DNA from: a bacterium
GTDB lineage: Bacteria > Acidobacteriota > HRBIN11 > JAKEFK01
Assembly: GCA_022616075.1 (NCBI GenBank)
Contig: JAKEFK010000211.1
Coordinates: forward strand, 14,164 to 78,163
Length of the DNA stretch: 64,000 bases
Direction of reading: 5' to 3'
Positions 1 through 64,000 of the stretch are shown here, piece by piece (within the stretch, counting starts at the first letter, position 1; each line of letters starts with the position of its first letter). The position numbers and the translations under genes were made by a program. A model generated the notes under the pieces. It was not told where the DNA came from. It searched no databases and worked only from the letters and a program-made list of their open reading frames with translations.

Positions 1-366
1 AGACTCCAGCTGGAATTCCAGCGCGAAAAAAGCCGGTTCGTTAAAATGGCCATCAGTTTCAGTCTGTTTACGCTTGGTGAATCTGCTTACATCGACACCC
101 TTGTGTTGAACCTAAAGGAACGCGATTACCAGACCCAGGCCGAGACTTATCTCGTTGAGCTGGGGTCGCGCGCTGTACCTGCGGTTGCTGCATACCTGAA
201 AGGGGCTGACAACGATTTCAGAGTTTTATTGATTGACCTTCTGGGGAATATGCAACAGCCTTCGGCGATTCCTTACATCGAACCGTATCTAAAAGCAAAA
301 GAGATCAAAGTCGCACAAGCCGCAACGCATGCGGTAGGAAAGCTGCGGAGGATTCAAAACAGCTAG
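1..366 (+). CDS. HEAT-repeat protein, C-terminal part (5' end lies outside the window)
   Basis: Frame is open from base 1. Helical HEAT-like repeats (AVPAVAAYL, LIDLLGNM, AIPYIEPYL, VAQAATHAVG). Confidence 0.7.
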   Translation, partial: RLQLEFQREKSRFVKMAISFSLFTLGESAYIDTLVLNLKERDYQTQAETYLVELGSRAVPAVAAYLKGADNDFRVLLIDLLGNMQQPSAIPYIEPYLKAKEIKVAQAATHAVGKLRRIQNS

Positions 367-377
367 CCCAAGCTCTT

Positions 378-430
378 CGCAGGCGGGACGCCCGCGCTAC
401 TTTGACGCAGGCGGGACGCCCGCGCTACTT
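378..430. repeat. Two tandem 25-bp REP-like units (reverse complement AAGTAGCGCGGGCGTCCCGCCTGCG)
   Basis: Identical CGCAGGCGGGACGCCCGCGCTACTT at 378-402 and 406-430. Same arm as the elements at 55975 and 62107. Confidence 0.9.
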
Positions 431-449
431 CGCTTATAATAGTCTACCT

Positions 450-1889
450 ATGCCTTATCGCGATCTCCGGCAATTTATCGAAACGCTCGAAGAAATGGGG
501 GAGTTGAAGCGCATTCAAGCTCCGGTGGATGTGGAGCTTGAAATCGCGGAAATCACCGATCGTGTTTCCAAGCAGAATGGCCCTGCCCTGCTCTTTGAAA
601 ATCCCAAGGGCTACAATATTCCGGTGCTCATCAATGCGCTGGGCAGTAAAGCAAGAATGCTTGCTGCACTGGGATTGAGCTCGTACGAGACTTTCTTTGA
701 AAAGTATTTCGAGCTGCTGGAAAAACCGGAGAGCGTGATGGATAAGCTCAAGCTCATCCCGCGCTTGACTGAAATCGCGCAGATGGCTCCGAAGATCGTC
801 AAGTCTGGTTCCTGCAAGGAGGTCATTTTAAACGACAATCCCTCGGTGAAGTTTCTGCCGATTCTAAAATGCTGGCCCAAAGATGGCGGCCGCTACATCA
901 CTTTGCCACTCGTTTTTACGGTGAACCAGCGAACCGGCAAACACAATTGTGGCTGCTACCGTTTGCAGGTAGTGGACGATCGCACGCTCTTAATGCACTG
1001 GCAGTTGCACAAACACGGGGCGGCGCACCATCAAGAATATCTGGCTGAAAAAAAACGGATGGAAGTTGCGATCGCGATCGGATGCGATCCCGTTCTTACA
1101 TTCAGCGCGATTGCTCCGCTTCCGGACAATATTTACGAGATGCTTTTCGCCGGATTGCTTCGCGAAAAAGCGGTAGAGCTGGTCCAATGCGAAACGGTGG
1201 ATCTGCAGGTGCCCGCGCATGCTGAAATCGTGCTGGAAGGCTACGTAGACCCGGCTGAAGATCTAAGAGTAGAAGGCCCTTTTGGCGATCATACCGGCTA
1301 CTACTCGCTCGAAGATTTGTATCCCGCATTCCATTTGACGTGCATCACTCATCGAAATAATCCCATCTATCAAACCATCATTGTAGGGCCGCCTCCGCAA
1401 GAAGATGACTACATGGGCCAGGCCGTCGAGCGTTTGTTTTTGCCTGTGATCCAGAAACAGTTTCCGGAAATTGTAGACATGCACATGCCCTTTGAAGGAA
1501 TTTTTCACAACTTGATGTTTGTAAGCATCAAAAAACGCTACGCAGGACACGCGCGCAAAATCATGCATGGAATCTGGGGACTCGGCCAGGCGATGTTCAC
1601 AAAAGTGATTGTGGTGGTGGATGACGATGTGGATGTGCAGAACGTCCGCGAAGTCACATGGAAAGCGCTGAATCACATCGATCCCGAACGAGACATTGAA
1701 TTCGTGATGGGACCAATCGATGTACTGGATCATTCCTCACGTTTGATGGGCTACGGCTCCCACATGGGCGTTGACGCAACGCGCAAATGGAAAGAGGAAG
1801 GATTCACGCGCCCCTGGCCTGAAGAGATTATGATGAGTCCCGAAATCAAAGACCTCGTCACCAAACGCTGGAAAGAGTACGGATTCTAA
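450..1889 (+). CDS. ubiD: UbiD-family decarboxylase (menaquinone/futalosine pathway, MqnL-like)
   Basis: MPYRDLRQFIE start, EGPFGDHTGYY motif, WKEYGF end. ATG 450 is preferred because the track's start at 402 lies inside a repeat. Confidence 0.92.
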   Translation: MPYRDLRQFIETLEEMGELKRIQAPVDVELEIAEITDRVSKQNGPALLFENPKGYNIPVLINALGSKARMLAALGLSSYETFFEKYFELLEKPESVMDKLKLIPRLTEIAQMAPKIVKSGSCKEVILNDNPSVKFLPILKCWPKDGGRYITLPLVFTVNQRTGKHNCGCYRLQVVDDRTLLMHWQLHKHGAAHHQEYLAEKKRMEVAIAIGCDPVLTFSAIAPLPDNIYEMLFAGLLREKAVELVQCETVDLQVPAHAEIVLEGYVDPAEDLRVEGPFGDHTGYYSLEDLYPAFHLTCITHRNNPIYQTIIVGPPPQEDDYMGQAVERLFLPVIQKQFPEIVDMHMPFEGIFHNLMFVSIKKRYAGHARKIMHGIWGLGQAMFTKVIVVVDDDVDVQNVREVTWKALNHIDPERDIEFVMGPIDVLDHSSRLMGYGSHMGVDATRKWKEEGFTRPWPEEIMMSPEIKDLVTKRWKEYGF

Positions 1890-2441
1890 CTAAAGACCGC
1901 GGAATACAGCAGACACCGTTAAATTCAGATTGGGCAGCAATGGAGTCGATAGCGTGTCTGATTCCGAAAAGATGCCAACCAGCTCGTATTTGCTTTCAGC
2001 AAGTTTGAAAACTTCTATGCACCTTTTTTGCAGATCGAGCAGCCAGTACTCTCGAACACCGTAGCGAGCGTACAAATCTTTCTTAACAAAATAATCTCTT
2101 TCCCTGTGGGTGGGGGAAACAACCTCCACTGCCAGGTCGGGCGGGCCTTGGATGTTCTTTTCGCCAATAATGTTCATTCGCTCTTTCGAAATAAAAAGAA
2201 GATCCGGCTGAACGACATCATGATCGGACAGTAATACATCAAGCGGGGCGAAAAAGACTTCACCAAGATCACTTTTAGTGATGTATTCGCGAAGCAAAGA
2301 AAATAAGTTGCCAGATGCTCTTTGATGCGGCGTTGTAGGGGCTGGTGTCATCAGCAATTCTCCATCGATGAGCTCATAGCGCTGATCGTCCGGCAGCATT
2401 GCGTAGTCGTGATAAGTCATCTTAATGCGGGTTGTTAACAT
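1890..2441 (-). CDS. Uma2-family (DUF820) PD-(D/E)XK endonuclease
   Basis: YELIDGEL..MTPAP..HQ, VVQPDLLF, PDLAVEVVSP, KxxLYARYGVREYWLLD motifs. Confidence 0.92.
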   Translation of the reverse strand: MLTTRIKMTYHDYAMLPDDQRYELIDGELLMTPAPTTPHQRASGNLFSLLREYITKSDLGEVFFAPLDVLLSDHDVVQPDLLFISKERMNIIGEKNIQGPPDLAVEVVSPTHRERDYFVKKDLYARYGVREYWLLDLQKRCIEVFKLAESKYELVGIFSESDTLSTPLLPNLNLTVSAVFRGL

Positions 2442-2539
2442 ATCTTACATCTAAATTATAATTCATCCTGAAGTAAACAAACACAATACTGTAATGCCAA
2501 TAGAAGGTGGAAGGAAAATTTTCATGAAAATCGGCACCT

Positions 2540-2614
2540 GCGGGCAAGATGCCCGCGGCGTGTGATGCAGGCTGGAAGCCTTCGCTCCGTTGGCAGGCTG
2601 GAAGCCTGCGTTCC
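2540..2614. repeat. Cluster of three REP-like palindromes
   Basis: GCGGGC-AAGAT-GCCCGC at 2540-2556, and GCAGGCTGGAAGCCT(T/G)CG(C/T)TCC at 2567-2588 and 2593-2614. Confidence 0.8.
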
Positions 2615-2692
2615 GTTGACATGTTAAAATGAAGGGCATGCATGTGGTTTACGCCCGGACGCGATTTCTATCCCTACCAAGCTGAGTAGCAC

Positions 2693-5600
2693 ATGTCCGA
2701 TTACTTGAAGGAAGCACGAAAGGCGAGGCGTCAAAAGGACTTCTCTAAGGCGGGTGATTTTTTTTATCTCGCCGGGGATGAAAAGGGCGCCATGGAGATG
2801 TACTTAAAGGGCGGACACTACTCTCTCGCGGCGCGCATGCTTGAAAAAAGCGGGGAGTGGAAAGAAGCGGCCAAGTACTACGTTCAAGCCGGAAAAATTT
2901 CCGATGCTGCCGAAATTTACAGCAGCCGGTTGAAGGATTACCGCACAGCATCAGCGATGTTTGAAAAAAATGGCGATGTTTTGCGGGCATCCGAAATGGC
3001 TGAGAAAGCGGGGGACATCCCCCGTGCGGCCTTTCTGGCGGAAAAAGCTGATCTGCTCGACCGCGCGGCCCATCTTTTTGTGCAGGCGCAAAAATATGAG
3101 CGCGCCGCCGATGTTTACTTCCGGCGATTTAAACAACTCTATGCAGAAAGAGAGGAGAAGGGCTTCATTCAGAGTCACCGCACGAGGATGCAGAGAGTGG
3201 GTCATGCGGCGGGCACTCTCTACCTTCGGTACAAGAAGTACGAAAAAGCGGCTGAGGCTTTCGAGCTAAACGAAAACTACACGAAGGCGGCTGAGTGTTA
3301 TTCCCTGGCGAATCAATGGGAAAAAGCAGCGGAGCTTTACTACCGGATTCATGATTATGAGTCAGCATACCAGCTGCTGTCCCGTCTGGAAGACCGTCTC
3401 ACGAACAAAGAACTACTGGCGGATATCTGTTTTCAAAAACACGATTTCCTGCAAGCCGGCGAACTTTACTTGCAGATCGACCGCAAGCCGCGAGCCGCCG
3501 AAGCATTTGAACGGGCCGAGGATTATCAACGTGCTGCCTACTACTATGAAATGCTCGAGGATTATCCGAAAGCGGCCGAACTTAATTTAAAACAACAGGA
3601 TTTCAAAAAGGCAGCTCAATTATTCGAAAAATCAAAGAACTTCGAACAAGCGGCTCATTATTATGAAGAGGCGGATATGGTGGATCAGGCGATCCAGTGT
3701 CTGATCCGCTCGGGTGGCAGCATTCGTGCCGCAAAACTCTTAATAGAAAGAAAAAATATTCAGCCCGCGATTTCGATTCTTCAGCAGATTCATCCCGAAG
3801 ACGATGACTATTCGGAAGCCTGCATTCTGCTGGGACAACTCTTCACACAAATGGAGATGTATTCGGTGGCCCAGCAGAAATTCAAGGAAGCGATTCGGGA
3901 CCAACCTTTATCTAAAAAAAATATTGAAACTTATTACGGTCTGGCCTTTGCGTATGAAAAGGCGGCGCAATACTCCAAGGCACGCGAGATATACGAAAAA
4001 ATCATTTCAGTCGATCTGGATTTCAGCGATACGTTGAAGCGGCTTCAGCGGATCAAGACTTCGAATTTATTAGATGGCGTTCAGAGCGCTGAGTTCACAC
4101 CAACAGGTATGAAACGAATGCTGGCATCCCGATATGAGCTGATGGAAAAGCTTGGAAAGGATCCCTTCGGGAAACTATACAGGGCCATGGATACAGTTCT
4201 GGCAAGGCCCTGTCTGATCCGTCGATTCCCGGAACAGGACAAAAACATCACGCGCAATATTCTTGAGCAAACTCGCATTGTCTCCGGTCTCATCCACAGC
4301 AATATTCTGACGATCTATGACAGCGGAAAGGATGAGGACTACTACTTTGTTTGCATGGAGTATGTGGAGGGTCCGACGCTCCGGCAGCGGCTTTCTCACG
4401 GGCCGATTGAAGTTTCAGAAGTTTGCGAGCTGGTCTCCCAAATCTGTCTCGGTCTTGCTTTCGCTCACAAAAGGGGAATCGTTCATAAGAATCTTTGTCC
4501 CGAAAACATTTACTGCGCTGCAGGCAATCAAATAAAAATTTCCAATTTTGGAATCGATGCGAAATGGGAAAAAGGAAGCACTTTGATTTCAAAGCAATAT
4601 TCAAGTCCGGAACAAATTCTGGGACAGAAAGTGGATTTGCGCACGGACTTCTATTCGCTGGGAATTGTGCTATACGAAATGCTCTACGGAAAAGCACCTT
4701 TCAACGGCCAGGACGTCGAACTGCAGCACATTAAGCAAGCGCCGGCTTTTCCGGATACTTATCCGCTGCCGGTTCCTGTTTTCCTGTTGAAGATCATGCA
4801 GAAGTGCTTACATAAAGATCCCAAACGTCGTTATGCAGACGCCGAGATGATCCTGGATGAACTGGAAGTGGCTGATATTGTCGCCGGGATGATTCTGAAC
4901 CAGAGGTACGAAATCATTAAAGAGATTGGACTGGGTGGAATGGGGCACGTGTACAAAGCGCGCGATCGCGACCTAGATGAGATCGTGGCCCTCAAAGTTT
5001 TGCGCGCCGAAATCAGCACAGATCCGGTCATTCAAAAAAGATTTCTTCGCGAGATCAAAGTCACACGAATGATCGCCCATCCTTGTGTTGTAAAGGTTTT
5101 CGACACCGGCAAATACAAAGGGAATCGCTACATATCCATGGAATACATTGAAGGGATCAGTCTGGATGACTGGTTGAAGAAAGGAAAGCCTGACTTCAAA
5201 TCGATGCTGGCCGTAATCGTCAAAATCCTGCAAGGCGTTCAGGCGGCCCACACGCAAGGAATCATTCATCGTGATCTAAAACCGCAAAACGTGTTGATTG
5301 ATAAATCATTGAATCCTCATGTTCTTGATTTTGGAATTGCTCGATCGATGGACAACGTGGATGCCACAAGCGGCCAGATCATGGGTTCTCCGAAATACAT
5401 GTCGCCAGAGCAAATTCAAGGCAAGGATCTAGATGGCCGGTCGGATCAATATGCCACGGGTGTCCTGATGTTTCTCATGTTTACCGGTGAAGAACCATTC
5501 ACCGGTGAAGATCCCAGGACCATTGTTTTGAAGCACTTAAGCCAGCCGCCACCCGATATGTTGAAGCTGAATCCGGACATTCCGGATTGGATCCACAAAA

Positions 5601-5710
5601 TCATTTTGAAAACATTGGAAAAGGATCGAAATCAGCGTTATTCTTCGTTAAAAGAACTATTGGACGATTTAAAAAAAGGTTACGAATCGCACAAACACTC
5701 AGGAGAATAA
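2693..5710 (+). CDS. TPR/alpha-solenoid protein with a degenerate kinase domain followed by an intact Ser/Thr kinase domain
   Basis: About 470 aa of KAAExY-type repeats. First domain has CLIR/HKN/NFG. Second domain has GLGGMG, VALK, HRDLKPQN, DFG. Confidence 0.9.
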   Translation: MSDYLKEARKARRQKDFSKAGDFFYLAGDEKGAMEMYLKGGHYSLAARMLEKSGEWKEAAKYYVQAGKISDAAEIYSSRLKDYRTASAMFEKNGDVLRASEMAEKAGDIPRAAFLAEKADLLDRAAHLFVQAQKYERAADVYFRRFKQLYAEREEKGFIQSHRTRMQRVGHAAGTLYLRYKKYEKAAEAFELNENYTKAAECYSLANQWEKAAELYYRIHDYESAYQLLSRLEDRLTNKELLADICFQKHDFLQAGELYLQIDRKPRAAEAFERAEDYQRAAYYYEMLEDYPKAAELNLKQQDFKKAAQLFEKSKNFEQAAHYYEEADMVDQAIQCLIRSGGSIRAAKLLIERKNIQPAISILQQIHPEDDDYSEACILLGQLFTQMEMYSVAQQKFKEAIRDQPLSKKNIETYYGLAFAYEKAAQYSKAREIYEKIISVDLDFSDTLKRLQRIKTSNLLDGVQSAEFTPTGMKRMLASRYELMEKLGKDPFGKLYRAMDTVLARPCLIRRFPEQDKNITRNILEQTRIVSGLIHSNILTIYDSGKDEDYYFVCMEYVEGPTLRQRLSHGPIEVSEVCELVSQICLGLAFAHKRGIVHKNLCPENIYCAAGNQIKISNFGIDAKWEKGSTLISKQYSSPEQILGQKVDLRTDFYSLGIVLYEMLYGKAPFNGQDVELQHIKQAPAFPDTYPLPVPVFLLKIMQKCLHKDPKRRYADAEMILDELEVADIVAGMILNQRYEIIKEIGLGGMGHVYKARDRDLDEIVALKVLRAEISTDPVIQKRFLREIKVTRMIAHPCVVKVFDTGKYKGNRYISMEYIEGISLDDWLKKGKPDFKSMLAVIVKILQGVQAAHTQGIIHRDLKPQNVLIDKSLNPHVLDFGIARSMDNVDATSGQIMGSPKYMSPEQIQGKDLDGRSDQYATGVLMFLMFTGEEPFTGEDPRTIVLKHLSQPPPDMLKLNPDIPDWIHKIILKTLEKDRNQRYSSLKELLDDLKKGYESHKHSGE

Positions 5711-5712
5711 GA

Positions 5713-6393
5713 ATGAAACACTTTTTCATAGTTTTGGCATTCTTGGGGATGGCCACTCTTTGTTTTGCAGACACCACCATCATTCAGAAAGTGGCATCAG
5801 GACCGGTTATGGGACAATCAGGCACAAATGCAATCCAAACGATGAAGATCAAAGGGACCAAAGCACGAATTGATCATGACAACGTAAAGCAGTACCAAAT
5901 ACTCGACCTTGCTGCGAAGAAAGTGTACACCATCGATAACGAAAAGAAACAAGCGATGGTGATGAGTCTGGATATGATGAATGCTGCGGGAGCGATGTTC
6001 AAGCAGATGAATAAAGATGCGAAGTTGAACATTCAAAATACAGGCAACACCCGGACGGTGAACGGTTTTAAGTGCACCGACTATGTCATTTCCATGACAG
6101 GCGGAATGGGATTGACATCCAAACAATGTTTGACCAAAGACATCGATTCTTCAGATTTTGAAGCGTTCCGGCCTTACGCGGAAGGAATGGTCAAAATGTT
6201 TTTGGGAGATAATGCTGCCCAATTACCGGAAGGAATGGCCGTTGTGACAGAGACGCAAATGACCATGCTGGGACAGAAGGTAGACTCAAAAACCGAGCTT
6301 CAAAGCGTGAAAAAAGAAGAGATCCCCGGTTCCGTTTTTGAAATCCCGGCCGGCTACGCAGTGACGGAAATGCCTGGCATGCCAAAGCAGTAG
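5713..6393 (+). CDS. Secreted DUF4412-like protein
   Basis: Signal peptide MKHFFIVLAFLGMATLCFA; TGNTRTVNGFKC and FEIPAGY motifs. ATG 5713 is preferred to the track start at 5587. Confidence 0.75.
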   Translation: MKHFFIVLAFLGMATLCFADTTIIQKVASGPVMGQSGTNAIQTMKIKGTKARIDHDNVKQYQILDLAAKKVYTIDNEKKQAMVMSLDMMNAAGAMFKQMNKDAKLNIQNTGNTRTVNGFKCTDYVISMTGGMGLTSKQCLTKDIDSSDFEAFRPYAEGMVKMFLGDNAAQLPEGMAVVTETQMTMLGQKVDSKTELQSVKKEEIPGSVFEIPAGYAVTEMPGMPKQ

Positions 6394-6430
6394 CTCAGCA
6401 AAGTTTAAAGTGCTGAGCAATGAGTGCTGA

Positions 6431-7615
6431 GTGATGACGGAAAAGCTATTTTGGATTGATCCCTACCAGAAGGAGTTTTCAGCGAGTGTTCTGCGCCAAT
6501 TTCCGGTGCAGGATGGTCATGCCGTGATTCTGGACCGGACCTGTTTTTACGCCACTTCCGGCGGACAGCCAAATGATCTTGGAATCCTGAACCTTCAGCC
6601 TGTCAAGGACGTTCGTTTTGAGCATGACAGCATCCTTCACATCGTTTCTACTCCATTAGAAGGAATCAGTGCGCAGGGAATGATTGATTGGTCCCGCAGA
6701 TTTGACCATATGCAGCAACACACGGGACAGCATATTCTATCCGCTGCTTTTTTCCGGTTATTTCAAGCGGAGACATCTTCGTTTCATCTGGGGGATGAGT
6801 ACTGCAGCATTGAGTTAAACCGGCCGAACCTGAGCCGGGAGGATGTCCGGAAAGCGGAAGCTCTGGCAAACAACGTCATTTTCGGAACAGAGCCGGTTCA
6901 ATCCTTTTTTGTCGAGCCTGAAAAGGCGGCAGATTACCAGTTGCGAAAGCAGTCCGACCTTCAGGAATCTTTGCGCATTGTCCAGATCGCAGACTTCGAT
7001 CTTTCGCCCTGCAGTGGAACGCATGTCAGAAACTCCGGCGAAGTCGGAATCGTTTTTATTACAGGCGCCGAAAAGCTTTCGCAAACTTTGAAGGTTTCCT
7101 TCCTTTGCGGCAATCGAGTCGCAAAACAGTATCACGTAGACCTGGAGATTCTAAAAACTCTCTCCAGGAACATGACCACTTCGGTTGAGCTGCTTCCGGA
7201 ATCGATTCAAAAGCTACAGGATCAATTGAAGGAATTGCGGAAAGAACTATCTCATCTGAAAGAGGAACGCTGGAAGGAAGAAGCGGATCACCTTTATCAG
7301 AACGCAGAAGACTGGAATGGATTGCGAAGAACTCTCTGCATCTGGAAGCGTCCCTATGCGGAAGTGCGTTTTCTTGCGCAAAGACTCTCAGAGAAGCAAT
7401 TTGCAGCGGGCGCGCTTGTCAGTATTCCTGAACGCCGGGCCGTTTTTTTCAAGAATCCTCAAGTAGCTTACGATTTGCGTCCGATCTTCCAGGGGTTTTT
7501 GCAAGGATATTCTGCAAAAGGGGGCGGGCCGCCTCATTTCATGGAAGCAGGCGCATTTGAAGCTGGTCCGGAATTTGAAGCAAAGATGAAACTATTATGG
7601 GAGCAACAACTTTAA
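6431..7615 (+). CDS. alaX: Alanyl-tRNA editing protein (AlaX family, long form)
   Basis: FYATSGGQPND, HMQQHTGQH and CSGTH zinc motifs; C-terminal KGGG. Confidence 0.88.
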   Translation: MMTEKLFWIDPYQKEFSASVLRQFPVQDGHAVILDRTCFYATSGGQPNDLGILNLQPVKDVRFEHDSILHIVSTPLEGISAQGMIDWSRRFDHMQQHTGQHILSAAFFRLFQAETSSFHLGDEYCSIELNRPNLSREDVRKAEALANNVIFGTEPVQSFFVEPEKAADYQLRKQSDLQESLRIVQIADFDLSPCSGTHVRNSGEVGIVFITGAEKLSQTLKVSFLCGNRVAKQYHVDLEILKTLSRNMTTSVELLPESIQKLQDQLKELRKELSHLKEERWKEEADHLYQNAEDWNGLRRTLCIWKRPYAEVRFLAQRLSEKQFAAGALVSIPERRAVFFKNPQVAYDLRPIFQGFLQGYSAKGGGPPHFMEAGAFEAGPEFEAKMKLLWEQQL

Positions 7616-8772
7616 AGGCGAAACTGTTTCTGATTTTATTTCTTTTACCGGCAGTGACTGCCCTATCGGAAGAGGAAATGAATTACGAGCAAATGGCGGA
7701 AAGGATTCTGGCATCGCTTCATCTTCAACCGGGCGAGCGAGTGTTCATCCGTTATGATCCAACATATTTTGCCGAACTTGTGGCTCCTTTGCGCAAAGGA
7801 ATTCGTTCCGTTGCAGCAATCGACCTTGCAGCAATGGAATATGTGGGAGGGACCGAGCGTTTGCAGGGAATTCCCGTCGACCCGATGATCCGCAAGATGC
7901 AAAGAGAGGCGCATCTCAAAGCTTTTACGGGCTTACTCGATGTTGTGGATGTTTATCTCTGGTTGCCGGCTGCAAAAGGAAGCGACCTTTACGATGTTGA
8001 AGAGGAAGCGCTGCGGAACTGGTTAAAGAAAGGAGGCACGCGGAGGCAAATTCATTTTCACTGGCAAACCGGAAGCATGATGGCCGACGGTCTATCCGGC
8101 GAGCATAGCGAAGATTTGGACCGGATGTATCAGGATGCACTGAATATTTCTTACGAACAACTTTCCGCGGCTCAGGACCGCGCGATCGAGCTGCTCCGTT
8201 CCGGTAAAGTGAAAGTAACAACACCGGAAGGAACAGACCTTACTTTCACCATAGGCGCAAGACCGTTCAACAAACAGAATGGAGATGCGACTGCCGAACG
8301 CGCGCAAGGAGCGCGCATGTTGATCGACCGGGAAATTGAATTGCCTGCCGGAGTCCTCCGAACCGCCCCCATTGAAGATTCGGTCAACGGAACCATGGTG
8401 ATCCCGGTTGTGCGATTTGCGGATGTCACTGTAAAAAACTTAAACCTCCAGATCCGGCAAGGACGCGTGATCTCGATCACGGCTTCTGAAAATGGCGATG
8501 TCGCGGAAAAAGCCTTAAAAGAAGCAGGTGATGTCGCATTGCGATTTCGCGAGTTCGGTCTGGGATTCAATCCAAAACTGGTGATCGAGTCCGGAAACGA
8601 AATTTTACCGTACTACGGATACGGTGCAGGCGTCGTCCGACTCAGTCTGGGCGACAATCAGGAGCTCGGCGGCAATGTTCGCGGGGGCTTCGTCCGGTGG
8701 TTCTTTTTCCCAAATGCGACGGTCCAGGCGAGCAATAAGATTCTCGTGCGTGACGGCAAACTGGTCGAGTGA
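7597..8772 (+). CDS. Secreted metallo-aminopeptidase (M29/thermophilic-metalloprotease-like)
   Basis: Signal peptide; TPEGTDLTF, ELPAG, EFGLGFNP and LSLGDN motifs. Confidence 0.65.
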   Translation: MGATTLKAKLFLILFLLPAVTALSEEEMNYEQMAERILASLHLQPGERVFIRYDPTYFAELVAPLRKGIRSVAAIDLAAMEYVGGTERLQGIPVDPMIRKMQREAHLKAFTGLLDVVDVYLWLPAAKGSDLYDVEEEALRNWLKKGGTRRQIHFHWQTGSMMADGLSGEHSEDLDRMYQDALNISYEQLSAAQDRAIELLRSGKVKVTTPEGTDLTFTIGARPFNKQNGDATAERAQGARMLIDREIELPAGVLRTAPIEDSVNGTMVIPVVRFADVTVKNLNLQIRQGRVISITASENGDVAEKALKEAGDVALRFREFGLGFNPKLVIESGNEILPYYGYGAGVVRLSLGDNQELGGNVRGGFVRWFFFPNATVQASNKILVRDGKLVE

Positions 8773-8773
8773 C

Positions 8774-9121
8774 ATGAATATCGTTGAGGAGCTGCGTGCG
8801 CGGCTCCCCGGACTGGAAAAAGTAAATTCGCTCGAGGACATTGTGCTTTTTCTTATCGAGCAGGTTCAGCGAAAGGAAACGGATTCTTTTGAAACTTTTT
8901 TTCAATACGTTGAGCAACAACTGATTTTCGCAAACCGGGAGGTTGCCGACAGGTTAATTGTGGAGCTTCTGGAAGCTTTGAAAAACCAGTCCTCGCTGCG
9001 TGACATGGATTATGCTATCTTTGAAAACTGGATCGGACCAGAAACGCACGTCGCCTGGCGTTGGCTCGAAAAAAAATGGAAAGGAAAAACAAGTCTCAGA
9101 GATACGGCATCAGGGTTATAA
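8774..9121 (+). CDS. Hypothetical helical protein
   Basis: ATG 2 nt after the upstream stop; fills the gap in a co-oriented run. Function unknown. Confidence 0.55.
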   Translation: MNIVEELRARLPGLEKVNSLEDIVLFLIEQVQRKETDSFETFFQYVEQQLIFANREVADRLIVELLEALKNQSSLRDMDYAIFENWIGPETHVAWRWLEKKWKGKTSLRDTASGL

Positions 9122-9639
9122 CCATACTCGCTGTCTTTCTACTCGCTTCATTGACTTCTTGCAAAAAAGATTCTGTTGACGACATCAGCATGAAATCACT
9201 GGCAGAACTGCCCTCGAAACATTCGATTGTTGTGATCAATTTCTGGGCAACCTGGTGTCCACCTTGCCTGGTTGAGATTCCCTATTTGAATCGGTTGCAC
9301 AAACAGCGTCCTGATGTCCATATTTATGGGATCTCCACGGATGATCCGGCTCTTGGGCGAGAAGTATTTAAGGTTGTTGAGAGATATAGGATCCGCTATC
9401 CGGTTTATATGAAAGAGCGAAGCAGCAAAGACGAGTCGAACCGCGAATGGTACCAGACCGTAGACATGATTCCGGTTACGTTCATATTCAAAGATGGAAA
9501 ACTACACAACACGATTCTGGGTGGCATAGAAAAGGAGAATGAGCTCACGGATGCGATTGATGGTCCTTCAGAAGAGGAGCTGTACGCGCAAGAAGAATCC
9601 GAAGAGGATGAAGATTGGTCCGAAGATGAGGAAGAGTAG
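9061..9639 (+). CDS. TlpA-family thioredoxin-like lipoprotein with acidic C-terminal tail
   Basis: Lipobox [12 protein letters not shown] active site, IPVT cis-Pro motif. Confidence 0.88.
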
Positions 9640-10004
9640 TGGAACTTGCAAGAATAAAATGTGAAGCCTGCCGCAGGGATGCTCCCCAGGTTACGGAAGC
9701 GGAACTGGCGGAATACAAGCCGCAAATCCCTGATTGGAAGCTTGTGGAACGAAATGGAATTCGCCAGCTGGAACGGAGCTTTTCTTTCAAGGATTTCGCT
9801 GAGGCTCTTGCGTTTACGAATCAAGTAGGCGCGCTGGCGGAATCAGAGAATCATCATCCGGCAATTCTCACGGAGTGGGGCCGCGTCACGATATCGTGGT
9901 GGACTCATAAGATCAAAGGCCTTCACCGCAATGACTTCATTCTAGCAGCCAGAACCGATATTGTTTTTAACCGCCAAGACGCCAAGACCGCCAAGTCACG
10001 ATAG
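9639..10004 (+). CDS. phhB: Pterin-4-alpha-carbinolamine dehydratase
   Basis: [35 protein letters not shown]. Confidence 0.93.
9969..9995 (+). repeat. Solo triplet-repeat arm AACCGCCAAGACGCCAAGACCGCCAAG inside the phhB 3' end
   Basis: Three GCCAAG units at 8-9 nt period; same arm at 21467, 60122 and 63556. Confidence 0.85.
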
Positions 10005-10005
10005 T

Positions 10006-10434
10006 ATGGGCGGAAGTAATCCTTACATCAAAACAGGTGACATTGTCTTACCGAAGACAAAGTACTCAATTCGTTTTGAGCCGGAAGACCCATCGATGGG
10101 AGAAGCTGTGACCATTGAGGTGGATCCCGAGAGAATTCCTTATCACGAGACCGGCCAGCCGGGGAGCATACTCAGCACTGCTCTCGCATCGGGAATTGAT
10201 ATTGAGCATTCCTGCGGTGGTGTTTGCGCATGTTCGACCTGCCACATCATAGTCAAAGAAGGATTGGATACTTGCAATGAAGCAACCGATGACGAGCTGG
10301 ATCAGCTGGAGGAGGCGCGCGGCTTAACGATGCAATCGCGATTGTCGTGTCAAACTGTACCGGATGGAACCAAAGATGTGCGCATTGTGATTCCGGCCTG
10401 GAATGTGAACCTCGTCAAAGAAACCCCGCACTAA
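10006..10434 (+). CDS. fdx: 2Fe-2S ferredoxin (adrenodoxin/ISC type)
   Basis: HSCGGVCACSTCH and SRLSCQ motifs. ATG 10006 (MGGSNPY) preferred. Confidence 0.92.
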   Translation: MGGSNPYIKTGDIVLPKTKYSIRFEPEDPSMGEAVTIEVDPERIPYHETGQPGSILSTALASGIDIEHSCGGVCACSTCHIIVKEGLDTCNEATDDELDQLEEARGLTMQSRLSCQTVPDGTKDVRIVIPAWNVNLVKETPH

Positions 10435-10516
10435 TTTCACCGCAGAGAACGCAGAGGCCGCGGAGATAAAACAAAATCTTTTTTTCTCTGCGATCTCAGC
10501 GCTCTCGGCGGTGAAA
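10435..10516. repeat. Inverted-repeat element with 32-bp triplet-repeat arms
   Basis: TTTCACCGCAGAGAACGCAGAGGCCGCGGAGA versus reverse complement of 10485-10516: 26/32 identical, 18-nt AT-rich spacer. Confidence 0.88.
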
Positions 10517-12493
10517 AATTGAAAGGATTTTGTCGCCGACTTCCGTGCGATCCACGACATCCATTCCGGAAATTACTTCACCGTAAATCGTGTAGTTCCC
10601 GTCTAGATGGGGTTGGCGCGATTGCGTTATGAAGAATTGCGATCCGCCTGTATCCTTGCCTGCAATGGGCATTCCCACCGTTCCGCGTTTGTAAATCAGA
10701 AGATTCACCTGATCATGGATCACCTTTCCTGCTCCGCCCCAGCCATCTCCCCGCGGGTCGCCGCCCTGTATCACGAAATTCGGCACGACGCGATGAATGC
10801 GAAGTCCATTGTAAAAACCGCCGTCAGCTAGTTTCCTGATATTCTCGGCGTGCAACGGCGCATCGCAACCTGACAAACGGATCACGACATCCCCTTTCTC
10901 CAGTTTCATCGTGATCTCAATGGAATCTTGCGGCCGGCCGAAGTCCGGTGAATATTCATTCATTTTTTTTGCCGGCACTTTTCCTTGCTGATAAAGAAAA
11001 TCTTCCGGATCCTTCGGATCGCCCTTCCAGTGGTATTGTGTTCCGACAAGTTTTTTGATTCCATCGATCGCATGGCGGCGAATTGTGTATTCGGGATCCA
11101 GCAGCGCCCGCTCAAAAATCGGCATAGCTTCAGATGTATTGAAGTCAGCCAGAACATCGAGAAGCGCCACTCGGCCTTCCACTTCAGAAGGATCACTGGA
11201 AGCATCATAAGTTTTGATCAATGCAGCGAAAAACCTGCGTTCTTTTGTTTTGCCCAGCGCATCGACCGCTGTGGCCCGTAACGCAAAATCCTTATGACCG
11301 AGCAACGGCAGGAAAACCTCAGCAGTATCAGGCAAGTATTTCGTTAAAGAATCGAACGCAGCCAGCCTGACAGCGGAATCGGAATCCTGACTCAGAACTT
11401 TCAACATAGGAATTGCCGAACCGGCGGGCAGTTCAACAAGCGCCTGTGCGGTCCTCCAGCGCACCGTCCAGGATTCGTGTTTGGCTCCTTCCTGCAACAA
11501 CGACAGCGCATTCTCTTTTTGTGTCTTTGCTTGAGCCATAATCCAGCCACCGAGCAAACCCGCAGTAGCCGGACGTTCGTCAATTACACATCCCAATAGG
11601 CCCATTGCTTCCAGAGCTTTCATTCTGGTCAGATGGTTCATTGTGCTGTAGTGTTTTTGAATAGCCACACACGCAGTTTTATCATTAGAAGCGCCGATTA
11701 CATCCAGTGTATTTTGTTGAACTCGCGCATCTTTATGTTGAAGCAGACGTTCAACTTCTTCCTCTGTCAGCGGTTTTTTCATAGACCACAATGCTTTTAA
11801 AGCAAACAACAACGCGGAAGGATCTTCTGTAGACGGACTGGGTAACGGATTTGCAAGAACCTTGTGCAAAACGGCAAGGGAACGTTCGTCTGCCAAACGA
11901 TACAGAGCGTACACGTAACTCCATTGCGCCGGATCCTCTTCATTGGCCAATTCGATCAGAACATCCACGGTGCCTTTGTCTTTGATCAAAGCAAGAGCAA
12001 GCGCCGATTGTTCACGGAGAAACGCATTTTTGTCGCGAAGGAATGGGACCACCAAAACTGTCGTATCCAATCCTCCGATCCGGCCGATCGCCTCAATCGC
12101 AAGCCTTCGAACTTCCGCATCCTCATCTTTCAATAGACGCGCTGCAAACAATAAGCCGTTCTTGGACCGAATCTGTCCAATCGCAAACGCAACGTATTTT
12201 CTCACGTTAGCATTCTTGTCTTCCAACAACGGTTCCAAAAATGGCAGAATCGCTTGATTGCCGATTCGCGCTGCGGCCAGCAATGCTCTAATGCGAATCT
12301 GTTCTGATGGAAAACGAAAATAATCGGCAAGTTTGATGTCCGGCTCTGCTTCCAACATCCGCTCATTTTCGAGAATTGCGATGATTCGCAACGAATCGTT
12401 AGAAAACGCGCTCGAAGCAAGAAACATTAGAAGGATCAACGCCAGGATTCTCCCCCTTATGAAGGGGGAGACTAAGAGGGGGTTGGCATGCAT
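10496..12493 (-). CDS. Exported HEAT-repeat protein with C-terminal cyclophilin-type peptidyl-prolyl isomerase
   Basis: Multiple HEAT repeats; FYNGLRIHRVVPNFVIQGGDP, DTGGSQFFIT, HLDGNYT. Confidence 0.9.
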   Translation of the reverse strand: MHANPLLVSPFIRGRILALILLMFLASSAFSNDSLRIIAILENERMLEAEPDIKLADYFRFPSEQIRIRALLAAARIGNQAILPFLEPLLEDKNANVRKYVAFAIGQIRSKNGLLFAARLLKDEDAEVRRLAIEAIGRIGGLDTTVLVVPFLRDKNAFLREQSALALALIKDKGTVDVLIELANEEDPAQWSYVYALYRLADERSLAVLHKVLANPLPSPSTEDPSALLFALKALWSMKKPLTEEEVERLLQHKDARVQQNTLDVIGASNDKTACVAIQKHYSTMNHLTRMKALEAMGLLGCVIDERPATAGLLGGWIMAQAKTQKENALSLLQEGAKHESWTVRWRTAQALVELPAGSAIPMLKVLSQDSDSAVRLAAFDSLTKYLPDTAEVFLPLLGHKDFALRATAVDALGKTKERRFFAALIKTYDASSDPSEVEGRVALLDVLADFNTSEAMPIFERALLDPEYTIRRHAIDGIKKLVGTQYHWKGDPKDPEDFLYQQGKVPAKKMNEYSPDFGRPQDSIEITMKLEKGDVVIRLSGCDAPLHAENIRKLADGGFYNGLRIHRVVPNFVIQGGDPRGDGWGGAGKVIHDQVNLLIYKRGTVGMPIAGKDTGGSQFFITQSRQPHLDGNYTIYGEVISGMDVVDRTEVGDKILSIFHRRER

Positions 12494-12535
12494 TCCAACC
12501 TCCCCCTAACCCCCCTCCTTCATAAGGAGGGGGAA
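12449..12535. repeat. 87-bp nested palindromic element (CCCCCTT..AAGGGGG type) inserted in a gene 5' end
   Basis: Two internal hairpins (CCCCCTTATGAAGGGGG; CCCCTCCTTCATAAGGAGGGG) in inverted arrangement around GGTTGG..CCAACC. Confidence 0.8.
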
Positions 12536-12555
12536 TCGATGCCTGATCTCTTCCA

Positions 12556-14664
12556 TCATTTATTGTTTTGGAGACGCGAAAGCGCAGTTTCGACAAATGC
12601 TTGATCATCGGGAGTGAGGGAGTAGTTACCGAATCGTGCCTTGTAAAACAGATCCGTCAAAGACGCAACATCCTCATTCGAAGGAGCCGGCAAGACCTGC
12701 GTCACTTGCTCGGCAAATTCGAAAGGAGTGGCAGCCACCGGCTTGACGAACCCCTTTTGTTGCAACAACGCCAGCATCTCCTGATAAAACAGAATCGGTG
12801 ACCGGATTAACTCCAATTTTCGCTTACGCGCTTTGTAAAAGCGAACCGCGTAATAGATGAGGCCCGGCAGCAATCCAATTAGAACCAGGAGAAGGCGATT
12901 CTGCTTCCACATCATACGCCACCAGGCATGGGGACTTGTTGCATTGCTGGATTTTTCCCGCAGAGTCTCATTCAGTTTCCTGTATCGTTCACGTACAGAC
13001 GTAAGCACGTTGATCTGATCCTGCGCAGAGAAAATCAGGATATATCTGTCCCAGAAGAAACTGATCGAATCGAAAATCTTTCGCGGGTTGATGATTTCCC
13101 AGATCGAACGGCTTCCTCCGGGACCTGCCACAGTACGAGGAGAAGGATCAAACTGAACCCAGAGACCGTTTCCAAAATAAACTTCTACCCAGGAATGGGC
13201 ATCACTCTGACGAATGGTATAAAATTCTCCGATTTCATTGTACTCACCTTCCAAAAATCCATTCACCAGTCGGGATGGTATTCTAATGTGTCTTAACAAA
13301 AGAACCATCGCGGTAGCAAAGTATTCACAATGGCCCATTTTCTTTTTGAAAAGAAACTCGGAAACCGGATCCGTTGCTGATCGCGGCAAATCGGTTGTCG
13401 TGTACTGGTAATTCTTCTCAAGATAGGCCTGAACCAGCGCAGCGCGATCGTACTGATTGGTGGCACTACCTGTGATTTGTTGAGCCAGTGTCTCAATCTC
13501 CGGATTTCGTGATGGCAGTCTTACGAAATGGCGGATACTTTCTGTAGAATCAACCTGCCGTGATCTCAACTGTTCCGGAGAATAGACATTGATTTGACTG
13601 TAAACAACGTAATGTTCCGGTCTCCCCATACCGGTCAATGTTCCATTTACATCCCGGCTCACTGCAAAGAAATTGCCGTCGACTCTTGCGACTCGATACT
13701 GGCCAAAAATTACGCCCGAATCAATCGGAGTCAAGTAGACTTCTTGTTTCACAAGAGAAGCAGGATTATTGCCCTCTGGAGATACAACAAAAGTACTCAA
13801 AGAATCTTGAAACACAAAGTCGGATCCATGTCTGGAGACACCCCAGGACTTGCCGTCATACCTATTGAAAGCCACGCCGCGCCAATAAAAGCGATGACCC
13901 GCAGGGATTCGCTCGCCGTTTACACGGATACGCATTACTTCGCCCGTGTTTTCCTGAATCTTGGCAATATCTCCCAGCTCCACCTTCTTTGAAAAGCCGG
14001 AAACATGCTGTGTCTGATCCAGTTTCAGTCCACCAAAATATCCGAGCTGCGCGCGAGGCAAAACAAAGAAAATGCCAAGCGCAAACACCACCATTGTTAC
14101 GGTTGCAATTACGATAAATCCCCAGTAACGCGCGTGAAATAAGGAAAAAGGAAAGGGCTCGGTGGGATCTGATCTGATCCACATTTTGATCATAGTGATC
14201 GACAGGATGTTCCAGACAAAGAACAGCGAAAAAAGAAGGATCATGTAGAGCATTTCAATTTCAACGCTGAGGGCGGTAGCTGCCAGCATGCTCAGGAAAG
14301 TCAAAAGATACAGCTGGTAATAGTCTCGATGCGTTTGGAGATTAAAGAGCTTGTTGATGATGATGAAAATGAATAGATGAACCAGCGAAGGAGCAAGACT
14401 TCTTGTGAGCCAGAACCAATCTGCGAAAAAGAAAATCAGGTAGAGGAAGGAAACAATCTCCCAAAATGAGCCTCCGCGAGGACGATGCACGAAACCCAGC
14501 GTGAACAGGCTGAAGACCAATAAAATCGCAGAGGAAATCCACAATTTTTGGGTGAGCATCAGTGAGACGCCGCTCACAAAAACAAGCAAGTGAGCTCCAA
14601 ATCGCAGGGCAGAAGTTACCCTTTCGTGATTTGGATCAACAGGTTTGTTCACAGTTTGATTCAT
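12556..14664 (-). CDS. TgpA-family transglutaminase-like membrane protein (DUF3488 + TGase + DUF4129)
   Basis: N-terminal TM helices, FYWRGVAF, GHCEYFATAM (catalytic Cys), DAHSWVEVY, FDPSP. Confidence 0.9.
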   Translation of the reverse strand: MNQTVNKPVDPNHERVTSALRFGAHLLVFVSGVSLMLTQKLWISSAILLVFSLFTLGFVHRPRGGSFWEIVSFLYLIFFFADWFWLTRSLAPSLVHLFIFIIINKLFNLQTHRDYYQLYLLTFLSMLAATALSVEIEMLYMILLFSLFFVWNILSITMIKMWIRSDPTEPFPFSLFHARYWGFIVIATVTMVVFALGIFFVLPRAQLGYFGGLKLDQTQHVSGFSKKVELGDIAKIQENTGEVMRIRVNGERIPAGHRFYWRGVAFNRYDGKSWGVSRHGSDFVFQDSLSTFVVSPEGNNPASLVKQEVYLTPIDSGVIFGQYRVARVDGNFFAVSRDVNGTLTGMGRPEHYVVYSQINVYSPEQLRSRQVDSTESIRHFVRLPSRNPEIETLAQQITGSATNQYDRAALVQAYLEKNYQYTTTDLPRSATDPVSEFLFKKKMGHCEYFATAMVLLLRHIRIPSRLVNGFLEGEYNEIGEFYTIRQSDAHSWVEVYFGNGLWVQFDPSPRTVAGPGGSRSIWEIINPRKIFDSISFFWDRYILIFSAQDQINVLTSVRERYRKLNETLREKSSNATSPHAWWRMMWKQNRLLLVLIGLLPGLIYYAVRFYKARKRKLELIRSPILFYQEMLALLQQKGFVKPVAATPFEFAEQVTQVLPAPSNEDVASLTDLFYKARFGNYSLTPDDQAFVETALSRLQNNK

Positions 14665-15755
14665 ATTTCGATAATGGAGTCTTGACGCATCAGGTGTTGC
14701 CAGTCTTCCACATACAAATTGCGAGCGCCCGAACTAACAAGCCCGAGCCGTGAAGGAAACCGGCGCGAACGCAACTGAAGCACAAGCGTTTCCGGCGATC
14801 CCGGGAGCTCCAGTTTTTCACTCGAATAATCTTTTCCGTCCCATTCCGCGAGATAGGAAAGGAGCGGAATTATGGAAATTGCCGTATCAAATACCTTTCC
14901 GGGCAGTACGATTCGAGCATCAATCTCTTGTTCCCTGAAGAGAAATGCAAGAGAGGCGAGGAAACTGATCGCGGTTTCAAATACAGGATCGCGGGGCTTA
15001 TCCGGAAAGGAATCGAAGTACAAATAGAGATCGCGGCCCTGCTCCCGCTGGTACTCTTTTACGAGAAGTTTCTCCGCCTTTGCGGAGGCTTTCCAGTGAA
15101 TCTTTTTGCTCGAATCAAAGCTGTTATAGTCCCTCAAATGCAATAATTGCTGGCTATCGCCCCGATAGGGAGATTCTCGGAGAATCCCTTCTGAAAATCG
15201 AGAAAGAATGTCTTCAGAAAAACGATAGAGGTGAGGATACACCCGAACCGGTTGCTCCAGGAAATATCTGCGGATTTTCAAAAAGAAGGAGAATGGAAAT
15301 TGTGTTTGCAATTCCATTTCCTTGAGAGTAAAAACTCCGCGGCGCGAAAAAAGAAATCGCGCGTAACCGCTTGCATGATTCTGGGCAGGGATGTAGAAAA
15401 AATGACGGCTGATACTTGTGAATTTTGGATCGCGCACCGCAAAACGGATGGCAAGAGAAGGCAATTTCTTTTTTCGATTGGAAACAGAAATGTAGCAAAG
15501 CGATTGAACTCCCGCAAATAGATGATCAGGGAACTGCAACGTGGGATGCAAACCCTGCAGGATCCGGCGGCTGGCCATCCCCGATACAACGATCATTCCC
15601 AGCATCAATGAAAAAATCAGGTACAGAACATTGTTGCCGGTGTTCACCGCAGCCGCGCCGATCGCCAGCGAAAGAAGCATGAAGATCACTCCTTCCCGCG
15701 TGAATTCAACCGCAATGGGCATACGCGGCAACCGGAGCTTTATTGCAGATTGCAT
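14661..15755 (-). CDS. DUF58 domain protein
   Basis: AAVNTGNNVLYL, LRDYxxxDxxKKIHWKASAK, LLVKEY. Start may be ATG 15722. Confidence 0.88.
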   Translation of the reverse strand: MQSAIKLRLPRMPIAVEFTREGVIFMLLSLAIGAAAVNTGNNVLYLIFSLMLGMIVVSGMASRRILQGLHPTLQFPDHLFAGVQSLCYISVSNRKKKLPSLAIRFAVRDPKFTSISRHFFYIPAQNHASGYARFLFSRRGVFTLKEMELQTQFPFSFFLKIRRYFLEQPVRVYPHLYRFSEDILSRFSEGILRESPYRGDSQQLLHLRDYNSFDSSKKIHWKASAKAEKLLVKEYQREQGRDLYLYFDSFPDKPRDPVFETAISFLASLAFLFREQEIDARIVLPGKVFDTAISIIPLLSYLAEWDGKDYSSEKLELPGSPETLVLQLRSRRFPSRLGLVSSGARNLYVEDWQHLMRQDSIIEI

Positions 15756-15797
15756 ATTGAAGGGTCCCCTTTACTTTTGCAATATGCAATTTGCAAT
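15742..15797. repeat. Inverted heptamer-repeat pair (ATTGCAG/ATTGCAT)
   Basis: ATTGCAGATTGCATATTG at 15742-15759 versus reverse complement of 15780-15797: 17/18 identical. Confidence 0.7.
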
Positions 15798-15801
15798 GGC
15801 A

Positions 15802-17565
15802 TTAGGTCCACGTCAATTCGAGCTGTTTGGGAGATTTATTGTATTTAATACGCAAACTATGTTGACCGTTTTCTTTTACGTTAACAGTTATTCTTTTGGA
15901 AGCGGAAACACCTTTTTCTCTGCATACCACATGAACAAGAACATTGGTCTGTCCCACCGGAACCTGCAAGGAACCGGTGAGCTTTCCTTTATAATTACGA
16001 AAGATAAGCACTTTCTTTTTTTCTCCGGATAAACTTCCTTCAAAAGCAAGCTTATCGTTTGTAAAAATATAAAAAGATCCCGATGGAAATCCATGCTCGA
16101 ATTCGAAATCTAAAGAAGCCAGTTTGATTTCCGGAAGTGGTTGCAGCGTTACAGGAGTGACCTGCTGTATTTTTGGTTTCGGCGGCGCAGGTTTCGGAGT
16201 TTGAACGATATCGACTGGTGTTGGAGGGAGTGGCTCCAATTTTTTCTTTTCTTCCAGTGCTTTTTTCTCTACCACAAGTTCCAGGAATTTTTTTGCATCC
16301 TGATTCTGTGGATCGAGCCGCACGATATCGTTTAACTCTTTGATTGCTTTATCAAGCATGCTGTTCTCCACATACTTCATGGCAAGATCCCATTTAATTC
16401 TGATTGCATTCTGTCTGGATAATTCGGCGACAGGATCCGGCCGGTTCGATGCTACCGGTGTTTTTGGCATCCCTTCTTTATTCTCACTGGTAGATCGAAT
16501 TAAGAAAATGGAACCGAACGTTAAAGCAAGAACCAGCACGATCAGGATACCGAGGGAAGCCAATTTCCGTCTGCTTCCGATACCCGAGAGGGTCAGGTTA
16601 TGGGAGGCGGCAATGCTTTCGCGTGGCGCGCGAACTTCCCGATGTTCCGGCAACGGAGGTGGTGGTGAAGCGATGCCGGATGCAGTCGATTCCGGATCGA
16701 TTTCGCGGAGTTCTTCAATATCGCCGGTGATAGAGATTAAGTTTCTAATGTCACGGATCAGCTCAGATCCTGTTTGATACCGGTCCAGGGGATTCTTTGC
16801 AAGAAGCTTGATCAGGATTGCGTTATACGGCTCCGGAACATTGGGATTCAACGTGCGCGGCGGCACATGCAGGACATTCACAATGCGATAGGAAACGGTA
16901 TTGAAGCTGTCTCCTTGAAAAGGCCGTTCACCTGTCAGAAGCATGTAGAAAATAACACCAAGAGAAAAAAGATCACTGCGGCCATCGACCTGGGATTTCC
17001 CATCGATTTGTTCGGGTGACATATAATTCGGTGTGCCGATGAATTGTCCGCTTTGCGTCAGATCGGAGCTGGGAAGCCGGGCAATACCGAAATCCATGAT
17101 TTTCACTTTCATTCCGGGAAGGACGAGAATGTTGGCGGCTTTGATATCGCGATGGACGACCCCTTCGTTGTGAGCGTAGTTCAGCGCATCAGCCAGCTGG
17201 ATGATCATATTGTTGACGTCTTCCAGTGGCAGCAAAATCCCGCTGGCAGCAACTTCAGAGATGGTGGTTCCTTCGAGAAACTCCATTACTATGAAAGGAG
17301 TGCCTGTCTCCTTATCTTCATCAACATCAAAAATGGTGACAATATTGGGATGGCTGAGTTTGCCTGCCGCTTTTGCCTCTCTGTAAAAACGATTCAAATA
17401 GACATTCTTTTCTTCAGGCGTGACTTCAAAGGTGATCTGTATGGCTTTGATCGCGACTTCCCTTTCAATTACCGGGTCGTGAGCCTTGTATACAACACCC
17501 ATTGCTCCGCGGCCGATTTCGCGAATCACCACGTAGCGTCCCAATTTTCTGGGAATTGTGTTCAT
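15802..17565 (-). CDS. Membrane Ser/Thr protein kinase (PknB-like) with extracytoplasmic TPR-like and beta-sandwich region
   Basis: GRGAMG, VAIK, HRDIKAAN, DFG, GTPNYMSPEQ; one TM helix; Pro-rich linker. Confidence 0.92.
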   Translation of the reverse strand: MNTIPRKLGRYVVIREIGRGAMGVVYKAHDPVIEREVAIKAIQITFEVTPEEKNVYLNRFYREAKAAGKLSHPNIVTIFDVDEDKETGTPFIVMEFLEGTTISEVAASGILLPLEDVNNMIIQLADALNYAHNEGVVHRDIKAANILVLPGMKVKIMDFGIARLPSSDLTQSGQFIGTPNYMSPEQIDGKSQVDGRSDLFSLGVIFYMLLTGERPFQGDSFNTVSYRIVNVLHVPPRTLNPNVPEPYNAILIKLLAKNPLDRYQTGSELIRDIRNLISITGDIEELREIDPESTASGIASPPPPLPEHREVRAPRESIAASHNLTLSGIGSRRKLASLGILIVLVLALTFGSIFLIRSTSENKEGMPKTPVASNRPDPVAELSRQNAIRIKWDLAMKYVENSMLDKAIKELNDIVRLDPQNQDAKKFLELVVEKKALEEKKKLEPLPPTPVDIVQTPKPAPPKPKIQQVTPVTLQPLPEIKLASLDFEFEHGFPSGSFYIFTNDKLAFEGSLSGEKKKVLIFRNYKGKLTGSLQVPVGQTNVLVHVVCREKGVSASKRITVNVKENGQHSLRIKYNKSPKQLELTWT

Positions 17566-17621
17566 GGTATGATCAAATTATATATTTGTTTTAGGTCTGC
17601 GTCTTTCAGGAACAGTTTAGA

Positions 17622-18368
17622 TTGACCGAACCGGTATTTCCATCCAAATTTCTTTCCCTTCTCAAACGAGCTGAACGCGTGATGATCTCTACAGGAGCAG
17701 GAATTTCGACAGAAAGCGGAATTCCCGCATTCCGCGGGCAGGATGGCCTTTGGGAGAACTTCAAACCGGAAGAGCTTGCAACACCGGAAGCTTTTCAACG
17801 CAATCCGAAGAAGGTGTGGGAATGGTATGACTGGCGCAGGCAGAAGATCAGTCAAGTAGAACCGAACGATGGACATCGCGCTCTGGTTGAGATGGAATCG
17901 ATCTTTCCCAGAATGTTTCTGTTTACGCAAAACATAGATGGTTTGCATCAACGCGCGGGGAGTAAAAACGTTCAGGAGCTTCATGGAAGTATCTGGAGGG
18001 TTCGGTGTTTGAAAGAACGGAAAACGTTTGAGACTTTTCAAACGCCATTCGAACAATTGCCTCCGCATTGCGAGTGCGGGAGTCTGGTCCGTCCGGATGT
18101 TGTCTGGTTCGGAGAAGCTCTTCCACCGGACATCTTAGCGACAGCCTGGCAGGTTGCGGCGAATTGCGACATCTTCTTTCTCATTGGATCATCGGCAACT
18201 GTAGAACCGGCAGCGTCTTTCGGGTGGATTGCAAGGGAAAATGGCGCAGTTGTGGTCGAAATCAACGCAGAGATTACACCGGTTACTGAAATTGCAAATG
18301 AATGTTTTCTGGGGAAATCCGGTATCCTTTTGCCGAAGCTTGTGAGAGCGCTAAAGAATCATGGCTGA
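17622..18368 (+). CDS. cobB: NAD-dependent deacylase (class III sirtuin)
   Basis: GAGISTESGIPAFRG, YxxR, TQNIDGLH, HGS, RPDVVWFGE. Confidence 0.94.
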   Translation: MTEPVFPSKFLSLLKRAERVMISTGAGISTESGIPAFRGQDGLWENFKPEELATPEAFQRNPKKVWEWYDWRRQKISQVEPNDGHRALVEMESIFPRMFLFTQNIDGLHQRAGSKNVQELHGSIWRVRCLKERKTFETFQTPFEQLPPHCECGSLVRPDVVWFGEALPPDILATAWQVAANCDIFFLIGSSATVEPAASFGWIARENGAVVVEINAEITPVTEIANECFLGKSGILLPKLVRALKNHG

Positions 18369-19527
18369 GAAAATTCTATACATCGAAGCAACTTCCGGAG
18401 TTTCCGGCGACATGCTGCTCGGTGCCCTTTTGGACGCAGGCGTTCCGGTCGAAGTGCTCTCCGAAGCATGGACCGCGCTTGACATCGATAACTACGAAGT
18501 GGAAGTATTTCAAACGCAAAAAAGCGGGATGAATGCGCTACGATGCCGCGTCTCCACTCAGGAAACAAAAGGAGCGAAAACGTGGAAACAGTACCAATTG
18601 CTGCTGGAGAACTCAAAACTGCCGGAAAAGATCCGCCAACAAACGCTTTCTCTCGTGAAACGTCTCTTTGAAATTGAAGCTTCCATCCACGGATCCAGCC
18701 TTCAGAAACTACACCTCCACGAAATGGGTGGAACGGACCTGCTGCTGGACGTCACCGGAACGCTCTCTGCTCTGGATTATCTACAGCCTTCTTTGATCAA
18801 GTCTTCCCCAGTAAATACAGGCTGCGGCTTCCTCACCTTTTCTCACGGTCGCTTTCCGATTCCAGCTCCCGCAACTACTAAGCTATTAGAAGGAATATCA
18901 GTGTTTCAGAATGAAGTGGAAGGAGAATTGACGACACCTACGGGAGCGCTCTTGATCGGCTCGATTGCGAAATCATTCGGTGTGATGCCTGAAATGAAGC
19001 TGGAAAATACCGGAGTGGGAGCAGGTGAAATGGAAATTGCGGGCCATCCAAATGTATTGAGGATTTTTGTTGGAACAGGCGCAGCTCCGGAAGAAGAAAT
19101 TTACATGGTGGAAACGAATCTGGATGATTCTTCTCCTCAAGTTCTCGCTTATTTCATGGAAAAAGCATTTGAACTAGGAGCGCTGGACGTATTCTTTACT
19201 CCCATTTTTATGAAAAAGAACCGGCCGGCGGTTCGTTTAACTCTGCTCGTTTCCTCCGGCTTGCTGGAATCAATGTTGAAACTGTTGTTTTCGGAAACAA
19301 CGGCAATTGGACTTCGCTACTGGAAAGTGGATCGAAAGACTCTGGACCGGCGGTGGAGCAAAATTCAGCTGGGAAAGCAGGAGATCCGCATCAAAGAAAG
19401 TTATCTCAACGGCACTCTCGCAAATTATCAGCCCGAATATGAAGACTGCAAGAAAGCCGCCGAAAGGTTGAATACCCCGGTAAAAGAAGTGATCGCGCAA
19501 GCGATTCACAAATACTTGTCGAAGTAG
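18361..19527 (+). CDS. larC: Nickel pincer cofactor biosynthesis protein LarC
   Basis: SGVSGDMLLGALLD, PAPAT, ELTTPTGA, ETNLDD, MKKNRP, PEYEDC. Confidence 0.9.
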   Translation: MAEKILYIEATSGVSGDMLLGALLDAGVPVEVLSEAWTALDIDNYEVEVFQTQKSGMNALRCRVSTQETKGAKTWKQYQLLLENSKLPEKIRQQTLSLVKRLFEIEASIHGSSLQKLHLHEMGGTDLLLDVTGTLSALDYLQPSLIKSSPVNTGCGFLTFSHGRFPIPAPATTKLLEGISVFQNEVEGELTTPTGALLIGSIAKSFGVMPEMKLENTGVGAGEMEIAGHPNVLRIFVGTGAAPEEEIYMVETNLDDSSPQVLAYFMEKAFELGALDVFFTPIFMKKNRPAVRLTLLVSSGLLESMLKLLFSETTAIGLRYWKVDRKTLDRRWSKIQLGKQEIRIKESYLNGTLANYQPEYEDCKKAAERLNTPVKEVIAQAIHKYLSK

Positions 19528-19733
19528 TGGCAGAGCATTTACTACGCCAAGGGAACAAGCCTCAAGCTCCGCAGGGTTTTGCCCCGCACACCCACTTTCT
19601 AAGAGTAAATGCTCTGCAGCCATTCCGCGGCAAGCAGAGCATTTTCACACCGATAGTGATTTCGAGGAAAAATCAGAGTTTGTTCAACTGGGAATGTGCA
19701 TAACAGGCCGTATGGAAAATGCTCTGCCACTAC
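19524..19733. mobile_element. 210-bp MITE/REPIN-like double-hairpin element, copy 1
   Basis: 17-bp perfect terminal inverted repeat GTAGTGGCAGAGCATTT, plus an internal AAATGCTCTGC / GCAGAGCATTT pair. Homologue at 49630. Confidence 0.8.
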
Positions 19734-20665
19734 AAAGCTGTCCAGATTTCCGGAAGCGGCGCTTCGAGATAGAGATGTTTGCCGGTCATCGGATGATCAA
19801 ACTCAAGTGAAAAAGCGTGAAGACCGAAGAACGCAGTCTGCTTCAAACGATTGCGCAGGGCCGCATCCTGAATCCGGTTCCAGTTTCCTCCACCATATTT
19901 TGCATCTCCAAGAATCGGATGTTTTTCGGAAGAAAGATGCACGCGAATCTGGTGCGTTCGTCCCGTTAGAATTTCAACATCCAGGAGCGAGCCAAAATCA
20001 TAGTTTTGCAGCACCGAGTACAACGTCACGGCCGGTCGCGCTCTTCTTGCACGTACGGATATTTTCTTCCGGTTGGATGGATCTCTTCCTAACGCCTTTT
20101 CAATGCGGCCCTGCTTCCTTTCCATCTGCCCAAAAACTGCCGCTCTGTAATGTTTTCGGATCAACCGATCTTTAAAGAGAGACGTCATTCTCAGGTATGC
20201 TTCCTGCGTTTTTGCAAGCAATAGAATGCCAGAGGTTTCTTTATCCAGGCGATGTACGATTCCCGGCCGGAGTGGATGTCCAACGGTGTGGATACCAGGA
20301 AAGTGATGAAGGGCGGCGTGTACAACCGTGTGATGCCCAACTCCGGCGCCGGGATGCACGACCATATGGGCAGGTTTGTTGATCGCCAGCAGCGCCTGGT
20401 CCTCAAAAAGAATCTCCAACGGAAAATTCCACGGACTCAGCGCTACATCAGCATCTTCTGTGGGTAGATCCAAAACTTCGATCCGGTCCTGATCACGGAG
20501 TCTATAAGAAGCTTTTACCGTTTGATCATTCACATGAACCAAACCGGTCTCAAACCATTTCTGGATTGCTGAGCGACTCTGCTGCGAATATTGTTGCGTC
20601 AGGAAACGATCGATCCTGATTCCCGCGTTCTCAACGGAAATCACGAAAGAGCGGACAGATTTCAC
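19730..20665 (-). CDS. rluD: RluA-family 23S rRNA pseudouridine synthase (RluD-like, S4 domain)
   Basis: RIDRFL, INKPAHMVVHP, HRLDKETSG, TGRTHQIRVH. Confidence 0.92.
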   Translation of the reverse strand: MKSVRSFVISVENAGIRIDRFLTQQYSQQSRSAIQKWFETGLVHVNDQTVKASYRLRDQDRIEVLDLPTEDADVALSPWNFPLEILFEDQALLAINKPAHMVVHPGAGVGHHTVVHAALHHFPGIHTVGHPLRPGIVHRLDKETSGILLLAKTQEAYLRMTSLFKDRLIRKHYRAAVFGQMERKQGRIEKALGRDPSNRKKISVRARRARPAVTLYSVLQNYDFGSLLDVEILTGRTHQIRVHLSSEKHPILGDAKYGGGNWNRIQDAALRNRLKQTAFFGLHAFSLEFDHPMTGKHLYLEAPLPEIWTAL

Positions 20666-21453
20666 TTCGTGACAGCCACTTCCACTTTTTTAACATCTCT
20701 TCGTATCAGGTAAATAACGAAACCGGCCACAAAAGCGAGAATGCTGATCACTTGAGACGTGGAGAGCGGTCCAATAGCGCCCCGGGGATCGCCACGGAAG
20801 AATTCAACGTTGAAGCGAAGAAGGGAATAAATTACGAGATACAAGCTCAACTGCTGACCGGCGAATTTTTTACGATTGTAGAAATATACAAGGAGTCCAA
20901 AGACCAGAATCATCGGTAAAGCTTCGTATAATTGCGCCGCGTGCAAGGGAACGTTTAAAGGTGTTCCTACCTGTTCTGCCGCTTCCGGACGCGTGAAGAT
21001 AACAGCCAGCGGAAATCCAGGAGCTGGTTTTCCCCAGCAACAGCCTGCAAAAAAGCATCCGAACCGTCCAAAAATCTGGCCGAACGCAATTCCCATGACA
21101 AGAACATCGGCGGTTTGCCAAAAATTCATCTTCTTCCGCCGGATATACCAGAGGCTCACCAAAAACGCGAGTATAAAACCGCCATAATAGACGCCACCCA
21201 CCTGGTAAATGGAAAGAAGACGGCTCCAATCCTGGCTGTAATAATCGAAATCAACGATTACCAGAAGCAGTTTGGCTCCCACCAGCGCAGACAAGAAAAT
21301 GTAAACGACCAAATCGGTGATTGCAGAAGTTTCCATCTGCTCACGCTTTGCGTAATGAACCGCGACTCGCATTCCCAACAGAAATGCGATTGCAAGAAAC
21401 AATCCATAAGAATGAATTGTCAGTGGACCAATCTTAAATAAATTCGGATACAT
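20662..21453 (-). CDS. lgt: Prolipoprotein diacylglyceryl transferase
   Basis: HSYGL, GGVYYGG, GRFGCFFAGCCWG, H..QLYE, EFFRGD. ATG 21453 preferred. Confidence 0.94.
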   Translation of the reverse strand: MYPNLFKIGPLTIHSYGLFLAIAFLLGMRVAVHYAKREQMETSAITDLVVYIFLSALVGAKLLLVIVDFDYYSQDWSRLLSIYQVGGVYYGGFILAFLVSLWYIRRKKMNFWQTADVLVMGIAFGQIFGRFGCFFAGCCWGKPAPGFPLAVIFTRPEAAEQVGTPLNVPLHAAQLYEALPMILVFGLLVYFYNRKKFAGQQLSLYLVIYSLLRFNVEFFRGDPRGAIGPLSTSQVISILAFVAGFVIYLIRRDVKKVEVAVTK

Positions 21454-21466
21454 AAACTCTAATTTA

Positions 21467-21537
21467 AACCGCCAAGGTGCCAAGGCGCCAAGAAAACCCA
21501 TAATATAAGAATTTGGCTTCTTGGCGTCTTGGCGGTT
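21467..21537. repeat. Inverted-repeat element with GCCAAG triplet arms
   Basis: AACCGCCAAGGTGCCAAGGCGCCAAG ... TTGGCTTCTTGGCGTCTTGGCGGTT between truB and lgt. Confidence 0.88.
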
Positions 21538-21544
21538 AAGAAAT

Positions 21545-22420
21545 TCATTCGTGGAAGACGATTTTTGGCTTTAATTCTGTTTTCTCTCCGCTTTTTGTCT
21601 GCGCAATGGCGAGCAGTGTGTTGTTTTCATCAAATACTTTTACCCAGTCCTGATCATACTTTTCTTCTACTGCAATCGCGGAACCATTCAAAATCTTTTT
21701 CCCTTGCGAAGCATCTACGGTAAATTGCGGAAAGTCAGACAACATCTGCGCAATCGGGACAAACGAAGCTTTCAATTTTTCGATTGGCGCTTCGGGCGGC
21801 GCGCATTCCTCCAGTGTAAAATTCTTAAATTTCGTGCGCGCTAGCTCATTGACATGCGCACCGCAACGGAGCCTCATTCCCAGTTCCCGAGCCAAGGAAC
21901 GTACGTACGTCCCGGATCCGCAGTGCATGTAGATGACCGCGACATCCTTCTCAAAATGCATCAATCGGATCTCATGAATCTTCACTTTTTGCAAAGGAAG
22001 ATCAGGTTTGATCCCTTTTCGCGCCAGATCATATGCTTTTTTTCCCTGAATTTTTTTCGCTGAAAAAATCGGAGGCTTCTGCTGAATTTCTCCCTGAAAG
22101 GAAGAAATCACTTTTTCGAGCTGTTCTCTGGAAAAACGGATCCTAGTGTAGGGACCTTCCTGTTTTCCCTCCCGGTCGTCTGTTGTTGTAAAAATACCGA
22201 AACGGATTGCCGCAAGATAGCATTTATCAGCGCGCATATAAAAAGGACTGAGTCTTGTCGCTTTTCCAAGACAAACAGGAAAGACACCGGTAGCGATCGG
22301 ATCCAATGTGCCCAGATGCCCTGCTTTATCCACCTGCAACCGTTCCTTCACTCTTTGAACCACGGTGTGAGAAGTGTCCCCTTCCGGCTTGTTGATCAGT
22401 ATTAAACCGTCCCAGTTCAC
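21545..22420 (-). CDS. truB: tRNA pseudouridine(55) synthase
   Basis: NKPEGDTSH, GHLGTLDP.ATG, CGSGTYVRSL. GTG 22420 overlaps the rbfA stop (GTGA). Confidence 0.95.
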   Translation of the reverse strand: MNWDGLILINKPEGDTSHTVVQRVKERLQVDKAGHLGTLDPIATGVFPVCLGKATRLSPFYMRADKCYLAAIRFGIFTTTDDREGKQEGPYTRIRFSREQLEKVISSFQGEIQQKPPIFSAKKIQGKKAYDLARKGIKPDLPLQKVKIHEIRLMHFEKDVAVIYMHCGSGTYVRSLARELGMRLRCGAHVNELARTKFKNFTLEECAPPEAPIEKLKASFVPIAQMLSDFPQFTVDASQGKKILNGSAIAVEEKYDQDWVKVFDENNTLLAIAQTKSGEKTELKPKIVFHE

Positions 22421-22770
22421 GATTCCGGTTCCTCTTTTTTCACACTCTTCAAAAGTTCTTCGATGTGTTGCGAATACTCTGCCCCGACATCCGCTTGAAA
22501 TTGCAACGAGGGAATGTATTTCAAATTGAGCTTGCCGAGTTCCCGCCGGAAAAATCCACCGGCTGAATTGAGAGCTTTGACGCATTGCTCTTTGTGCTCC
22601 GGCGTACCCAGCACACTTACGTAGACGCGGGCATGTCTGTAATCCGGACTCAACGATACATTGGTGATATTACACAAAGAGAGCCGTGGGTCCTGCATTT
22701 TTTGAAAAAGAATGGAGGAGATTTCTTCTTTCAAAAGGTCGGAAAGCCTTTCTTGACGGCGGCGTGTCAT
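22417..22770 (-). CDS. rbfA: Ribosome-binding factor A
   Basis: DPRL, VSLSPDYRHARVYVS; position after infB. Confidence 0.95.
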   Translation of the reverse strand: MTRRRQERLSDLLKEEISSILFQKMQDPRLSLCNITNVSLSPDYRHARVYVSVLGTPEHKEQCVKALNSAGGFFRRELGKLNLKYIPSLQFQADVGAEYSQHIEELLKSVKKEEPES

Positions 22771-22785
22771 CGCCTTGATCCTTTC

Positions 22786-25110
22786 CTATTCCAGATGGCG
22801 CGCTATTCTTTCAATCGTGAAAGCCTCGATGTAGTCGCCGATCTTAATATCGTTATAATTCTCAAGACCAACACCGCATTCAAATCCTTCTTTCACTTCG
22901 CTGGCATCTTCCTTAAATCGCCTCAAAGAGCTAATTTTACCTTCGTAGATTACGACGTTATCCCGGACCAAACGGACCTGCGCGTTCCGGTTTAATTTTC
23001 CTGAAACAATGTAACTCCCGGCGACTGTTCCCACTTTTGGTATCCTGAAAGTATCACGCACTTCGGCGGTTCCCAGAAATACTTCCTTGATTGTGGGTCG
23101 CAACAATCCCGATAGCGCGCTCTTAATTTCATCGACGACGGAATAAATCACGGTGTAGGTACGGATGTCGACTTTTTCCTTTTCCGCAAGTTCGCGCGCT
23201 TTCGGTTCAGGACGAACGTTATAAGCGACAATAATTGCGTTGGATGCGGATGCGAGCAACACATCACTGGAAGTGACGGCGCCTGTCCCGCTGTGAATCA
23301 TTCTAATTTTTACTTCTTCTGTGCCAAGCTTTGTCAAAGTGTCCTTCATGACTTCAATCGAACCCTGCACATCAGCTTTCACAATCACCGGAAGCTCCCG
23401 GATTTCACCCTGCTGGATTTTGCTGAAGAGTTGATCGAGTGATAAACGGGAAGTTGAGGCGGCTGCAAGTTCTTTCGCTCTGGCCTGTCGGAAAGCGACA
23501 ATACTTCGTGCTTTAAATTCGTCCTTGAAGACCTGAAAAGCGTCCCCTGCTTGTGGAACACCTTGCGAGCCCAGGACTTCCACGGGATTGCCGGGCGTTG
23601 CTTCCTTCATTTTTGCGCCGCGATCGTCAAACATCGCGCGGACACGTCCCATCACTGCTCCCACGACATAAACGTCTCCGGCTTTTAAAGTTCCATTCTG
23701 CACAAGCACTGTTGCGGCAGGGCCGCGACTCTTGTCCAAACGCGCTTCAAGAACTGTTCCTGCAGCAAGACGATTCGGACTCGATTTCAAATCCAGGATG
23801 TCGGCAACCAGTAAAATCATTTCGAGGAGTGTCGGAATGTTCGTTCTCTTGCGCGCTGAAATCTCCACACAAACTGTATCGCCGCCATATTCTTCGATCA
23901 GTATCTCGTGATCAGCCAGTTGCCGTTTGATCCGGTCCGGATTCGCATCAGGCTTGTCAATTTTGTTGATCGCTACAATGATGGGAACCTTGGCGGCCTT
24001 TGCGTGATCGATGGCTTCGAGAGTTTGCGGCATCACTCCATCGTCAGCCGCAACCACGAGCACTACGATGTCGGTGACCTGCGCGCCCCGCGCGCGCATC
24101 CGCGTAAACGCCTCATGGCCCGGTGTGTCGATGAAGGTGATTCCGCGCTGTCCGACCCTTACCTGATAGGCGCCAATATGCTGCGTAATTCCTCCCGACT
24201 CGCCTCCCGCCACGTTGGTCTCACGAATCGCATCCAGCAAAGATGTTTTCCCATGATCGACGTGGCCCATGATCGTCACAACGGGAGGACGAGTTACTAA
24301 TACAGTAGAAGCTTCGTCGGTTTCCTGTTCCTTCGCGACGGCTTCTTCATAGCTCGTAACGTTCACATCGAATCCAAAATCGGACGCAAGCTGTTCGGCA
24401 AGTTTTAAATCGATGTTTTGATTTATGTTTGCAAGGATGCCACGGTCCAGCAATTTTTTGAGCACCAGCTTTGACATGATGCCCATCTTCTGGGCAAGAT
24501 CCTTTACGGCAATATTTTCGCTGATCTGGATTTTCGGACGCTCCACAACCGGCGCAGACACAACAGCCACCGCTGCTGGAGCGGGTGGCGGTGGCGCCGT
24601 AAGTTGCTCCAGCTCTTCATCGCTTATGGTGGGAGGAGCAGGCGGGAGCGGCTCGCGAAGAGATGGTTCGGAAGGCCTGTCCGCCACAGCCACCACCGCC
24701 TCGGCGGATGGCTTTGCAACTTTCGGATGATCTGCTGTGCTTCTTCGTTTTGCTTCTTTTACCGGTTGCCGCGGCACCTCGCGCACTGGCTCTTTCGGAG
24801 CAGCCTCCTTCGCAACTTTTTTCTTGCCTTTCTCAACAACCGGCGCTTCTACCTTCGGAGCAGGAACAACCGCCACCGGTTTGGGAGTCTCTTCTTCCAA
24901 TTCCGGCTCTTCTACAACTTCCTCATCCTTATGCGCAACTTCTGCGCGCTTCGCATAAGGCTCCAGATAACGCCGGATTTTGGGAACCAACTCGTCTTCA
25001 ATGCTGCTCGTATGATGTTTCCCTTCAATCCCGAGTTTTTCCAGAACCGCTATGATTTCATGAGCGGACCGGTTCATTTCTTTTGCGATCTGATAAACGC
25101 GTAATTTCAT
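22786..25110 (-). CDS. infB: Translation initiation factor IF-2
   Basis: [32 protein letters not shown]. Confidence 0.98.
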
Positions 25111-25116
25111 GCTTGA

Positions 25117-26385
25117 CTACTTTGCTGCCACCTGTGAATTTACGAAATCCTGAATCTCCTGATACAAACGCTCCGCCGTTTCCGGCTCAAGAGATGGAAT
25201 TTCTGAAGCAGCCTGGATCTGCTTCATCTTTTCAAGATTGTTCCAGCCTCCCGATTCTAGTGCTTGAAGAGCCTTTTCCCCAAGTTCGGGATGCTGTGTG
25301 ATTTTACTTCGAAACGCTTCCAAACGGGCGTTATTCTCCGCCAGCTCTTTTTTCTTTTCATCCTGGCTCTTGATATCGATTTTCCAACCGGTCAGTTTGG
25401 ATGCAAGCCGTACGTTCTGCCCTTTTTTCCCGATCGCGAGTGAAAGCTGATCGTTATCAACAACGATTTCCAGTCTTTTCTCTTTATCATCGACCATTCC
25501 CACCTGAGCCACTTTTGCCGGTTTGAGGGCATTGGAAGCAAGCTTGATAATATCATCGGACCATTCAATGATATCGATCCTTTCTCCATGCAGTTCGTTG
25601 ATCACGGATTGGACTCGCGTTCCCTTGATACCGACGCAAGCGCCTACCGGATCAATCTCTTTGTGTGTTGTCGCCACAGCTATCTTCGAACGATCACCGG
25701 CTTCGCGCACGGCAGCTTTGATGGTAATCGTGCCTTCGTAGATTTCAGGAATTTCTGATTCGAACACTCGAGTCAGTAACCGTATGTCCGTGCGTGACAG
25801 AACGATTTGCGGATCATTGGAAAAACGATGCACGCGGACAATCACTGCACGAATCCGATCTCCCCGTGAATACTGTTCGACACCAGACTGCTGGGACTTA
25901 GGCAGAATCGCTTCAACGGTGCCCAGATCAACGATGAGATCCCCTTTCTCCGAATTCTTAACGATACCGTTGAGGAGTTCTCCGACACGATTGGAGTATT
26001 CATCGTAGACTTTCTTCCGCTCCGCTTCCTTCACTCGCTGAAAAATGATCTGCTTGGCTGTTTGAGCATCAATTCTTCCCAGCGGACGGCTGGATAAAAG
26101 AAGATTGACGCGATCTCCCGGTTTTGCTTCCGGATTCAACGCAAGCGCTTTCTCCATTTCGATTTCTGTTTCCGGATCACCGACCACTTCCACAACGAGC
26201 TTTTGAAGCAAGAGTTCGACTTGACCTGTCGCGCGATTCAAACGCGCGATCAGGTTCTCCTGATTCTTGTAATGCTTTCTCGCAGTCGTCAGAATTGCAT
26301 CTTCAATCGCGTGAACGATTTCATCAGGATTGATCCCTTTTTCGCGACTGATCTGCTCAATTTGATAGATGAGTTCGTTACTCAT
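25117..26385 (-). CDS. nusA: Transcription termination/antitermination factor NusA
   Basis: REAGDRSKIAV, IDPVGACVG, LSLAIGKKGQNVRLA. Confidence 0.98.
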   Translation of the reverse strand: MSNELIYQIEQISREKGINPDEIVHAIEDAILTTARKHYKNQENLIARLNRATGQVELLLQKLVVEVVGDPETEIEMEKALALNPEAKPGDRVNLLLSSRPLGRIDAQTAKQIIFQRVKEAERKKVYDEYSNRVGELLNGIVKNSEKGDLIVDLGTVEAILPKSQQSGVEQYSRGDRIRAVIVRVHRFSNDPQIVLSRTDIRLLTRVFESEIPEIYEGTITIKAAVREAGDRSKIAVATTHKEIDPVGACVGIKGTRVQSVINELHGERIDIIEWSDDIIKLASNALKPAKVAQVGMVDDKEKRLEIVVDNDQLSLAIGKKGQNVRLASKLTGWKIDIKSQDEKKKELAENNARLEAFRSKITQHPELGEKALQALESGGWNNLEKMKQIQAASEIPSLEPETAERLYQEIQDFVNSQVAAK

Positions 26386-26387
26386 TG

Positions 26388-26870
26388 TTATTTCCGTTTC
26401 CTGTTCTTTTTCGGCTGACCAAGAATTACGTCCTGAACAGCTCGTTTGACCATGCTCCGGGGAATATTTCTCGGCCTTCCACCTTCCTCAAGAATCACTT
26501 CCTCTTCGGTCGTCTCAAGCAATTTCCCGGTTACGCTTTCCATCTTTCCCTGCTCATCCATCAGACTCAACTTCAGTATTCTGCCAATCGCTCGTCGATA
26601 ATCGCGGTCGGTTTGCAACGGCCGATCCAGCCCGGGTGAACTCACTTCCAGCACATAAGCGCTCTTCAGCAAGTCTTTTACGTCTAGAACCGCGCCGAGT
26701 TGCCGGCTAACATTCTCACAGTCGTTTAAAGTAACTCCACCTTCCTTGTCAATATAAATGCGTAACAAACTACGGTTTCTCCCCGGTTTAAACTCGATAT
26801 CCACAAGATCTATGCCCTCCGACTCAACGATCCGTGTCGCAATTTCTTGAATTTCATTGAGGGAAGTCAA
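26388..26870 (-). CDS. rimP: Ribosome maturation factor RimP
   Basis: LRIYIDKEGGVTLNDC, YVLEVSSPGLDRPL. TTG 26870 chosen (GAGGA upstream); start is uncertain. Confidence 0.93.
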   Translation of the reverse strand: MTSLNEIQEIATRIVESEGIDLVDIEFKPGRNRSLLRIYIDKEGGVTLNDCENVSRQLGAVLDVKDLLKSAYVLEVSSPGLDRPLQTDRDYRRAIGRILKLSLMDEQGKMESVTGKLLETTEEEVILEEGGRPRNIPRSMVKRAVQDVILGQPKKNRKRK

Positions 26871-26883
26871 AAAATCCTCGCAA

Positions 26884-26913
26884 CAAAAAATAAAGTGGGC
26901 ATGTAGCCCACTT
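26884..26913 (-). terminator. Intrinsic-terminator-like attenuator hairpin in the rimP leader
   Basis: AAGTGGGC-TACAT-GCCCACTT followed by TATTTTTT on the minus strand, between the promoter and rimP. Confidence 0.7.
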
Positions 26914-26937
26914 ACAGGCATTCTGATTGGAAGTGTA

Positions 26938-26966
26938 ATTATACTTTTGCATTCCCTAAAAAGCAA
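26938..26966 (-). promoter_or_regulatory. Sigma70-type promoter of the rimP-nusA-infB operon
   Basis: TTGCTT-N17-TATAAT on the minus strand. Confidence 0.7.
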
Positions 26967-27126
26967 ACCATCGCAGGCATTTTGCCAACGCAACTTGACA
27001 CAGCTAAGTTCCTGAAATGGAAGCAGAAACGGATCGCTGGCAATCTTTGCTTTGGCGTTCCCTTGTCTGTAAGACGAGCGCGTGCTGGCTCTCCCTTTGC
27101 AGTGCCGAAGAGCAGGAGGAAAGCAA

Positions 27127-27510
27127 ATGTCGTTGAACAAAATACTTTTGCTCGGTCATTTAGGATCAGATCCCGAAGTGCGCTATCTGCCATCCGGAAA
27201 GCAAACCGCTCAGTTCCGCATGGCAACCAATAGAAGGTACAAGTTAGAAGGACAAATCCGCGATGAAACGGAATGGTTTCAAGTCGTTGCATTTGGACGA
27301 CTCGCGGAAATCTGTGGCGAATTCCTGAAGAAAGGGAGACAGGTTTTCATTGAGGGAAGAATGCATACACGTAACTGGACTGATGGGACTGGCCAGAAAC
27401 ATTACCGGACGGAGGTGGTGGCGGAAGGGATGCGTCTGATCGGCAAATTGAATGGATCAGAGCGACCCAAGGAGGTTCAAGGAGAAGACTCGGATCCTGA
27501 GCCATTCTGA
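27127..27510 (+). CDS. ssb: Single-stranded DNA-binding protein (short form)
   Basis: LNKILLLGHLGSDPEVRY, TEW, KKGRQVFIEGR, acidic tail ending DPEPF; AGGAGG RBS. Confidence 0.95.
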   Translation: MSLNKILLLGHLGSDPEVRYLPSGKQTAQFRMATNRRYKLEGQIRDETEWFQVVAFGRLAEICGEFLKKGRQVFIEGRMHTRNWTDGTGQKHYRTEVVAEGMRLIGKLNGSERPKEVQGEDSDPEPF

Positions 27511-27659
27511 CTATTGAAGATTGCCAAGTCAATTATTACGGCGAAAGCACGGGCTTGAAATACCGCAGATTGCAAATTTGCTTGTTGCATGCCTCTTAAA
27601 GCGATCCACGACAAACACTTTGAAGTTTGCAATTTAGATTTTGCAATACACTATGCAAT

Positions 27660-28391
27660 ATGCAAGCTGCAATATTCAATAGATTTCTGGCGGGCGCGCG
27701 CATGATCTTTGCCTGCTCCTTCATCGCTGTTTACTTGATCATCGTGGGGATACCGGTTCTCAGCTACTGCCGGATCATGGGGAATCCGCGACTGGCTCTT
27801 TATTTGACAAAAGTGCTGGACCAAATGGTTCTCTTTCTGGGCGGAATTCGATTGAAAGTGCGCGGACTGGAGAAACTGGATCACAATCGTGGCTATGTCT
27901 ATGTGGGGAATCATAGAAGTCATGTGGACGGCGCAGCGGTTTTCCGGACCGTGCCCGGAGATGTCAGGTTCCTGATTAAGAAGGAAGCTTTCCGTATTCC
28001 TCTGGTATCTTTTGCGTTAAGCACAATGGGAATGATCGAAGTAGACCGGTCCAATCCGGAAGCTTCTTCGCGAAGCATTGACCGCGCTGTTTCAGAAATC
28101 CGATCAGGCCATTCGGTGATTCTTTTTCCGGAGGGCACACGGAGCCGGCAATCGAACATGCTTCCATTCAAAAAGGGAGCATTTGTCCTGGCAATCAAAT
28201 CTCAAGCGCCGGTAGTTCCCTTTACTTTGATTGGCGCGGAGCAGGCATTACCGCCGGACACAATTCTCCTATATGGAGGAGAGGTCGAGTTAATTTTTCA
28301 CGATCCTATTGAAACAACCGGACTCAGTCTGGAAAACCGTGAGCAGTTGTTGCAACAAGCCCAAACCCGCGTAAATTCGGCTCTTTTTTGA
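27660..28391 (+). CDS. plsC: 1-acyl-sn-glycerol-3-phosphate acyltransferase
   Basis: NHRSHVD (HX4D) and FPEGTRS motifs; start uncertain. Confidence 0.9.
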   Translation: MQAAIFNRFLAGARMIFACSFIAVYLIIVGIPVLSYCRIMGNPRLALYLTKVLDQMVLFLGGIRLKVRGLEKLDHNRGYVYVGNHRSHVDGAAVFRTVPGDVRFLIKKEAFRIPLVSFALSTMGMIEVDRSNPEASSRSIDRAVSEIRSGHSVILFPEGTRSRQSNMLPFKKGAFVLAIKSQAPVVPFTLIGAEQALPPDTILLYGGEVELIFHDPIETTGLSLENREQLLQQAQTRVNSALF

Positions 28392-28879
28392 ACAGAAGCA
28401 CGCAAAGATCGCAAAGGAAACAATATTTTATGCATCAGAAATTTAAGAAAGCTGATCGCCTAAGCAAAAGAGTCATCGGTGCGGCGATCGAAGTTCACCG
28501 AGTAATGGGACCAGGTCTTATCGAATCGATTTATCAAAAATGTTTAATACGTGAACTGCAATTATCCGGAATCCATTGCGCTTCGGAAGTAAGGATTCCG
28601 CTCGAATACAAAGGTGCAATCTTTGATGAACAACTCAAGATGGACGTTTATGTTGACGACTGTCTTATCCTGGAACTTAAAGCTGTTGAAAGTATCCTTC
28701 CGATTCATAAAGCACAGATTTTGACCTACATGAAGTTACTAGACGTTCCTGTAGGGCTTCTAATCAACTTTCACAGTACGCTACTAAAGCATGGCATCAG
28801 CCGTTTAATTCTTGCGGGTGCTGACAAATCAACGTAAGAAATCTGTCTTTGCGTCCTTCGCGACCTTCTGTTCAAAAAA
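28384..28879. mobile_element. Putative 496-bp element: GxxExxY gene bounded by 33-bp imperfect inverted repeats
   Basis: 28384-28416 versus reverse complement of 28847-28879: 28/33 identical, outermost 15 nt perfect. Confidence 0.65.
28430..28837 (+). CDS. GxxExxY protein (PD-(D/E)XK nuclease superfamily)
   Basis: VIGAAIEVH..GPGLIESIY (GxxExxY), D..V....ILELKAV, AQILTY, GLLINF. Confidence 0.93.
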   Translation: MHQKFKKADRLSKRVIGAAIEVHRVMGPGLIESIYQKCLIRELQLSGIHCASEVRIPLEYKGAIFDEQLKMDVYVDDCLILELKAVESILPIHKAQILTYMKLLDVPVGLLINFHSTLLKHGISRLILAGADKST

Positions 28880-28891
28880 GAGGTTCGTTAT

Positions 28892-29965
28892 TTAGACGGG
28901 ACGGTAGATGGTGTCCCGCTTGAAAGGAGCGTAACCCGCATCTCGGATCAGACGGCGCAAATCTTCTTCGGTAGCCTGAAAATGAGCTCCAGCAGCGGAA
29001 ACAACATTCTCCTCAATCATGACGCTACCCATATCGTTGGCGCCAAATTGAAGAGCAACCTGGCCGAGTTTTAATCCTTGAGTGAGCCAGGAACTCTGCA
29101 CGTTTTCTATGTTATCCAGAAAGATTCTTGAGATTGCGAGAGTTTTCAAGAAATCTGTTGCAGTAGAAGTGGGACAAGTCAACAATGTGTTCTCCTGTTG
29201 AAACGTCCAACAGATAAAGGACATGAATCCACCAGTGCGATCCTGCAAGTCTCGAATTCGTTGTAAATGTTCCGCTCGTTCTTCCAGTTTCTCAACGTGA
29301 CCAAACATCATGGTAGCGCTGGAACGTAGATTCAACCGGTGTGCTTCCTCGTGAACGGCGAGCCATTCGTCCGTCATGCATTTGCGCGGAGAAATAATTT
29401 TTCGCACGCGATCCACCAATATTTCGCCGCCACCACCCGGCAAGGAATCCAGTCCGGCAGCACCCAGGCGTTCCATCACAACGGGAAGAGGGAGTTTTGA
29501 AACTTTGCAAATGTTTGTGATTTCCGGGGGCGAAAAACCATGAATCCACACGGAGGGAAACTTCGTTTTAAAATGGCGCAGAAGCCCTTCGTACCATTCC
29601 AATTTGAGTTCAGGATGGAGCCCGCCTTGAAGCAAAATACCAGTGCCCCCAAGCGCAATTGTCTCTTCGATTTTCTTGTCCAGTAGATCCAGTCCATGCA
29701 AGTAGGAATCCGATTCTAGAGAAGAGCGATAGAACGCGCAAAAAGAACACTCCACATAGCAAACATTCGTGTAATTAATATTGCGGTCCACAATGTAACT
29801 AACCCGGGGACCGGAATGAAATTTGTGCCGTACGTAATCTGCCGCCATGCCGATTTCCAAAAGTTCACTGGAAAAAAACAATTGAACGGCATCCTCCTGT
29901 GATAACCGCTCATTCCTGTACACTTTGTCCAGAATAGATGTTTTGTTTTCTACGACTACATCCAT
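28892..29965 (-). CDS. mqnC: Cyclic dehypoxanthinyl futalosine synthase (radical SAM)
   Basis: IVDRNINYTNVCYVECSFC (CxxxCxxC), FGANDMGSVMIEENVV. Confidence 0.92.
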   Translation of the reverse strand: MDVVVENKTSILDKVYRNERLSQEDAVQLFFSSELLEIGMAADYVRHKFHSGPRVSYIVDRNINYTNVCYVECSFCAFYRSSLESDSYLHGLDLLDKKIEETIALGGTGILLQGGLHPELKLEWYEGLLRHFKTKFPSVWIHGFSPPEITNICKVSKLPLPVVMERLGAAGLDSLPGGGGEILVDRVRKIISPRKCMTDEWLAVHEEAHRLNLRSSATMMFGHVEKLEERAEHLQRIRDLQDRTGGFMSFICWTFQQENTLLTCPTSTATDFLKTLAISRIFLDNIENVQSSWLTQGLKLGQVALQFGANDMGSVMIEENVVSAAGAHFQATEEDLRRLIRDAGYAPFKRDTIYRPV

Positions 29966-30735
29966 ATGTCTTTTCTCACTTTTTGCAGATACCCGAAATC
30001 GGCCGCAAGAACAAGGAACCGGAGCAATCCTTCGTAATCACTGCGCGCCAAATGATAGCGCAAATTCTCATTATAATACCTCTTCAAAAAAGGGACATCC
30101 ACTGCGAGCATACTGGCTGCCCGATAAATGATGCCTTCCCAATTTTGCGTCGCCTGCTGGTAAGCATTGTGAAATATTTCCTTCTCTTCATGAGACAGAA
30201 TCCTTTTGCTTGCCCATACAGCAAAAACGAAAGGAAATCCGGTAATGGAATACCATTCCGTCGCCAGATCATAGTGGTCGTAGTCGCTCTTATCGGTCAG
30301 AATAGCCTCGTCACCTATAATCAGAGCCGCATCATATTGCCTTAAAACTTCATGAATGTTATCGATCGAGCCGGAGAGAAATCTTGGCTTATTTTTGTAT
30401 TTTTCATTCAGAATGATTTTTGACAACAGCACCGAAGTCAAAGAGGAAGGATCCCCAATCACGGTCCTTAACCGATCTAACGGTTTGGTTGCAAATAAAT
30501 AAACAGACTCCGTCCGGTTAGTTGCAGCAATCCCTAGACCTTTGATGGCGCGGATTTCTGTACTGAGCTGTGTGCCGATAATCGGAATCAGGGCAACGTC
30601 CACTTCGTCTTGCAGAAGCATTTCGTAACACCGCGAAGGAGTTTCGAATGTCAGCTCCAAATCAGGATTAAACTCCAGGCCATAAACCAGGGGAAGAGTA
30701 TTGATGTAGCGTATGGCCGCAATTCGTATCGTCAT
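29956..30735 (-). CDS. mqnA: Chorismate dehydratase (futalosine pathway)
   Basis: IRYINTLPL, SVYLF, SSLTSV, LIIGDEA, PFVFAVW; adjacent to mqnC. Confidence 0.9.
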   Translation of the reverse strand: MTIRIAAIRYINTLPLVYGLEFNPDLELTFETPSRCYEMLLQDEVDVALIPIIGTQLSTEIRAIKGLGIAATNRTESVYLFATKPLDRLRTVIGDPSSLTSVLLSKIILNEKYKNKPRFLSGSIDNIHEVLRQYDAALIIGDEAILTDKSDYDHYDLATEWYSITGFPFVFAVWASKRILSHEEKEIFHNAYQQATQNWEGIIYRAASMLAVDVPFLKRYYNENLRYHLARSDYEGLLRFLVLAADFGYLQKVRKDIWM

Positions 30736-30736
30736 C

Positions 30737-30804
30737 GCGTTTGCGCGTCTTTGCGTCACCGCGTAATGACGCGAAGACCCGGAAACGCGCTGACGCGAAG
30801 ACGC
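30737..30804. repeat. GACGCGAAGACGCG-type short repeat / hairpin
   Basis: 30737-30758 and 30767-30789 form a near-perfect inverted pair (3 mismatches), with an extra partial unit at 30791-30804. Confidence 0.6.
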
Positions 30805-31436
30805 TATTTACCGGCCACGACTTCGAAAACTTCGGATTTTACTTGCAAACTCTCAAAATACACAAGACTTGTGCCGGCGGTAACCAGGCCGACTTTGCCA
30901 CCGGTGCTAACCTCATCTTCCGCATCTATGATCAGTTGACCATCCACGTACGCTTTCAGTCTGTCGAGGTAACACACCGCTTTCAATTCATACCAGCGAT
31001 CCGGTGTAAACGCATGATTGACCCGCTCAAGCACTTTAATACCCCCTCGACTTGCCCGAGTTAAAGTCAATCGCTGATCCTTTGAATTCAGAAACAGCAT
31101 ATAGAAACTGTAGAGATTTCTGTAGCGAAGGATGAGTCCTCCTGCTTGCGTGTCCTGGTTTTCGCTGCTGATATAGATTTTTGTCGAAACTTCAAAATCG
31201 AAGTAATCCCGGTCTTTCATCAAAACCTTCGGATAGTCGGCATATTTCACAGACTGACTGAGAACCGGTTGATTGATTTTAGGTGGTGTCACAACCTCCC
31301 ACGCTCCCGAAATTGGACTCAGTAGATCCGTTACCGCTGGATTATCAAATTTCAAAGTGTGGTTCACAAAGCGCGATTGATAAGTAGCAGCAACGAATAG
31401 AAGTGGTACAAGAGCAATCCAGAAGCGTTTCTTCAT
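30804..31436 (-). CDS. Secreted concanavalin-like / DUF1080-type beta-sandwich protein
   Basis: Signal peptide; AGGLILRY, WYELKAV, GKVGLVT pattern. Confidence 0.6.
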   Translation of the reverse strand: MKKRFWIALVPLLFVAATYQSRFVNHTLKFDNPAVTDLLSPISGAWEVVTPPKINQPVLSQSVKYADYPKVLMKDRDYFDFEVSTKIYISSENQDTQAGGLILRYRNLYSFYMLFLNSKDQRLTLTRASRGGIKVLERVNHAFTPDRWYELKAVCYLDRLKAYVDGQLIIDAEDEVSTGGKVGLVTAGTSLVYFESLQVKSEVFEVVAGK

Positions 31437-31444
31437 TCAACCGC

Positions 31445-34400
31445 CTAGAAGTCGTATGCTATCGAGAAATCAAACTGTATTCCATCAGTGAATTTTCTTT
31501 CTCTCGGTTTTGAAAGATCAATCGTACGATCCGCATTGAAAAATATGCCCTGACCGTAGACTTTTGAAAAATCAAAATTAAATGGGAGCCCGCCTGCAAA
31601 AATGGTGAATCCAGCCCCGATGGATCCGGCTCCCTCTTCCAGATCCAATGCAAACAGACGTCCGTCAACAAGATCTACAATAAGGTTGTCTTGAGGCAAA
31701 GCAAGCAGCGAGTCTTCATGTGTACTAAAAGAAGCTCTAAAGTAATCGACAAAGACTTTGCCACGCAATTGTCCAAGGATGGGAACGCGTGGATTCGGCC
31801 AGAGCGCAAAACGGAATTCCGCATTTCCGATACCACCGCTGGTTCCGATGATCTCACGGAAATCAAATCCACGGATGTCCTGTCCGCCACCAAAACTAAA
31901 AATCACAGGATCGTCCCCGTTTGTATGGAAACCGCGTCCGCGAAAAGCAAGAACAGATCTTCCATGAACGCGGAAGTACTTCCGCACATCCAATTCATAG
32001 ATCGTACGGGAGACCCAATCGTCCGATATCGAAGGAGCATATCCGAATGACAGCCGGAATGTGAATCCGCTGAGCGGTCCAAATTCTCGGAAACGAGTTG
32101 TTTCACCCACAAGAGCAACACCCAGAGGTATGTATCCACCACGCGCAAGAGCATCTGCCTGGCCTGTTTCTGCAAGATGTCGTTCGTACGCATCCTGGAC
32201 CGCGGGATTATAGAACTTCTGCGAAAGATCAAAAATCCCCGCGCTAAATTCGGCGCGATAAAAACGGCTGAATGGATACTGTGAAATGATTCGTCCACCG
32301 TAAATGCGGGAGCGAACAATATCAACGCCGAAACCTACATCCTCCGCTACCGGACCCGGCAAGGGAGCAAAGAAAAAGTCGTCATCGAAAATGAAATCGG
32401 ACAGATACTGAAAACGATGCCGAAGATCGAGATACCCTACGTTATAAGATTGGAATCCACGAATACGGCTCGTGAAAAAACGAAATTCCTGATCTCCCAG
32501 AATGTCCTGCAACACTATCCCAGAAGCCACAGCAAACGTATCGCCTGAAACACCGGTGATTACGCTGGGACGACCCGCGATCAAGACCCGGAACTTCTTA
32601 TCGGCAATCTTGCTTTGGTCGATGGCAAGCTGTTTTGTCGGACGGAAATCGGTGTCCTGGGAAAAACTTCCCTGCACAGTCTCGCCCTTGGGAACACCCA
32701 GTGCCGCCGAAAGCTGCTCGGCGGTTGTTTTTGTACTTCCCTCATCGGTTTCTGTCCCTTTAGGAATCACCGCCACTGCCGTGGGAAGATCCATTACAAA
32801 AAACCGGTATTGACCCTTAAAGAAGGAGGTGAAGGCGATCCGATCCTTTCCCTGATCCTTCAAGGAAACTGGACTGAAATTTCCACCGATCACATCCGTA
32901 TATTGAACTTTATCGCCGGTATTCAAATCCAGCCGGTATAGATTGTAAACGCCATTCCGGTTGGCAGAGTAATAAACGCTGTTTGTTGTCTGATCGTAGT
33001 AAGGGCTCGTAGAATCATATTCGTTGAACGTAAGTTGTTCGACCTGATTCGGATTTGCTGGATTCATCCTCATGATCTGATCCCTGGATCGGATACGGGA
33101 TGTATAGAAAATCCATTTTCCATCAGCAGACCACATGGGAGTTTTTTCAAACAGTGAATTGTTGGTCAGATTTTTGATGGCTTCGGTCTCAACATCCACA
33201 ACAAAAAGATCCGGTTGACCGTTTACCAAACCGGTGATTAACACCGTGCGGCCATCAGGAGATAGCGAAGGCGAGCCGGCCTGATCAATGGATAGCTTGA
33301 TTTTTTTGAGACGGTCTCCATCCGACGCATCGATTACGATCAAAGAACGTCGTTTTCCGGTTCGAGCAAAAAACGCAATCCGCTGGCCGGTCCATGACAG
33401 ATTGCGACCATCAAATCTGTAAGAATCCGTTGTCAGATAGTCATAACTGGAAGTGAACCCGCCCGTGAGATTATCAAGAACCTTCCCGGTGGCGTCGATC
33501 TTCAGTATGTCAAACTCGTAATCCTCCCGGTTTGCCGTCATGATAACGAATTCACGTCCGTCCGGAGAAGGAGCTTGCGAAAAGATTTGATGATACTTGC
33601 TTGGAAGAGTGATCTCCTTCCCATAATCAATCGGAGACTGGCGATCTCTGTAGTCTTTAAAACGCTCTCTTAAGTAATTAGCGAATTGTTCATTGAACGT
33701 TTCTTCTTTCACTCCCAGAGCGGAATAGATCACATCTTCGGATCCGAGTAGCGTGGCTTTCTTTAAATAAAACCAGAACTGGCGGACAGCAGCATCTCCG
33801 TATTTTTCCTCCATAAATTCAAACGCAGCATGGCCGACGTTGTAAGGAGCGCGCCCTAACTCAACTCCGCCTGGAGCAATCAGGTCTTCTTCTACGCTTA
33901 GAAACGGCAACCGCTCCGTCATCACAGCGTCACGAACAATCATCAAATCGGTTGGATCCCAAACTCCCGTTTGATACTCGGCAAAACCTTCCATAACCCA
34001 GAGTGGAGGAGATTGCTTTAGAACGGGTGAAATCATTCCTCCAAATAACATAGAGAATTCAAAAACGTGAGCGAGCTCATGGATGATCAGTTCCTGCAAT
34101 TGATCGGAGGGCTGATCAATCGCGAAAGCCATCCTGTTATATACCGGTTCAGCCGCGCCCAGGATTCCTTCGGAAATCTGGAGATAATTCACCTGTTCGA
34201 ATTCACTTTGAGTTTTGAAAAAGATCAGGGGAATTTTGAATTCAATGTCGTGCTGTAGATCGGCGCTGATTTTGTCATACGCGGATTCAGCCATGCTTGC
34301 CACTCGCTGCAAATGAGCTTCTGACTGTGGGTAAAAGAAAATTTCGAAGTGTGGCGTTTTGTAAGTCTTCCAATCGAAATTGTCGTATTTGACGTTGTTT

Positions 34401-34483
34401 TTTCCGTAGTAAGGAACAAGTTGCGCCTGAACTGCGGAAGCTGTAAATAGAATCAGGAGGGTTATTGCAATTTTCTGAACCAT
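31445..34483 (-). CDS. Omp85/BamA-family outer-membrane protein with N-terminal peptidase-MA (zincin) and PD40 beta-propeller domains
   Basis: Signal peptide; HELAH plus WVMEGFAEY; SPDG/PD40 repeats; barrel motif DIRGF; terminal Phe. Confidence 0.85.
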   Translation of the reverse strand: MVQKIAITLLILFTASAVQAQLVPYYGKNNVKYDNFDWKTYKTPHFEIFFYPQSEAHLQRVASMAESAYDKISADLQHDIEFKIPLIFFKTQSEFEQVNYLQISEGILGAAEPVYNRMAFAIDQPSDQLQELIIHELAHVFEFSMLFGGMISPVLKQSPPLWVMEGFAEYQTGVWDPTDLMIVRDAVMTERLPFLSVEEDLIAPGGVELGRAPYNVGHAAFEFMEEKYGDAAVRQFWFYLKKATLLGSEDVIYSALGVKEETFNEQFANYLRERFKDYRDRQSPIDYGKEITLPSKYHQIFSQAPSPDGREFVIMTANREDYEFDILKIDATGKVLDNLTGGFTSSYDYLTTDSYRFDGRNLSWTGQRIAFFARTGKRRSLIVIDASDGDRLKKIKLSIDQAGSPSLSPDGRTVLITGLVNGQPDLFVVDVETEAIKNLTNNSLFEKTPMWSADGKWIFYTSRIRSRDQIMRMNPANPNQVEQLTFNEYDSTSPYYDQTTNSVYYSANRNGVYNLYRLDLNTGDKVQYTDVIGGNFSPVSLKDQGKDRIAFTSFFKGQYRFFVMDLPTAVAVIPKGTETDEGSTKTTAEQLSAALGVPKGETVQGSFSQDTDFRPTKQLAIDQSKIADKKFRVLIAGRPSVITGVSGDTFAVASGIVLQDILGDQEFRFFTSRIRGFQSYNVGYLDLRHRFQYLSDFIFDDDFFFAPLPGPVAEDVGFGVDIVRSRIYGGRIISQYPFSRFYRAEFSAGIFDLSQKFYNPAVQDAYERHLAETGQADALARGGYIPLGVALVGETTRFREFGPLSGFTFRLSFGYAPSISDDWVSRTIYELDVRKYFRVHGRSVLAFRGRGFHTNGDDPVIFSFGGGQDIRGFDFREIIGTSGGIGNAEFRFALWPNPRVPILGQLRGKVFVDYFRASFSTHEDSLLALPQDNLIVDLVDGRLFALDLEEGAGSIGAGFTIFAGGLPFNFDFSKVYGQGIFFNADRTIDLSKPRERKFTDGIQFDFSIAYDF

Positions 34484-34495
34484 GATTCACCTCAT

Positions 34496-35191
34496 CTAAG
34501 GTTCTAACAAGGTGCGGGACCCGGCCACCCGGTAGGGCACCAGAACTCCGACAATCTTGGGAGCGATTCTTTCAAAGAGGTCGTAGAAGAGCGGTAAGCT
34601 CACATTACTGATGTCATCGTAGATCTCTTCTTCCTTAAAAGTCTCTTCGAATAGTTTTTGTCCGGTCTTTGCCTCGATCAAAACGAGGTTAATTCCTAAA
34701 ACAAGCTGAAGGCGTTCGCGAGAGGAAGTAACGATTCTTTGAGTTCCCGTGCGGGGATTGGTCACACGTTCCGTTACCAGTCCTCCTTTCTCGTGGTTGG
34801 AGAACTCCACGGCTCCAGCAACGATGAGACTCGTATCACGATCTTTGATATCCATCGCTTGCCAGAAAGAGGGATCCTTCAAAACGTCTTCCGGTTTTCG
34901 ATCGGGAGGAATTTCGATTTTTAATTCTTCGATCTCGTATGAACTACGGTCCGCAAACTCGGACTTGAGTGTTTCTTTAATTTCTTTGTTTACATTGATC
35001 GGGATCTCATGATCGACGTCACGCTGTCCGGATACGACAAAGTCGGCAATGTAAATCTTGCGGTAACCTTTGGCTACATACTTCGGTCGAAGCGGAGCCA
35101 TGATCTGGACTTCTGAGGTTCCGGCAGGACAATCGATTGAGTTAAAGAACAGGAAGGAAAACAAGAAAAGTACCACTATGATCTGTCGCAT
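34496..35191 (-). CDS. Secreted hypothetical protein (possibly CsgG/TolB-N-like fold)
   Basis: Signal peptide; in an operon with the TPR and Omp85 genes. Fold guess only. Confidence 0.55.
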   Translation of the reverse strand: MRQIIVVLFLFSFLFFNSIDCPAGTSEVQIMAPLRPKYVAKGYRKIYIADFVVSGQRDVDHEIPINVNKEIKETLKSEFADRSSYEIEELKIEIPPDRKPEDVLKDPSFWQAMDIKDRDTSLIVAGAVEFSNHEKGGLVTERVTNPRTGTQRIVTSSRERLQLVLGINLVLIEAKTGQKLFEETFKEEEIYDDISNVSLPLFYDLFERIAPKIVGVLVPYRVAGSRTLLEP

Positions 35192-35248
35192 ATTCTTCGG
35201 GGGGATTCCTTATTCCTATAGGAACTACAGGAAAATGCTGCAGTCCAG

Positions 35249-35608
35249 TTATTCTTTTTGACGCTGATACTTCCGGTAAAAATCTCGAAATCGATCCAGA
35301 TTGTTTTTGACGTTCTGGTTCTGACTGTCCAACCGGTAAGCTATCTGGTATTCCTCCAACGCCAGTTCGTATTCTCCCAATTGTTCATAAGCAACTGCCA
35401 GATTGTTATGTGCCATCAGATTGTTAGGATCGAGTTGTAAGGCTTTTCGCCATCGATATATTGCTTCGTCCCAATGATCTTCCTTTGCGGCTCGAACACC
35501 ATACTTGATTTGTCCTTTAACTTCTTCACTGACTTCTGCAAAGCTGAAAGAAGAGCAAAGTAATAGAATGGAAAGAAAAACTGTGGTAGGAACTTTGGTT
35601 TTTTGCAT
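35249..35608 (-). CDS. Secreted tetratricopeptide repeat protein
   Basis: WDEAIYRWRKALQLDPNNLMAHNNLAVAYEQLG TPR; signal peptide. Confidence 0.85.
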   Translation of the reverse strand: MQKTKVPTTVFLSILLLCSSFSFAEVSEEVKGQIKYGVRAAKEDHWDEAIYRWRKALQLDPNNLMAHNNLAVAYEQLGEYELALEEYQIAYRLDSQNQNVKNNLDRFRDFYRKYQRQKE

Positions 35609-35675
35609 CCGTCCCACTATCTGGAAAAAAATTATAGGTATTTTGTGAGAGGCGTGCAAGAAAGCAAACTTTCAG

Positions 35676-35727
35676 GTTCAACGTTCAAGACGTTCAAAAG
35701 TTTAAAAAGGTTCAAACAATTCAAACC
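35676..35727. repeat. GTTCAA-based short tandem repeat
   Basis: Six degenerate GTTCAA units at 7-10 nt spacing in the divergent promoter region. Confidence 0.6.
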
Positions 35728-35881
35728 GGGCAATCCTATTGACCGATTGGGACGGCGGTAACAAAAAACGTCACTGCCCGGTTGACACTAATTTGATTTT
35801 CGCAGTTGCCTATGATAACCTCGAAACCGTTAACCTATTGATATGGAAAGGGTTTCTACAAATGTGCTGGCCGCTGAATTA

Positions 35882-35897
35882 TGGCACTAAACTTGCA
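35882..35897 (+). promoter_or_regulatory. Sigma54 (-24/-12) promoter of the pilin gene
   Basis: TGGCAC-TAAAC-TTGCA matches TGGCAC-N5-TTGC; 39 nt upstream of the pilin ATG. Confidence 0.82.
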
Positions 35898-35935
35898 GGA
35901 AAGAAGGAAACAAGCTTAAGTCTAAAGGAGGTAGA

Positions 35936-36397
35936 ATGAAGATTAGGCTAAAAAAGGAAGGATTCACCTTGATCGAGTTGCTGATCGTGGTGGCCATTAT
36001 CGGTATCATTGCCGCGATCGCCATCCCTAACCTTCTGAATGCTATTCAGCGTGGCAGACAGAAGAGAACAATGGCGGATATGCGCGCAGTCGGCACAGCG
36101 GTAGAATCTTACGCGGTTGATAATAACAAATATCCGGCGGGAGGATCTGCGTTATCAACAATTCAAACTAACGTTGAACCAAGGTACATACAACAGGTGC
36201 CATTGGTGGATGCTTGGAACCAGAATTACGACTACCTGTCATCCCCAACAAGCTCTCCGCAGGCATACTCTGTGGAAAGTTACGGTAAGGATTTGGCGGA
36301 CCATGGCTACTTTGTTGGTTCGACAACAAACTTCAACAACGACATAGTTTTCTCGCAAGGTCTTTTCACTGGGTATCCTGAAGGAAGCCAGCAATAA
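35936..36397 (+). CDS. Type IV pilin / GspG-like major (pseudo)pilin
   Basis: Prepilin cleavage site G|FTLIE (E5), hydrophobic helix, DAW..Y, SYGKD; AAGGAGG RBS. Confidence 0.92.
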   Translation: MKIRLKKEGFTLIELLIVVAIIGIIAAIAIPNLLNAIQRGRQKRTMADMRAVGTAVESYAVDNNKYPAGGSALSTIQTNVEPRYIQQVPLVDAWNQNYDYLSSPTSSPQAYSVESYGKDLADHGYFVGSTTNFNNDIVFSQGLFTGYPEGSQQ

Positions 36398-36416
36398 GGT
36401 CTTTTCAACGGTTTTG

Positions 36417-36454
36417 TGGTCCCTCCGAGTGGAGGGACTACCTGTTTTTTTTTT
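36417..36454 (+). terminator. Intrinsic terminator after the major pilin
   Basis: GTCCCTCC-GAGT-GGAGGGAC stem followed by a T10 run. Confidence 0.75.
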
Positions 36455-36468
36455 AGGGGGAGAAGTGA

Positions 36469-36948
36469 ATGAGGAAAGGAAATCTAGGACATCAACTTAG
36501 AAAAAACGGCTTCAGTTTGGTCGAATTGATGATCGTTCTCGTCATCATTGGTATACTGATGGCGATACTCATTCCTAACATGCTGGATGCAACGCATCGT
36601 GCCAAACAACGCGCCACTGTTGGCGAACTTCGCGCGTGGGGAAATGCACTTGGTGCTTATGTCGCTGAGATAGGAACGTTTCCGGCCGGAACCGGCGCCC
36701 CCGGGGTTCTTGTATCAACCATTCATAACCAGCTTGTTCCTTATGCCGTTTCGGCGCTACATGACCAGGATTCCTGGAAATTTGATATGCGCTATGTTGC
36801 ACCGCCTCTTCCCACTCCAACGAGCTATACAGTGATTTCTTATGCTAAGAATGGAATACTCGATGTCTGTCTAACTCCCGCAACCTGGTTCAACTACAAT
36901 GAAGATATAGCTATTTCTGACGGATTATTCGTTTGTTCGCCTAGCTAG
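36469..36948 (+). CDS. Second type IV pilin-like protein (paralogue)
   Basis: G|FSLVE cleavage motif; DSWK, SYAKNG and DIAISDGLF parallel the first pilin. Confidence 0.88.
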   Translation: MRKGNLGHQLRKNGFSLVELMIVLVIIGILMAILIPNMLDATHRAKQRATVGELRAWGNALGAYVAEIGTFPAGTGAPGVLVSTIHNQLVPYAVSALHDQDSWKFDMRYVAPPLPTPTSYTVISYAKNGILDVCLTPATWFNYNEDIAISDGLFVCSPS

Positions 36949-38807
36949 TGATTGTATCCAGAACAATTTCCCTTCTTCCTGTTCTTGCAATCTTTGTTCT
37001 ATTTCCTTTTTTTGAAGGTGGAAAGACTTCCACAGGGCTCTTTTGTTTTCATTCGATCACCTTATTTGGATTAGCGGCCGCTGCGCTATTCTATTCACGC
37101 ATTTGGGTATCCCGCTTCTTAATCTACTTCTTTCCTTTTCTCATCCTTCTCGTGATCAGCACGGTTTTTAGCCCGTACAAATACGCAGCATTTTTAAAAT
37201 TATGGGACTTCATAGCTGCCGCATCCTGGGCAACACTTCTTTCTACACTGATCCAAGAGGAGAAGGAGAGTTTTGAATCCTATTCTGTTCATATTTTTGT
37301 CGCCGGGGCAATCAGCACCATTGTGGCAATTCTCATACATTACCCGACGGATCCTGGCCGCGTCAGCGCTTCCTTTCTGAACCCTAATGAATATGGCACC
37401 TTCGGATTGATGCTGCTTTGCTTTGGGATTTTTTGTTTTGAACATGCCATTAGTCGCAGACGTAAGATTCTTGTCGCCACTTTGTTGAGCCTTCTGCTTC
37501 TGAGCGTTGCATTGACCTTTTCACGCGGAATCTTTGTTGCAAGCTTGTCGGTTGCTATCGTTGCGTTTTTTCATCAAAAACCGGGCAAAACGGTCAAAAC
37601 CTTCCTGATTTCCCTTCTGGTGATCAGCGGAATTCTCGTAGCCTTGAGATTTCGTTACCAGGACGATCCGTTGAAATACTACCGCTGGAAGATATGGAAA
37701 AGTTCTTTGAAGGGTGTCGCCGCAGACCCGTATTTTGGGATTGGACTAGGAATGTTGGAATACCGTGCTCGCATTTACAACTTTCCTACAGATGCGGAGG
37801 TCGGGCGTTATGGACGAATCGCACGATCCGCAGATAGCCAGTACGTTGAAATTCTCGCTGAAACAGGTTTCCTTGGACTTGTCTCGTTTCTATTCGGCTG
37901 GTTCAGTTTGTACTTTTCTTTACGAAAGATTTCGGCGCGATTTTTCTATCCCGGCCTTGCCTGGTTGATCATCACATTGACCTGTCTTTTTTCTGTTCCA
38001 TTGGAAAATACATCAGTCATCTATCTTCTGATGTTTTTGCTGGTATTCTGTCTTTCGGAAAACAAAAACGAATTCAAGCTCATCTCTTTTGAGCGGCCAG
38101 GGAGAATTCTGATACCACTAGGATGCTTTCTGGTATACGTTTTCGGAGTCTTCCTTCCCTTTCAGGCGGACAGGGAATTCTATCGTGCACTGAAATCAAG
38201 CACTCCGCAAGAAACGGACAAGCATCTTGCAAGTGCGGTCCAGTATAACCCTTATCAACCGTATTACAAGTTCGTTTTTATTCGCAAGATTGTCGATTCA
38301 AGACCGAATTTGGACACGCATAAATGGTTGAATCTTCTCAAACTGATAGAGGAAGCCATTCAACTGAACCCTCTCGAATATGAGTTCTATCTTTACAGGG
38401 CCCGGATATACAGGGTGCTGCTGGAAAAAGATTTGAATCTTGGCTTTTACTCGGGCGTGGTTTCTTCGTATCAAACTGCCCTGGATTGGAATCCACACAA
38501 TGTATTTCTGAGGCTTGAATATGCTTCCTTTTTGTATCGTTTCAACCGGCAAGGGCTTGCTGAAATAGAACTGAGAAAGACATTGGAAAGGGAGCCTGCA
38601 TTCCTGAATGCCCGCCTGTTTCTTGCGGAGGTTCTATTATCCAGGAATAGTTCAGAAGAAGCCCGGAAAGAGTATTTGGCATTTTTGAATTACAATAAAC
38701 GCTTCCGGAACGAGGCCGCCAATACCTCATCTTCTTATATACGTTCACTTCTGGAAGTGAACGAGCAAAAGAAAAAGAGAGTTGAAGATCTACTAAAAGC
38801 CGGTTAA
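36948..38807 (+). CDS. O-antigen-ligase-family membrane protein with C-terminal TPR (candidate pilin O-oligosaccharyltransferase)
   Basis: SFLNPNEYG, TFSRG, RWKIW...PYFGIGLG Wzy_C motifs; located directly after the pilins. Confidence 0.8.
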   Translation: MIVSRTISLLPVLAIFVLFPFFEGGKTSTGLFCFHSITLFGLAAAALFYSRIWVSRFLIYFFPFLILLVISTVFSPYKYAAFLKLWDFIAAASWATLLSTLIQEEKESFESYSVHIFVAGAISTIVAILIHYPTDPGRVSASFLNPNEYGTFGLMLLCFGIFCFEHAISRRRKILVATLLSLLLLSVALTFSRGIFVASLSVAIVAFFHQKPGKTVKTFLISLLVISGILVALRFRYQDDPLKYYRWKIWKSSLKGVAADPYFGIGLGMLEYRARIYNFPTDAEVGRYGRIARSADSQYVEILAETGFLGLVSFLFGWFSLYFSLRKISARFFYPGLAWLIITLTCLFSVPLENTSVIYLLMFLLVFCLSENKNEFKLISFERPGRILIPLGCFLVYVFGVFLPFQADREFYRALKSSTPQETDKHLASAVQYNPYQPYYKFVFIRKIVDSRPNLDTHKWLNLLKLIEEAIQLNPLEYEFYLYRARIYRVLLEKDLNLGFYSGVVSSYQTALDWNPHNVFLRLEYASFLYRFNRQGLAEIELRKTLEREPAFLNARLFLAEVLLSRNSSEEARKEYLAFLNYNKRFRNEAANTSSSYIRSLLEVNEQKKKRVEDLLKAG

Positions 38808-38831
38808 TCGGCAAATGAACCGCGCAACATT

Positions 38832-41354
38832 ATGCAGCTTTCCACAGCTCTGATTTACTTATTCTTCTTCAGCTCCGGTTTTGCCGCCCTCCTGTATCAA
38901 GTTGTCTGGCTGAAGTATTTGAACCTGCTCTTTGGCAGTACGACCTATGCAACCGCCGCTGTCGTGGCAGCTTTCATGTTCGGACTCTCTTTTGGAAGCA
39001 GGATTTCCACGAAATTTCCACGGCTCTACATAACATCCTTGAAAACCTACGGGCTGATAGAAATTGGAATCGGACTGTTTGCCATTTCATTTCCATACAT
39101 GTATTCCGGATTCAAGATTCCCTTCGCATGGATTTTCAATCTTGTTGGCCCACAAACATTTATATACAATCTGGTGACCTTCGCTCTCGCTTTTCTGGTG
39201 TTATTGATTCCGACTTCATTGATGGGAGCGACTCTGCCGTTGCTCAGTCATCATTTGATATCCGAAAAAAATGTGACGACCGGAAGCGGTTTACTCTATG
39301 CAGTCAACACCACAGGCGCGGTTTTCGGAATTTTAGTTTCTGCATTCATCCTGATTCCCAATCTTGGACTCCAGGCAACCGTTCATGTTGGCGTTATGTT
39401 GAACGTGATAGTGGGCCTGGTTTGTTATCTCGCTGGGAAAACGCGCGGTCATGGAGTCGTACAGGTGGCGCCAAATTCAAAGGAGAAAAATCGACTGCTC
39501 TGGCTATATGGGATTTCCGGATTGCTGGCAATCGGCTATGAAGTGTTATGGACACGGTTGCTGGTTCTGCATCTGGGAAGCAGCGTCTATGCATATGCAA
39601 TCATGCTTGCTGTTTTCCTAATCGGGATCAGCTCAGGTAGCTTTGTATCCGGAAAATGGCTGGCGTCGAGCGCCAGATCGCCTGTATCGCATTTTGCCAT
39701 CATTCAAACAGCCTGGGCCTTCTCCATTCTTTTACAGATGGTGCAGTTTGCAAATCTCCCCAATACTCTTCTGAGACTTGCTCAGCCTTTTGGAGGGTTA
39801 ACCGTCACAACGCAGTTCACCATCCTGTTTATCGCGGCGGTACAACTGCTGTTCTTGCCGACATTTCTATCCGGAGCTTTGTTTCCTCTTGTGGTCACTT
39901 GGATGTGGAAACAAGGAAAGACGATCCAGGAAGCGGTTGGACTTAGCTATAGCTACAACACAATAGGGGGTATCTTTGGTTCCATTCTTGCAGGATTTGT
40001 ATTACTCCCTTTGTTCGGCACTCAGCTTTCTCTTCTGGTTTTGGCGGGAGGAAATCTTCTCCTGGGATTCATTGCGATCTTTCTGTATTCCGGAGAAATC
40101 AGGATCGCCGGCCACCACAAGTGGCTCGCCACAGCAGCTCTGATTCTGTTTCTCGCCATTTCGATAACTTTGCAAAGTCGCTTGAATGTTATCAGGAGCG
40201 CGGGCATTTTTCACTCCGATACAACTCCTGAACTCTTGCATGTGGAAGAGGATCCTACAGCCACGATAACAGTGGAAACGCGAATCCATTTGGGAACACG
40301 TTACCGTTCTCTATCCGTGAACGGCGTAAATGTGGCCGGAACTTCTCCCAACCTGATCACAATTCAAAAAATGCAGGCTCATGTTCCGATCATTTTATTC
40401 GGACCGTCAAAAAAGAAAGAGATCTTACATATCGGATTTGGGAGTGGCGGGACGGCTTATTCGGCGTCTCTTTACCCAAACAGCAAGATCACTGTTGTTG
40501 AGATTTCACCGGGTGTCGTTCGCAATGCGGACAACTACTTCGAGTCGGTAAATCATCGTGTAGCCAGATCCGGCCGATTGAATGTGATTTACTTCGATGG
40601 GCGAAGCTATCTGCAAAACACTACCAAAACCTATGATGTGATTCTTTCAGATTCCATCCATCCTCGCTATTCCGGCAACGGTTCTTTATACACAAAAGAT
40701 TATTATGAGCTCGTCTACCAACAACTGAATCCGGGCGGAGTGCATTCTCAATGGATTCCGATCTATTCGGTTGCGCAACAAAATCTGCAGGAGATTCTGA
40801 AGGCCTTTTCCGATGTCTTTGAAGATTCCTGCGTCTGGTATGTGAATTCCACAATCAATCCTTACATCATCGTTACAGGCCGGAAACAAGCCCGCGGGAT
40901 TTCTATCGCAGATATTCAAGATGCTTTCGGCATCCCTTCCGTCTCTCAGGATTTGAGAAGTGTCACCTTATTTAATGAATTGTATTTCCTGGATCATTTC
41001 CTGTTTGGAATGAAGGGATTGAAGCTTTATACGGGCGACGCCGAGCCTCACATAGATGATCGCCTGTCCGTTGAGTATGAAAGTTCACGCATTGTTAATA
41101 GACAACTTTCCTGGTGGTTCAATTTCCGCGATTTATTGAAAGCCAGGGAGCCTGTCTATGCCTATCTCTCTTCCCCCGATCTCCTGAACCATGTAAACTA
41201 TGAGCGCTTTTATCAGGCTACTGAAGCAAATCTGGTTGGCCAGTTATACTTTGTCGGCGGTAAGCCTGCAGAAGCCAGAAAGGCGTTTGCGGATGCCATA
41301 CAGAAAAATGGGATAGACCGGGAGCCTGTTGAATATTATCAGAAACAGTTCTAA
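38832..41354 (+). CDS. Fused MFS-like membrane domain / spermidine-synthase-like SAM-binding protein
   Basis: SGFAALLYQVVW, LYAVNTTGA repeats; IGFGSGGT, VVEIS, DGRSYL, YDVILSD. Confidence 0.88.
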   Translation: MQLSTALIYLFFFSSGFAALLYQVVWLKYLNLLFGSTTYATAAVVAAFMFGLSFGSRISTKFPRLYITSLKTYGLIEIGIGLFAISFPYMYSGFKIPFAWIFNLVGPQTFIYNLVTFALAFLVLLIPTSLMGATLPLLSHHLISEKNVTTGSGLLYAVNTTGAVFGILVSAFILIPNLGLQATVHVGVMLNVIVGLVCYLAGKTRGHGVVQVAPNSKEKNRLLWLYGISGLLAIGYEVLWTRLLVLHLGSSVYAYAIMLAVFLIGISSGSFVSGKWLASSARSPVSHFAIIQTAWAFSILLQMVQFANLPNTLLRLAQPFGGLTVTTQFTILFIAAVQLLFLPTFLSGALFPLVVTWMWKQGKTIQEAVGLSYSYNTIGGIFGSILAGFVLLPLFGTQLSLLVLAGGNLLLGFIAIFLYSGEIRIAGHHKWLATAALILFLAISITLQSRLNVIRSAGIFHSDTTPELLHVEEDPTATITVETRIHLGTRYRSLSVNGVNVAGTSPNLITIQKMQAHVPIILFGPSKKKEILHIGFGSGGTAYSASLYPNSKITVVEISPGVVRNADNYFESVNHRVARSGRLNVIYFDGRSYLQNTTKTYDVILSDSIHPRYSGNGSLYTKDYYELVYQQLNPGGVHSQWIPIYSVAQQNLQEILKAFSDVFEDSCVWYVNSTINPYIIVTGRKQARGISIADIQDAFGIPSVSQDLRSVTLFNELYFLDHFLFGMKGLKLYTGDAEPHIDDRLSVEYESSRIVNRQLSWWFNFRDLLKAREPVYAYLSSPDLLNHVNYERFYQATEANLVGQLYFVGGKPAEARKAFADAIQKNGIDREPVEYYQKQF

Positions 41355-41376
41355 TCTCCGGTCAAATGAACCGCAT

Positions 41377-42114
41377 ATGGATCGTCCGGACAAGGTTGCC
41401 AGCACGCTCTCGCTTGTGATTCCCGCGTACAATGAAGAAAAGCGTCTGGACTCTCATGGTCACGCTTTCGAATATATTAGAAGTATCTTCCGAACCGTAG
41501 AAATCCTCTACGTAGACGATGGCAGCACAGATGGAACGTTTCTTCGGCTGCTTGACTATGAGAAGCAAAATCCGCATGTAAGGATTTTGCGGCACGAACG
41601 GAATCTTGGGAAAGGCAGAGCTGTACGGACAGGGATGGAGGCAGCAACGGGAGATCTGGTGCTTTTCTCCGATGTTGATTTTTCAACGCCGATCGAAGAA
41701 GTTCAAAAATTGCTTCACTGTATTCACAATGGTTTTGATGTTGCGTTTGGCAGCAGGGGCGTTCCTGGTTCGAATGTAGAGATTCGCCAATCCTTATTGC
41801 GCCAGGTAACGGGAAAGATTGGAAATGCGATTGTTCAAAGCCTCTTGCTTCTTCCTTATACAGATACTCAATGCGGATTTAAACTGTACAAGGCGGAAGC
41901 GCTTAAAATAATTCTACCCAGACTCACCGTGGATGGGTTTGCGTTTGATATGGAAATGCTTGCTGTCGCCCTTGCTCATGGTTTGAAAGTAGCGGAAGTT
42001 CCCGTGACGTGGAGGAATGTTTTAGACAGCAGAGTGCGAGCCATCCACAACCTGGAAGTATTACAAGATGTTCTCAGGATCCGTTACCGGATGGCAATGG
42101 GTTACTATTCCTGA
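41377..42114 (+). CDS. GT2 polyprenyl-phosphate glycosyltransferase (Dol-P-Glc/Man synthase-like)
   Basis: VIPAYNEE, VDDGSTD, NLGKGRAV, FSDVD, DTQCGFKLY, GFAFDME. Confidence 0.9.
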   Translation: MDRPDKVASTLSLVIPAYNEEKRLDSHGHAFEYIRSIFRTVEILYVDDGSTDGTFLRLLDYEKQNPHVRILRHERNLGKGRAVRTGMEAATGDLVLFSDVDFSTPIEEVQKLLHCIHNGFDVAFGSRGVPGSNVEIRQSLLRQVTGKIGNAIVQSLLLLPYTDTQCGFKLYKAEALKIILPRLTVDGFAFDMEMLAVALAHGLKVAEVPVTWRNVLDSRVRAIHNLEVLQDVLRIRYRMAMGYYS

Positions 42115-42121
42115 CACGTAT

Positions 42122-44371
42122 ATGAGCCGGCGCGGCCAGATGCTCCTTGTTGGAATCTCCAGCATTTTGATTCACTCTTTTGTTCTTTCTCAGATTCAGT
42201 CCATCCCATTCGTAAAATACTGGCATGCTGCTGAGCTTTTCCTTCAAAACAAATTGATTGGCGAAAGGATCCTGGATTTCAGCCCTCTGTATTTGTATTT
42301 CCATGTGCTTCTGGTCAAGCTCAAGGTGCCACAGGCTTTCCTCTTGTGGATTCAGATCTTTTGTGTTGCAGCATCAGCTGCTCTCCTGTATCAACTCTTA
42401 TGTCGATACGTCCGCACCACTATTGCAGTCGCGGGAATAGGCGCTTTCATTCTGGATCGCAGTTTAATGGTTTACACACACACTTCCGAGCCGGAACCGG
42501 TTGTTCTGCTCTGGATCGTTGCAGCAACTTATCTCATTTCTCTTCAGACCGCCAGAGCAGCACTGTGGGGCGGACTCTGTTTCGGAATGGGCATTCTTAC
42601 CAGACCAAATTTTGTTCCTGTGCTTCTTGCTGTTCCCTTTTTCTACAAAGTAAACTCCATCGACACAAGCTGGCGCAAAAAAACTCTCCTTTTTTTTGTG
42701 TCTTCGCTTTGCTGCCTTGTTGGTCTCTGGATTCGTAACGCGGCAGTCGTTGGATACTTCTCCCCGTTTGTTATGAACCCGGGAACCGCGCTGTATGAAG
42801 GAAATAACCCAAATTCCTGGGGAATGAGCTCGGTTTATCCACCCGTTTTGAACCAGCTGTCCGATCAATACGCGCGCCAACCTGATTATCACCATCAGCT
42901 ATACCGTGATTTCGCAAGGCGCATCACCGGCAGAGATCTTACTTTACCTGAAGTAAACTCTTACTGGACCAGCAAGTCTATCCATTTCCTGATAGACCAT
43001 CCCTCACGAACAATTTCCTTGCTTGCAACGAAAATCTTACATTTTTTTCATGCTTTTCAATGGCACGATCTCGCGAACGCTTATTTAGCAGAAATAGAAA
43101 TCAAGCGAACATGGGTACTCGCAACTCCCTTTGCATTCGTGTCCGCTCTCGCGTTACTCGGGATGATCGTTTTGAGCGCACAATGGAAACGATATCTCAT
43201 TTTTTATGCGGTATTTTTTAGCCAGTTCTTCTTTATGCTTTCCATCTACGTATCGGCGCGGCAGAGAATCTCCATCCTCTTTCTATTCATTCTCTTTGCC
43301 TGCGGAATGCTTGAATCTATCATTGCAAAGAAAAAGCTGTGGCTTGTGATTCCAGCGGCACTGCTTTTCCTGCCTTTATCCTTACCTACCGATTTGATGA
43401 GAGAAGAGAAGCATCTATGGGACAACATTAGACAATCCAATCGCCGGTTGGTTGACGCTTACAGTTTACGCAATCAAGGGAAACTCCTGGACGCCGCGCG
43501 GAGTTCGTCGCTTGCGCTTGCTATAGCTCCGTGGTTTTTGGATTCGCGACGGCCCGCGAATCTTCCATTCGGAGAGAATGGCTACGAACAAACAGCCTTG
43601 ACCTTTTCCCGCCAAGACGATCCTGCCCTGCTCATGGATAAAGCTGTATTGCTGATTGAAGCGAACAAAATCGGTGATGCCAGAAAGATTCTTAACGAAC
43701 TTTACAGGGCGGGTTACCGGCTCAAAAGAGACGATTATCAATCCTCCGAGTTACGCTTTTATATTGCCAGATGCGAGATCAAGAATAATCAACGCCGGCA
43801 AGCCATAACAACATTGCTGGAAGCCATTCAGAATTCGCCGGGAGATCCTTCCTCACTCGCCTATCTTGCCGCTTTAACGGGACAGAACAAATACAAACAG
43901 CAATTATTACGATATTTTGATGACATCGATGCTGCATTTTTTCTCGGGAAGGCATATCTTGAGACTTCGAATCCGGCCGCTGCAGTTCAGCAATTCCGCT
44001 ATGTGACAGCGATGCTTCCGGAATTTCGGAAAGGATTTATTTACCTGGCTGCGGCATTAAGTGAGTCAGGAGAATACTCCGAAGCAGCAAAACACTACAG
44101 AAGAGCGATGTCTGTGCGCGCGGATCCTGTATTCATGGAAAAAGAGATTCTCAAACTGTTTGGAGAGCTTGCGCGACAAGAGCAGTCCGCGATTTCCTAT
44201 TACTCTTACGGGTTTGTCTTGCGACAGTTTGGACATTTTCGAGAAGCGCTGGAGATGCAACAAAAAGCAATCACATTGGGTCAGGCCAATCAAAGCATCC
44301 AGGAAGAGATACGTAACCTCCAGAAAGTCATCGCAACCATTGAGAATAAAGCTGCAAATACTGCGCGGTGA
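42122..44371 (+). CDS. GT-C (ArnT/PMT, GT39-like) membrane glycosyltransferase with C-terminal TPRs
   Basis: Multi-TM N-terminus, SPLY, LTRPN, LWIRN, LYEGNNP; TPR tail. Start at ATG 42122. Confidence 0.78.
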   Translation: MSRRGQMLLVGISSILIHSFVLSQIQSIPFVKYWHAAELFLQNKLIGERILDFSPLYLYFHVLLVKLKVPQAFLLWIQIFCVAASAALLYQLLCRYVRTTIAVAGIGAFILDRSLMVYTHTSEPEPVVLLWIVAATYLISLQTARAALWGGLCFGMGILTRPNFVPVLLAVPFFYKVNSIDTSWRKKTLLFFVSSLCCLVGLWIRNAAVVGYFSPFVMNPGTALYEGNNPNSWGMSSVYPPVLNQLSDQYARQPDYHHQLYRDFARRITGRDLTLPEVNSYWTSKSIHFLIDHPSRTISLLATKILHFFHAFQWHDLANAYLAEIEIKRTWVLATPFAFVSALALLGMIVLSAQWKRYLIFYAVFFSQFFFMLSIYVSARQRISILFLFILFACGMLESIIAKKKLWLVIPAALLFLPLSLPTDLMREEKHLWDNIRQSNRRLVDAYSLRNQGKLLDAARSSSLALAIAPWFLDSRRPANLPFGENGYEQTALTFSRQDDPALLMDKAVLLIEANKIGDARKILNELYRAGYRLKRDDYQSSELRFYIARCEIKNNQRRQAITTLLEAIQNSPGDPSSLAYLAALTGQNKYKQQLLRYFDDIDAAFFLGKAYLETSNPAAAVQQFRYVTAMLPEFRKGFIYLAAALSESGEYSEAAKHYRRAMSVRADPVFMEKEILKLFGELARQEQSAISYYSYGFVLRQFGHFREALEMQQKAITLGQANQSIQEEIRNLQKVIATIENKAANTAR

Positions 44372-45542
44372 CTTGCGACCGGTCATACTTGTCACGCACA
44401 GTCTGCATCGCACTCATGCTCCATCGCATCCGGTCCGCCCGCGAATCCGCAGCCCTGCGCAATGCTTTACTCAAAGGTTCAATCGCCGCAGTTTCCACAA
44501 GCAGGCCCTGTTGATCCTGTTGGAGCAAATCGACCACTCCGCCGATTTCAGTTGCGATGCACGGAAGGCCGCAGCTCATAGCTTCCAGCAAAACATTCGG
44601 AAACCCTTCTTTTATGGAAGGGAGTACAAACACATTTGCTGCCTGATAGTAATCCAGGGGCTTTAGAGTGCTGCCATGAAATTGAATGTTAGGCAGCCCC
44701 TGACTCTCAGCCTGTTTTTTCAGACGCTCCTCTTCAGATCCCGAACCCACGATCCACAAAATCCCGCAAGGATCCATTCTCCACGCTTCCAGGAGGTAAT
44801 CGACTCCTTTTCGTTTTTCAAGTCTTCCCAAAAAAAGAAAAACGACCTGATTTGAGGGAATGGAGAATCGTTTCCTGAGAACTTCTCTCCTTTCGGGCGA
44901 GGCTTTCGTAAATTTCACACTGTTCACAAAATTGGGGACGCAATGAATTTTGCTTTCGGGAACATTACAGGACGCAAGCTCCTCCTTCAGTTCCCTGCTG
45001 ATTACGATCCAATGATCAATCCTTTTCAACCATCGTTTATAAAAACGATGCTTCAACGAGGATTTCGAAACAATTGTGTTCAAATCATCGCGCGTTGCGG
45101 GCTTTAAACACACTGGCCGGCCCAGAAGCGCAGCCAATCTCGCAGCGATCAACGAAAAACCCGTGACACCGTGTGCATGAAGCATGTCAAAGCGTTTTCT
45201 CTTCGCAAATAGAAACAAAGCCAGTCGAAAAAACAGGGTTATGCCTGAGCCTTCCAAACGATGAACAAGAAAACCGTTTCGAAATTCGCGTTTAGGGAAA
45301 CTTCCGGCGGGATGGCTCACGATGCTCACAAGATTTCCTGTTTCTGTTAAAGACTGGGAAAGCTCAAGCGCCTGGCGCTCGTATCCACCTACTCGATCGA
45401 CGGAAGGGACCACCATCATTAGAGCAAAACATTTTTGAGTGACCGGTGTTGCGGGTGATAAGTCTTTCAAGAAAAGAATTTTGTATAGCCTGAAAACTTT
45501 CTGAATTTTTTGCCCGAAGGAGGTGGGTTGATAGTAGTCCAT
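44328..45542 (-). CDS. GT4-family glycosyltransferase
   Basis: GGYERQ, GRLEKRKG, EGFPNVLLEAMSCG (EX7E). Confidence 0.9.
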   Translation of the reverse strand: MDYYQPTSFGQKIQKVFRLYKILFLKDLSPATPVTQKCFALMMVVPSVDRVGGYERQALELSQSLTETGNLVSIVSHPAGSFPKREFRNGFLVHRLEGSGITLFFRLALFLFAKRKRFDMLHAHGVTGFSLIAARLAALLGRPVCLKPATRDDLNTIVSKSSLKHRFYKRWLKRIDHWIVISRELKEELASCNVPESKIHCVPNFVNSVKFTKASPERREVLRKRFSIPSNQVVFLFLGRLEKRKGVDYLLEAWRMDPCGILWIVGSGSEEERLKKQAESQGLPNIQFHGSTLKPLDYYQAANVFVLPSIKEGFPNVLLEAMSCGLPCIATEIGGVVDLLQQDQQGLLVETAAIEPLSKALRRAADSRADRMRWSMSAMQTVRDKYDRSQVTAQYLQLYSQWLR

Positions 45543-45556
45543 CCCTTTTCACTGAC

Positions 45557-46489
45557 TTATAACTGCGATAGATACCAGCGGATCGTTTTTGTGATCCCAT
45601 CGCGGAAGGAGGTTTTGGAGCGCCAGCCGAATTCTTCAAATGCCCGGCTTGTATCTAAACAACGCCGCGGTTGCCCATCCGGTTTGGTATCATCCCATTG
45701 CACCGATCCTTCAAAGCCAACTGCTTCCTTAATCAAATCAACCAGCTCCCGAATGCTGATTTCTCCGCCTGAACCCAGATTGACCGGTTCAGTTTTCGAA
45801 TAGGCCTCTGTAGCAGCAATGATTCCTTGAGCGGCATCTTCAACATACAGGAATTCGCGTGTTGCTCTTCCTGTTCCCCAGACGGTGACACTCGGCAAGG
45901 ATTGAGTTTTGGCCTCTGCGCATTTACGAATCAAAGCGGGAATTACATGGGAAGTTTCGAGATCAAAATTGTCACGAGGCCCATAGAGATTTACGGGAAT
46001 TAGATAAATGCCGGGAAATTCGAATTCCCGCCGGTAAGCTTGCAGCTGAACCAAAAGCATCTTTTTCGCCAGACCATAGGGAGCATTGGTCTCTTCGGGA
46101 TAGCCGGCCCATAAATTTTGTTCCTGGAACGGAACCGGCGTGAATTTGGGATAGGAACAGACCGTGCCGATGCAAACCATCTTTTCGACCTGATACCGGC
46201 GCGCATATTCAATGATTTGAATTCCCATAATCGCACTATCGTAAAAAAACCGAGCCGGGTGCGCGCGATTCGCGCCAATGCCTCCCACCACACCTGCAAG
46301 ATGAATTAACACATCCGGTTTGGCATCTTCAAATAATCGAATTAAGGAACTCGCTTCTCGGAGGTCGTACTCTTTGCTGCGTGGCACGAAAACATTTGCA
46401 CAGCCTTTTTTTTGAAGCTGTTCCACTACAAAAGACCCAAGAAAACCTCCCCCACCTGTGACAGTTACCCGCTTGCCAGCCAGGTTCAT
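45557..46489 (-). CDS. fcl: GDP-L-fucose synthase
   Basis: [47 protein letters not shown]...REFLYV. Confidence 0.93.
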
Positions 46490-46511
46490 GGCATTATTAT
46501 ATCTGCAATTC

Positions 46512-48533
46512 TCATCGACCACTTCTGGAATCAAGAACTGAAACTGCTTGCTGAAGGTATTCTTTCGATTTCAGGAACGCCTCGTGAAGCCGGTCCATTT
46601 CGTGATGCAATCGCTCCTTGCTGTTTTGGCGAAGCGCACGATTCAATCCAGGTAATTCAATTCCCGCGCATTCATTGTCAGGGGAGGGTCCCGCAACAAC
46701 ATTCCTGTAACGGAAAGGAACCGTTGTTTTACCTGGCTCTTCCGTAAAACTCAAACTCGCCTGGAGCAAAAAAGTGTTCATTCTTTTTCGATTCTCGGCG
46801 GAAATCCTGCGGATATCATCTGTCTCCAATTTTGCGCCAAGTGCGCCAACTTCTTTCACTGTTGCAATCAATTCGTTGATTTGTGCGGTCTGTTCCTTTC
46901 CTTGCATATTTTCCAGAAGTACCTTGGATAGTTGTTTCTCATAGTGAGTTGCAAATTCTGAAAAACGGAAGGGAAGGCGATCTTCATTGGTCAGCCTGAT
47001 TGCATACAAAGCTAAGATACGTGAAAGATTGGCTGCGTAAGAATATCCAGGATCGCCGAATCGTTCCATCCACGTAAGGTTGTCGTAGATCGAATGGTAC
47101 ATCGGATAGTGGATTCCGTAATTGAGCTGTCCCAGTGGCACTCCTGCCAGATTAGAAAAAGGTATGGTGTCATCGCTGAAACCCGGCATGTCGTACTGTG
47201 TATGGAATTCGAGAACCGATTTCCCTGTATTGGGATCCGTGCAGTATTTCAAGACGTCGTCCAGCAATCCGCGGAGCCCGGGAAGAAGAGTTGCCGAAAA
47301 AACCGGTCCGCGAACGGAGTCCACAAAAAGCAGATTGGCAATTCCACCGCGGGCTTGTGGCAAGTGATGGTGAACCCAATTTGTAGAGCCGATCATTCCA
47401 TATTCTTCGGCATCCCAAAAAGCGAACAGGATGTCCCGTTTTGGTTTCCAGCCGTTCTTTCGCAACTGCAACAACGCTTTCGCCGTTTCGAGCACCGCGG
47501 CCGTACCGGACCCAGGGTCAGAGGCGCCATAGATCCATGCATCATAATGACAACTCACCATCAGCGCTGGTTCTAACGTATTAGTACCTTCTATCCTTCC
47601 GAAAATATTCCGTATCTTTTTCGATTCACGGCGGCTTTGATACTGAATTCTCACACGAGCCGGTCCGGGCCCGATCGGGTAGGAATTGGACAACCAGCCT
47701 TTCCAGGCAGAGTTCGAGATTCCGTCCAGTCTTTGAAAAAGAAGCTCCGCCGCCTCGGTCGTAACCGGCAGTGCCGCTACAGTCGGTAATGTTGGTTCTC
47801 TTTCATCTTTTACTGCCGTAAATGGGTCGCCTGGATATACAAAGAATTTGAGCATGGAACCTCGCTGAGCTACCAGCGAATGAAGGCCGGGGCCACCCGG
47901 ATAGGGTTGTTTTCTAAAACCGTGATCTTTCGGTTCCGGAAATAACAAAAGCCCTGATAATCCCTCTTCCTCCGCAATCATCTGTTTCATCCCACGGCAG
48001 CTCCCCTGCGCCCGCACAAGCGCAATCTTCCCGGCAACAGAAATGCCTTGTTGTTTCAGATATTCATAATCCGCTCGGTCTCCGTAGTTTGCGTAGATAA
48101 TTTCTCCTTCGATATCGCTGTCCGGAATGTAAGCAAAATACGGCTTTTCCTGACCTGAAAGTGTTGTATAGGGGTCTTGCTGAAAAACCTTTTCCGAATA
48201 CGGAATTTCCTGCGCGTCTGGAGCAGTCAGGAAAAGGGAACCGCTTCCTGGTTCCGGGAGTTCAACGGAATATTCGGTGGTTGAAACTGTAGCGCCACTC
48301 GATTGCAACTCTTTCATTATCCTATGGCCTACTGCGTGATTTTCAGGTGTGCCGGCCCGATGCGGTTTTGCCGCAAAAACCTTCATATTTGCTGCAATAC
48401 TCTCACGAATGATCAGGTCTTCGAGATCATTCGCGTAGTTATCCAGAGCATTGCTTTTCCGGAAAAAAAAGAAGTAGACGCAGGCAGAGATCACGCAGAG
48501 AATCAGGAAGGAAAGAATTCTGGATCGCGTCAC
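46512..48533 (-). CDS. M28-family peptidase (glutamate carboxypeptidase II / transferrin-receptor-like)
   Basis: PA domain YANYG; [26 protein letters not shown]. Confidence 0.9.
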
Positions 48534-49615
48534 TGATGCTGAAAAGAACCCGAACGCCCGACAATTCCGAACGGTTCAATGGTAATGGTGCGAGCCGGAT
48601 CAGCGATTACATATCCCAGTTTGTGCGCAGCGTAACCCGCGCGGCCTGCGATTTCAGTGATCCTGTTATATTGCGCTGAATCATCAGAAGTAACAACAGC
48701 AAAACCAATGCCCATGTTGAATACGCGGAACATTTCCTCGTTCGAGATGCGGCCCGCTTGCTGTAGAAAACGGAAGATGGGAGGGGGATCAGGAAATTTT
48801 TCGATGCGGTAACCCACGGGCGCCGCCGTGCGAATCAAATTAAATAAACCATCGCCAGTGATATGGAAGAGTCCTTTTATCTCCGCCTTCTTCATCATCT
48901 CCAGGATTTCTTTCACGTAGATTCTTGTGGGCCGAAGCAATTCCTCACCAAGCGTTTTTCCGAACTCTTCGACATACTGATGAACAGAAAAATGATTCGC
49001 TTCGAAACAGATCTTGCGGGCAAGAGTATATCCATTGCTGTGAAGGCCATTGCTTTCCAGGCCGATTAGAATATCTCCATCGTTCAAGTGCTGCCCGATT
49101 ACAATTTTGTCCGGATCAACAGTGCCGATTGCTGTTCCAACAATGTCAAAACTGATTTTTCCCGGTTTTTGCGCAAGCAATCCAGCCACTTGAGCAATTT
49201 CACCACCGGAAAGATTGACGCCGGCCATTTCGCATCCCGCGTACAGTCCCCGGGCGACCTGCTCTAACAGTTTGGCGTTTGCTTCACTGACCGCGATGTA
49301 ATCGACCATGGAAACAGGGGTCGCCCCCACGCACAGGATGTCGTTGACGTTCATCGCGACACAATCAATTCCGACAGTGTCGTACTTATCCATGGCTTCA
49401 GCAACCAGCAATTTGGTTCCTACACCATCTGTGGAAAAGGCAATGCCGAGAGGGTAACCCAGAGGGCGAAGATCAATTACGTTTGCAAAATAGCCGATCG
49501 GAAGCAGAGGACGGCACAGATTCAAGGAAAACGTTCGGGTTACATGCTCTAAAAGGCGACTTAAACTGTCTTCCTTTTTTTGCGCGTCAACGCCCGCGGA
49601 TTTGTAATCCAGCAT
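48530..49615 (-). CDS. purM: Phosphoribosylformylglycinamidine cyclo-ligase
   Basis: YKSAGVD, TDGVGTKL, GIDCVAMNVND, SNGLHSNGYTL, HITGDG, FNMGIG. Confidence 0.93.
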   Translation of the reverse strand: MLDYKSAGVDAQKKEDSLSRLLEHVTRTFSLNLCRPLLPIGYFANVIDLRPLGYPLGIAFSTDGVGTKLLVAEAMDKYDTVGIDCVAMNVNDILCVGATPVSMVDYIAVSEANAKLLEQVARGLYAGCEMAGVNLSGGEIAQVAGLLAQKPGKISFDIVGTAIGTVDPDKIVIGQHLNDGDILIGLESNGLHSNGYTLARKICFEANHFSVHQYVEEFGKTLGEELLRPTRIYVKEILEMMKKAEIKGLFHITGDGLFNLIRTAAPVGYRIEKFPDPPPIFRFLQQAGRISNEEMFRVFNMGIGFAVVTSDDSAQYNRITEIAGRAGYAAHKLGYVIADPARTITIEPFGIVGRSGSFQHQ

Positions 49616-49629
49616 CCAGTCATTTTAGC

Positions 49630-49841
49630 GTAGTGGCAGAGCATTTGCTATTCTGCTCGAACAGATTCACTACTTCCAAGACACATCGACTAGCATGAAC
49701 AAATCATCATTACAGCAAATGCTCTGCAGCAGTTTTGAAATATAAGCAGAGCATTTTGTGCCGATACAGAATTTCAAGCAAAATTCTAGTTTAGACTCCA
49801 AACTATTCATGTGCGCTGGATGGAAAATGCTCTGCCACTAC
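49630..49841. mobile_element. 212-bp MITE/REPIN-like double-hairpin element, copy 2
   Basis: Same 17-bp terminal repeat GTAGTGGCAGAGCATTT and internal repeat pair as 19524-19733. Confidence 0.8.
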
Positions 49842-49858
49842 GTTGAATCTGTGAAGAA

Positions 49859-50836
49859 TTAAGCGTACCCATTCGGATGCGCTACCATCCACTTCCACGC
49901 GGAATCAATAATCGAGTTCAAATCCTGAAATTGCGGTTTCCATCCAAGCTCTTTTTGAATTCGGTCCGAAGAGGCAATGAGCACCGAAGGATCTCCGGGC
50001 CGGCGTTCGGTAATCCGCGATGGAATTGGATGGCCTGTGATTTTGCGCGCCGTATCCAGAACTTCTTTTACGCTGTAACCTTCTCCACCGCAACCCAGAT
50101 TAAAAATGGAATTCTTCGTATGCTCAGCATCCAAAGCCAGAATGTGAGCTCTTGCCAGATCAATTACATGAATATAATCGCGAACACAGGTGCCATCCCG
50201 CGTGGGATAATCATCCCCAAAAACATCCACAGAGGATTTCTTTCCCTGGGCAACTTGCAAGACTGCAGGGATGAGATGCGTTTCGGGAACGTGAACTTCC
50301 CCATTCAGTTCTGTGGCTCCCGCGGCATTAAAATAGCGAAGGCTCGTGTATTTAAACCCATACAATTCACTGTACCATTGCAGCATCTTTTCAAAGGTTA
50401 GTTTCGTTTCCCCGTAAGGGTTTGTCGGCTGTGCAGGATCGTTTTCCTCAATTGGTTGTTTCGAAGGCTCCCCGTACACCGCAGCGGTTGAAGAAAAAAC
50501 AAGATTGTTAACGCCGCAATCGCACATGGTATTCAACAAAGCCACGCTCGCTTCAACATTGTTCCCGTAATAATCTCGTGGCTTTTGCATCGATTCTCCC
50601 ACCAGGGAGAAAGCAGCCATATGAATCACCGCTTCGATTTTGCGATCTTGTAACGTTTTTCGCACAACATTCCGGTCGAGCAATTCACCTTGCACAAAGT
50701 ACGCACCCGAACACACCGCATTTCGATGCCCTTTGCTAAGATTATCAAGAACCGTCACTTCGTGGCCGGCATTCAGCAATTCTTCCGTGATAACGCTTCC
50801 TATATATCCAGCCCCTCCGGTTACCAGCACACGCAT
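49859..50836 (-). CDS. galE: UDP-glucose 4-epimerase
   Basis: VTGGAGYIGS, FSSTAAVYG, NPYGETK, LRYFNAAGA, PETHLIP, DGTCVRDYIHV. Confidence 0.95.
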   Translation of the reverse strand: MRVLVTGGAGYIGSVITEELLNAGHEVTVLDNLSKGHRNAVCSGAYFVQGELLDRNVVRKTLQDRKIEAVIHMAAFSLVGESMQKPRDYYGNNVEASVALLNTMCDCGVNNLVFSSTAAVYGEPSKQPIEENDPAQPTNPYGETKLTFEKMLQWYSELYGFKYTSLRYFNAAGATELNGEVHVPETHLIPAVLQVAQGKKSSVDVFGDDYPTRDGTCVRDYIHVIDLARAHILALDAEHTKNSIFNLGCGGEGYSVKEVLDTARKITGHPIPSRITERRPGDPSVLIASSDRIQKELGWKPQFQDLNSIIDSAWKWMVAHPNGYA

Positions 50837-50856
50837 CGCACTCCCCCTTAATTTCT

Positions 50857-51765
50857 TCACTCTATCGCGGGTTCATATTGAAGATTTACGTTTACAAAAA
50901 CAGGATCGGACGATTTTAAATCCGGATTGTAATAAAGAGATTGTGGAGCAGGATCTGTATGCTTTAGCAGTCGACTTCCCTCACCGGCCTGTTGTTCGAC
51001 AGAGGTCAATGTTGAACCAGCTCCGCCTTCCAGCTCCAAGCGCCCGACCGCCTTTCCCCATTGCTTCTCCCACGTGGCAACTTGCGCGGCAGAAATTCGC
51101 GCTGGCTGATTGCCGATATTCAATTCTTGCAGCGGCTCTGGTGTGATAAAGACGCTGAGTATTTCGGCAATCTGATCGGGTCGGCCCGGAGTTAATGTAA
51201 AGTAGGGCGGCTTGTCACTTTCACCGGGAATCACAATCATTCGGCCAAGCGTCGTGCGGTTATATCCACTGGTGAGACGAGCGGTTGGAAATATCAAGTA
51301 AGGTTCACCGGTTGTGCCATCCCTGTATTGCTCACGATTCAACACGTAAAGATATCCGTCCCGCGCTGCTTCGATTGCGATTCGCACACGATCTCCTTTC
51401 GAGAGTATCCTGTTCCCTTCCACCCGTTCCGCGGAGAGCCGCTCGTTGCCGATCAAAATGCCGGCTTCATCCTCTTCAGCAGGACGAAAACGCCAGATCG
51501 TAATTCCGACAACACTTTCTTGCGCAACATTCTCTGTCACTACTTCCGGAGTTGTAACTTTGTATTCAGGCTTTTTGTTCGGCTTCGAAGCTGGAGCCGG
51601 TTTCGTCTTTTTGGCCGGAGCAGCTTGCTCCTCTTTTTTGACCGGTGGCTTCTCCTCTTTTTTGATAAAAGCTTCGGCCCAGATTCTGCGCGTTTCATCT
51701 TCCGCTGCCGCAATCGAAATAGAAAAAAGAATAAAAACAATCAAGAACAATAAGTTCTGTTTCAT
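50857..51765 (-). CDS. Secreted DUF4384-domain protein
   Basis: Signal peptide, Pro/Lys linker, GDRVRI.IE..RDGYLYVLN...LIFP motif. Confidence 0.75.
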   Translation of the reverse strand: MKQNLLFLIVFILFSISIAAAEDETRRIWAEAFIKKEEKPPVKKEEQAAPAKKTKPAPASKPNKKPEYKVTTPEVVTENVAQESVVGITIWRFRPAEEDEAGILIGNERLSAERVEGNRILSKGDRVRIAIEAARDGYLYVLNREQYRDGTTGEPYLIFPTARLTSGYNRTTLGRMIVIPGESDKPPYFTLTPGRPDQIAEILSVFITPEPLQELNIGNQPARISAAQVATWEKQWGKAVGRLELEGGAGSTLTSVEQQAGEGSRLLKHTDPAPQSLYYNPDLKSSDPVFVNVNLQYEPAIE

Positions 51766-53370
51766 TTAATGATGCTCCAGCAACAATTGGTAAAGTAATA
51801 GATCTCCTTTAGCTTTCAATAGAGTTTGATTTTTTTCGAAGTCTCTTTTCGATTCTGTTTTGTCCGGTGAATGATTTTGGAAGAAGGTCGTAACCGTCCG
51901 GATCATTGCAAGATCCGTGATGGATCCGAATTTTTCAGGATTGGCGACACTTTTGACGGATTCCAGTTCGGGAACCAGCTTCGGAGAGAACACCATCCAG
52001 ATTTTCTCTGTTCCCTGTTCTTCATCAAATATGAACCAGTCTTTCCCGGGAATCTTGATTTCCTGGTTCTGCATCAGATGCGCAGACCCATTGTTGTTCA
52101 ATGTGGATGGAAAAAGGACAATAAATCCTCCTGGTCCCTCATTCATCAAGTACAGATACCCGGATTTCGGGGCCGTCACGAACAACTGGATACGATGACC
52201 TTTTTTGAAGAGAACCTCTTTTGGCAGGCGAAAAGGTTTAGCATCATCCGTTTCCTGTAACATCATGTGATAGTTCAAAGTGATTTCAGGCAATGGAGCA
52301 GGAGAAGGAATTATGGGAGCCGGCTTATCTGAGGAACGAAATGCCCAAAATGCAATCAGAACTGCCACTACGACCAGCAATAAATTTAATGCAATTCCAA
52401 CTCTGGAAATTTTTCTGCCGGGAATTCCAGTGTCTTTTGTCTTCGCTCCCGAAACCCGCTCTTCTAATCGCGCAGTCGGCGCTACGTTTGAGTCCTGACG
52501 CAAAGCCCTTTGCAATTGTTCACCAAAATCGCGGGCACGTTTATATCTCTTGTCGGGATCAAAGGAAAGAGCTTTTAAAATCACGGCCTGTGCGGTTTCC
52601 GGGAGCTCCGGGCGCAGATTCTTTGGCGGTTCCTTGACTCCTGTGCGATGCATTTCCACTAACTGAAAAAGATTCTGAGCTGGAAAAGGTTTTTTTCCGG
52701 TAAGCATTTCATAAGCGACTATACCCAGAGAAAAAATATCGCTCGCTGTCGTGGGTGTGCCGGTCAACTGCTCGGGCGCCATGTATTCCATCGTTCCGGC
52801 TATTTTGGTTGGCTCAGCAGAAGTAACGTTGGAGTCACGAATTTTCGCTATTCCAAAATCAATGAGCTTCACAATCTCCTCACCCGGATGCGGCATTTGC
52901 AGCATAATATTCTCCGGTTTTAGATCGCAGTGAAGCACGCCCTTGTCGTGCGCCGCTGTCAGCGCCCGCCCCACCTGATCAATGATGCGAGCAGCCTCAT
53001 CGAAATTGAGATGATTCTCCTGGCGGGTGAGTACCGATCGCAGATTCACACCTTCTACAAACTGCATGACCACGAATAACTGGCCATTGGGCATCTCGCC
53101 TGTATCAAAAATTCCCACAACTCCAGGGTGTTCGATGCGGACAAGCGCTTCAATCTCCTGCCGGAATTTTTTCGTGAGCCAATCTTCGGCCGCTGCATCC
53201 CTCAGTACTTTGATTACAACAGGCCGGTTGTGCAGCTGTGTGTCATGAGCCAGATACACTACGCCCATTCCACCCTTGCCCAGTTCTTGCTGCAGCTTGT
53301 ACCGGTTCTTGATCAGCTGGCCATATTTGGGCGTTTCCGAAAACGCAAACGTCTGCTCCGAATCTGTCAT
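51766..53370 (-). CDS. Membrane Ser/Thr kinase with extracytoplasmic DUF4384 domain
   Basis: GKGGMG, HCDLKPEN, DFG, GTMEYMAPE; one TM helix; GHRIQL....SGYLYLMN...VLFP. Confidence 0.88.
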   Translation of the reverse strand: MTDSEQTFAFSETPKYGQLIKNRYKLQQELGKGGMGVVYLAHDTQLHNRPVVIKVLRDAAAEDWLTKKFRQEIEALVRIEHPGVVGIFDTGEMPNGQLFVVMQFVEGVNLRSVLTRQENHLNFDEAARIIDQVGRALTAAHDKGVLHCDLKPENIMLQMPHPGEEIVKLIDFGIAKIRDSNVTSAEPTKIAGTMEYMAPEQLTGTPTTASDIFSLGIVAYEMLTGKKPFPAQNLFQLVEMHRTGVKEPPKNLRPELPETAQAVILKALSFDPDKRYKRARDFGEQLQRALRQDSNVAPTARLEERVSGAKTKDTGIPGRKISRVGIALNLLLVVVAVLIAFWAFRSSDKPAPIIPSPAPLPEITLNYHMMLQETDDAKPFRLPKEVLFKKGHRIQLFVTAPKSGYLYLMNEGPGGFIVLFPSTLNNNGSAHLMQNQEIKIPGKDWFIFDEEQGTEKIWMVFSPKLVPELESVKSVANPEKFGSITDLAMIRTVTTFFQNHSPDKTESKRDFEKNQTLLKAKGDLLLYQLLLEHH

Positions 53371-53373
53371 TTC

Positions 53374-55952
53374 TTATTGCTTTAATATAAGGAAGGGATC
53401 ATATTCCAATCCGCGGCGGTAGAACACTCGCGGTTGCTGCACCGTTCGAAGCCGGAAGTTTTGAATGCTTTCTTCGCCATCCACAAACGCAATTTCATGC
53501 TTGAGCAATCTTGCCTCTTGCATCTTTTCCGATTGCATTTCCGGAACACGTTGAGCAGCATAGTTCAACCATTCCTGAGCGAATACCTGGCCATCCTGCG
53601 GAGAATTGTCAGCGGACAAAGTCTTGATTCCTTCTTCGATCAGCGCATAAGTAAGATAGCCATGGCCCAGCCTTGCAGCTTCGAGAGCTGCCTGATAACC
53701 CTGCGACGCAGCAAGAATGTACATTCCTTTTTCATACGCAAGTTGAGCAAGACCTTTCGCGTTCATCGGACCGCGCCTTTTTTCCTGCGATTCCAGCGCC
53801 TGTCCGGAATTGCACGCATCAATGACCAGCAAAGTCTGGCTTGCGCCCACGGTTTCCAGAATCTCTTCCAGTTCTTCATCTGAGATTGCCTGCTGAATCA
53901 TGCTTTGAAAAGCGATATCATCCATTTGAGCCCGTGATCCAGTATACCCAAGGTCATGCGGAACCATATAGAAATGCGCCTTGTCAGCGGTTCCATGGCC
54001 GGCATAATAGACGATCAGAGCGTCCTCCGGTTCCGCGCGCCGAACTCCTTCTCCAAAAGCTTTCAGCGCGGAAAGAATGTTGGATTTAGTCGCTTGTTGA
54101 TCGAACAATGAAATCACTTCCACTTTTTCAAATTCCGCCAGCCGTGTTTGAGACTGTTTAAGGTTCTCACTGAATACCTGCGCATCCGCAACAGCAAATT
54201 TAAGATTAAAATCCGCATTCGCGTACTCATTGATACCGATTGCCACAATGTATACAACGCCTTTTCGCTTCAGATTTTCACCGCCCTTTATCTTAAGATA
54301 GCCGTCCATACTCTTCACATCATCGTGATTAAAAGCGTAAGCCACGAGTCGATTTTCACCGGCAACTAACGGCAATGTTGTTTCCAGTGTTTTTCCAGGT
54401 TGCCCTTGCAAAACATCTCCGCGCCACGCCTTCACGAGAGATCCGTTTCGAAAAAGCCGAACGTCCTGCGCCCCGCTTCCTTTGGGATTTTGCGCATCTG
54501 CCGCCGCTTCCTTTACCTCAATTTGAACGATGGCATTGCGGGAATCCCCCTTCGATTGAGAGCTGATCTTAACAACCGGTTGCCTCCGGTCCAGTTTCGA
54601 AATGTCACGGGGCGCTTGTGGCGGGGTGGCCGCAAAAACTTCAGAAAACAGGCCCGGATAGTAAAACTCATTAAAGAAGGTTTCCACCGGCGCTAAATCG
54701 AAAGTGTTTTGGGAAAATCTCCAAAGGATTTGATTCCAGGCCCCCGGCGAGCCGTCAAAAAGGCCGTCCGGTGTTGCAACCAGCCATTCGGTCGTGTAAT
54801 GCAAACCGGGGAACTCCATCAAGGTCGCACGCAAAGTTCCATTGGATAAATCGCAGATCGACCGGCTTCCATCCCGAATCAAGCTGATAAGAAACTTTCC
54901 GTCCACTGTAAAGGCCAGCGCATCAATGCGATTATTGTGCGGCAATGTTCTCAAATGTTTTTCCTGTATTCGTTTCATAAAAATGCACCATATAACCCGG
55001 GTCCTGCGAGCTGATCGCGATCAGAGAACGATCCGGACTAAAAGCAAAAACAGGGTGGACACGATTGGGGGACCCGAACATTGACATCGGACTGGTATTA
55101 TCGGTTTGAACCGGATCATTGCTGACCCTGATCGTTGAAATTCGACGGCCTGTTGCTATCTCGTAAATCTTTACGGAAGGAAACATCTGATCCGTATCTT
55201 CAATTGCCATCAGAGTTCCATCTTTGCTGAAAATCATTCGGTGCGTTTCCTCATCCCCAAAACCCGCAATATGAACTTCACCTTCTTTTTGTTCAACCTG
55301 ACGCTTTTCCGTTGCAATGGTTTGGATCTGATTTCCGTTCTGCAGGTCGAAAATCTTAATCTCATACGGAGATTGCTGTGGCATGGCCTTCTCCCCACTC
55401 AAGCTCTTGGCCATTTCTTTTTGCATCTTCTCCATTTGCTTCTGCAGCTCTTTCATTTGTTTCTTATCCATCTTTCCGCCTGACATTTGCGGCATCTGCA
55501 TACCTCCAGGCATCGCTATGACGTCAAACATTGAGGGTGTTGCAGAAGCTGCCCTCCCACCCATCGCAAAATACCGGCCGGACACATCAAAGAGACTCGC
55601 ATCAATTGCCGCGATTTCTCCAATCGTGAAACTTCGCAGGATCGTTCCAGTTTTCACTTCTATGATTCTGATTTCGTTTTTGATCTTCATTGCCAACCAG
55701 GAACCATCCAGTCCAAATGCAAGCTCCTTCGGAAAAGATCCCTTGAAGGAAGATTTGCTGAGAACGCTCCATTTTGACTGTGGAATCCTGTCCACCCGAA
55801 ACGAGCCAACGTCCATCAGGACTGATGGTAAGAGTCAAAATGGAACCGGTATGGCCGGTCTGTAAAACGAGCTCGGGTCTTGTATCTGCAGCTTCTAAAA
55901 GCGTACCAATCAAAAGAAAGAGTGCTATCCAATGGAATTTAGAAGGTCGCAT
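53374..55952 (-). pseudogene. Secreted WD40-repeat + caspase (peptidase C14) gene split by two frameshifts
   Basis: Three consecutive ORFs join at an A4 run (55772-55775) and an A5 run (54958-54962). His (YAGHG) and Cys (IDACNSG) dyad intact. Confidence 0.8.
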
Positions 55953-55974
55953 GTTACCCACCCCTCAGCTCAAC

Positions 55975-56026
55975 GTAGCGCGGGCGTCCCGCCTGCGGAA
56001 CTGCGCAGACGAAACGTACGCGCTAC
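55975..56026. repeat. REPIN-like doublet GTAGCGCGGGCGTCCCGCCTGCG...CGCAGACGAAACGTACGCGCTAC
   Basis: Inverted arms starting with GTAG; same family as 378 and 62107. Confidence 0.88.
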
Positions 56027-56068
56027 ATTCTCTATTGTACTGAAAAAGAGTACTTGTGCCGCAGGAAT

Positions 56069-56107
56069 AAAAAAAAATAAAGGGGCGATGCAATGCATCG
56101 CCCCTTT
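56069..56107 (-). terminator. Intrinsic terminator of the TonB-dependent receptor gene
   Basis: 13-bp stem AAAGGGGCGATGC / GCATCGCCCCTTT followed by a U-run on the minus strand. Confidence 0.88.
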
Positions 56108-56121
56108 GTGTGGAAGAGGTT

Positions 56122-59079
56122 TTAGAAACTGTACTTGAACCCTAAACGGACCGCGCGTGGAGAAAGATTCTCCTGCAGGTCGTTGAAGGTTGCAGTAGTA
56201 ACGCGTCGTTGTCTTTGGACAACTGTGTTCGAATTGGTAACGTTAAACACGTCCAAAGCCAATGTAACGCGACCGTAATTGGAAAGTTCAAACACCTTCT
56301 GAACATTAAGATCGAGTGTGAAGAGGTTGTCGTAACGACGTTCTCCGATGGGTTCGAGCAGGATCAACCTTGCATCACCGTAGAAGTTCAACAGATTTCC
56401 GGAAGAAATCTGTGCAAACAACGGTTGGGGGAAGCCCTGCTGATAACGGACGAACCCGCCTGCGCTGAGGTCCCACGGGAACTGATAGATACCGCTTGCG
56501 CGGAAAGTCCATTCAGCGAACGGGAACACACCAGTCTTACCGCTGCCGCCGCTTGCAAATGCATACGGCTGCTCGTCGTAGAAGCTGACGAGTGTCGGAT
56601 CGGCATAGACTGCGCGCGAAGCAATTCCATCACCGGTCACAACGAAGAAAGAATCGCCACCATCATAGTGCGCCTTCTGGCGTTGCAACGTGACGAAAGC
56701 GTTCAACATGAAATTGTTGCTCATACGCTTCCTGATTCCAAGGTCAACACCATTGTAGGTTTGCGTATAGCCATCAATTGTTTTCAGCAGTTGGGAGCCA
56801 TCGTGTTCGAAGGTGATATCGCTGAAAGGAATGGAAACTTGCCCGGTCACCGGATGATTGAAAGTAAATACTCCGGCTGGAGCGTAATCCTCAGCAGTTA
56901 CACCAAACGGAACTACCTGAGTGAAGTTATCATACGTGCGATGTGTAAAGGAAACGTACGCAGCAAGATCCTTGACAACTTCACGTTCGAAACCGACAAC
57001 AAATTCGTCGGTAACAGCAGATTCAATATTACCGATTTTGGTGAACTCATCGAATCCTTCCTGAGTGAATGGGCCAGGACGTGCGCCACCATAATACCCA
57101 CCAACTGAGTCGATCTCGTTAGGATCAATCAGACGGTCGCCGTTCAGGTTCGTGTAATAAAGAATCACACCGTTATAAACATAGGTTGGATTGGCGTACT
57201 GATCGTAGAACGGGACATAACCATCGTAATAGCGGGCATAGTTGCCGCGAACAATGGTCCTGCCATCGCCGCTAATATCGTACGTTGCTCCTAACCGCGG
57301 AGAAATGTCTGTGTATACATCACTCCGGTCATTTCCTGCAAAATCTACGCCGGAAATGAACTGTTCGAATCCGCCGGGTGCCGGAATGGATGACGCCTGG
57401 TTTTCACCGGACGCGCTATCCACACGGAAGCCGAGGTTCAGCGTCAACCGATCCATGCGCCATGTATCAGTCACGTATCCACTGGCACGGTAATAATTCA
57501 TCGTGCCATTAAGGAAGCGCTGAGCATAGATAGCTCCGTAGGTCAATGGACCATTCGCTACGGTCTGGCCGTAATCAACAATCAACGCGCCATTTCCATA
57601 GCTGCTGAATGTATGACCTTCGGAAGCCTTGTATTCGAATCCAAACTTGAACTCGTGATCGCCACCCAACCAGCTCTCTCTGAACCAGTTCACGTCAGCA
57701 TTGAAATCATGGGACGGACGATCAATCGGGCTCACGTTAAAAGATGTATCTTCCCAATGCGGAATGCTGGCTAGATAGATCATCGGAATTTCGCAAGGTG
57801 TACTGGGTGCACAGTTTCCACCATTGGGAGCGAGTTCAAAGCTTAATCCAATGTAGCCATAGCGGCCATTGATGATCGTGTGATCATTGGGAATGAAGGT
57901 ATGCTGAGCGGTCCAGATCCCTTCCAGGATCGTTCCGGGGCTTCCCTGTTGCCACAATGTTTCTTCCGCTTGAGTCGGCGGATCGAAACCACGACCATCT
58001 TTTTCCTTGGCTCCGTCAAAGTATCCAAATTGAGATTCGTTTGCGGAGTTTGCATTGAAATTCACTTTGAAATTCAGATCCGTTAACTTCGTTTTGTCAC
58101 TGAGTGATTGTCCGGTAAAAGGATTCGTCACTCTTGTGAACAAATCGATCTGGTTTCTACGCCAGGCGCCCCATGCAAAGAGTCTGTCTTTTACAACAGG
58201 ACCGCCGATATCGAAACCCACGTCATAAACCTGATCGATTCTGTTCGAACGAAGCACACCAAGTTCGATCAACTCATCAGGTGTGTTATCACTCTGAAGA
58301 GAATCGTTTACAAAATAGTAAGAAGCGTTTGCTTCCCACTTATTTCCAGCACGTTTTGTAACGAGGTTAACAACAACACCTTTCGATCCCACGGAAGCAT
58401 CCATGCCGCCACTTTGAATCTGGATTTCTTCAAAGGCGTCGAAATCATAGTAAGTGGGGGAAGCTCCCAGGGATAAAGGATCTGTTGCGTTGACACCGTC
58501 ATAGTTCCAGCCGTTATCTGTATCGGCTGCGCCGCGCGCAAAGAAGCCGGTCTGCTGACCGGATTCGGAACCGGCAATGTTTACGCGATCATTGTCGACT
58601 CCGGGAGTCTGCTCAATAATGACCCAGGGATCGCGTCCCGAAGGTACTTTGTCCAGATACTCACGATTGAAAGTAGATTCATTACCCGTTTTCTTTGTAT
58701 CGACAACGGGTGTTTCCGCCACAACCACGAACTCTTCGGTTAAGGTTGGTCTCAATGTGATGTCCAATTGGACTCCACCGCCAACACTTACCCGAATTTC
58801 CTCCTGTCTAACTTCCGTAAATCCTTCGATACCGAAGGTTGCAGAGTAGATACCGGGAGGAAGGTTCGCAAAACGAAAACCACCGGTTGGACCGGTCGTC
58901 GCAGTTTGCGGCTGAATCTCATTTGATTCCAATGTAACAGTCACGCCGGGCAGAGGGGCCCCCTTTTCATCTATTACTTTGCCGTAAATCGATCCTGCTC
59001 TGGTAGAAACTTGTGCCATCACAGGAGCTACAGCAAGTGCTAGAAGCGCAATTGCTACGAGGAATATTTTAAGCTTCAT
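56122..59079 (-). CDS. Oar-like TonB-dependent receptor with carboxypeptidase-regulatory-like N-terminal domain
   Basis: Signal peptide, GAPLPGVTVTL, PSGRDPW..I..TPGV, VNLVTKRAGN, beta-barrel, terminal YSF. Confidence 0.92.
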   Translation of the reverse strand: MKLKIFLVAIALLALAVAPVMAQVSTRAGSIYGKVIDEKGAPLPGVTVTLESNEIQPQTATTGPTGGFRFANLPPGIYSATFGIEGFTEVRQEEIRVSVGGGVQLDITLRPTLTEEFVVVAETPVVDTKKTGNESTFNREYLDKVPSGRDPWVIIEQTPGVDNDRVNIAGSESGQQTGFFARGAADTDNGWNYDGVNATDPLSLGASPTYYDFDAFEEIQIQSGGMDASVGSKGVVVNLVTKRAGNKWEANASYYFVNDSLQSDNTPDELIELGVLRSNRIDQVYDVGFDIGGPVVKDRLFAWGAWRRNQIDLFTRVTNPFTGQSLSDKTKLTDLNFKVNFNANSANESQFGYFDGAKEKDGRGFDPPTQAEETLWQQGSPGTILEGIWTAQHTFIPNDHTIINGRYGYIGLSFELAPNGGNCAPSTPCEIPMIYLASIPHWEDTSFNVSPIDRPSHDFNADVNWFRESWLGGDHEFKFGFEYKASEGHTFSSYGNGALIVDYGQTVANGPLTYGAIYAQRFLNGTMNYYRASGYVTDTWRMDRLTLNLGFRVDSASGENQASSIPAPGGFEQFISGVDFAGNDRSDVYTDISPRLGATYDISGDGRTIVRGNYARYYDGYVPFYDQYANPTYVYNGVILYYTNLNGDRLIDPNEIDSVGGYYGGARPGPFTQEGFDEFTKIGNIESAVTDEFVVGFEREVVKDLAAYVSFTHRTYDNFTQVVPFGVTAEDYAPAGVFTFNHPVTGQVSIPFSDITFEHDGSQLLKTIDGYTQTYNGVDLGIRKRMSNNFMLNAFVTLQRQKAHYDGGDSFFVVTGDGIASRAVYADPTLVSFYDEQPYAFASGGSGKTGVFPFAEWTFRASGIYQFPWDLSAGGFVRYQQGFPQPLFAQISSGNLLNFYGDARLILLEPIGERRYDNLFTLDLNVQKVFELSNYGRVTLALDVFNVTNSNTVVQRQRRVTTATFNDLQENLSPRAVRLGFKYSF

Positions 59080-59128
59080 ACGCTCCTCCTAATGAGAGTT
59101 AATGTGTGTTCAAGAACGACCTCCTTTT

Positions 59129-59144
59129 CGCAAGAGTCGTGCCA
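59129..59144 (-). promoter_or_regulatory. Sigma54 (-24/-12) promoter of the TonB-dependent receptor
   Basis: TGGCAC-GACTC-TTGCG on the minus strand, 50 nt upstream of the ATG. Confidence 0.8.
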
Positions 59145-59324
59145 TCAATTTCTCGTCGGTCTCGTTGGCACATTCATTTCCAAACAGGAGTGAGTGGTTC
59201 TTCAATTGGAACCGTGTAAAGTACCTTTCGTATCCGATTGTGGAACTGTGGAGCCTTGTTTCGTACGGTTCAATCCCGGATTCGCCACAACGAGCGATAA
59301 TTCAGCTTATTGGAGTTTTAACTT

Positions 59325-59391
59325 AACACAGAGGCGCAGAGACACAGAGAAAAACATTTTTCTAATCTCTGTGCCTCTGTGTCTCTGTGTT
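59325..59391. repeat. Inverted-repeat element with (A/G)CAGAG triplet arms
   Basis: AACACAGAGGCGCAGAGACACAGAGA versus reverse complement of 59366-59391: 23/26 identical. Confidence 0.88.
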
Positions 59392-59394
59392 GAA

Positions 59395-59763
59395 TTAATC
59401 TACTTTATTAGATTTGCGGGCGGGGAGTGTGAGTGCGAGCTTGTCAACAAACTCGTAGAAGCGGTCTTTGTAATTCCGGCTCCAGGTCAGTTCTGTGCCG
59501 TCACTAAGGATCACGTGATATTCACCTTTCAACCATGGTTTCAATTCCCGAATCGAATCGACGTTCACGATATAGGAGCGATGGATCCGAATAAACGATT
59601 CAGGATCCAATTCCCCCTCCAGAGTCTGGATACCGGCGCGCACCGGATAATAATTCCCTTCACAATGAAGATGACTGTATTTTCCTTTGGCCTCAATCCA
59701 GTGAATTTCTTCCTGATTCACAAACAACAAGCTTCCACTAGAGCGAATCAAGAGTCTTTTCAT
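59395..59763 (-). CDS. Stand-alone LytTR DNA-binding domain protein
   Basis: EIHWIEAKGKY, FIRIHRSYIVN, G.ELTWSRNY; no receiver domain. ATG 59763 or TTG 59811. Confidence 0.85.
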   Translation of the reverse strand: MKRLLIRSSGSLLFVNQEEIHWIEAKGKYSHLHCEGNYYPVRAGIQTLEGELDPESFIRIHRSYIVNVDSIRELKPWLKGEYHVILSDGTELTWSRNYKDRFYEFVDKLALTLPARKSNKVD

Positions 59764-59831
59764 TTTCTTCTTCTTATTGTCCCCTCTTGATTTCAAATCC
59801 ACATCCTCCAAAAGAATGAGGCGACTGCCAC

Positions 59832-59891
59832 AAAAAAGGGCGACTCCATTTCAGAAGCCGCCCTTCTCCTTCGTAATGAAGGAGCCATGAG
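59832..59891 (-). ncRNA. Candidate small structured RNA A (conserved CUCAUGG + hairpin + terminator)
   Basis: CTCATGGCTCCTTCATTACGAAGGAGAAG, then a GGGCGGC/GTCGCCC stem and U-run. 5' end unknown. Confidence 0.45.
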
Positions 59892-60052
59892 GACTAAACA
59901 TTAAGACGAAAATGAAAAGCAAAAGGTTGTGTAAATTTGAAAAATTTTTTGGGAGGAAGAAAAGATAGTTCTAAAGAATGAAAACTTTATCCCTCCTTTT
60001 CAGCTTGTGCGGAAATGAACACCTGGTGTCTGATAGAGTCGTTAACTCCTCT

Positions 60053-60115
60053 CTCATGGCTCTTTCATTGTGAAAGAGAAGATGGCGATCTTCCCCACAG
60101 ATCGCCATTTTTTTT
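60053..60115 (+). ncRNA. Candidate small structured RNA B (paralogue of A, opposite strand)
   Basis: CTCATGGCTCTTTCATTGTGAAAGAGAAG (25/29 identical to A), then an ATGGCGATC/GATCGCCAT stem and T8. Confidence 0.45.
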
Positions 60116-60121
60116 AAGCTC

Positions 60122-60196
60122 AACCGCCAAGGCGCCAAGAACGTCAAGAAAAAACTAAAAATATTTTGACGTTGGTGCCATAGCGTCTTGGCGGTT
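60122..60196. repeat. Inverted-repeat element with GCCAAG triplet arms (degenerate right arm)
   Basis: AACCGCCAAGGCGCCAAGAACGTCAAG ... AGCGTCTTGGCGGTT. Confidence 0.8.
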
Positions 60197-60200
60197 TGAA

Positions 60201-60731
60201 TTATTTACAAACCTGTTCTTCACCTGTAACAAAGAATTTCGTACGCACCACTTTCGCAATCCCATTTCCGAACACTGTTACGACATACAGGTTGTCATAA
60301 TCCGAATCGTCAATCTCCTGGACCTCGCCGCCTCCCAGCGCCTCAATAATCTCGGGCAAAGTATTGCTGTGACCCACCACGAGAACGGTTCCGCCAGAAT
60401 GCTTCGACAAAATCGATGCTACTAACTTATTCGTAGTTCCCGCATCTACCGTTTCCAGGGAAATGCGCAAGCGTTTCGCAAGCGGTTCACCGGTCAATCT
60501 CGTTCGTGCGAATTGCGACGTGTAGATTGCATTCAAGCCTGAGTTTTCGAACATGCGCACCAGAAGCTCCGCTCTTGCGACGCCTTGAGGCGACAGTGGA
60601 GGATCGTCTCCGGAGGTTACGACCTTTTCGGCATGTCGAACGAGAAGGACGGTTGTGAGTTTTTGTTTCCCGAATGCAGCGCCACTCAAAAGAAAATAAA
60701 AAAGAACAATCAGTAATGTAATTCGTTTCAC
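60201..60731 (-). CDS. Secreted histidine-phosphatase-family protein (SixA/phosphoglycerate-mutase-like)
   Basis: LLVRHAEK, PPLS..G..RA, VLVVGHSNT. GTG 60731 has a GGAGAG RBS. Confidence 0.88.
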   Translation of the reverse strand: MKRITLLIVLFYFLLSGAAFGKQKLTTVLLVRHAEKVVTSGDDPPLSPQGVARAELLVRMFENSGLNAIYTSQFARTRLTGEPLAKRLRISLETVDAGTTNKLVASILSKHSGGTVLVVGHSNTLPEIIEALGGGEVQEIDDSDYDNLYVVTVFGNGIAKVVRTKFFVTGEEQVCK

Positions 60732-60741
60732 GTGACTCTCC

Positions 60742-62079
60742 TTATTTATAGCGCGTCCCATGCTTAAGGACGATATCCACATCTTGCAACAGATTGATGT
60801 GACGCAGTACGTCTCCGCGTACCGCAATGATGTCCGCATATTTGCCTTCAGAAATGGTTCCGAAATCTTTTTCGACTTTCATGGCAAGAGAAGGCCAATA
60901 TGTTGCGGCGCGAATGGCATACATAGGATCCACTTTGAATGTGTTCACCCATGCGTCCAGTTCTTTCCAGGTTGATTGACTGTGAAAATTCATGGGAATG
61001 CCACTGTCCGTGCCGATCAGTAGCACAACACCCGATTCCATAAGCTGATGGAATTTTCGTGAAAGAGTTGGTCGCCGGTTCGGTGTTATTTGAAAATAGG
61101 GCAGACGCTCAGGGTGCAGGATGGAATCGCGAATATCCTGAATGATTTCCTGCGGCAATCCTTCCTGCCAGGAAGGATCGTCTAATTCTTCCGGATTATC
61201 CCGAATCGATTCGTAGTTCAATAAGCCTTCGACTGTGGGAGTCCAGAACAAAGGACCAAGATTCATTTTTGCCGTTCGTTCGCGAATCATCGATATGATA
61301 TCGGAGGGATATTCGGGCGCGGAAGCCAGTCCGGTGTGTTCGAAACAATCCACACCCACTTGCAGGCCTCTGCGAATTTCTTCCGGCCGGTGTGAATGAG
61401 CAACCACGGGAAGCGAATGTTTGTGCGCTTCATCAACAACGGCATTCACTTCTTCCATGGTCATCTGATCCTGATCGATCAGCTTAATCATGTCCACACC
61501 GGCTACGGCCAGCTGCCTGATTTTTGCGCGCGCATCGGACACACCTTTAACTCCCCAGCGAAAGAATTCAGTTCCAGGATAGGGTTCGTGTTGAATAAAG
61601 GGACCGGACACGTACAAATTAGGTCCGGGAATTTTGCCCGATTTGATTGCCTCCCGCACGACAATACTCTCACGCAAAGGCGCGCCGAGATCACGCACAC
61701 TGGTCACGCCGGCCAGTAGCAATTGTTTCGCGGAAGCAGGCATGATTACGGATTCATATTGTGGTGGATACGTTTTGTCCCAGTGTTCGTAATTCGCGTG
61801 ACCGTTGATGTCCAGATGGACATGCATGTCCCACAAACCCGGCAAAACGGACATACCTTCCGTAGAAATAATTTCAGCGCCCTCTGGCACAGGCAACGTA
61901 CCAACCTGTCCGATTGCTTTGATTCGTTCCCCTTCGATAAGGATTACGCTATTCCGGATCGGTTTGCCGCCATAACCGTCAATTAACGTTCCGCCCACCA
62001 GCGCTTTGAATTGTTGCGCGGATGCGGTTGCTAGAAAAAGAAAAGTAAGAAGAAGACAGAGGAGTGGTTTCAATTTCAA
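60742..62079 (-). CDS. Secreted amidohydrolase-family protein
   Basis: LPGLWDMHVH, GVTSVRDLG, carboxylated-Lys region IKL, GTDSG, G.I..GKYADIIAV. Confidence 0.88.
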   Translation of the reverse strand: MKLKPLLCLLLTFLFLATASAQQFKALVGGTLIDGYGGKPIRNSVILIEGERIKAIGQVGTLPVPEGAEIISTEGMSVLPGLWDMHVHLDINGHANYEHWDKTYPPQYESVIMPASAKQLLLAGVTSVRDLGAPLRESIVVREAIKSGKIPGPNLYVSGPFIQHEPYPGTEFFRWGVKGVSDARAKIRQLAVAGVDMIKLIDQDQMTMEEVNAVVDEAHKHSLPVVAHSHRPEEIRRGLQVGVDCFEHTGLASAPEYPSDIISMIRERTAKMNLGPLFWTPTVEGLLNYESIRDNPEELDDPSWQEGLPQEIIQDIRDSILHPERLPYFQITPNRRPTLSRKFHQLMESGVVLLIGTDSGIPMNFHSQSTWKELDAWVNTFKVDPMYAIRAATYWPSLAMKVEKDFGTISEGKYADIIAVRGDVLRHINLLQDVDIVLKHGTRYK

Positions 62080-62106
62080 TTACCTCCTGTGCCATTTTAG
62101 AACAAA

Positions 62107-62160
62107 GTAGCGCGGGCGTCTCGCCTGCGGAGCTTAGCGCAGACGAGACGTCCGCGCTAC
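62107..62160. repeat. REPIN-like doublet GTAGCGCGGGCGTCTCGCCTGCG...CGCAGACGAGACGTCCGCGCTAC
   Basis: Inverted GTAG arms; overlaps the last codons and stop of the upstream membrane gene. Confidence 0.88.
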
Positions 62161-63480
62161 GAGCGAGAAGACAATCATACCGCCGGTGAGAAGCAGGTAC
62201 ATCATTTGCACCGAAAGAGTAGCCGTGCCATACCAGCCGGCAAAATCGAAGCCCGGAGTTTTCCCGCTGTCATTCATGACCAGATACAAAAACATCAGAA
62301 AGCTAACCATGAACGCTTTTGGGTTACCGCTTGCGATTCCAAGCGCAATCGCGCTCGATGCTAGGAATGCTGATCCGATGATGAGAGAGATGGATGCGGA
62401 TGGTTTGAAGAGAATCAGCCGCAACACCGGGATGCATACAAGAAACAGAACAAATGCAAATGCGGTGCCCAGCTTCCACCAGACAAAGTGAGGTTTTAAC
62501 AAAGGCATCGATTCCAGCATGGTGCTTGTTCCCGCACTCTTTTCGCGGGTTGGCAAATCTGCCAGAATCATTGCCACTCCAACGAAGAGTGCCGGTAAAA
62601 TTTTTTGCTGTAGCGAGTCCATTCCGGAAAACAAGGATGCTGTCAATGAACCGAAGAGAAATAATCCTGTGAGCGGCTTTAACTGTAGAGTCAGCAGCAC
62701 TTCAGAAAGGATCGCGTTGAAGAATCCCGGTCTTGCCGAAATTCTTATAGAAAAGAGAGGAGCAATAAGCGGCTTGATCAGGGCGTTCAACCTTCCCACA
62801 AGACTTCTGCGAGAACCGACCTGTGAGGACTTGATTCTTGTGGGATTAAACCGGTGAAATGCGAACATCGCGCCGATCACAAATATCAAAGGAAACAGTG
62901 TTGATACGATTCGAGACAGAATCCAGGACCGTGAGAGCGTTAAACCGGGAAACAGAAAAGGAGGTTGTGATGCATCAAAACTACTGCTTCCGATGGATAA
63001 AGAGTCTGACCCTGTAATTTGTTTTACCTGCTCCAGCATGAATGCAAAACTGAATGTATCAAAATAAGAGCTCCAGTTCGTTCCCCCGAGTTTTTCAGCT
63101 GAAACAGCGACCATGCCGAAAGCAAACATCCATACGAGAAAATAACAGAGGTCTCCAAACCGGCCGGAGAGCCAGCGAATAGATTCAAACAACAAAGCAA
63201 TTCCAGACACAAAGATGATCATGGGCGGTAACAGAAGCGCGTAGTGCCATAGAAAAGAAGAAAACCGGACTGCGGCTTCTCCGCGTACAAGTTGCATCAC
63301 CATACTGCTCAGCATGAATCCGAAGATGACGACCGACAAAAAAAGTACATTACTCAGAAAAATGCCAATCAAGTATTCGTGATTGCGGACTGTCGTGGAG
63401 GCGATGACGAATCCTGTACGCGTCCGCGTGTCCCTTCCGATTGAGTTACTAACAAGGTAGTAGCCCACCAACCCGAGCAA
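62134..63480 (-). CDS. ABC-2-type multi-pass membrane protein, apparently 5'-truncated
   Basis: Many TM helices; GYYLVSNSIGRDTRTRTG..IAST motif. No good start in frame. Confidence 0.6.
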   Translation of the reverse strand: MLGLVGYYLVSNSIGRDTRTRTGFVIASTTVRNHEYLIGIFLSNVLFLSVVIFGFMLSSMVMQLVRGEAAVRFSSFLWHYALLLPPMIIFVSGIALLFESIRWLSGRFGDLCYFLVWMFAFGMVAVSAEKLGGTNWSSYFDTFSFAFMLEQVKQITGSDSLSIGSSSFDASQPPFLFPGLTLSRSWILSRIVSTLFPLIFVIGAMFAFHRFNPTRIKSSQVGSRRSLVGRLNALIKPLIAPLFSIRISARPGFFNAILSEVLLTLQLKPLTGLFLFGSLTASLFSGMDSLQQKILPALFVGVAMILADLPTREKSAGTSTMLESMPLLKPHFVWWKLGTAFAFVLFLVCIPVLRLILFKPSASISLIIGSAFLASSAIALGIASGNPKAFMVSFLMFLYLVMNDSGKTPGFDFAGWYGTATLSVQMMYLLLTGGMIVFSLVARTSRLR

Positions 63481-63482
63481 AA

Positions 63483-63536
63483 TAGCGCAAACACGCCGGA
63501 TCGATATTTTTTGGATACGTTTTCAATTCGAATCAT
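63483..63536 (-). pseudogene. 18-codon N-terminal remnant of an ABC transporter ATP-binding gene
   Basis: GAGGGG RBS plus MIRIENVSKKYRSGVFAL, a typical ABC ATPase start; then joins out of frame to the permease. Confidence 0.6.
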
Positions 63537-63555
63537 CGGTATTCCCCTCTAGATC

Positions 63556-63581
63556 AACCGCCAAGGCGCCAACACGCCAAG
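63556..63581 (+). repeat. Solo GCCAAG triplet arm
   Basis: AACCGCCAAGGCGCCAACACGCCAAG. Confidence 0.75.
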
Positions 63582-63633
63582 CCAGTCAAAACAGAATTTC
63601 AAGGAGATATACGGATGAAGAGTGACTGTAGTT

Positions 63634-64000
63634 CTACTTAACTACATCAAGATTGGCTTTTGTCCAGGCGGTCATACCGCCCACGACGTTTGTAATACGA
63701 AGGAACCCCTCTTGTTCCAGCACGCTGGTCGCGGCAGAAGAACGATAACCGCCGGCACAAATCGCTGTGACTTCTTTCTCAGGATCGAGCCGGTTCACAT
63801 TATCACGCAGTTTATTCAGAGGAATATGCACGGCTTGCTTGATATGCCCGGACGTCCATTCACCGGGCCTGCGCACATCCAGGAGCTGTTTCGTCGCGCC
63901 TTCTTTGATTCGACGTTCCAGTTCATCAACGCTGATTTGTTCGGTTGTGGCAAGGGGCAAATCCGCTTGATACCAGGTCAGGATTCCACCGCCAAGAAAA
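63634..64000 (-). CDS. Rhodanese-domain protein, C-terminal part (probably MBL-fold hydrolase/rhodanese fusion)
   Basis: LDVRRPGEW..GHI, CAGGYRSS, GGMTAW; frame open to the window edge. Confidence 0.85.
   Translation of the reverse strand, partial: FLGGGILTWYQADLPLATTEQISVDELERRIKEGATKQLLDVRRPGEWTSGHIKQAVHIPLNKLRDNVNRLDPEKEVTAICAGGYRSSAATSVLEQEGFLRITNVVGGMTAWTKANLDVVK

Follow-up and report, generated by a model that had tools for sequence, protein, structure and literature searches.

The short inverted repeats described here are best read, with a probability of about 0.6, as decayed copies, or copies lacking the gene, of a very compact kind of palindromic insertion element, the full form of which is a GxxExxY gene between two arms. 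The element family is widespread and apparently undescribed. GxxExxY (TIGR04256/PF13366) is a large family of unknown function, and it would thereby gain a biological context, as nearly all of its members lie in a stereotyped ∼450-bp element that has iteron-like inverted arms and sheds mobile gene-less copies.

Inverted repeats in the window

An earlier note had reported four inverted doublets and two solo arms in the stretch of DNA analyzed here (64,000 nucleotides, hereafter the window), and all six features are present at their reported positions (Table 1). They share one grammar, as had also been proposed: a terminal AAC or CAC, approximately three tandem units of 8–9 nt with the core RCNNAG, and the inverted arrangement on the opposite side. 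The sequence AACCGCCAAGRNGCCAAG, with up to three mismatches allowed, has nine matches in the window (0.33 expected), a number reached in none of 100 shuffles; strict three-unit RCNNAG chains number eight (0.26 expected), and a relaxed core finder returns 13 (2.3 expected). This core-based finder was used in place of a fixed-lag (8 or 9) periodicity detector, which is too strict because the units mix 8 and 9 nt, and the unit is better defined as a 6–7-nt core, (C)RCNNAG, plus one or two free spacer bases. Each arm has (T)(G)AAC or CAC at its terminus and then two to six tandem 8–9-bp units, and the number of units can differ between the two arms of one element. Folded as single strands, the four doublets reach −35 to −45 kcal/mol (z = −6.4 to −10.7). 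Neither solo arm has a partner within 2.5 kb, and an Rfam scan of the window yielded nothing at the gathering score and no rRNA.

The window also holds a full-length form, spanning 28381–28882, in which a single GxxExxY gene lies between two inverted arms of the same design as those of the doublets and solo arms. None of the six gene-less copies has the arm type of this resident gene (ACAGAAG/GCAAAG); these copies outnumber full-length elements in the window and are all intergenic, between protein-coding genes. Their junctions with these genes are tight. The plsC TGA stop lies inside the left arm of the full-length element; the GCAGAG doublet begins immediately 3′ of the stop codon of the ferredoxin gene and extends with its right arm into the end of a convergent HEAT/cyclophilin gene; the loop of the doublet following truB contains the annotated lgt start codon; and the 3′ end of the pterin-4a-carbinolamine dehydratase (PCD) ORF reads through the first solo arm. 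The second solo arm is the point at which contigs of sequencing run X4 end. Repeats of this kind break metagenome assemblies, create spurious N- or C-terminal extensions of neighboring ORFs, and mark hot spots of intergenic turnover beside housekeeping genes. The inverted-repeat scan also located a doublet that was absent from the earlier note, with the architecture of the family and a different unit, which is a possible further member. Separate GTAG-tagged REP families occur in this genome as well.

Table 1. Repeat features and the GxxExxY gene in the window, with arm pairs from the inverted-repeat scan.
Feature	Position	Strand	Arm pair (length, complementarity)	Sequence, context or evidence
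Solo left-type arm, GCCAAG subfamily	9969..9995	+		AAC-CGCCAAG-A-CGCCAAG-AC-CGCCAAG
Gene-less doublet, GCAGAG subfamily	10435..10516	.	10435-10471 / 10480-10516 (37 nt, 81%)	Inverted-repeat scan, fold
Candidate further doublet	15742..15797	.		Inverted 18-nt arms, tandem heptamers ATTGCAN, 20-nt loop
Gene-less doublet, GCCAAG subfamily	21467..21537	.	21467-21491 / 21513-21537 (25 nt, 84%)	Between truB (stop 21545) and lgt
Full-length element, left arm	28381..28416	+	28381-28416 / 28847-28882 (36 nt, 86%)	…TTTTTTGAAC-AGAAG-CA-CGCAAAG-AT-CGCAAAG
GxxExxY gene, 135 aa	28430..28837	+		TIGR04256, PF13366 matches
Full-length element, right arm	28847..28882	-	As for left arm	Inverted-repeat scan
Gene-less doublet, ACAGAG/GCAGAG subfamily	59318..59398 (earlier note: 59325-59391)	.	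59318-59350 / 59366-59398 (33 nt, 85%)	Abuts LytTR gene stop codon
Gene-less doublet, GCCAAG subfamily, decayed right arm	60122..60196	.		4 nt from His_Phos gene stop codon
Solo left-type arm, GCCAAG subfamily	63556..63581	+		Intergenic, upstream of 448-aa gene

The GxxExxY protein and its arms

The resident gene matches TIGR04256 (138 bits, cut-off 35; 1.7e-40) and PF13366 (PDDEXK_3; 135.5 bits, cut-off 22; 1.4e-39), and residues D72, E82, and K84 are invariant in an alignment of 22 homologs. The AF2 model (pLDDT 90.3) is that of a minimal PD-(D/E)XK nuclease fold with the catalytic residues present; its best structural neighbors in Foldseek, all of them weak (TM ∼0.5), are Cas4, lambda exonuclease, and RecE. 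A PDB sequence search with the family profile returned no match, and neither did the PADLOC and PHROG models (known anti-phage defense and phage families). The family is very large, with more than 7,900 relatives at E ≤ 1e-10 among the matches listed, many of which sit on ∼1-kb metagenome contigs. In the parts of the literature naming the family that were accessible to us, we met no description of what flanks its genes.

The arm design is the usual flank of GxxExxY genes across many phyla: among 72 such genes from different species, 60 have flanking inverted repeats (compared with 0 of 216 control positions), and RCNNAG cores are present in 53 of those 60. The association with GxxExxY proposed in the earlier note, which had been staked on GxxExxY paralogs with GCCAAG- or GCAGAG-type arms, is thereby borne out, given that all three gene-less subtypes flank GxxExxY genes elsewhere. 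GCAGAG- and ACAGAG-type arms do so in L077, L042, L065, L083, L047, and others, and GCCAAG-type arms in at least 47 metagenome contigs. Pairs of RCNNAG arms enclose GxxExxY 75 times and other real cargo not once. Seven candidates for other cargo were rejected: they proved to be doublets lying side by side, phage genes flanked by solo arms with no relation to each other, or noise. A total of 52 IMG/VR contigs, one of them a real phage, carry GCCAAG arms; no GxxExxY gene was found on these contigs, and a search of viral contigs for the combined arm and gene pattern returned none.

The arm subtypes follow protein relatedness, as the nearest protein neighbor has the same core in 87 of 117 cases (31% by chance); one locus, L042, has two GxxExxY paralogs with different arm types. 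Proteins that are 77–81% identical can nevertheless have different cores, and hybrid arms also occur, which argues against tight specificity between protein and core. The earlier note had further suggested that spacing and structure, rather than sequence, are recognized in these repeats, and this finds no support here: cores match between the two arms of an element at 0.97 and spacers at 0.68, where random pairs give 0.58, and mismatches on the mRNA strand lack a G⋅U bias (123 G⋅U-compatible mismatches vs. 148 of the opposite type, p = 0.14). With cores kept as sequence and spacers free, the data favor iterons over a pure hairpin.

With respect to expression, 61 of 91 elements have an upstream ORF in the same direction that ends no more than ∼40 nt from the left arm, and a start codon lies directly at the terminus in 38 of 67 GCCAAG elements. 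When RNA evidence was sought, the sequence was present only in DNA metagenome runs. In the syntenic L005, the GxxExxY gene has a dN of 0.12 with dS saturated, the left arm is conserved, and the right arm is identical at 25 of 27 bases, with both changes at spacer positions; the comparison indicates that arms and gene have been kept by purifying selection long after insertion. The resident gene is an ancient occupant of its locus, and this pattern suits a gene that is domesticated or of use to the host as well as it suits an active selfish one.

Gain, replacement, and proposed mechanism

Element sizes fall into two classes, 60–190 bp and 441–487 bp, with few between, and truncated intermediates with GxxExxY remnants occur at four loci (L149, L252, L199, L225), a pattern that indicates the origin of the gene-less doublets by internal deletion of full elements. 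Relatives of the window, labeled Acidobacteriota, provide evidence of gain. The doublet near the His_Phos gene is absent in L140, L141, and L142, as well as in one contig of run X6, and it is therefore an insertion in the lineage of the window. The junction of PCD and ferredoxin, which harbors the first solo arm, is empty in L263, L265, and L267, and in L264 it is occupied by an ACAGAT-type doublet, such that the insertions in the window and in L264 are independent.

The ferredoxin-site doublet has an orthologous doublet in L264 and L267, and its retention in three lineages could mean a host function. At this same site the closest relative, L263, in which the ferredoxin is 96% identical, has a GCCAAG-type doublet in place of the GCAGAG type at identical boundaries. 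At the LytTR site, where the window has an ACAGAG-type doublet, L142 has a GCAAAG-type doublet and L141 a GCAAAG-type half. In L126, one copy is nested within the loop of a second, and doublets form local tandem arrays in L009, L037, and L046. These comparisons indicate that new copies are acquired in intergenic DNA, close up against stop codons, and that a subtype can give way to another with the boundaries unchanged. Together with the shared arms and the truncated intermediates, gain and replacement in relatives support the proposal that the doublets are gene-less relatives of GxxExxY elements. No target-site duplication is apparent between the filled and empty versions of the His_Phos site, no conserved or duplicated flank was found among 99 GCCAAG pairs beyond a weak T-G before AAC, and no transposase or recombinase was recognized.

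We infer that mobilization is due to the GxxExxY nuclease. In this mechanism an oligomeric protein, in the simplest case the encoded nuclease, would bind the cores as specific sequences (iterons). The nuclease would cut palindromic sites or sites with iterons; with another copy as the source for repair or copying, elements would then spread or be replaced, in a process resembling homing or gene conversion and without target-site duplication, and gene-less copies could be propagated in trans. The element may be co-transcribed with the upstream gene, in which case the arms would form an interrupted stem of ∼25–30 bp in the transcript, and, by analogy with the similarly built 23S rRNA intervening sequences (IVSs), this stem probably serves as a substrate for RNase III, insulating the host mRNA.

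Homing endonuclease genes, free-standing or intron-borne, include the PD-(D/E)XK enzyme I-Ssp6803I, and they resemble GxxExxY as small nuclease genes persisting as selfish inserts between host genes; conversion after a targeted break would also be expected to exchange elements with their boundaries unchanged. They differ in that they are not known to be bracketed by iteron arms or to leave dispersed gene-less copies, and cleavage by GxxExxY is a prediction.

Related systems and alternative explanations

The earlier note had tied the repeats to GxxExxY; exclusivity to this gene is not supported, since the same architecture, in other unit "dialects," is found at S23p genes. Tandem-unit inverted arms surround S23p genes outside rRNA in four loci and in 10 IMG/VR contigs, where they were found with a degenerate DNA motif, and their units are other than RCNNAG. 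The window has no S23p homolog, and 23S rRNA motifs were found in none of the loci examined. As S23p genes do not encode nucleases, the nuclease cannot be the universal engine of this architecture. The IVS of Coxiella has a 28-bp terminal inverted-repeat stem with two to three tandem heptamers (GACAGAT) that vary in number between strains, is cleaved by RNase III, and has ORF-less forms (PMC4990558). Given the tandem-unit inverted arms common to S23p genes and the Coxiella IVS, the IVS is the closest known kind of element.

The likeness to IVSs (S23p/23S_rRNA_IVP, PF05635; e.g., Coxiella burnetii, Leptospira) includes a size of ∼430–450 nt with one small ORF and terminal inverted repeats, a position within a hairpin or palindrome loop, a stem of ∼25–30 bp around an ORF or short loop (here, 36-nt gene arms and 25–37-nt doublet arms), and short tandem repeats of variable number in the arm (here, two to six units of 8–9 nt). 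In contrast to IVSs, the elements described here have a PD-(D/E)XK nuclease (PF13366) as cargo instead of S23p, RCNNAG-type units of 8–9 nt, and sites in the intergenic DNA of protein-coding operons rather than in 23S rRNA helices; RNase III excision is a feature of IVSs, and the GxxExxY elements are known here from DNA. We know of no description of dispersed gene-less copies, or of their gain and replacement, for IVSs. A tentative extension is that GxxExxY elements, S23p elements, and 23S rRNA IVSs form one unrecognized class of bacterial mobile DNA, minimal "iteron-armed palindromic cassettes" that enter gene ends and the loops of hairpins without target duplication, in which GxxExxY would act as the enzyme of homing or conversion, reading the tandem cores and propagating the gene-less copies as well. 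The origin and spread of IVSs have been an open question since about 1990; the shared architecture links these elements, and the nuclease is a concrete enzyme to test.

The S23p elements also lend weight to a rather unlikely alternative, in which the palindromes are carriers indifferent to their cargo, spread by an enzyme from another locus (e.g., an unrecognized recombinase) or by host processes such as recombination and hairpin-associated template switching or slippage, and GxxExxY and S23p are passengers (e.g., for expression or mRNA processing) rather than the engine. The same architecture around unrelated S23p genes and in the Coxiella IVS, the cargo-free arms in phage and viral contigs, and the different cores possible in close proteins are in keeping with such carriers, and unit numbers from two to seven, along with the local doublet arrays, suggest slippage. 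However, RCNNAG arm pairs enclose only GxxExxY (75 vs. 0) and S23p arms use other units, so that each cargo family has its own unit dialect, which would follow from recognition of the units by the cargo protein; arm type also tracks protein similarity, and cores are conserved as sequence in both arms with the spacers free.

It is improbable that the repeats are host-selected, REP-like hairpins, i.e., 3′-UTR or intergenic stem-loops (mRNA stabilizers, terminators, RNase III sites) that evolve in place and in which GxxExxY genes tend to land. Their intergenic placement 0–8 nt from stop codons, the strength of the stems, the ferredoxin-site doublet kept in the window, L264, and L267, and the conserved arms of the old element would all suit such hairpins, but presence/absence and independent insertions in close relatives already strain this explanation, and the wholesale replacement of subtype in the closest relative cannot be gradual drift. 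Nesting and truncated-gene intermediates count against it as well, as do stems that lack a following T-tract, spacers that are not kept paired, the lack of a G⋅U strand bias, and identical arms in unrelated phyla and in viral contigs.

Movement by an integron integrase, with the doublets as attC-like sites and GxxExxY as promoterless cassette cargo, has very little probability. The imperfect palindromes do have AAC…GTT termini, the doublet-gene-doublet order and short arrays occur at L009, L036, L033, L062, and L069, and boxes with unpaired spacers recall the R and L boxes of attC; yet in most cases (75 pairs) the gene lies inside the palindrome and not between complete sites, (T)(G) precedes AAC instead of the YYY of RYYYAAC, three to six identical boxes with an 8–9-nt period replace the R and L boxes, copies are dispersed singly, and no integrase was seen within the annotated 20-kb surroundings of the gene or close to the L009 array.

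A classical REPIN/RAYT system (the earlier note had proposed a REPIN-like one) or an ordinary MITE of a DDE transposon is scarcely credible, and the protein family already refutes membership; the resemblance in short, gene-less inverted doublets dispersed in intergenic DNA and in a lone small gene with inverted copies of the sequence on both sides (a gene that for RAYT, an IS200/IS605-like HUH transposase, can also be old, vertical, and under purifying selection) is outweighed by a protein of another enzyme superfamily (only PF13366 and TIGR04256 match, and it is neither an HUH Y1 transposase nor a DDE enzyme), by arms that start with AAC or CAC, lack the GTAG/CGTC tag, and are direct-repeat arrays rather than palindromic REPs, by the absence of target-site duplication, by the separateness of the GTAG-tagged REP families of the genome, and by the many GxxExxY paralogs per genome in some taxa. 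MITEs, which derive by internal deletion from autonomous DNA transposons, are similar in that size classes and rare truncated intermediates link full and short forms, and differ in their target-site duplications and their DDE or other known transposases; the terminal repeats here are iteron arrays. The Foldback (FB) transposons of Drosophila are eukaryotic and kilobase-scale, with long inverted arms made of short tandem subrepeats in variable number; by analogy only, as there is no sequence or protein relation, they share with the elements described here the trait that most copies are without a coding center and few carry genes.

Repeat arms and doublets in the window

Every one of the six repeat features named in the earlier note (four doublets, in which two inverted arms enclose no gene, and two solo arms) was found in place. 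An arm is comprised of a terminal AAC or CAC followed by tandem 8-9-nt units with the core RCNNAG, and the subtypes (GCCAAG, GCAGAG, ACAGAG, and others) are named by this core. In an inverted-repeat scan, the arms of the full element, which surround the GxxExxY gene, and those of three doublets are among the longest inverted pairs of the window. The GCCAAG arm pattern, allowing ≤3 mismatches, has 9 matches in the window versus 0.33 expected (0 shuffles reach 9), a strict search for three RCNNAG cores spaced 8-10 nt apart gave 8 chains versus 0.26 by chance, and a relaxed core finder returned 13 versus 2.3 by chance. Single-stranded folding of the four doublets yielded -35 to -45 kcal/mol (z = -6.4 to -10.7).

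Table. Positions of the GxxExxY element, gene-less copies, and other repeats and non-coding features (window coordinates).
Feature	Position	Properties
GxxExxY ORF	28430-28837	135 aa
Full-element arms	28381-28416 / 28847-28882	36 nt, 86% complementary
Doublet	10435-10516	37-nt arms, 81% complementary
Doublet	21467-21537	25-nt arms, 84% complementary
Doublet	59318-59398	33-nt arms, 85% complementary
Doublet	60122-60196	right arm decayed
Single arm	9969-9995	
Single arm	63556-63581	
Heptamer arm pair	15742-15797	18-nt arms, 94% complementary, 20-nt loop
MITE-like element, two copies	19524-19733, 49628-49847	~210-220 bp
GTAG-tagged palindromes	55972-56029, 62107-62160	GTAGCGCGGGCGTCTCGCCTGCG…CGCAGACGAGACGTCCGCGCTAC
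Non-coding region (minus strand)	59812-60120	~300 nt
Plus-strand terminator	60083-60117	

The window copies are intergenic in all cases, and 0-8 nt separate the doublets from the stop codons of ordinary housekeeping genes (ferredoxin, truB, a LytTR regulator, and histidine phosphatase). The arms provide neighboring ORFs with start or stop codons or terminal residues, and similar arm-derived extensions occur in the annotations of homologues. The plsC stop codon (28389-28391) is within the left arm of the full element, a dehydratase C-terminus (9961-10004) is read through a solo arm and includes 11 arm-region residues, and a HEAT/PPIase gene terminates inside an arm (10496-10516). The annotated lgt start codon (21499-21501) is located in a doublet loop, so that the lgt N-terminus would be translated from the arm.

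A separate pair of inverted arms between two minus-strand genes is built from tandem heptamers (ATTGCAG-ATTGCAT-ATTG / CAAT-ATGCAAT-TTGCAAT); its architecture is that of the RCNNAG doublets with a different unit, and the predicted start codon of one gene (14661..15755) falls in its left arm.

The GxxExxY gene and its arms

The product of the ORF within the full element clearly belongs to TIGR04256 ('GxxExxY') and Pfam PF13366, with a D…ExK catalytic triad that is invariant across 22 homologues. The structure model is confident (pLDDT 90), and the nearest solved folds, Cas4 SSO0001, lambda exonuclease, and RecE, are all weak matches, consistent with a minimal PD-(D/E)XK core. Searches of PDB, PADLOC, and PHROG returned no match for this protein, and a literature search found essentially nothing on the family. 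An orthologous element occupies the same plsC|cofH junction in another genome (locus L005). The two GxxExxY genes are 80% identical (dN 0.12, dS saturated), versus a dS of ~0.8-1.2 and dN/dS of 0.03-0.11 for the neighboring genes; the right arms are identical at 25/27 positions, with both changes in spacers, and the leader and trailer have diverged. This conservation indicates that the gene and its arms were still functional long after insertion.

We compared 80 GxxExxY loci, one per species, from Verrucomicrobiota, Planctomycetota, Proteobacteria, Chloroflexota, Acidobacteriota, Bacteroidota, Gemmatimonadota, and one Methanothrix. A strong inverted repeat brackets the gene in 60 of the 72 loci for which both flanks were available, versus 0/216 control positions in the same loci, and in 53 of these 60 repeats RCNNAG cores recur every 8-10 nt. 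The closest relatives of the window gene have the arm type ACAGAAG-GTAACGAAG-GAAACGAAG; further types include CACCACAGAG-ACACAGAG, CACCGCAGAG-GCGCAGAG, CGCAAAG, and ACATAG. The GCAGAG and ACAGAG gene-less copies of the window thus have gene-bearing counterparts, including the TTCACC terminus (loci L077, L082, L042, L065, L083, L047, and L049). For the GCCAAG type, metagenome contigs were scanned with an arm-plus-gene pattern, which matched at least 120 stretches; among the 120 listed, at least 92 have a GxxExxY HMM match and at least 47 have ≥3 GCCAAG cores at each side. The window's own GxxExxY arms match none of its GCCAAG, GCAGAG, or ACAGAG copies. The earlier note had proposed these repeats as partners of GxxExxY, and arms of both the GCCAAG and GCAGAG types were indeed found at GxxExxY genes in other genomes; together with the ACAGAG-type loci, these favor the link outside this genome. 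In 1.8 Mb of collected sequence, GxxExxY was the sole genuine cargo of RCNNAG arm pairs, enclosed in 75 cases.

The nearest protein neighbor shares its core in 87/117 cases versus 31% by chance. This association is not strict: proteins 77-81% identical may differ in core, and one element (L192) has hybrid arms. Two paralogues 750 nt apart on one contig (L042) have different arm types.

In 92 parsed arm pairs, identity between the two arms of an element is 0.97 for cores and 0.68 for spacers, versus 0.58 for spacers of unrelated elements. Across 128 elements, G.U-type mismatches on the mRNA strand are not more frequent than the opposite type (123 vs 148, p = 0.14), transversions are common (219), and the number of units may differ between an element's two arms. 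By folding, the stem still forms, as 7-bp helices separated by 1-2-nt internal loops. Collectively, this is the pattern of iterons (repeated sequence-specific sites) and not that of a helix maintained through compensatory substitutions, contradicting the suggestion that structure rather than sequence is recognized.

A co-directional upstream ORF (≥100 aa) ends within ~40 nt of the left arm in 61/91 elements, mostly at 0-14 nt. In the GCCAAG type, ATG, GTG, or TTG immediately precedes the terminal AAC in 38/67 elements, often creating an ATGA stop/start overlap (e.g., in ispD|element|ispF insertions), and in 58/67 the reading frame continues uninterrupted across the arm. Judging from this arrangement, the elements look promoterless and are probably co-transcribed. 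One GCCAAG-type GxxExxY element (L164) is ~12 nt downstream of a tRNA 3' end (…GGTTCGATTCCCGCCACCTCCACCA), and a genuine phage contig with capsid-like genes (L105, 153-2529) has intergenic GCCAAG-type arms and no GxxExxY gene.

Origin and turnover of the gene-less copies

The compact palindromic elements with GxxExxY cargo form one family, and the window repeats are its gene-less derivatives. By size, GCCAAG-type elements form three groups: short (60-190 bp), a sharp full-length peak (441-487 bp), and a few intermediates. Four intermediates (L149, L252, L199, and L225) retain a truncated GxxExxY coding sequence between intact arms; the doublets are deletion derivatives of full elements. Arms of this type have 2 to 6 units (L251), and in one locus (L126) a GCCAAG-type doublet has a GCAGAG-type doublet nested exactly in its loop. 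Beside GxxExxY, gene-less doublets also form local tandem arrays (L009, 4700-5620, period ~105 bp; L037, 5457-5979, 163 bp; L046, 4560-5551, ~110 bp), and several loci have the order doublet-gene-doublet rather than arm-gene-arm.

Syntenic contigs of relatives, labeled Acidobacteriota, were recovered via neighboring proteins, and demonstrate the evolutionary mobility of GxxExxY elements. The doublet beside the histidine phosphatase gene (60122-60196) is missing in three relatives (L140, L141, and L142; His_Phos 80, 78, and 66% identical) and in a contig from sequencing run X6; the sequence of the empty site is TAAATAGTAATC^AAAAAAATGGCG, and comparing the empty with the filled site revealed no target duplication. 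At the PCD|fdx junction, the window has a solo GCCAAG arm and L264 an ACAGAT-type doublet; the junction is empty in L263, L265, and L267. Directly 3' of the ferredoxin stop, an orthologous GCAGAG-type doublet is common to the window, L264 (ferredoxin 93% identical), and L267 (87%). In L263, the closest relative (96%), this place is taken by a GCCAAG-type doublet of 4+3 units between identical flanks (…CACTAATTT|…|AAA…TGAAAGGATTTTGTCGCC), and in L265 and L266 a right arm stands alone there and belongs to a further type. At the LytTR stop, the position of the window's ACAGAG-type doublet holds a full GCAAAG-type doublet in L142 and half of one in L141. Gain and wholesale replacement, and not drift, account for these differences. 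The GCCAAG termini follow the consensus (T)(G)AAC|CGCCAAG, and their flanks are not conserved; no target duplication and no recognizable recombinase were found for these elements.

Relation to intervening sequences and other repeats

Membership in integrons, in MITE/DDE elements, or in the REPIN/RAYT system fails on the defining features of each. Of the earlier interpretation, the relationship of the repeats to GxxExxY elements stands, and structure-only recognition and REPIN membership do not.

A closer parallel is provided by S23p (23S_rRNA_IVP, PF05635), the protein of intervening sequences (IVS) in bacterial 23S rRNA. In L009 (6509-6940), an S23p gene lies between inverted arms of tandem TTATTNG units, and all remaining S23p genes with usable flanks (L070, L052, L046, and ten IMG/VR contigs, L268-L277, of which L272 is a weak case) have the same architecture, with 7-8-nt units that include GGTAAGAG, AGTGGAG, AACGTTC, CTGAGAA, and TGGAAGN, outside rRNA. 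These genes are often within a few kb of GxxExxY elements, and in two loci (L198 and L245) abut a GCCAAG-type one. In Coxiella, the 23S IVS has been described as a selfish element of 428 nt with a 28-bp terminal inverted-repeat stem, in which RNase III cleaves, and two or three tandem GACAGAT heptamers adjoining the S23p ORF (PMC4990558). Given this shared build, IVS are the closest known kind, although the window elements carry a nuclease, use another unit dialect, and sit in ordinary intergenic DNA rather than in rRNA; they are best filed as a new variant of the IVS kind. This resemblance also makes it less likely that the nuclease by itself accounts for the architecture. We give about one chance in three to the reading in which the nuclease would bind the cores, which show iteron-like conservation, and drive copying or conversion, gene-less copies included; by analogy with IVS, RNase III may process the arm stem.

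The window also harbors other repeats. The MITE-like copies end in inverted repeats GTAGTGGCAGAGCATTT, enclose a second inverted pair (AAATGCTCTGC / GCAGAGCATTT), and have a GTAG-tagged, REP-doublet-like design. The GTAG-tagged palindromes have a k-mer depth ~30-250x the genome baseline in the source sediment metagenome, where dozens of contigs end at them, and are a very high-copy REP-like family. Lastly, the non-coding region between the His_Phos and LytTR genes has no Rfam match; it is conserved in L140-L142. Conserved hairpins are present, as is a terminator-like GGGCGGCTTCTGAAATGGAGTCGCCC+T6 immediately 5' of LytTR, and the region may represent a leader or small RNA.

Follow-up and report, generated by a model that had tools for sequence, protein, structure and literature searches.

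The window, that is the whole 64-kb stretch of DNA analysed here, carries two neighbouring genes on the minus strand, to which all coordinates below refer. The upstream gene (12556..14664) encodes a TgpA-like transglutaminase membrane protein of 702 amino acids, as judged from its ORF and matches to Pfam TgpA_N, Transglut_core and DUF4129. Its TGA stop codon (12558-12556) is overlapped by an ATG (12559-12557), which results in an ATGA. From this ATG the strand reads MMEEIRHRFPLLMKEGG*GEVGMHANPLLVSPFIRGRILALILLMFLASSAFS: the first residues, MMEEIRHR, are followed by an 87-nt insert (12449..12535), in which an in-frame TAG (12508-12506) closes the frame. The resulting 17-codon ORF, MMEEIRHRFPLLMKEGG* (12506..12559), was read as a relic of the original 5' end of the downstream gene.

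The downstream gene (10496..12493) was assigned by ORF and domain matches as a HEAT-repeat/cyclophilin-type peptidyl-prolyl isomerase, with 665 amino acids counted from the ATG at 12493 (12491..12493). The NCBI annotation of the protein (MCI0416907.1) begins at the same codon. This ATG lies 12 nt downstream of the TAG and, after that stop, is the only in-frame start preserving an n-region as well as the h-region of the signal peptide. It is preceded by a Shine-Dalgarno (SD)-like GGAGG (12499..12503), with the 5-nt spacer TTGGA (12498-12494) in between. The insert sits 24 nt (eight codons) into the gene, between the n- and h-regions, and shared bases leave its junction ambiguous by up to 2 nt. 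The original h- and c-region, ILALILLMFLASSAFS (12401..12448), was recognized from the reading frame and orthologue N-termini. The new N-terminus is also signal-peptide-like, with a net charge of +2 followed by an 11-residue hydrophobic core. A preliminary description of the locus had given the positions of the ATG/TGA overlap, the palindrome, the TAG, the GGAGG with its 5-nt spacing and the ATG at 12493, and all of these were correct; deletion of the 87 nt gave back a normal signal peptide, as it had proposed.

Another MAG (GCA_975752425.1) has the same sequence, with 99.98% identity over 4969 nt; Logan contigs from three sediment runs contain it as well, and a cave run contains part of it. 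An assembly artefact was ruled out by these recoveries. Identical junctions, TAG, SD and ATG were also present in a soil contig (X6), which is only 182 nt long, has a depth of 2.6 and shows oddly divergent flanks.

Predicted fold of the element and its dispersed copies

According to its fold and the family alignment, the insert is a palindromic repeat element, in which a short, variable centre is flanked by two hairpin units in inverted orientation. Hairpin A (12511..12533, CCCCCTCCTT-ATG-AAGGAGGGGG) and hairpin B (12449..12471, TCTCCCCCTT-CAT-AAGGGGGAGA), its inverted-repeat match, each have a perfect 10-bp stem and a 3-nt loop; hairpin A alone reaches -19.6 kcal/mol. Hairpin B codes for SPFIRGR, which gives the n-region its new basic end. 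Between them, a central stem-loop (12476..12506) is predicted from GGGGGAGGTTGG (12506-12495), the loop AATGCATG (12494-12487) and CCAACCCCCTC (12486-12476). One unit consists of the head CCAACCCCCTC, TTAGT and hairpin B, and its inverted partner of hairpin A, GTTAG and GGGGGAGGTTGG.

As RNA, the 126-nt region has a predicted free energy of -66 kcal/mol (z = -4.7), a stability reached by none of 200 shuffled sequences, and the element alone of -56.6 kcal/mol. The central stem alone reaches -17.3 kcal/mol, and the equilibrium prediction leaves the GGAGG 0% unpaired and the AUG approximately 100% unpaired in the 8-nt apical loop; the start codon thus lies in a hairpin loop, as described earlier. 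When a ribosome footprint was forced single-stranded at the UAG, SD and AUG were freed in silico and hairpin B formed alone. Rfam 15 returned only sub-threshold generic hairpin matches at the element, such as miRNA precursors, and no match at or above the gathering threshold in the entire window. No promoter-like site was found.

In the window, nhmmer detected the element as a single copy (88 bits). Copies from other MAGs and metagenomes define the family consensus TTCCCCCTCCTTATGAAGGAGGGGG-TnAGGGGGAGGTTGG-[6-20 nt]-CCAACCCCCTCTTAAT-CTCCCCCTTCATAAGGGGGAG-AA, with inverted ends (TTC...GAA). In sediment run X1, from the same metagenome, about 38 further contig pieces carry the repeat. There, depth climbs from ~90 to 500–1700 across the element, an excess of ~12–19x, and four full-length copies lie on contigs of depth 83–88, the genome's own depth; the copy number in the host genome is thus derived from contig depth and is not a genome count. 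The centre is hypervariable, with a spacer of 8 nt in the window and 6–20 nt elsewhere. Beside the G-rich stem the copies show TTAG, ATAG, CTAG, TAAG or CCAG, and GGAGG was present in five of ten aligned copies and GGTGG in four. Most of the nine copies other than that in the window occupy gaps of 12–130 nt adjoining ORFs, between co-directional genes; the intragenic copy in the window is the exception.

No flanking direct repeat was found at any of the ten aligned copies. A motif screen for RAYT (HUH-Y1) genes covered 2236 ORFs, drawn from the window and ~120 loci; it yielded a single IS200-type TnpA (at L067) and none in the window. Comparison of the proteins beside the hairpins revealed none that recurred across loci, and no link between the family and a transposase was found. 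The repeat belongs to a dispersed palindromic family that resembles REP elements and REPINs in its build and is probably non-autonomous.

Related hairpin units were also observed far outside this metagenome. The 21-nt core of hairpin B occurs at more than 120 loci in many phyla, in a unit of the form 5'-ACCCCCTC-N4-7-CTCCCCCTT-NNN-AAGGGGGAG that is near-identical in Acidobacteria-like MAGs, gamma-proteobacteria, cyanobacteria, Planctomycetes, Poribacteria and CPR bacteria. Between the head ACCCCCTC and the hairpin lie 4–7 nt, and in 93 of 126 cases the head is present on just one side. In CPR MAGs, related hairpins stand in frame within alaS, cysS and guaB. Within one hairpin, a match to the 16S rRNA 3' end (CCUCCUUA) is base-paired with the SD sequence AAGGAGG. 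This likeness may reflect an interaction with the universal anti-SD or with the ribosome; shared descent and chance are the alternatives. That the window exemplifies an undescribed cross-phylum family of mobile, ribosome-sensitive hairpins, capable of re-creating gene starts and of coupling adjacent genes, is a speculative idea to which we give little weight. Such units, often in frame in essential CPR genes, are perhaps the more valuable lead, if they have not already been described.

Filled and empty sites, and the probable present start codon

About 60 orthologues without the insert begin at an ATGA-coupled ATG and have a short signal peptide with a short n-region (e.g., L002, MKHLCVLLLMFVV...; the overlap is the start in L130, too), which places the insertion within a signal-peptide coding region, as the preliminary description had it. 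The empty site it predicted, CATCGA^ATCCTG, did not occur in this exact form in any sequence compared, and the empty state is deduced from orthologues that are at most 71% identical. In the closest orthologue, L001 (81% identity), this junction (CATCGA^TTCC) is filled by a related element of 93 nt. That element has an open frame with neither a stop nor an in-frame ATG, and is translated as 31 extra residues (L001/P0002). In the window, 37 residues precede the conserved IAILENER motif, compared with 60 in P0002 and a median of 25 in insert-free orthologues. The sister lineages display two tolerated outcomes, read-through in L001/P0002 and a probable restart in the window.

The insertion is old, being shared with an orthologue at dS ~1. 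Between the window and L001 the element is 86% identical, compared with 44% at synonymous sites, and is thus conserved beyond the neutral rate. Its stems are kept by compensatory changes (10 double-change cells, a number reached in none of 500 shuffles), and in hairpin A such changes have put T:A in place of C:G pairs in relatives. RNA thermometers have a comparable layout, with the SD in a stem and the AUG in a loop. Both this layout and the conservation would suit a palindrome that evolved in place as a regulatory RNA, such as a thermosensor or a protein-binding site. Near-identical copies occur, however, at loci unrelated to this one, both within this metagenome and in other genomes, and this dispersal largely refutes such an origin; the insert-free orthologues and the lack of an Rfam family at threshold also speak against it. 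Furthermore, a thermometer would need a stem far less stable than one of -17 to -19 kcal/mol that is itself part of a hairpin of -57 kcal/mol. We consider it very improbable.

The gene itself appears to have stayed functional after the insertion, because dN/dS against L001 is 0.11 (dS 1.05), a value averaged over both lineages. A dead or nearly silent gene, with the TAG truncating the real product and the ATG at 12493 being merely the choice of the annotation pipeline, would fit the predicted sequestration of the SD in a stable stem and the low use of SD motifs in this genome. This low dN/dS, however, argues against it, as do the 665-codon frame, unbroken in two MAGs, and the signal-peptide features of the new N-terminus. 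In the X6 contig, moreover, TAG, SD and ATG are retained, and a synonymous CTG to CTC substitution is the sole difference listed for the h-region. Loss of the gene is therefore quite unlikely.

Alternatively, translation might still begin at the ATG at 12559, with suppression or recoding carrying the ribosome past the TAG; the whole element would then be translated, as it is according to the annotation of the sister orthologue P0002. In the window, however, TAG terminates 5 of 32 long ORFs and is an ordinary stop of a normal genetic code; no recoding signal is known here, and the frame differs from that of L001 between the G run and the centre. Only a slight chance is left to this reading. From the sequence, the ATG in the hairpin loop of the repeat is most likely where the present protein starts.

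The preliminary description had the element knock out and rescue the gene simultaneously, that is, the inserted copy would already have had stop, SD and ATG and would have made translation independent of the upstream gene. TTAG and GGAGG do recur within the family, so a stop and an SD-like motif could have come with the element; one copy (L124) has AATGCA in its centre, and the centres are too divergent to reconstruct that of the donor. The ATG, however, is specific to the window's copy. It is altered or deleted in all five other full-length X1 copies and missing from eight of nine other aligned copies. Moreover, the L001 element at the same site is open-framed and has no in-frame ATG, and the window's element differs from it by one extra G before the TTAG plus indels in the centre, which fits later frameshifting. 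The predicted complete pairing of the SD also argues against efficient independent initiation. Simultaneity is thus unproven and disruption with rescue in one event is rather unlikely; a stepwise route, for instance one in which the element first inserted in frame and was tolerated, and a G run later slipped by +1, appears at least as likely from these comparisons.

The sequence of events that we favour is as follows. A copy of the repeat landed 24 nt inside the HEAT/cyclophilin gene, just past the ATGA overlap with the TgpA-like gene, and purifying selection on the gene continued. In the lineage of the window, the in-frame TAG leaves the old start heading only the 17-codon relic ORF. The protein would then be made from the ATG at 12493, with a repeat-encoded N-terminus, MHANPLLVSPFIRGR, as a new n-region of net charge +2 before the unchanged h-region. 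Ribosomes would resume translation at the ATGA overlap, pass through the 5' arm of the hairpin while reading the relic ORF and terminate 12 nt before the ATG at 12493, which would open the stem for reinitiation or fresh initiation, a relay form of translational coupling.

Overlaps of the ATGA type couple genes via termination-reinitiation (PMC6728339), and the RNA-unfolding model of coupling has been reviewed (PMC12548453). The 12-nt gap counts against the relay, as such gaps reduce reinitiation efficiency in model systems; spacings of 13–14 nt retain ~20–60% reinitiation (PMC10666635). Furthermore, the retained ATG at 12559 is not independent evidence for it, because its bases are part of the AAA-TGA of the upstream gene. 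On the other side, independent initiation at the ATG at 12493 should be poor, since the GGAGG is 0% unpaired at equilibrium, and as a stem of about -17 kcal/mol sequesters this motif, initiation most likely needs the relay ribosomes. The uncoupling claimed in the preliminary description is thus probably wrong, as the position of the relic stop, 12 nt upstream, suggests that coupling was retained through the relay. Its "strong" SD is doubtful as well: SD-like 4-mers are infrequent upstream of the long ORFs of the window (9 of 42), which makes the role of GGAGG and the SD dependence of the host uncertain. Overall, insertion followed by a new start at 12493 and relay coupling is, on balance, the explanation we consider probable.

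Comparison with known repeats and coupled genes

The event is of a known kind, a neat case of repeat insertion with a new start predicted from sequence. It offers a concrete, datable example of a selfish palindromic repeat that remodels the 5' end of a gene rather than destroying the gene: the old start would now serve a short leader ORF, the start codon in use would lie in the repeat loop and the first 15 residues of the signal peptide would be repeat-encoded. The case bears on the evolution of signal-peptide n-regions and on start-site annotation, as starts within repeats are easily miscalled. It also raises the question whether repeat hairpins serve as ready-made translational-coupling modules in operons.

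REP elements and REPINs, the latter being REP doublets that form hairpins, are mobilised by RAYT transposases (PMC3116915, PMC2817692). The present element resembles REPINs in its two short inverted palindromic units with a short spacer, forming one long hairpin, in its dispersed copies, mostly in short intergenic spacers of co-directional genes, in the compensatory stem changes and in the lack of target-site duplications. The REP palindrome, however, carries a conserved GT(A/G)G head at its 5' side (PMC2817692), and in its place we found the head ACCCCCTC plus T(T/A)A(G/A). In addition, REPINs are described as specific to their lineages and inherited vertically, but the present unit looks much the same in many phyla; the copy in the window is intragenic, and no RAYT-type gene was detected there by the motif screen.

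The inverted ends would also match an IS-derived MITE, but the ten aligned copies lack a target-site duplication. Intragenic MITE-type repeats, including Rickettsia palindromic elements (RPE), ERIC, BOX and Anabaena MITEs, have been reviewed (PMC10969869). The tolerated, translated in-frame palindromic insertion in L001/P0002 is a functional analogy to these and to RPEs in particular. In contrast, the element of the window breaks the ORF in two instead of being read through, and a predicted new start and N-terminus come from it. By description it is also set apart from RPEs, which are ~100–150 bp long and confined to Rickettsia; it is shorter, and its host is an unrelated, uncultured bacterium. 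Correia elements (CREE), palindromic repeats of ~100–150 bp found only in Neisseria, are co-transcribed with their neighbours and alter expression signals at gene 5' ends, and in this respect the present element is similar. The TA duplications, IHF sites and promoter-like ends of Correia elements, however, were not seen in it.

Among coupled genes, f1 genes VII/IX, MS2 coat-lysis and E. coli rpmI-rplT (PMC6728339, PMC10666635, PMC12548453) share with this locus the ATGA overlap, here at the old start, the short stop-to-start gap, here of 12 nt at the new one, and a downstream ribosome-binding site buried in a structure that is traversed by the upstream ORF, here in silico. The present case differs from these systems in that the inhibitory structure and the second stop stem from a mobile repeat, and the putative relay ORF derives from the former 5' end of the gene itself.

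The gene start and the inserted palindrome

The minus-strand reading of this region in the preliminary description agreed with our ORF and sequence check. An ATG at 12559 overlaps the TGA closing a 702-aa ORF (12556..14664; ...AAT AAA TGA), and the frame from this ATG reads MMEEIRHR FPLLMKEGG * GEVG MHANPLLVSPFIRGR ILALILLMFLASSAFS. The asterisk is an in-frame TAG (12508-12506, minus strand). It is followed on the same strand by GGAGG (12503-12499), 5 nt and an ATG (12493-12491), which opens a 665-aa ORF (10496..12493) equal to the NCBI annotation MCI0416907.1. TAG reassignment was ruled out, as TAG is the terminator of 5/32 long ORFs.

In the 87-nt element (12535-12449, minus strand), a central stem-loop is flanked by two hairpins, each a perfect 10-bp stem with a 3-nt loop. 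For the 126-nt region, an RNA fold of -66 kcal/mol (z = -4.7) was predicted. For the element itself, a three-hairpin form (about -55.7 kcal/mol) comes close in predicted energy to a single long hairpin (-56.6 kcal/mol). In hairpin A (12511-12533), AAGGAGG in the 3' arm pairs with CCUCCUUA in the 5' arm, which is the same as the final 8 nt of 16S rRNA in E. coli, the anti-SD. The two arms of hairpin A are thus an SD and a mimic of the anti-SD.

A second MAG has the identical sequence, which is also contained in independent Logan assemblies; the element is therefore real, and an assembly artefact was ruled out by these independent assemblies. Rfam searches of the region at a permissive threshold and of the whole window returned sub-threshold generic hairpins only, with no family at gathering score in the 64 kb, and the element's translations had no match in Pfam or NCBIfam. 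A scan of 12200-12900 found no promoter or terminator, which ruled out the element as an intrinsic terminator or an obvious promoter. The tRNA/tmRNA scan of the 64-kb window was likewise empty, without a tRNA gene.

The gene downstream of the element encodes HEAT repeats and a cyclophilin-type peptidyl-prolyl isomerase, and the upstream gene a TgpA-like transglutaminase. Farther upstream on the same strand are a 364-aa ORF without Pfam match and a Ser/Thr protein kinase. The stop of the 364-aa ORF also overlaps the next start (14664/14661), the second ATGA overlap being that at 12559/12556. The run from kinase through 364-aa ORF and TgpA-like gene to the HEAT/cyclophilin gene (12556-17565, minus strand) has the look of an operon with translational coupling between its genes. 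Two orthologous loci, L002 and L130, have this gene order too.

Filled and empty sites among orthologues

A protein search yielded 84 relatives, nearly all of which start with a short classic signal peptide (median 25 residues ahead of the conserved IAILENER motif). The DNA of the orthologue L002 (71% identity) represents the empty state, ...GGAAAATGAAGCATCTC..., with the ATGA overlap at the start and MKHLCVLLLMFVVANGFA|SEP. Subtraction of the 87 nt from the window gives MMEEIRHRILALILLMFLASSAFS, a normal signal peptide, in agreement with the preliminary description. No empty-site joints were detected in the metagenomes.

In the closest relative (P0002, locus L001; 81%), this junction, CATCGA^TTCC, is likewise occupied by a palindrome, a related one of 93 nt, and the frame runs through it without a stop as MIEAKRHR-FLPLIKGEVRWGLAHGAGQAPSSSPLYKGGG-LFLILLL. 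As the site is filled in L001 and empty in L002, the insertion is older than the split between window and L001 and younger than the split from the 71% lineage. The gene seems to have remained functional with its insert; dN/dS between window and L001 since their split is 0.11 (dS 1.05). Over ungapped columns the two elements share 86% identity, compared with 44% at synonymous sites, and they differ by indels. One of these is an additional G ahead of TTAG in the window, so that the TAG falls in frame.

Another orthologue (P0007, 67% identity) carries an independent hairpin, a single one (CTCCCCCTTAATAAGGGGGAG), in frame and directly after the signal peptide (L130:2277-2297), in the context …GPVT-LPLNKGE-QFVDRTLPFRT. 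Because this hairpin is independent of the window/L001 element, the repeat family has struck the 5' part of the gene on at least two occasions, in different lineages.

A third lineage is represented by a 182-nt contig of low depth from a soil run (X6). It is about 94% identical to window positions 12412-12536, comprising the element and 37 nt of the h-region; TAG and ATG are unchanged, and the h-region change is synonymous. The flanks are far more divergent, with 22-35 nt on either side about 35-50% alike. The old n-region, MRRGPETQ, matches the window in 8/24 nt. The ATGA overlap is retained, and the relic ORF, the old 5' end of the gene, is unchanged in frame and length. This contig supports the view that the stop/SD/ATG arrangement is conserved, and it resembles an N-terminal module of recombinant or mosaic origin.

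The repeat family and its hairpin unit

The element belongs to a repeat family, whose copies were taken from the metagenome scan and from loci of the GTDB scan. The family consensus is TTCCCCCTCCTTATGAAGGAGGGGG-TnAGGGGGAGGTTGG-[6-20 nt variable]-CCAACCCCCTCTTAAT-CTCCCCCTTCATAAGGGGGAG-AA. The majority of copies lie in short intergenic spacers, and none of the family copies showed a target-site duplication. In a sediment metagenome run (X1), depth was 500-1700 over the element vs about 90 for the genome; 38 further contig pieces were recovered, and four full-length copies were located on contigs of depth 83-88. The 64-kb window holds a single copy. Compensatory C:G to T:A exchanges that preserve the stem were observed at 3 pairs (10 cells), a result reached by 0/500 shuffles.

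Like REPINs (PMC3116915), the family comprises two inverted units, each with a C-rich head and a hairpin; unlike classic REPs, it lacks their GT(A/G)G head. Among the ORFs screened, no RAYT or other transposase could be linked to the family. When 2236 ORFs from the loci were clustered all against all in search of a mobiliser, the groups that emerged were glycosyltransferases, histidine kinases and ABC transporters, and no others. The HUH-Y1 motif screen gave one match, an IS200/IS605-type TnpA (Y1 HUH transposase; L067:3475-3901) about 1 kb from a hairpin interrupting cysS in a Falkowbacteria MAG. Since it was the sole such gene seen near any hairpin, its position is probably coincidental.

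Some features of the new start recur across the family. TTAG (or ATAG, CTAG, TAAG) is recurrent, as is a G-rich stretch resembling an SD, which is GGAGG in half of the aligned copies and GGTGG in most others; the length of a G run decides whether the TAG is in frame. The ATG falls within the central part, where the element varies most. Position 12491 is substituted or deleted in 5/5 other full-length X1 copies, and an ATG occurs at that place in 1/9 other aligned copies (L124). The preliminary description asked if the SD-ATG loop is found in other copies too; the SD is often there and the ATG is not, so that the loop was ruled out as a family feature. A further copy (L126:696-776) lies 12 nt past one ORF and is open in frame with the next; it has an ATG in the hairpin loop, leaving the start of the next gene ambiguous, as in the window.

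A 21-nt hairpin core with head was present in at least 120 loci from many phyla among the matches listed. The unit consists of a ACCCCCTC head and CTCCCCCTT-NNN-AAGGGGGAG (L003-L122, GTDB loci; for example L019:2548, L067:2494, L117:6223, L052:4544, L043:4039, and L109:7439). The head lies on at least one side in 100/126 listed hairpins and on one side only in 93, with a chance expectation of about 0.5% per side. Hosts include CPR/Patescibacteria, cyanobacteria, Planctomycetes, Poribacteria, gamma-proteobacteria, Bacteroidota, and others, and the doublet layout also occurs in gamma-proteobacterial, CPR, Prevotella, and Dehalococcoidia MAGs. Several copies lie in frame inside conserved genes (alaS, cysS, guaB, an xerC-like recombinase, and glycosyltransferases), and in-frame copies encode PLxKGE or SPxxRGR-like peptides. 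The same 21-nt hairpin was found on 21 viral contigs (L131-L151, IMG/VR), with the C-rich/G-rich head in 18/22 occurrences; phage or prophage DNA is therefore a further carrier of the unit. A literature search with the literal hairpin sequence gave irrelevant matches only, and no name for the cross-phylum family was found.

ORF starts 4-12 nt after the hairpin were not enriched (observed 0.002 vs control 0.005 per site), which ruled out the donation of an SD to downstream genes by hairpin ends as a general function. In a Planctomycetaceae MAG (L027:2906-2926), one hairpin ends 3 nt before the GTG of a prepilin-like ORF (VRKGFTLIELL...), and its G-rich arm may act as a ribosome-binding site there.

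Proposed translation of the interrupted gene and relation to known repeats

Among the in-frame starts after the TAG, only ATG 12493 leaves the h-region whole with an n-region (net +2) in front of it; both would be lost with a start at the next ATG. At predicted equilibrium, GGAGG is 0% unpaired and an 8-nt loop holds the AUG; the central stem by itself folds at -17.3 kcal/mol. According to de Smit and van Duin, structure around the ribosome-binding site reportedly lowers initiation sharply. With its GGAGG fully paired, ATG 12493 should by this rule be a poor site for unaided initiation.

Termination at the upstream TGA (12556) leaves a ribosome short of the hairpin base (12535). One restarting at the ATGA overlap would translate the 17-codon relic ORF through the whole 5' arm and stop 12 nt short of ATG 12493. 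When the footprint of that ribosome was forced single-stranded, SD and AUG were free in the predicted fold and hairpin B (12449-12471) folded alone. Termination-reinitiation is supported by ATGA overlaps (PMC6728339), roughly 20-60% of reinitiation is kept at gaps of 13-14 nt (PMC10666635), and the RNA-unfolding model of coupling is well documented (PMC12548453). Because the SD would be buried unaided and freed by the relic-ORF ribosome, and in view of this literature, we think that coupling to the upstream gene is preserved by such a relay and not lost. The uncoupled translation proposed earlier is improbable in view of the predicted SD sequestration and the relic ORF, which fit relay coupling. 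SD-like 4-mers precede only 9/42 long ORFs in the window (background 9%), which makes any role of GGAGG as an SD less certain. A look for RNA-seq runs covering the gene found none listed.

In-frame palindromic repeats within genes are already known from RPE, intragenic ERIC, BOX, and MITEs (PMC10969869), and so are repeats altering expression signals. What appears unusual here, judged from the DNA, is the outcome, which combines a leader ORF left over from the old 5' end, a probable new start within the hairpin loop and an n-region encoded by the repeat, next to a sister lineage (L001) that simply reads through its element.

Follow-up and report, generated by a model that had tools for sequence, protein, structure and literature searches.

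Why a gene for a small nuclease should lie between long inverted repeats at the junction of two convergent host genes, and whether the nuclease spreads the unit that encloses it, is the question raised by a 502-bp block (28381-28882) in the window, by which we mean the whole 64-kb stretch of DNA that was analysed. The initial annotation read the locus as a minimal selfish element that propagates itself and its empty derivatives in the manner of RAYT/REPIN, with an enzyme of a different class. The protein family concerned (PF13366/TIGR04256, GxxExxY) comprises 18,792 representative clusters at 50% identity, is among the larger families without an assigned function, and is rarely mentioned by name in the literature searched.

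A GxxExxY gene boxed by inverted arms

The block encloses a single ORF, which is also the only GxxExxY ORF in the window, and the margins of 13 nt and 9 nt described for it initially were verified from the sequence (Table 1). The 33-nt arm core described at first (28384-28416 and 28847-28879) was confirmed at 28 of 33 positions and extends to 36 nt with 86% complementarity. The repeat finder returned this arm pair as the longest inverted repeat anywhere in the window, and the chance expectation for the arm sequence was 0 over 100 shuffles. The claimed three-unit grammar of the arms is also real, with GAACAGAAG-ca-CGCAAAG-at-CGCAAAG facing the mirror CTTTGCG-tc-CTTCGCG-ac-CTTCTGTTC, and both spacers are wholly non-complementary between the arms. 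The inner end of the left arm and the left margin together form a purine-rich, Shine-Dalgarno-like stretch (AAAGGAAA) 5' of the GxxExxY ATG. When positions 28375-28890 were folded as RNA, the arms were paired in the MFE and centroid structures alike (z=-4.16).

Table 1. Coordinates of the block, its host genes and the related gene-less repeats in the 64-kb window.
Feature	Position	Strand	Description
plsC-like acyltransferase	27627..28391	+	PF01553; host gene, upstream of block
Left arm	28381..28416	+	36 nt, 86% complementary to right arm; sequence and repeat finder
Left arm, outer part	28381-28389		CTC and T6
Left arm, terminal unit	28390-28398		GAACAGAAG, followed by spacer CA
Left arm, second unit	28401-28407		CGCAAAG, followed by spacer AT
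Left arm, inner unit	28410-28416		CGCAAAG
Left margin	28417..28429	+	GAAACAATATTTT; 13 nt, between left arm and GxxExxY ATG
GxxExxY gene	28430..28837	+	135 aa; PF13366 / TIGR04256; minimal PD-(D/E)XK nuclease
Right margin	28838..28846	+	9 nt, between GxxExxY ORF and right arm
Right arm	28847..28882	+	36 nt, mirrors left arm; sequence and repeat finder
Right arm, inner unit	28847-28853		CTTTGCG, followed by TC
Right arm, second unit	28856-28862		CTTCGCG, followed by AC
Right arm, terminal unit	28865-28873		CTTCTGTTC
Right arm, outer part	28874-28879		A6, followed by GAG
mqnC	28892..29965	-	Radical_SAM and CofH_C; futalosine pathway radical-SAM enzyme; host gene, convergent with plsC
Solo arm	9966..9996	+	TTTAACCGCCAAGA-CGCCAAGA-CCGCCAAG; partner not detected
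Empty doublet	10435..10516	.	TTTCACCGCAGAG-AACGCAGAG-GCCGCGGAG, short loop, mirror; exactly between convergent stop codons
Empty doublet	21467..21537	.	AACCGCCAAGG-TGCCAAGG-CGCCAAG, loop, mirror; TruB-Lgt spacer, co-directional genes
Empty doublet	59318..59398	.	TTAACACAGAGG-CGCAGAG-ACACAGAG, loop, mirror
Empty doublet	60120..60197	.	AACCGCCAAGG-CGCCAAGA-ACGTCAAG, loop, mirror

The protein matched PF13366 (PDDEXK_3) in a Pfam profile search with E=1.4e-39 and a score of 135.5 bits (curated cut-off 22), and TIGR04256 (GxxExxY) with E=1.7e-40 and a score of 138 bits (curated cut-off 35). Its GxxExxY motif reads G29-L-I-E32-S-I-Y35 and the putative catalytic residues D72 and E82-L-K84 are intact; in the family alignment G29, E32, Y35, D72, E82 and K84 were all invariant. 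The AF2 model (pLDDT 87.9) predicts a restriction-endonuclease-like alpha/beta fold with the topology H-H-E-E-E-H-E, and the PD-(D/E)XK fold proposed for the protein is borne out by the profiles, the intact D...ExK and the model. All top PDB matches in the fold search were PD-(D/E)XK nucleases (Cas4 4ic1, lambda exonuclease, 3ijm), and as these matches were weak (E~1e-2, TM~0.5) and generic they provide no mechanistic lead, for example to a junction resolvase. Sequence comparison with solved structures gave no match at E<=1. PF13366 was the sole Pfam domain, and no transposase or recombinase domain was found, in agreement with the absence of DDE, HUH and recombinase motifs reported initially.

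Occupied and empty sites at the plsC/mqnC junction

The placement between convergent plsC and mqnC was verified, as was the overlap of the left end with the plsC TGA (28389-28391), which falls within the left arm; the arm encodes the final L-F-stop of PlsC. One relative (L005) has a T-run 1 nt shorter, and its PlsC reads through the entire arm. The mqnC stop is separated from the right arm by 9 nt in the window and lies directly against it in L005, L006, L007, L088 and L091. The block was present in seven contigs (the window, L003, L005, L006, L007, L088, L091), with MqnC 94-100% identical, and absent from four (L178, L093, L089, L090), with MqnC 82-90% identical and plsC and mqnC still convergent. 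Empty plsC-mqnC sites, which the initial annotation suggested looking for in relatives, therefore exist, and none of the four has the gene, the arms or a hairpin at the junction. Their PlsC proteins end in VESAFHLK, VESVFAV, VESAYRSSTIR and VESGFRAVV, each directly followed by the stop. Syntenic fixation of the gene, which had been named as a point against mobility, was found in part: the unit is fixed and old within a genus-level clade (MqnC at least 94% identical), but is absent from the four next-closest relatives. Since the site is occupied in the closer relatives and empty in these four, the 502-bp unit was most likely gained whole in a single event and inherited vertically thereafter, with loss of the block from the outgroups a possible alternative.

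Among syntenic orthologs the GxxExxY gene had a dN/dS of 0.04-0.08 with dS of at least 1, its synonymous sites being saturated. The arms were 89-91% identical in the same comparison (left arm 86-100%), versus 39-56% at four-fold sites. These values indicate that purifying selection acts on the gene and on the arms.

Arms across the GxxExxY family

A flank survey of GxxExxY genes from about ten phyla found paired inverted repeats beyond the 99th percentile of controls at 63 of 76 loci, with a median score of 20 at the loci and 8 in the controls, which were shifted and of equal spacing. Arms were lacking at the other 13, so GxxExxY genes do not generally lack arms, the finding that the initial annotation had set against its own idea. 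Arms were also verified for the GxxExxY genes of cultured Bacteroides finegoldii and Gemmatirosa. The arms followed one grammar throughout: they are T-rich at the outer end, continue with a terminal unit (ACAGAAG or CACCRCAGAG) and then run on as two to five 8-9-nt units in direct orientation that share a CNNAG core. Mismatches between the arms of a pair occurred at 1-8% of core C..AG positions versus 25-37% at spacers, and family medians were 8 nt for the left margin, 5 nt for the right margin and about 497 bp for the unit.

Arm type was associated with protein subfamily (26:2 versus 4:12, Fisher p=6e-6) in a pattern that cuts across host phyla, indicating that arm dialect tracks the GxxExxY subfamily and not the host phylum. 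In sampled loci, PF05635 four-helix-bundle genes, which are neither nucleases nor located in rRNA, were boxed likewise by heptamer arms, so the packaging as such needs no nuclease. The pairing of gene and arm is specific, GxxExxY occurring with CNNAG-core 8-9-nt arms and PF05635 with heptamers.

Expression and RNA-level explanations

Upstream genes were co-directional at 33 of 43 GxxExxY loci (p=6e-4), at a median distance of 8 nt, and downstream genes at 31 of 46, the units often lying within operons. A consensus scan found no promoter-like site inside the unit. Whichever strand is read, the T-run precedes the stem and the A-run follows it, so the arms form no intrinsic terminator. Expression of the unit is probably due to read-through from the gene upstream on the same strand, in this case plsC.

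Such promoterless units directly behind co-directional genes would be expected of an RNA-level element resembling an rRNA intervening sequence (IVS), in which the arms of the transcript pair as a stem of about 36 bp with the ORF in its loop, RNase III or the encoded nuclease in the role of an RNase cuts the stem, and the insert is released from the polycistronic host transcript, mobility being achieved by another route if at all. Translation of a potentially toxic nuclease could then be controlled through the SD-like AAGG/GGAG of the purine-rich left arm and the anti-SD-like CCUUC/CUCC of the right arm. The pairing of the arms in both predicted folds, the heptamer arms around PF05635 genes and the match to the architecture of the Coxiella 23S rRNA IVS (PMC4990558) agree with this explanation, which we nonetheless consider unlikely. 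Differences between the arms on the sense strand, counted at 48 loci, were of the G.U type 46 times and of the A.C type 59 times; this lack of wobble bias means that the conservation is not one of RNA pairing alone, and an RNA-only structure was rejected. RNase III has little sequence specificity, and pairing alone cannot explain mismatches that cluster in the spacers with cores conserved across phyla. Rfam gave no match in the window at the gathering threshold and none in 28300-28950 at E<=1, and no rRNA was found in the window. The insertion of the block at plsC/mqnC and the occurrence of gene-less doublets are also left unexplained.

Gene-less doublets and other periodic hairpins

The window contains four empty doublets and one solo arm (Table 1). 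The initial annotation had held that the doublets and the arms obey one grammar; this was correct for the grammar itself, but the spelling differs, with CGCCAAG, CGCAGAG and CACAGAG in place of the CGCAAAG of the arms. Empty doublets matched to the arms do adjoin a GxxExxY gene at other loci (L037, L009, L031, L043, L170-177), and gene-less doublets of this grammar lie in the intergenic spacers of genomes that also carry the gene. The loop of the empties measures 8-21 nt, which is about the summed margins of occupied units. The doublet in the TruB-Lgt spacer has an ortholog in L178, and L179 carries a different periodic hairpin in the same spot; periodic hairpins in general turn over between close relatives at orthologous spacers. 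Periodic hairpins of unrelated unit types (GTTCAAAG, TCTTGATC, GGTCAAC, AGCGGTGAGC) were observed with no linked gene. The units and their empty doublets also generate hypervariable tandem arrays, a Luteolibacter locus being an example. Separately, the same hairpin scan recovered a genuine RAYT with flanking REPs in L008.

The abundance of gene-less hairpins of unrelated types and their turnover could mean that the hairpins are independent intergenic repeats, produced or moved by another factor, or arising by slippage and gene conversion, and that GxxExxY and PF05635 genes enter their loops as cargo or use them as a specific target, the nuclease mobilising no arms. The loop position common to two unrelated gene families and the agreement between the loop length of empties and the margins of occupied units would also follow. 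Three observations make us regard this as quite unlikely. The empty plsC/mqnC sites, four in number, all lack a hairpin, so that two events on one branch would be needed instead of one; CNNAG-core arms are specific to GxxExxY and heptamers to PF05635; and the arm dialect follows the protein subfamily across host phyla.

Mobility and carriage

No target-site duplications were detected at 41 loci, where the mean best direct repeat was 2.46 nt versus 2.59 nt for shuffled pairings. An all-against-all comparison of 97 units gave no evidence of recent movement, near-identical genes being found solely at orthologous loci. Identical GxxExxY proteins from up to 60 collection blocks led to one locus each (24 and 23 contigs read). 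Carriage by viruses was not confirmed for any case in IMG/VR and was not seen among phage records, and plasmid carriage was limited to 8 of 72,556 records, mainly megaplasmids. An anti-phage defence or toxin system was rejected, with 0 PADLOC families. An integron attC-like cassette was also rejected because at most loci a single palindrome surrounds the gene, which is not set between a pair of complete palindromes, and because an integrase is absent.

The near absence from plasmids, the absence from phage records and the lack of a defence-system match, together with a long history of vertical inheritance and the strong purifying selection seen on both gene and arms, are what a domesticated housekeeping or stress nuclease would show, its unit arrays serving as operators for itself or for another factor and its patchiness reflecting horizontal gain and loss. 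This explanation appears improbable to us. It does not account for the exact arm-to-arm boundaries of a block slotted between overlapping stop codons, for arms at both ends of a promoterless ORF instead of at a promoter, for scattered intergenic doublets of the same grammar, or for the patchy distribution of PF13366 over multiple phyla (PMC3424549).

Proposed explanation

We tentatively favour, with confidence a little short of even, the explanation that the block is a compact single-gene selfish element in which a PD-(D/E)XK nuclease is boxed by inverted arms. Each unit of an arm would be a putative binding site for one protomer of the nuclease that the element encodes, recognised either in duplex DNA or in a single strand folded on itself. 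This nuclease may cut at or near the ends of the arms, and host replication or repair would then copy the arm-delimited DNA, gene-bearing or empty, to new intergenic sites without target duplication and at a very low rate. At such a rate the unit would act as a vertically inherited resident within a lineage, as RAYT/REPIN does. We know of no strand-transfer activity for a stand-alone PD-(D/E)XK nuclease; such enzymes cut, and a host partner must therefore be assumed.

For the RAYT/REPIN-like idea with which we began, the result is partial support. Family-wide arms, the appearance of arms and gene as one block at a site empty in relatives, empty doublets and the absence of a transposase agree with an element spreading itself and its empties. 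Against it stand the fixation and age of the unit in its clade, the lack of moved copies and of target-site duplications, and the divergent spelling of the doublets. The boxed architecture and the whole-block difference between occupied and empty sites, which fits insertion as a block, are shown by the loci compared. Mobility driven by the nuclease is what we infer from them.

The packaging of the family suggests a type of selfish DNA element that has not been described before and occurs in many phyla, including units in gut Bacteroides. The boxing by arms, the empty site in relatives, the joint selection on gene and arms and the subfamily dialect turn the annotation 'GxxExxY protein' into a testable system with a candidate substrate. 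Operons and stop codons are both sites of insertion for the units and their empty doublets, which rewrite C-termini such as that of PlsC here and cause called genes to be extended spuriously at the N- or C-terminus.

Comparison with known systems

The literature searched gave no description of GxxExxY genes in association with such arms. STRR sequences of cyanobacteria and Beggiatoaceae (TAACTGA) are abundant intergenic 7-nt direct repeats near start and stop codons for which mobility or protein binding is suspected (PMC4679880). These are mostly direct arrays without an enclosed gene, whereas inverted arms surround an ORF here. MITEs and TIR (DDE) transposons resemble the present units in their terminal inverted repeats, in the repetition of subterminal units and in having short derivatives that lack the gene, but the present units have neither a DDE transposase nor a target-site duplication. 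IS200/IS605 elements are likewise small, cause no target duplication and have DNA secondary structure at their ends, but those ends are two differing imperfect hairpins and not inverted copies of one another, and the enzyme is an HUH TnpA, neither of which holds here. The PD-(D/E)XK fold is also found in Tn7 TnsA and in homing endonucleases such as I-Ssp6803I, which cut element ends or empty targets. TnsA requires the TnsB transposase, and the PD-(D/E)XK homing enzymes, which reside in introns, are directed at the empty allele. The present block has neither an intron nor a partner gene, and carries the recognition-like units itself.

RAYT/REPIN systems resemble the units in having one enzyme gene flanked by repeats on which it presumably acts, many gene-less intergenic hairpins, long-lived vertical inheritance without target-site duplication, and a chromosomal rather than plasmid or phage location. 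The enzyme differs, being a PD-(D/E)XK protein without HUH or Y1 motifs. REPs are palindromic, whereas the arms are direct 8-9-nt runs that are not self-complementary and form a hairpin only with each other. The arms also hug the ORF, with margins of 5-13 nt, and the link between enzyme and repeat is here a proposed one.

By analogy, the known architecture that comes nearest, and which the initial annotation did not mention, is that of the 23S rRNA IVS of Leptospira, Coxiella and Brucella, which carries an S23p/PF05635 ORF between terminal inverted repeats (PMC4990558). The Coxiella IVS has a 28-bp terminal stem, the S23p ORF in the loop and tandem heptamers beside the ORF, and is excised by RNase III (PMC4990558). 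Both are units of about 430-500 nt that end in inverted repeats, about 28-36 bp long, which close one small ORF in a loop, both have tandem direct repeats in the arm beside the start codon and an AG-rich SD-like stretch in the arm, and both are regarded as selfish. They differ in that the ORF here encodes a PF13366 PD-(D/E)XK nuclease and not an S23p/PF05635 four-helix bundle, that the repeat units here measure 8-9 nt and share a conserved CNNAG core where the IVS has variable heptamers, and that the block lies between protein-coding genes and not in a 23S rRNA helix. The wobble test on the sense strand showed no trace of RNA-level selection in the present loci. A broader proposal, which we find possible but doubtful, is that GxxExxY nucleases and CNNAG arms together constitute a very widespread class of bacterial mobile element, new to the literature, in which the stand-alone nuclease recognises the arrays and drives the duplication-free spread of the unit and its empties. 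With the S23p/PF05635 units this class would make up a 'gene-in-the-loop' superfamily, of which the 23S rRNA IVS would be the rRNA-resident tip. The boxed architecture exists outside rRNA, with two different genes, and so bears on a puzzle dating from the early 1990s, the origin and movement of ORF-bearing rRNA IVSs.

Results

The unit between plsC and mqnC

The longest inverted repeat found by a repeat search of the 64-kb window is the pair of arms around a GxxExxY gene between plsC and mqnC, and no occurrence of the arm sequence is expected by chance. The search and a re-reading bore out the initial annotation, which had described a 33-nt arm core with 28 of 33 positions matching, a single ORF (GxxExxY) between the arms with margins of 13 nt and 9 nt, and a left arm overlapping the plsC TGA. 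From the outside inwards each arm consists of a T-run, a terminal unit GAACAGAAG and two CGCAAAG or CGCGAAG units set 2 nt apart; the spacers of one arm are not complementary to those of the other (CA vs GT, AT vs GA). The GxxExxY motif (G29, E32, Y35) and the putative catalytic residues D72 and E82-x-K84 were invariant in an alignment of 20 homologs. The AlphaFold model of the protein is confident (pLDDT 87.9). The PDB structures nearest to it were without exception PD-(D/E)XK nucleases (Cas4 SSO0001, the exonucleases of lambda and LHK, 3ijm), with weak fold matches (E about 1e-2, TM about 0.5). The protein had no defence-family match. No Rfam family reached its gathering score across the window, which is thus without tRNA, rRNA or riboswitch. 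An unrelated inverted-pair repeat, GTAGTGGCAGAGCATTT, was also observed at two places in the window.

Features of the window and of comparison contigs from other genomes (L-numbers)
Feature	Sequence	Position	Strand	Remarks
Left arm	window	28381-28416		36 nt, inverted copy of right arm, 86% complementary
Right arm	window	28847-28882		36 nt
GxxExxY ORF	window	28430-28837	+	135 aa; PF13366 (PDDEXK_3) E=1.4e-39; TIGR04256 (GxxExxY) E=1.7e-40
plsC-like acyltransferase, left neighbour	window	TGA 28389-28391		stop codon inside left arm
mqnC, right neighbour	window		-	
Doublet, unit's grammar	window	10435-10516		intergenic, hugging gene end
Doublet, unit's grammar	window	21467-21537		intergenic, hugging gene end; TruB-Lgt spacer
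Doublet, unit's grammar	window	59318-59398		intergenic, hugging gene end
Doublet, unit's grammar	window	60120-60197		intergenic, hugging gene end
Solo arm, unit's grammar	window	9966-9996		intergenic, hugging gene end
vitK2-upstream hairpin	window	30741-30803		CGCGAAG/CGCAAAG units
GTAGTGGCAGAGCATTT repeat	window	49624-49847; 19524-19733; 19593-19658		not periodic-unit type
Empty plsC/mqnC junction	L178			NusA 91%, MqnC 90% vs window; plsC TAG overlaps mqnC TAA
Empty plsC/mqnC junction	L093			MqnC 86% vs window; spacer 47 nt
Empty plsC/mqnC junction	L089			MqnC 85% vs window; ORFs overlap
Empty plsC/mqnC junction	L090			MqnC 82% vs window; spacer about 53 nt
mqnC in two ORFs	L178	3834-4911		227 + 111 aa
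TruB-Lgt doublet	L178	about 11870-11960		
TruB-Lgt hairpin	L179	about 5510-5600		NusA 86%
vitK2-upstream hairpin	L005	about 5340-5420		GTTCAAAG units
vitK2-upstream hairpin	L006	about 2820-2895		GTTCAAAG units
vitK2-upstream hairpin	L007	about 2780-2840		GTTCAAAG units
vitK2-upstream hairpin	L178	3008-3066		GTTCAAAG units
Frameshifted GxxExxY ORF	L007	529-966		
Adjacent GxxExxY units	L042	1739-2269; 2893-3446		
Luteolibacter locus	L170-L177	about 2270-4570		
RAYT-like ORF	L008	660-1495		
Other-spelling hairpin	L039			
Other-spelling hairpin	L063	3068-3148		
Other-spelling hairpin	L065	152-208		
Other-spelling hairpin	L035	1042-1365		
Other-spelling hairpin	L029	4134-4211		
Other-spelling hairpin	L027	2601-2693		
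PF05635 ORF, outside rRNA	L009	4470-5033		
PF05635 ORF, outside rRNA	L036	5386-5859		
PF05635 ORF, outside rRNA	L046	4499-5457		
PF05635 ORF, outside rRNA	L052	597-1141		
PF05635 ORF, outside rRNA	L070	1230-1657		

Arms around GxxExxY genes across phyla

We sampled 80 GxxExxY loci from species-representative genomes of Verrucomicrobiota, Planctomycetota, several Proteobacteria classes, Chloroflexi, Acidobacteriota, Gemmatimonadota, Bacteroidota, Lentisphaerae and Sumerlaeia. For every locus, the score was the best local match of the 150-nt upstream flank to the reverse-complemented downstream flank, and the same geometry shifted by 1.2-2.4 kb served as control. The median score was 20 at GxxExxY loci vs 8 in the controls, with 63 of the 76 testable loci above the 99th percentile of the controls. 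The initial annotation had counted a general lack of flanking arms as evidence against its own reading; instead, arm packaging is a property of the GxxExxY family and not of the window locus alone.

A T-rich outer end is common to the arms everywhere. Terminal units fall into type I, (G/T)AACAG(A/G)AG, and type II, CACC(A/G)CAGAG or AACCGCAAAG, and are followed by 2-5 direct units with a CNNAG core, spaced at 9 nt in 74 cases and at 8 nt in 28. Differences between the two arms of one element amounted to 1-8% at core positions, 25-37% in spacers and 21% at the R (A/G) position, and thus the units are conserved as sequence, beyond being mere pairing partners. The packages are compact, about 497 bp as a whole with medians of 8 nt from arm to start and 5 nt from stop to arm, and in some loci each flank is by itself a complete hairpin doublet (L009, L031, L062, L069, L181). 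Among cultured species, Bacteroides finegoldii has a unit with 30-nt arms (TTCACCACAGAGGACGCAGAGGACACGGAG) wedged between radA and the gene of an FAD-dependent protein, while in Gemmatirosa kalamazoonensis GAACCGCAGAGGACGCAGAGG doublets flank the gene. Some family proteins of 266-314 aa (P0241, P0252, P0254, P0257 and others) had two matched stretches and so carry the GxxExxY domain twice in tandem.

The terminal type of the arms tracked the protein subfamily. Proteins with a full-length MHPKF... N-terminus (sub1) had type I arms in 26 cases and type II in 2, while those with a shorter N-terminus (sub2) had 4 and 12, respectively (Fisher's exact p=6e-6, by a crude regex classification that left about 45% of loci unclassified). 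Both combinations were present within Planctomycetota and within Verrucomicrobiota. NusA relatives of the window bear the names Acidobacteriota (76% identity) and Vicinamibacteria (52%), a weak basis on which its source is probably acidobacterial. In the window a sub1 protein is combined with type I arms, as in Verrucomicrobiota, and other Acidobacteriota (L064, L082) have type II. Two adjacent GxxExxY units on a Planctomycetota contig (L042) each have their own dialect, or unit spelling (CACCGCGGAGAGCGCAGAG vs CACCACAAAGGACACCGAG). Joint movement and joint evolution of arms and gene would produce this match of subfamily and arm type. A gene landing in any host hairpin would hardly do so, and we find it quite improbable that the periodic hairpins are autonomous and the gene a passenger.

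Occupied and empty junctions

Exact-protein look-ups and a MqnC-anchored metagenome scan yielded the order plsC-[arms+gene]-mqnC in seven contigs (window, L003, L005, L006, L007, L088, L091), with MqnC 94-100% and GxxExxY 80-100% identical to those of the window. The four next-closest relatives (L178, L093, L089, L090) retained vitK2-mqnC synteny and the convergent plsC, and the junction in these held neither a GxxExxY gene nor any periodic arm. Empty sites of the kind that the initial annotation had proposed to look for therefore exist; fixed synteny across the clade, which it had set against its reading, holds for the seven contigs but not for the four relatives. The PlsC C-termini at empty sites (VESAFHLK*, VESVFAV*, VESAYRSSTIR*, VESGFRAVV*) depart from those at occupied sites (V(N/E)SALF*) exactly at the left-arm start. 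In L005 the T-run is 1 base shorter and PlsC reads through the whole arm. The right arm directly adjoins the stop codon of mqnC in five of the occupied contigs. The occupied and empty junctions are explained most economically if the 502-bp block, from one arm end to the other, was inserted once in the ancestor of a genus-level clade; at least one precise loss from the empty relatives is formally admissible as the alternative. The mqnC gene of L178 was called as two ORFs; this frameshift may come from an error in long-read assembly or mark a pseudogene.

Since insertion the unit has long been inherited vertically. Synonymous sites are saturated among syntenic orthologs (mqnC dS 0.64-1.37, GxxExxY dS at least 1), and the GxxExxY gene is under purifying selection (dN/dS 0.04-0.08). 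The arms are 89-91% identical vs 39-56% at four-fold degenerate sites, their variation being located at spacers and the R position. A domesticated, autoregulated host nuclease is a further reading of this conserved unit, and one we regard as very improbable. In L007 a 43-nt frameshifting deletion near the GxxExxY 3' end leaves both arms intact while the ORF runs through the right arm into mqnC, and in this contig the arms may be outlasting a decaying gene. No near-identical units were found in non-orthologous contexts in our sample of one genome per species.

Gene-less hairpins

The doublets of the window share the grammar of the unit, as initially annotated, but not its spelling (CGCAGAG, CGCCAAG and CACAGAG vs CGCAAAG). 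Their spellings match arm dialects around GxxExxY genes in other genomes (e.g. L077, L079, L049, L018), and empties, or gene-less doublets, with the same arms adjoin the GxxExxY gene in L037, L009, L031 and L043. A Luteolibacter locus with the order MoxR - GxxExxY - DUF58 and a 100% identical GxxExxY protein across samples carries a 186-bp module, containing an empty doublet of the gene's own arms, in about 1 to about 8 tandem copies by sample, a range that may partly be an assembly artefact of contigs with N gaps. The module copies are 98% identical, and the DUF58 start codon lies inside a doublet loop.

The TruB-Lgt spacer holds a AACCGCCAAG-type doublet in the window and L178, and a different periodic hairpin of TCTTGATC-type units in L179. 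In the spacer upstream of the vitK2/mqnA-like gene, the unit polarity of the window's hairpin is reversed relative to ordinary doublets, four contigs have hairpins of another unit, and L089, L090 and L093 have none; such differences at orthologous spacers indicate that periodic hairpins turn over at a fixed intergenic site. Many more gene-less inverted hairpins have other direct-unit spellings (AGCGGTGAGC, GGTCAAC, ACCAATGG, CATTCAAC). In the sampled phyla, hairpins of periodic units seem to form a broad and mostly undescribed class of intergenic repeat.

Expression and carriage

A scan found no promoter-like site within the unit, and the upstream neighbour was co-directional at 33 of 43 loci (p=6e-4), ending a median of 8 nt from the arm, so the gene is probably expressed by read-through. 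On either strand the stem has the T-run on its 5' side and the A-run on its 3' side, and the arms are therefore no intrinsic terminator. The full unit folds with its arms paired (z=-4.16), consistent with an RNA-level role of the arms like that of intervening sequences (IVS); against this, sense-strand arm differences showed no bias for G.U over A.C (46 vs 59). RNA pairing alone is thus not the selected feature, and we consider such a role improbable.

The family is essentially chromosomal, occurring in 8 of 72,556 plasmid records, in no phage record and in no confirmed IMG/VR contig. No target-site duplication was observed at arm-bounded units. Membership failed for MITE or DDE/TIR transposons (no target-site duplication, no DDE) and for IS200/IS605.

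Discussion

We observed the architecture itself, a block that is present or absent as a whole at one site, selection on gene and arms together, and arm dialects that vary with the protein subfamily. We consider a real, family-wide, block-inserted element highly probable. Our tentative explanation, given slightly less than an even chance, is a compact selfish element whose arms would consist of serial recognition units for the PD-(D/E)XK nuclease that it encodes. The nuclease would bind the arm units and cut, units and empties would be copied through its action, and joining would be done by host functions. That the nuclease mobilises the element is possible though doubtful, and a categorically new nuclease-driven mobility mechanism is unlikely. 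The descriptive part of the initial selfish-element reading has been considerably strengthened, while its nuclease-driven mobility is conjectural.

The strongest point against the nuclease reading comes from PF05635 (23S rRNA IVS protein / S23p, a four-helix bundle). Each of the five PF05635 ORFs present at the sampled loci lies boxed between inverted arms of direct 7-nt units with varied spelling (GTTATTT, ATTTACG, TGGAAGA, GGTAAGA, ACGGTNT). As these genes are not nucleases, the packaging itself needs no nuclease.

A survey of PD-(D/E)XK proteins entered PF13366 as 'Unknown' with 'multiple transfers' (PMC3424549). Three papers of the searchable literature mention GxxExxY, one of them as an incidental domain annotation, and we found no description of its arms in that literature, which lies outside most subscription journals and database family notes. 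The parent kinds, hairpin-bounded single-gene elements and enzyme-plus-hairpin-repeat systems, are already known, and by analogy the unit would work most like RAYT/REPIN and 23S rRNA intervening sequences. The initial annotation likened the unit to RAYT/REPIN with a different enzyme class, and the two do have in common an enzyme gene between its repeats, numerous hairpins without a gene, persistence by vertical descent and a lack of target duplication. The likeness stops short of membership, since the unit has no HUH-Y1 enzyme and its arms are not REP palindromes. On one contig (L008) a GxxExxY unit lies 1.5 kb from a RAYT-like ORF that has several classical REP palindromes (GGTAGGGCGAGGCGTCCCCGCCGAGCC) on its flanks. 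This ORF provided the repeat scan with an internal positive control, and its presence shows that both systems are able to coexist in one genome. The Coxiella 23S rRNA IVS has been described as a selfish element of 428 nt that RNase III excises; its terminal inverted repeats pair into a 28-bp stem, and the loop holds an S23p ORF, with an AG-rich SD-like stretch and heptamers in tandem (GACAGAT) before the start codon (PMC4990558). The window unit has the same anatomy, as do the PF05635 units outside rRNA, but differs in its gene, its 8-9 nt CNNAG-core units and its non-rRNA location.
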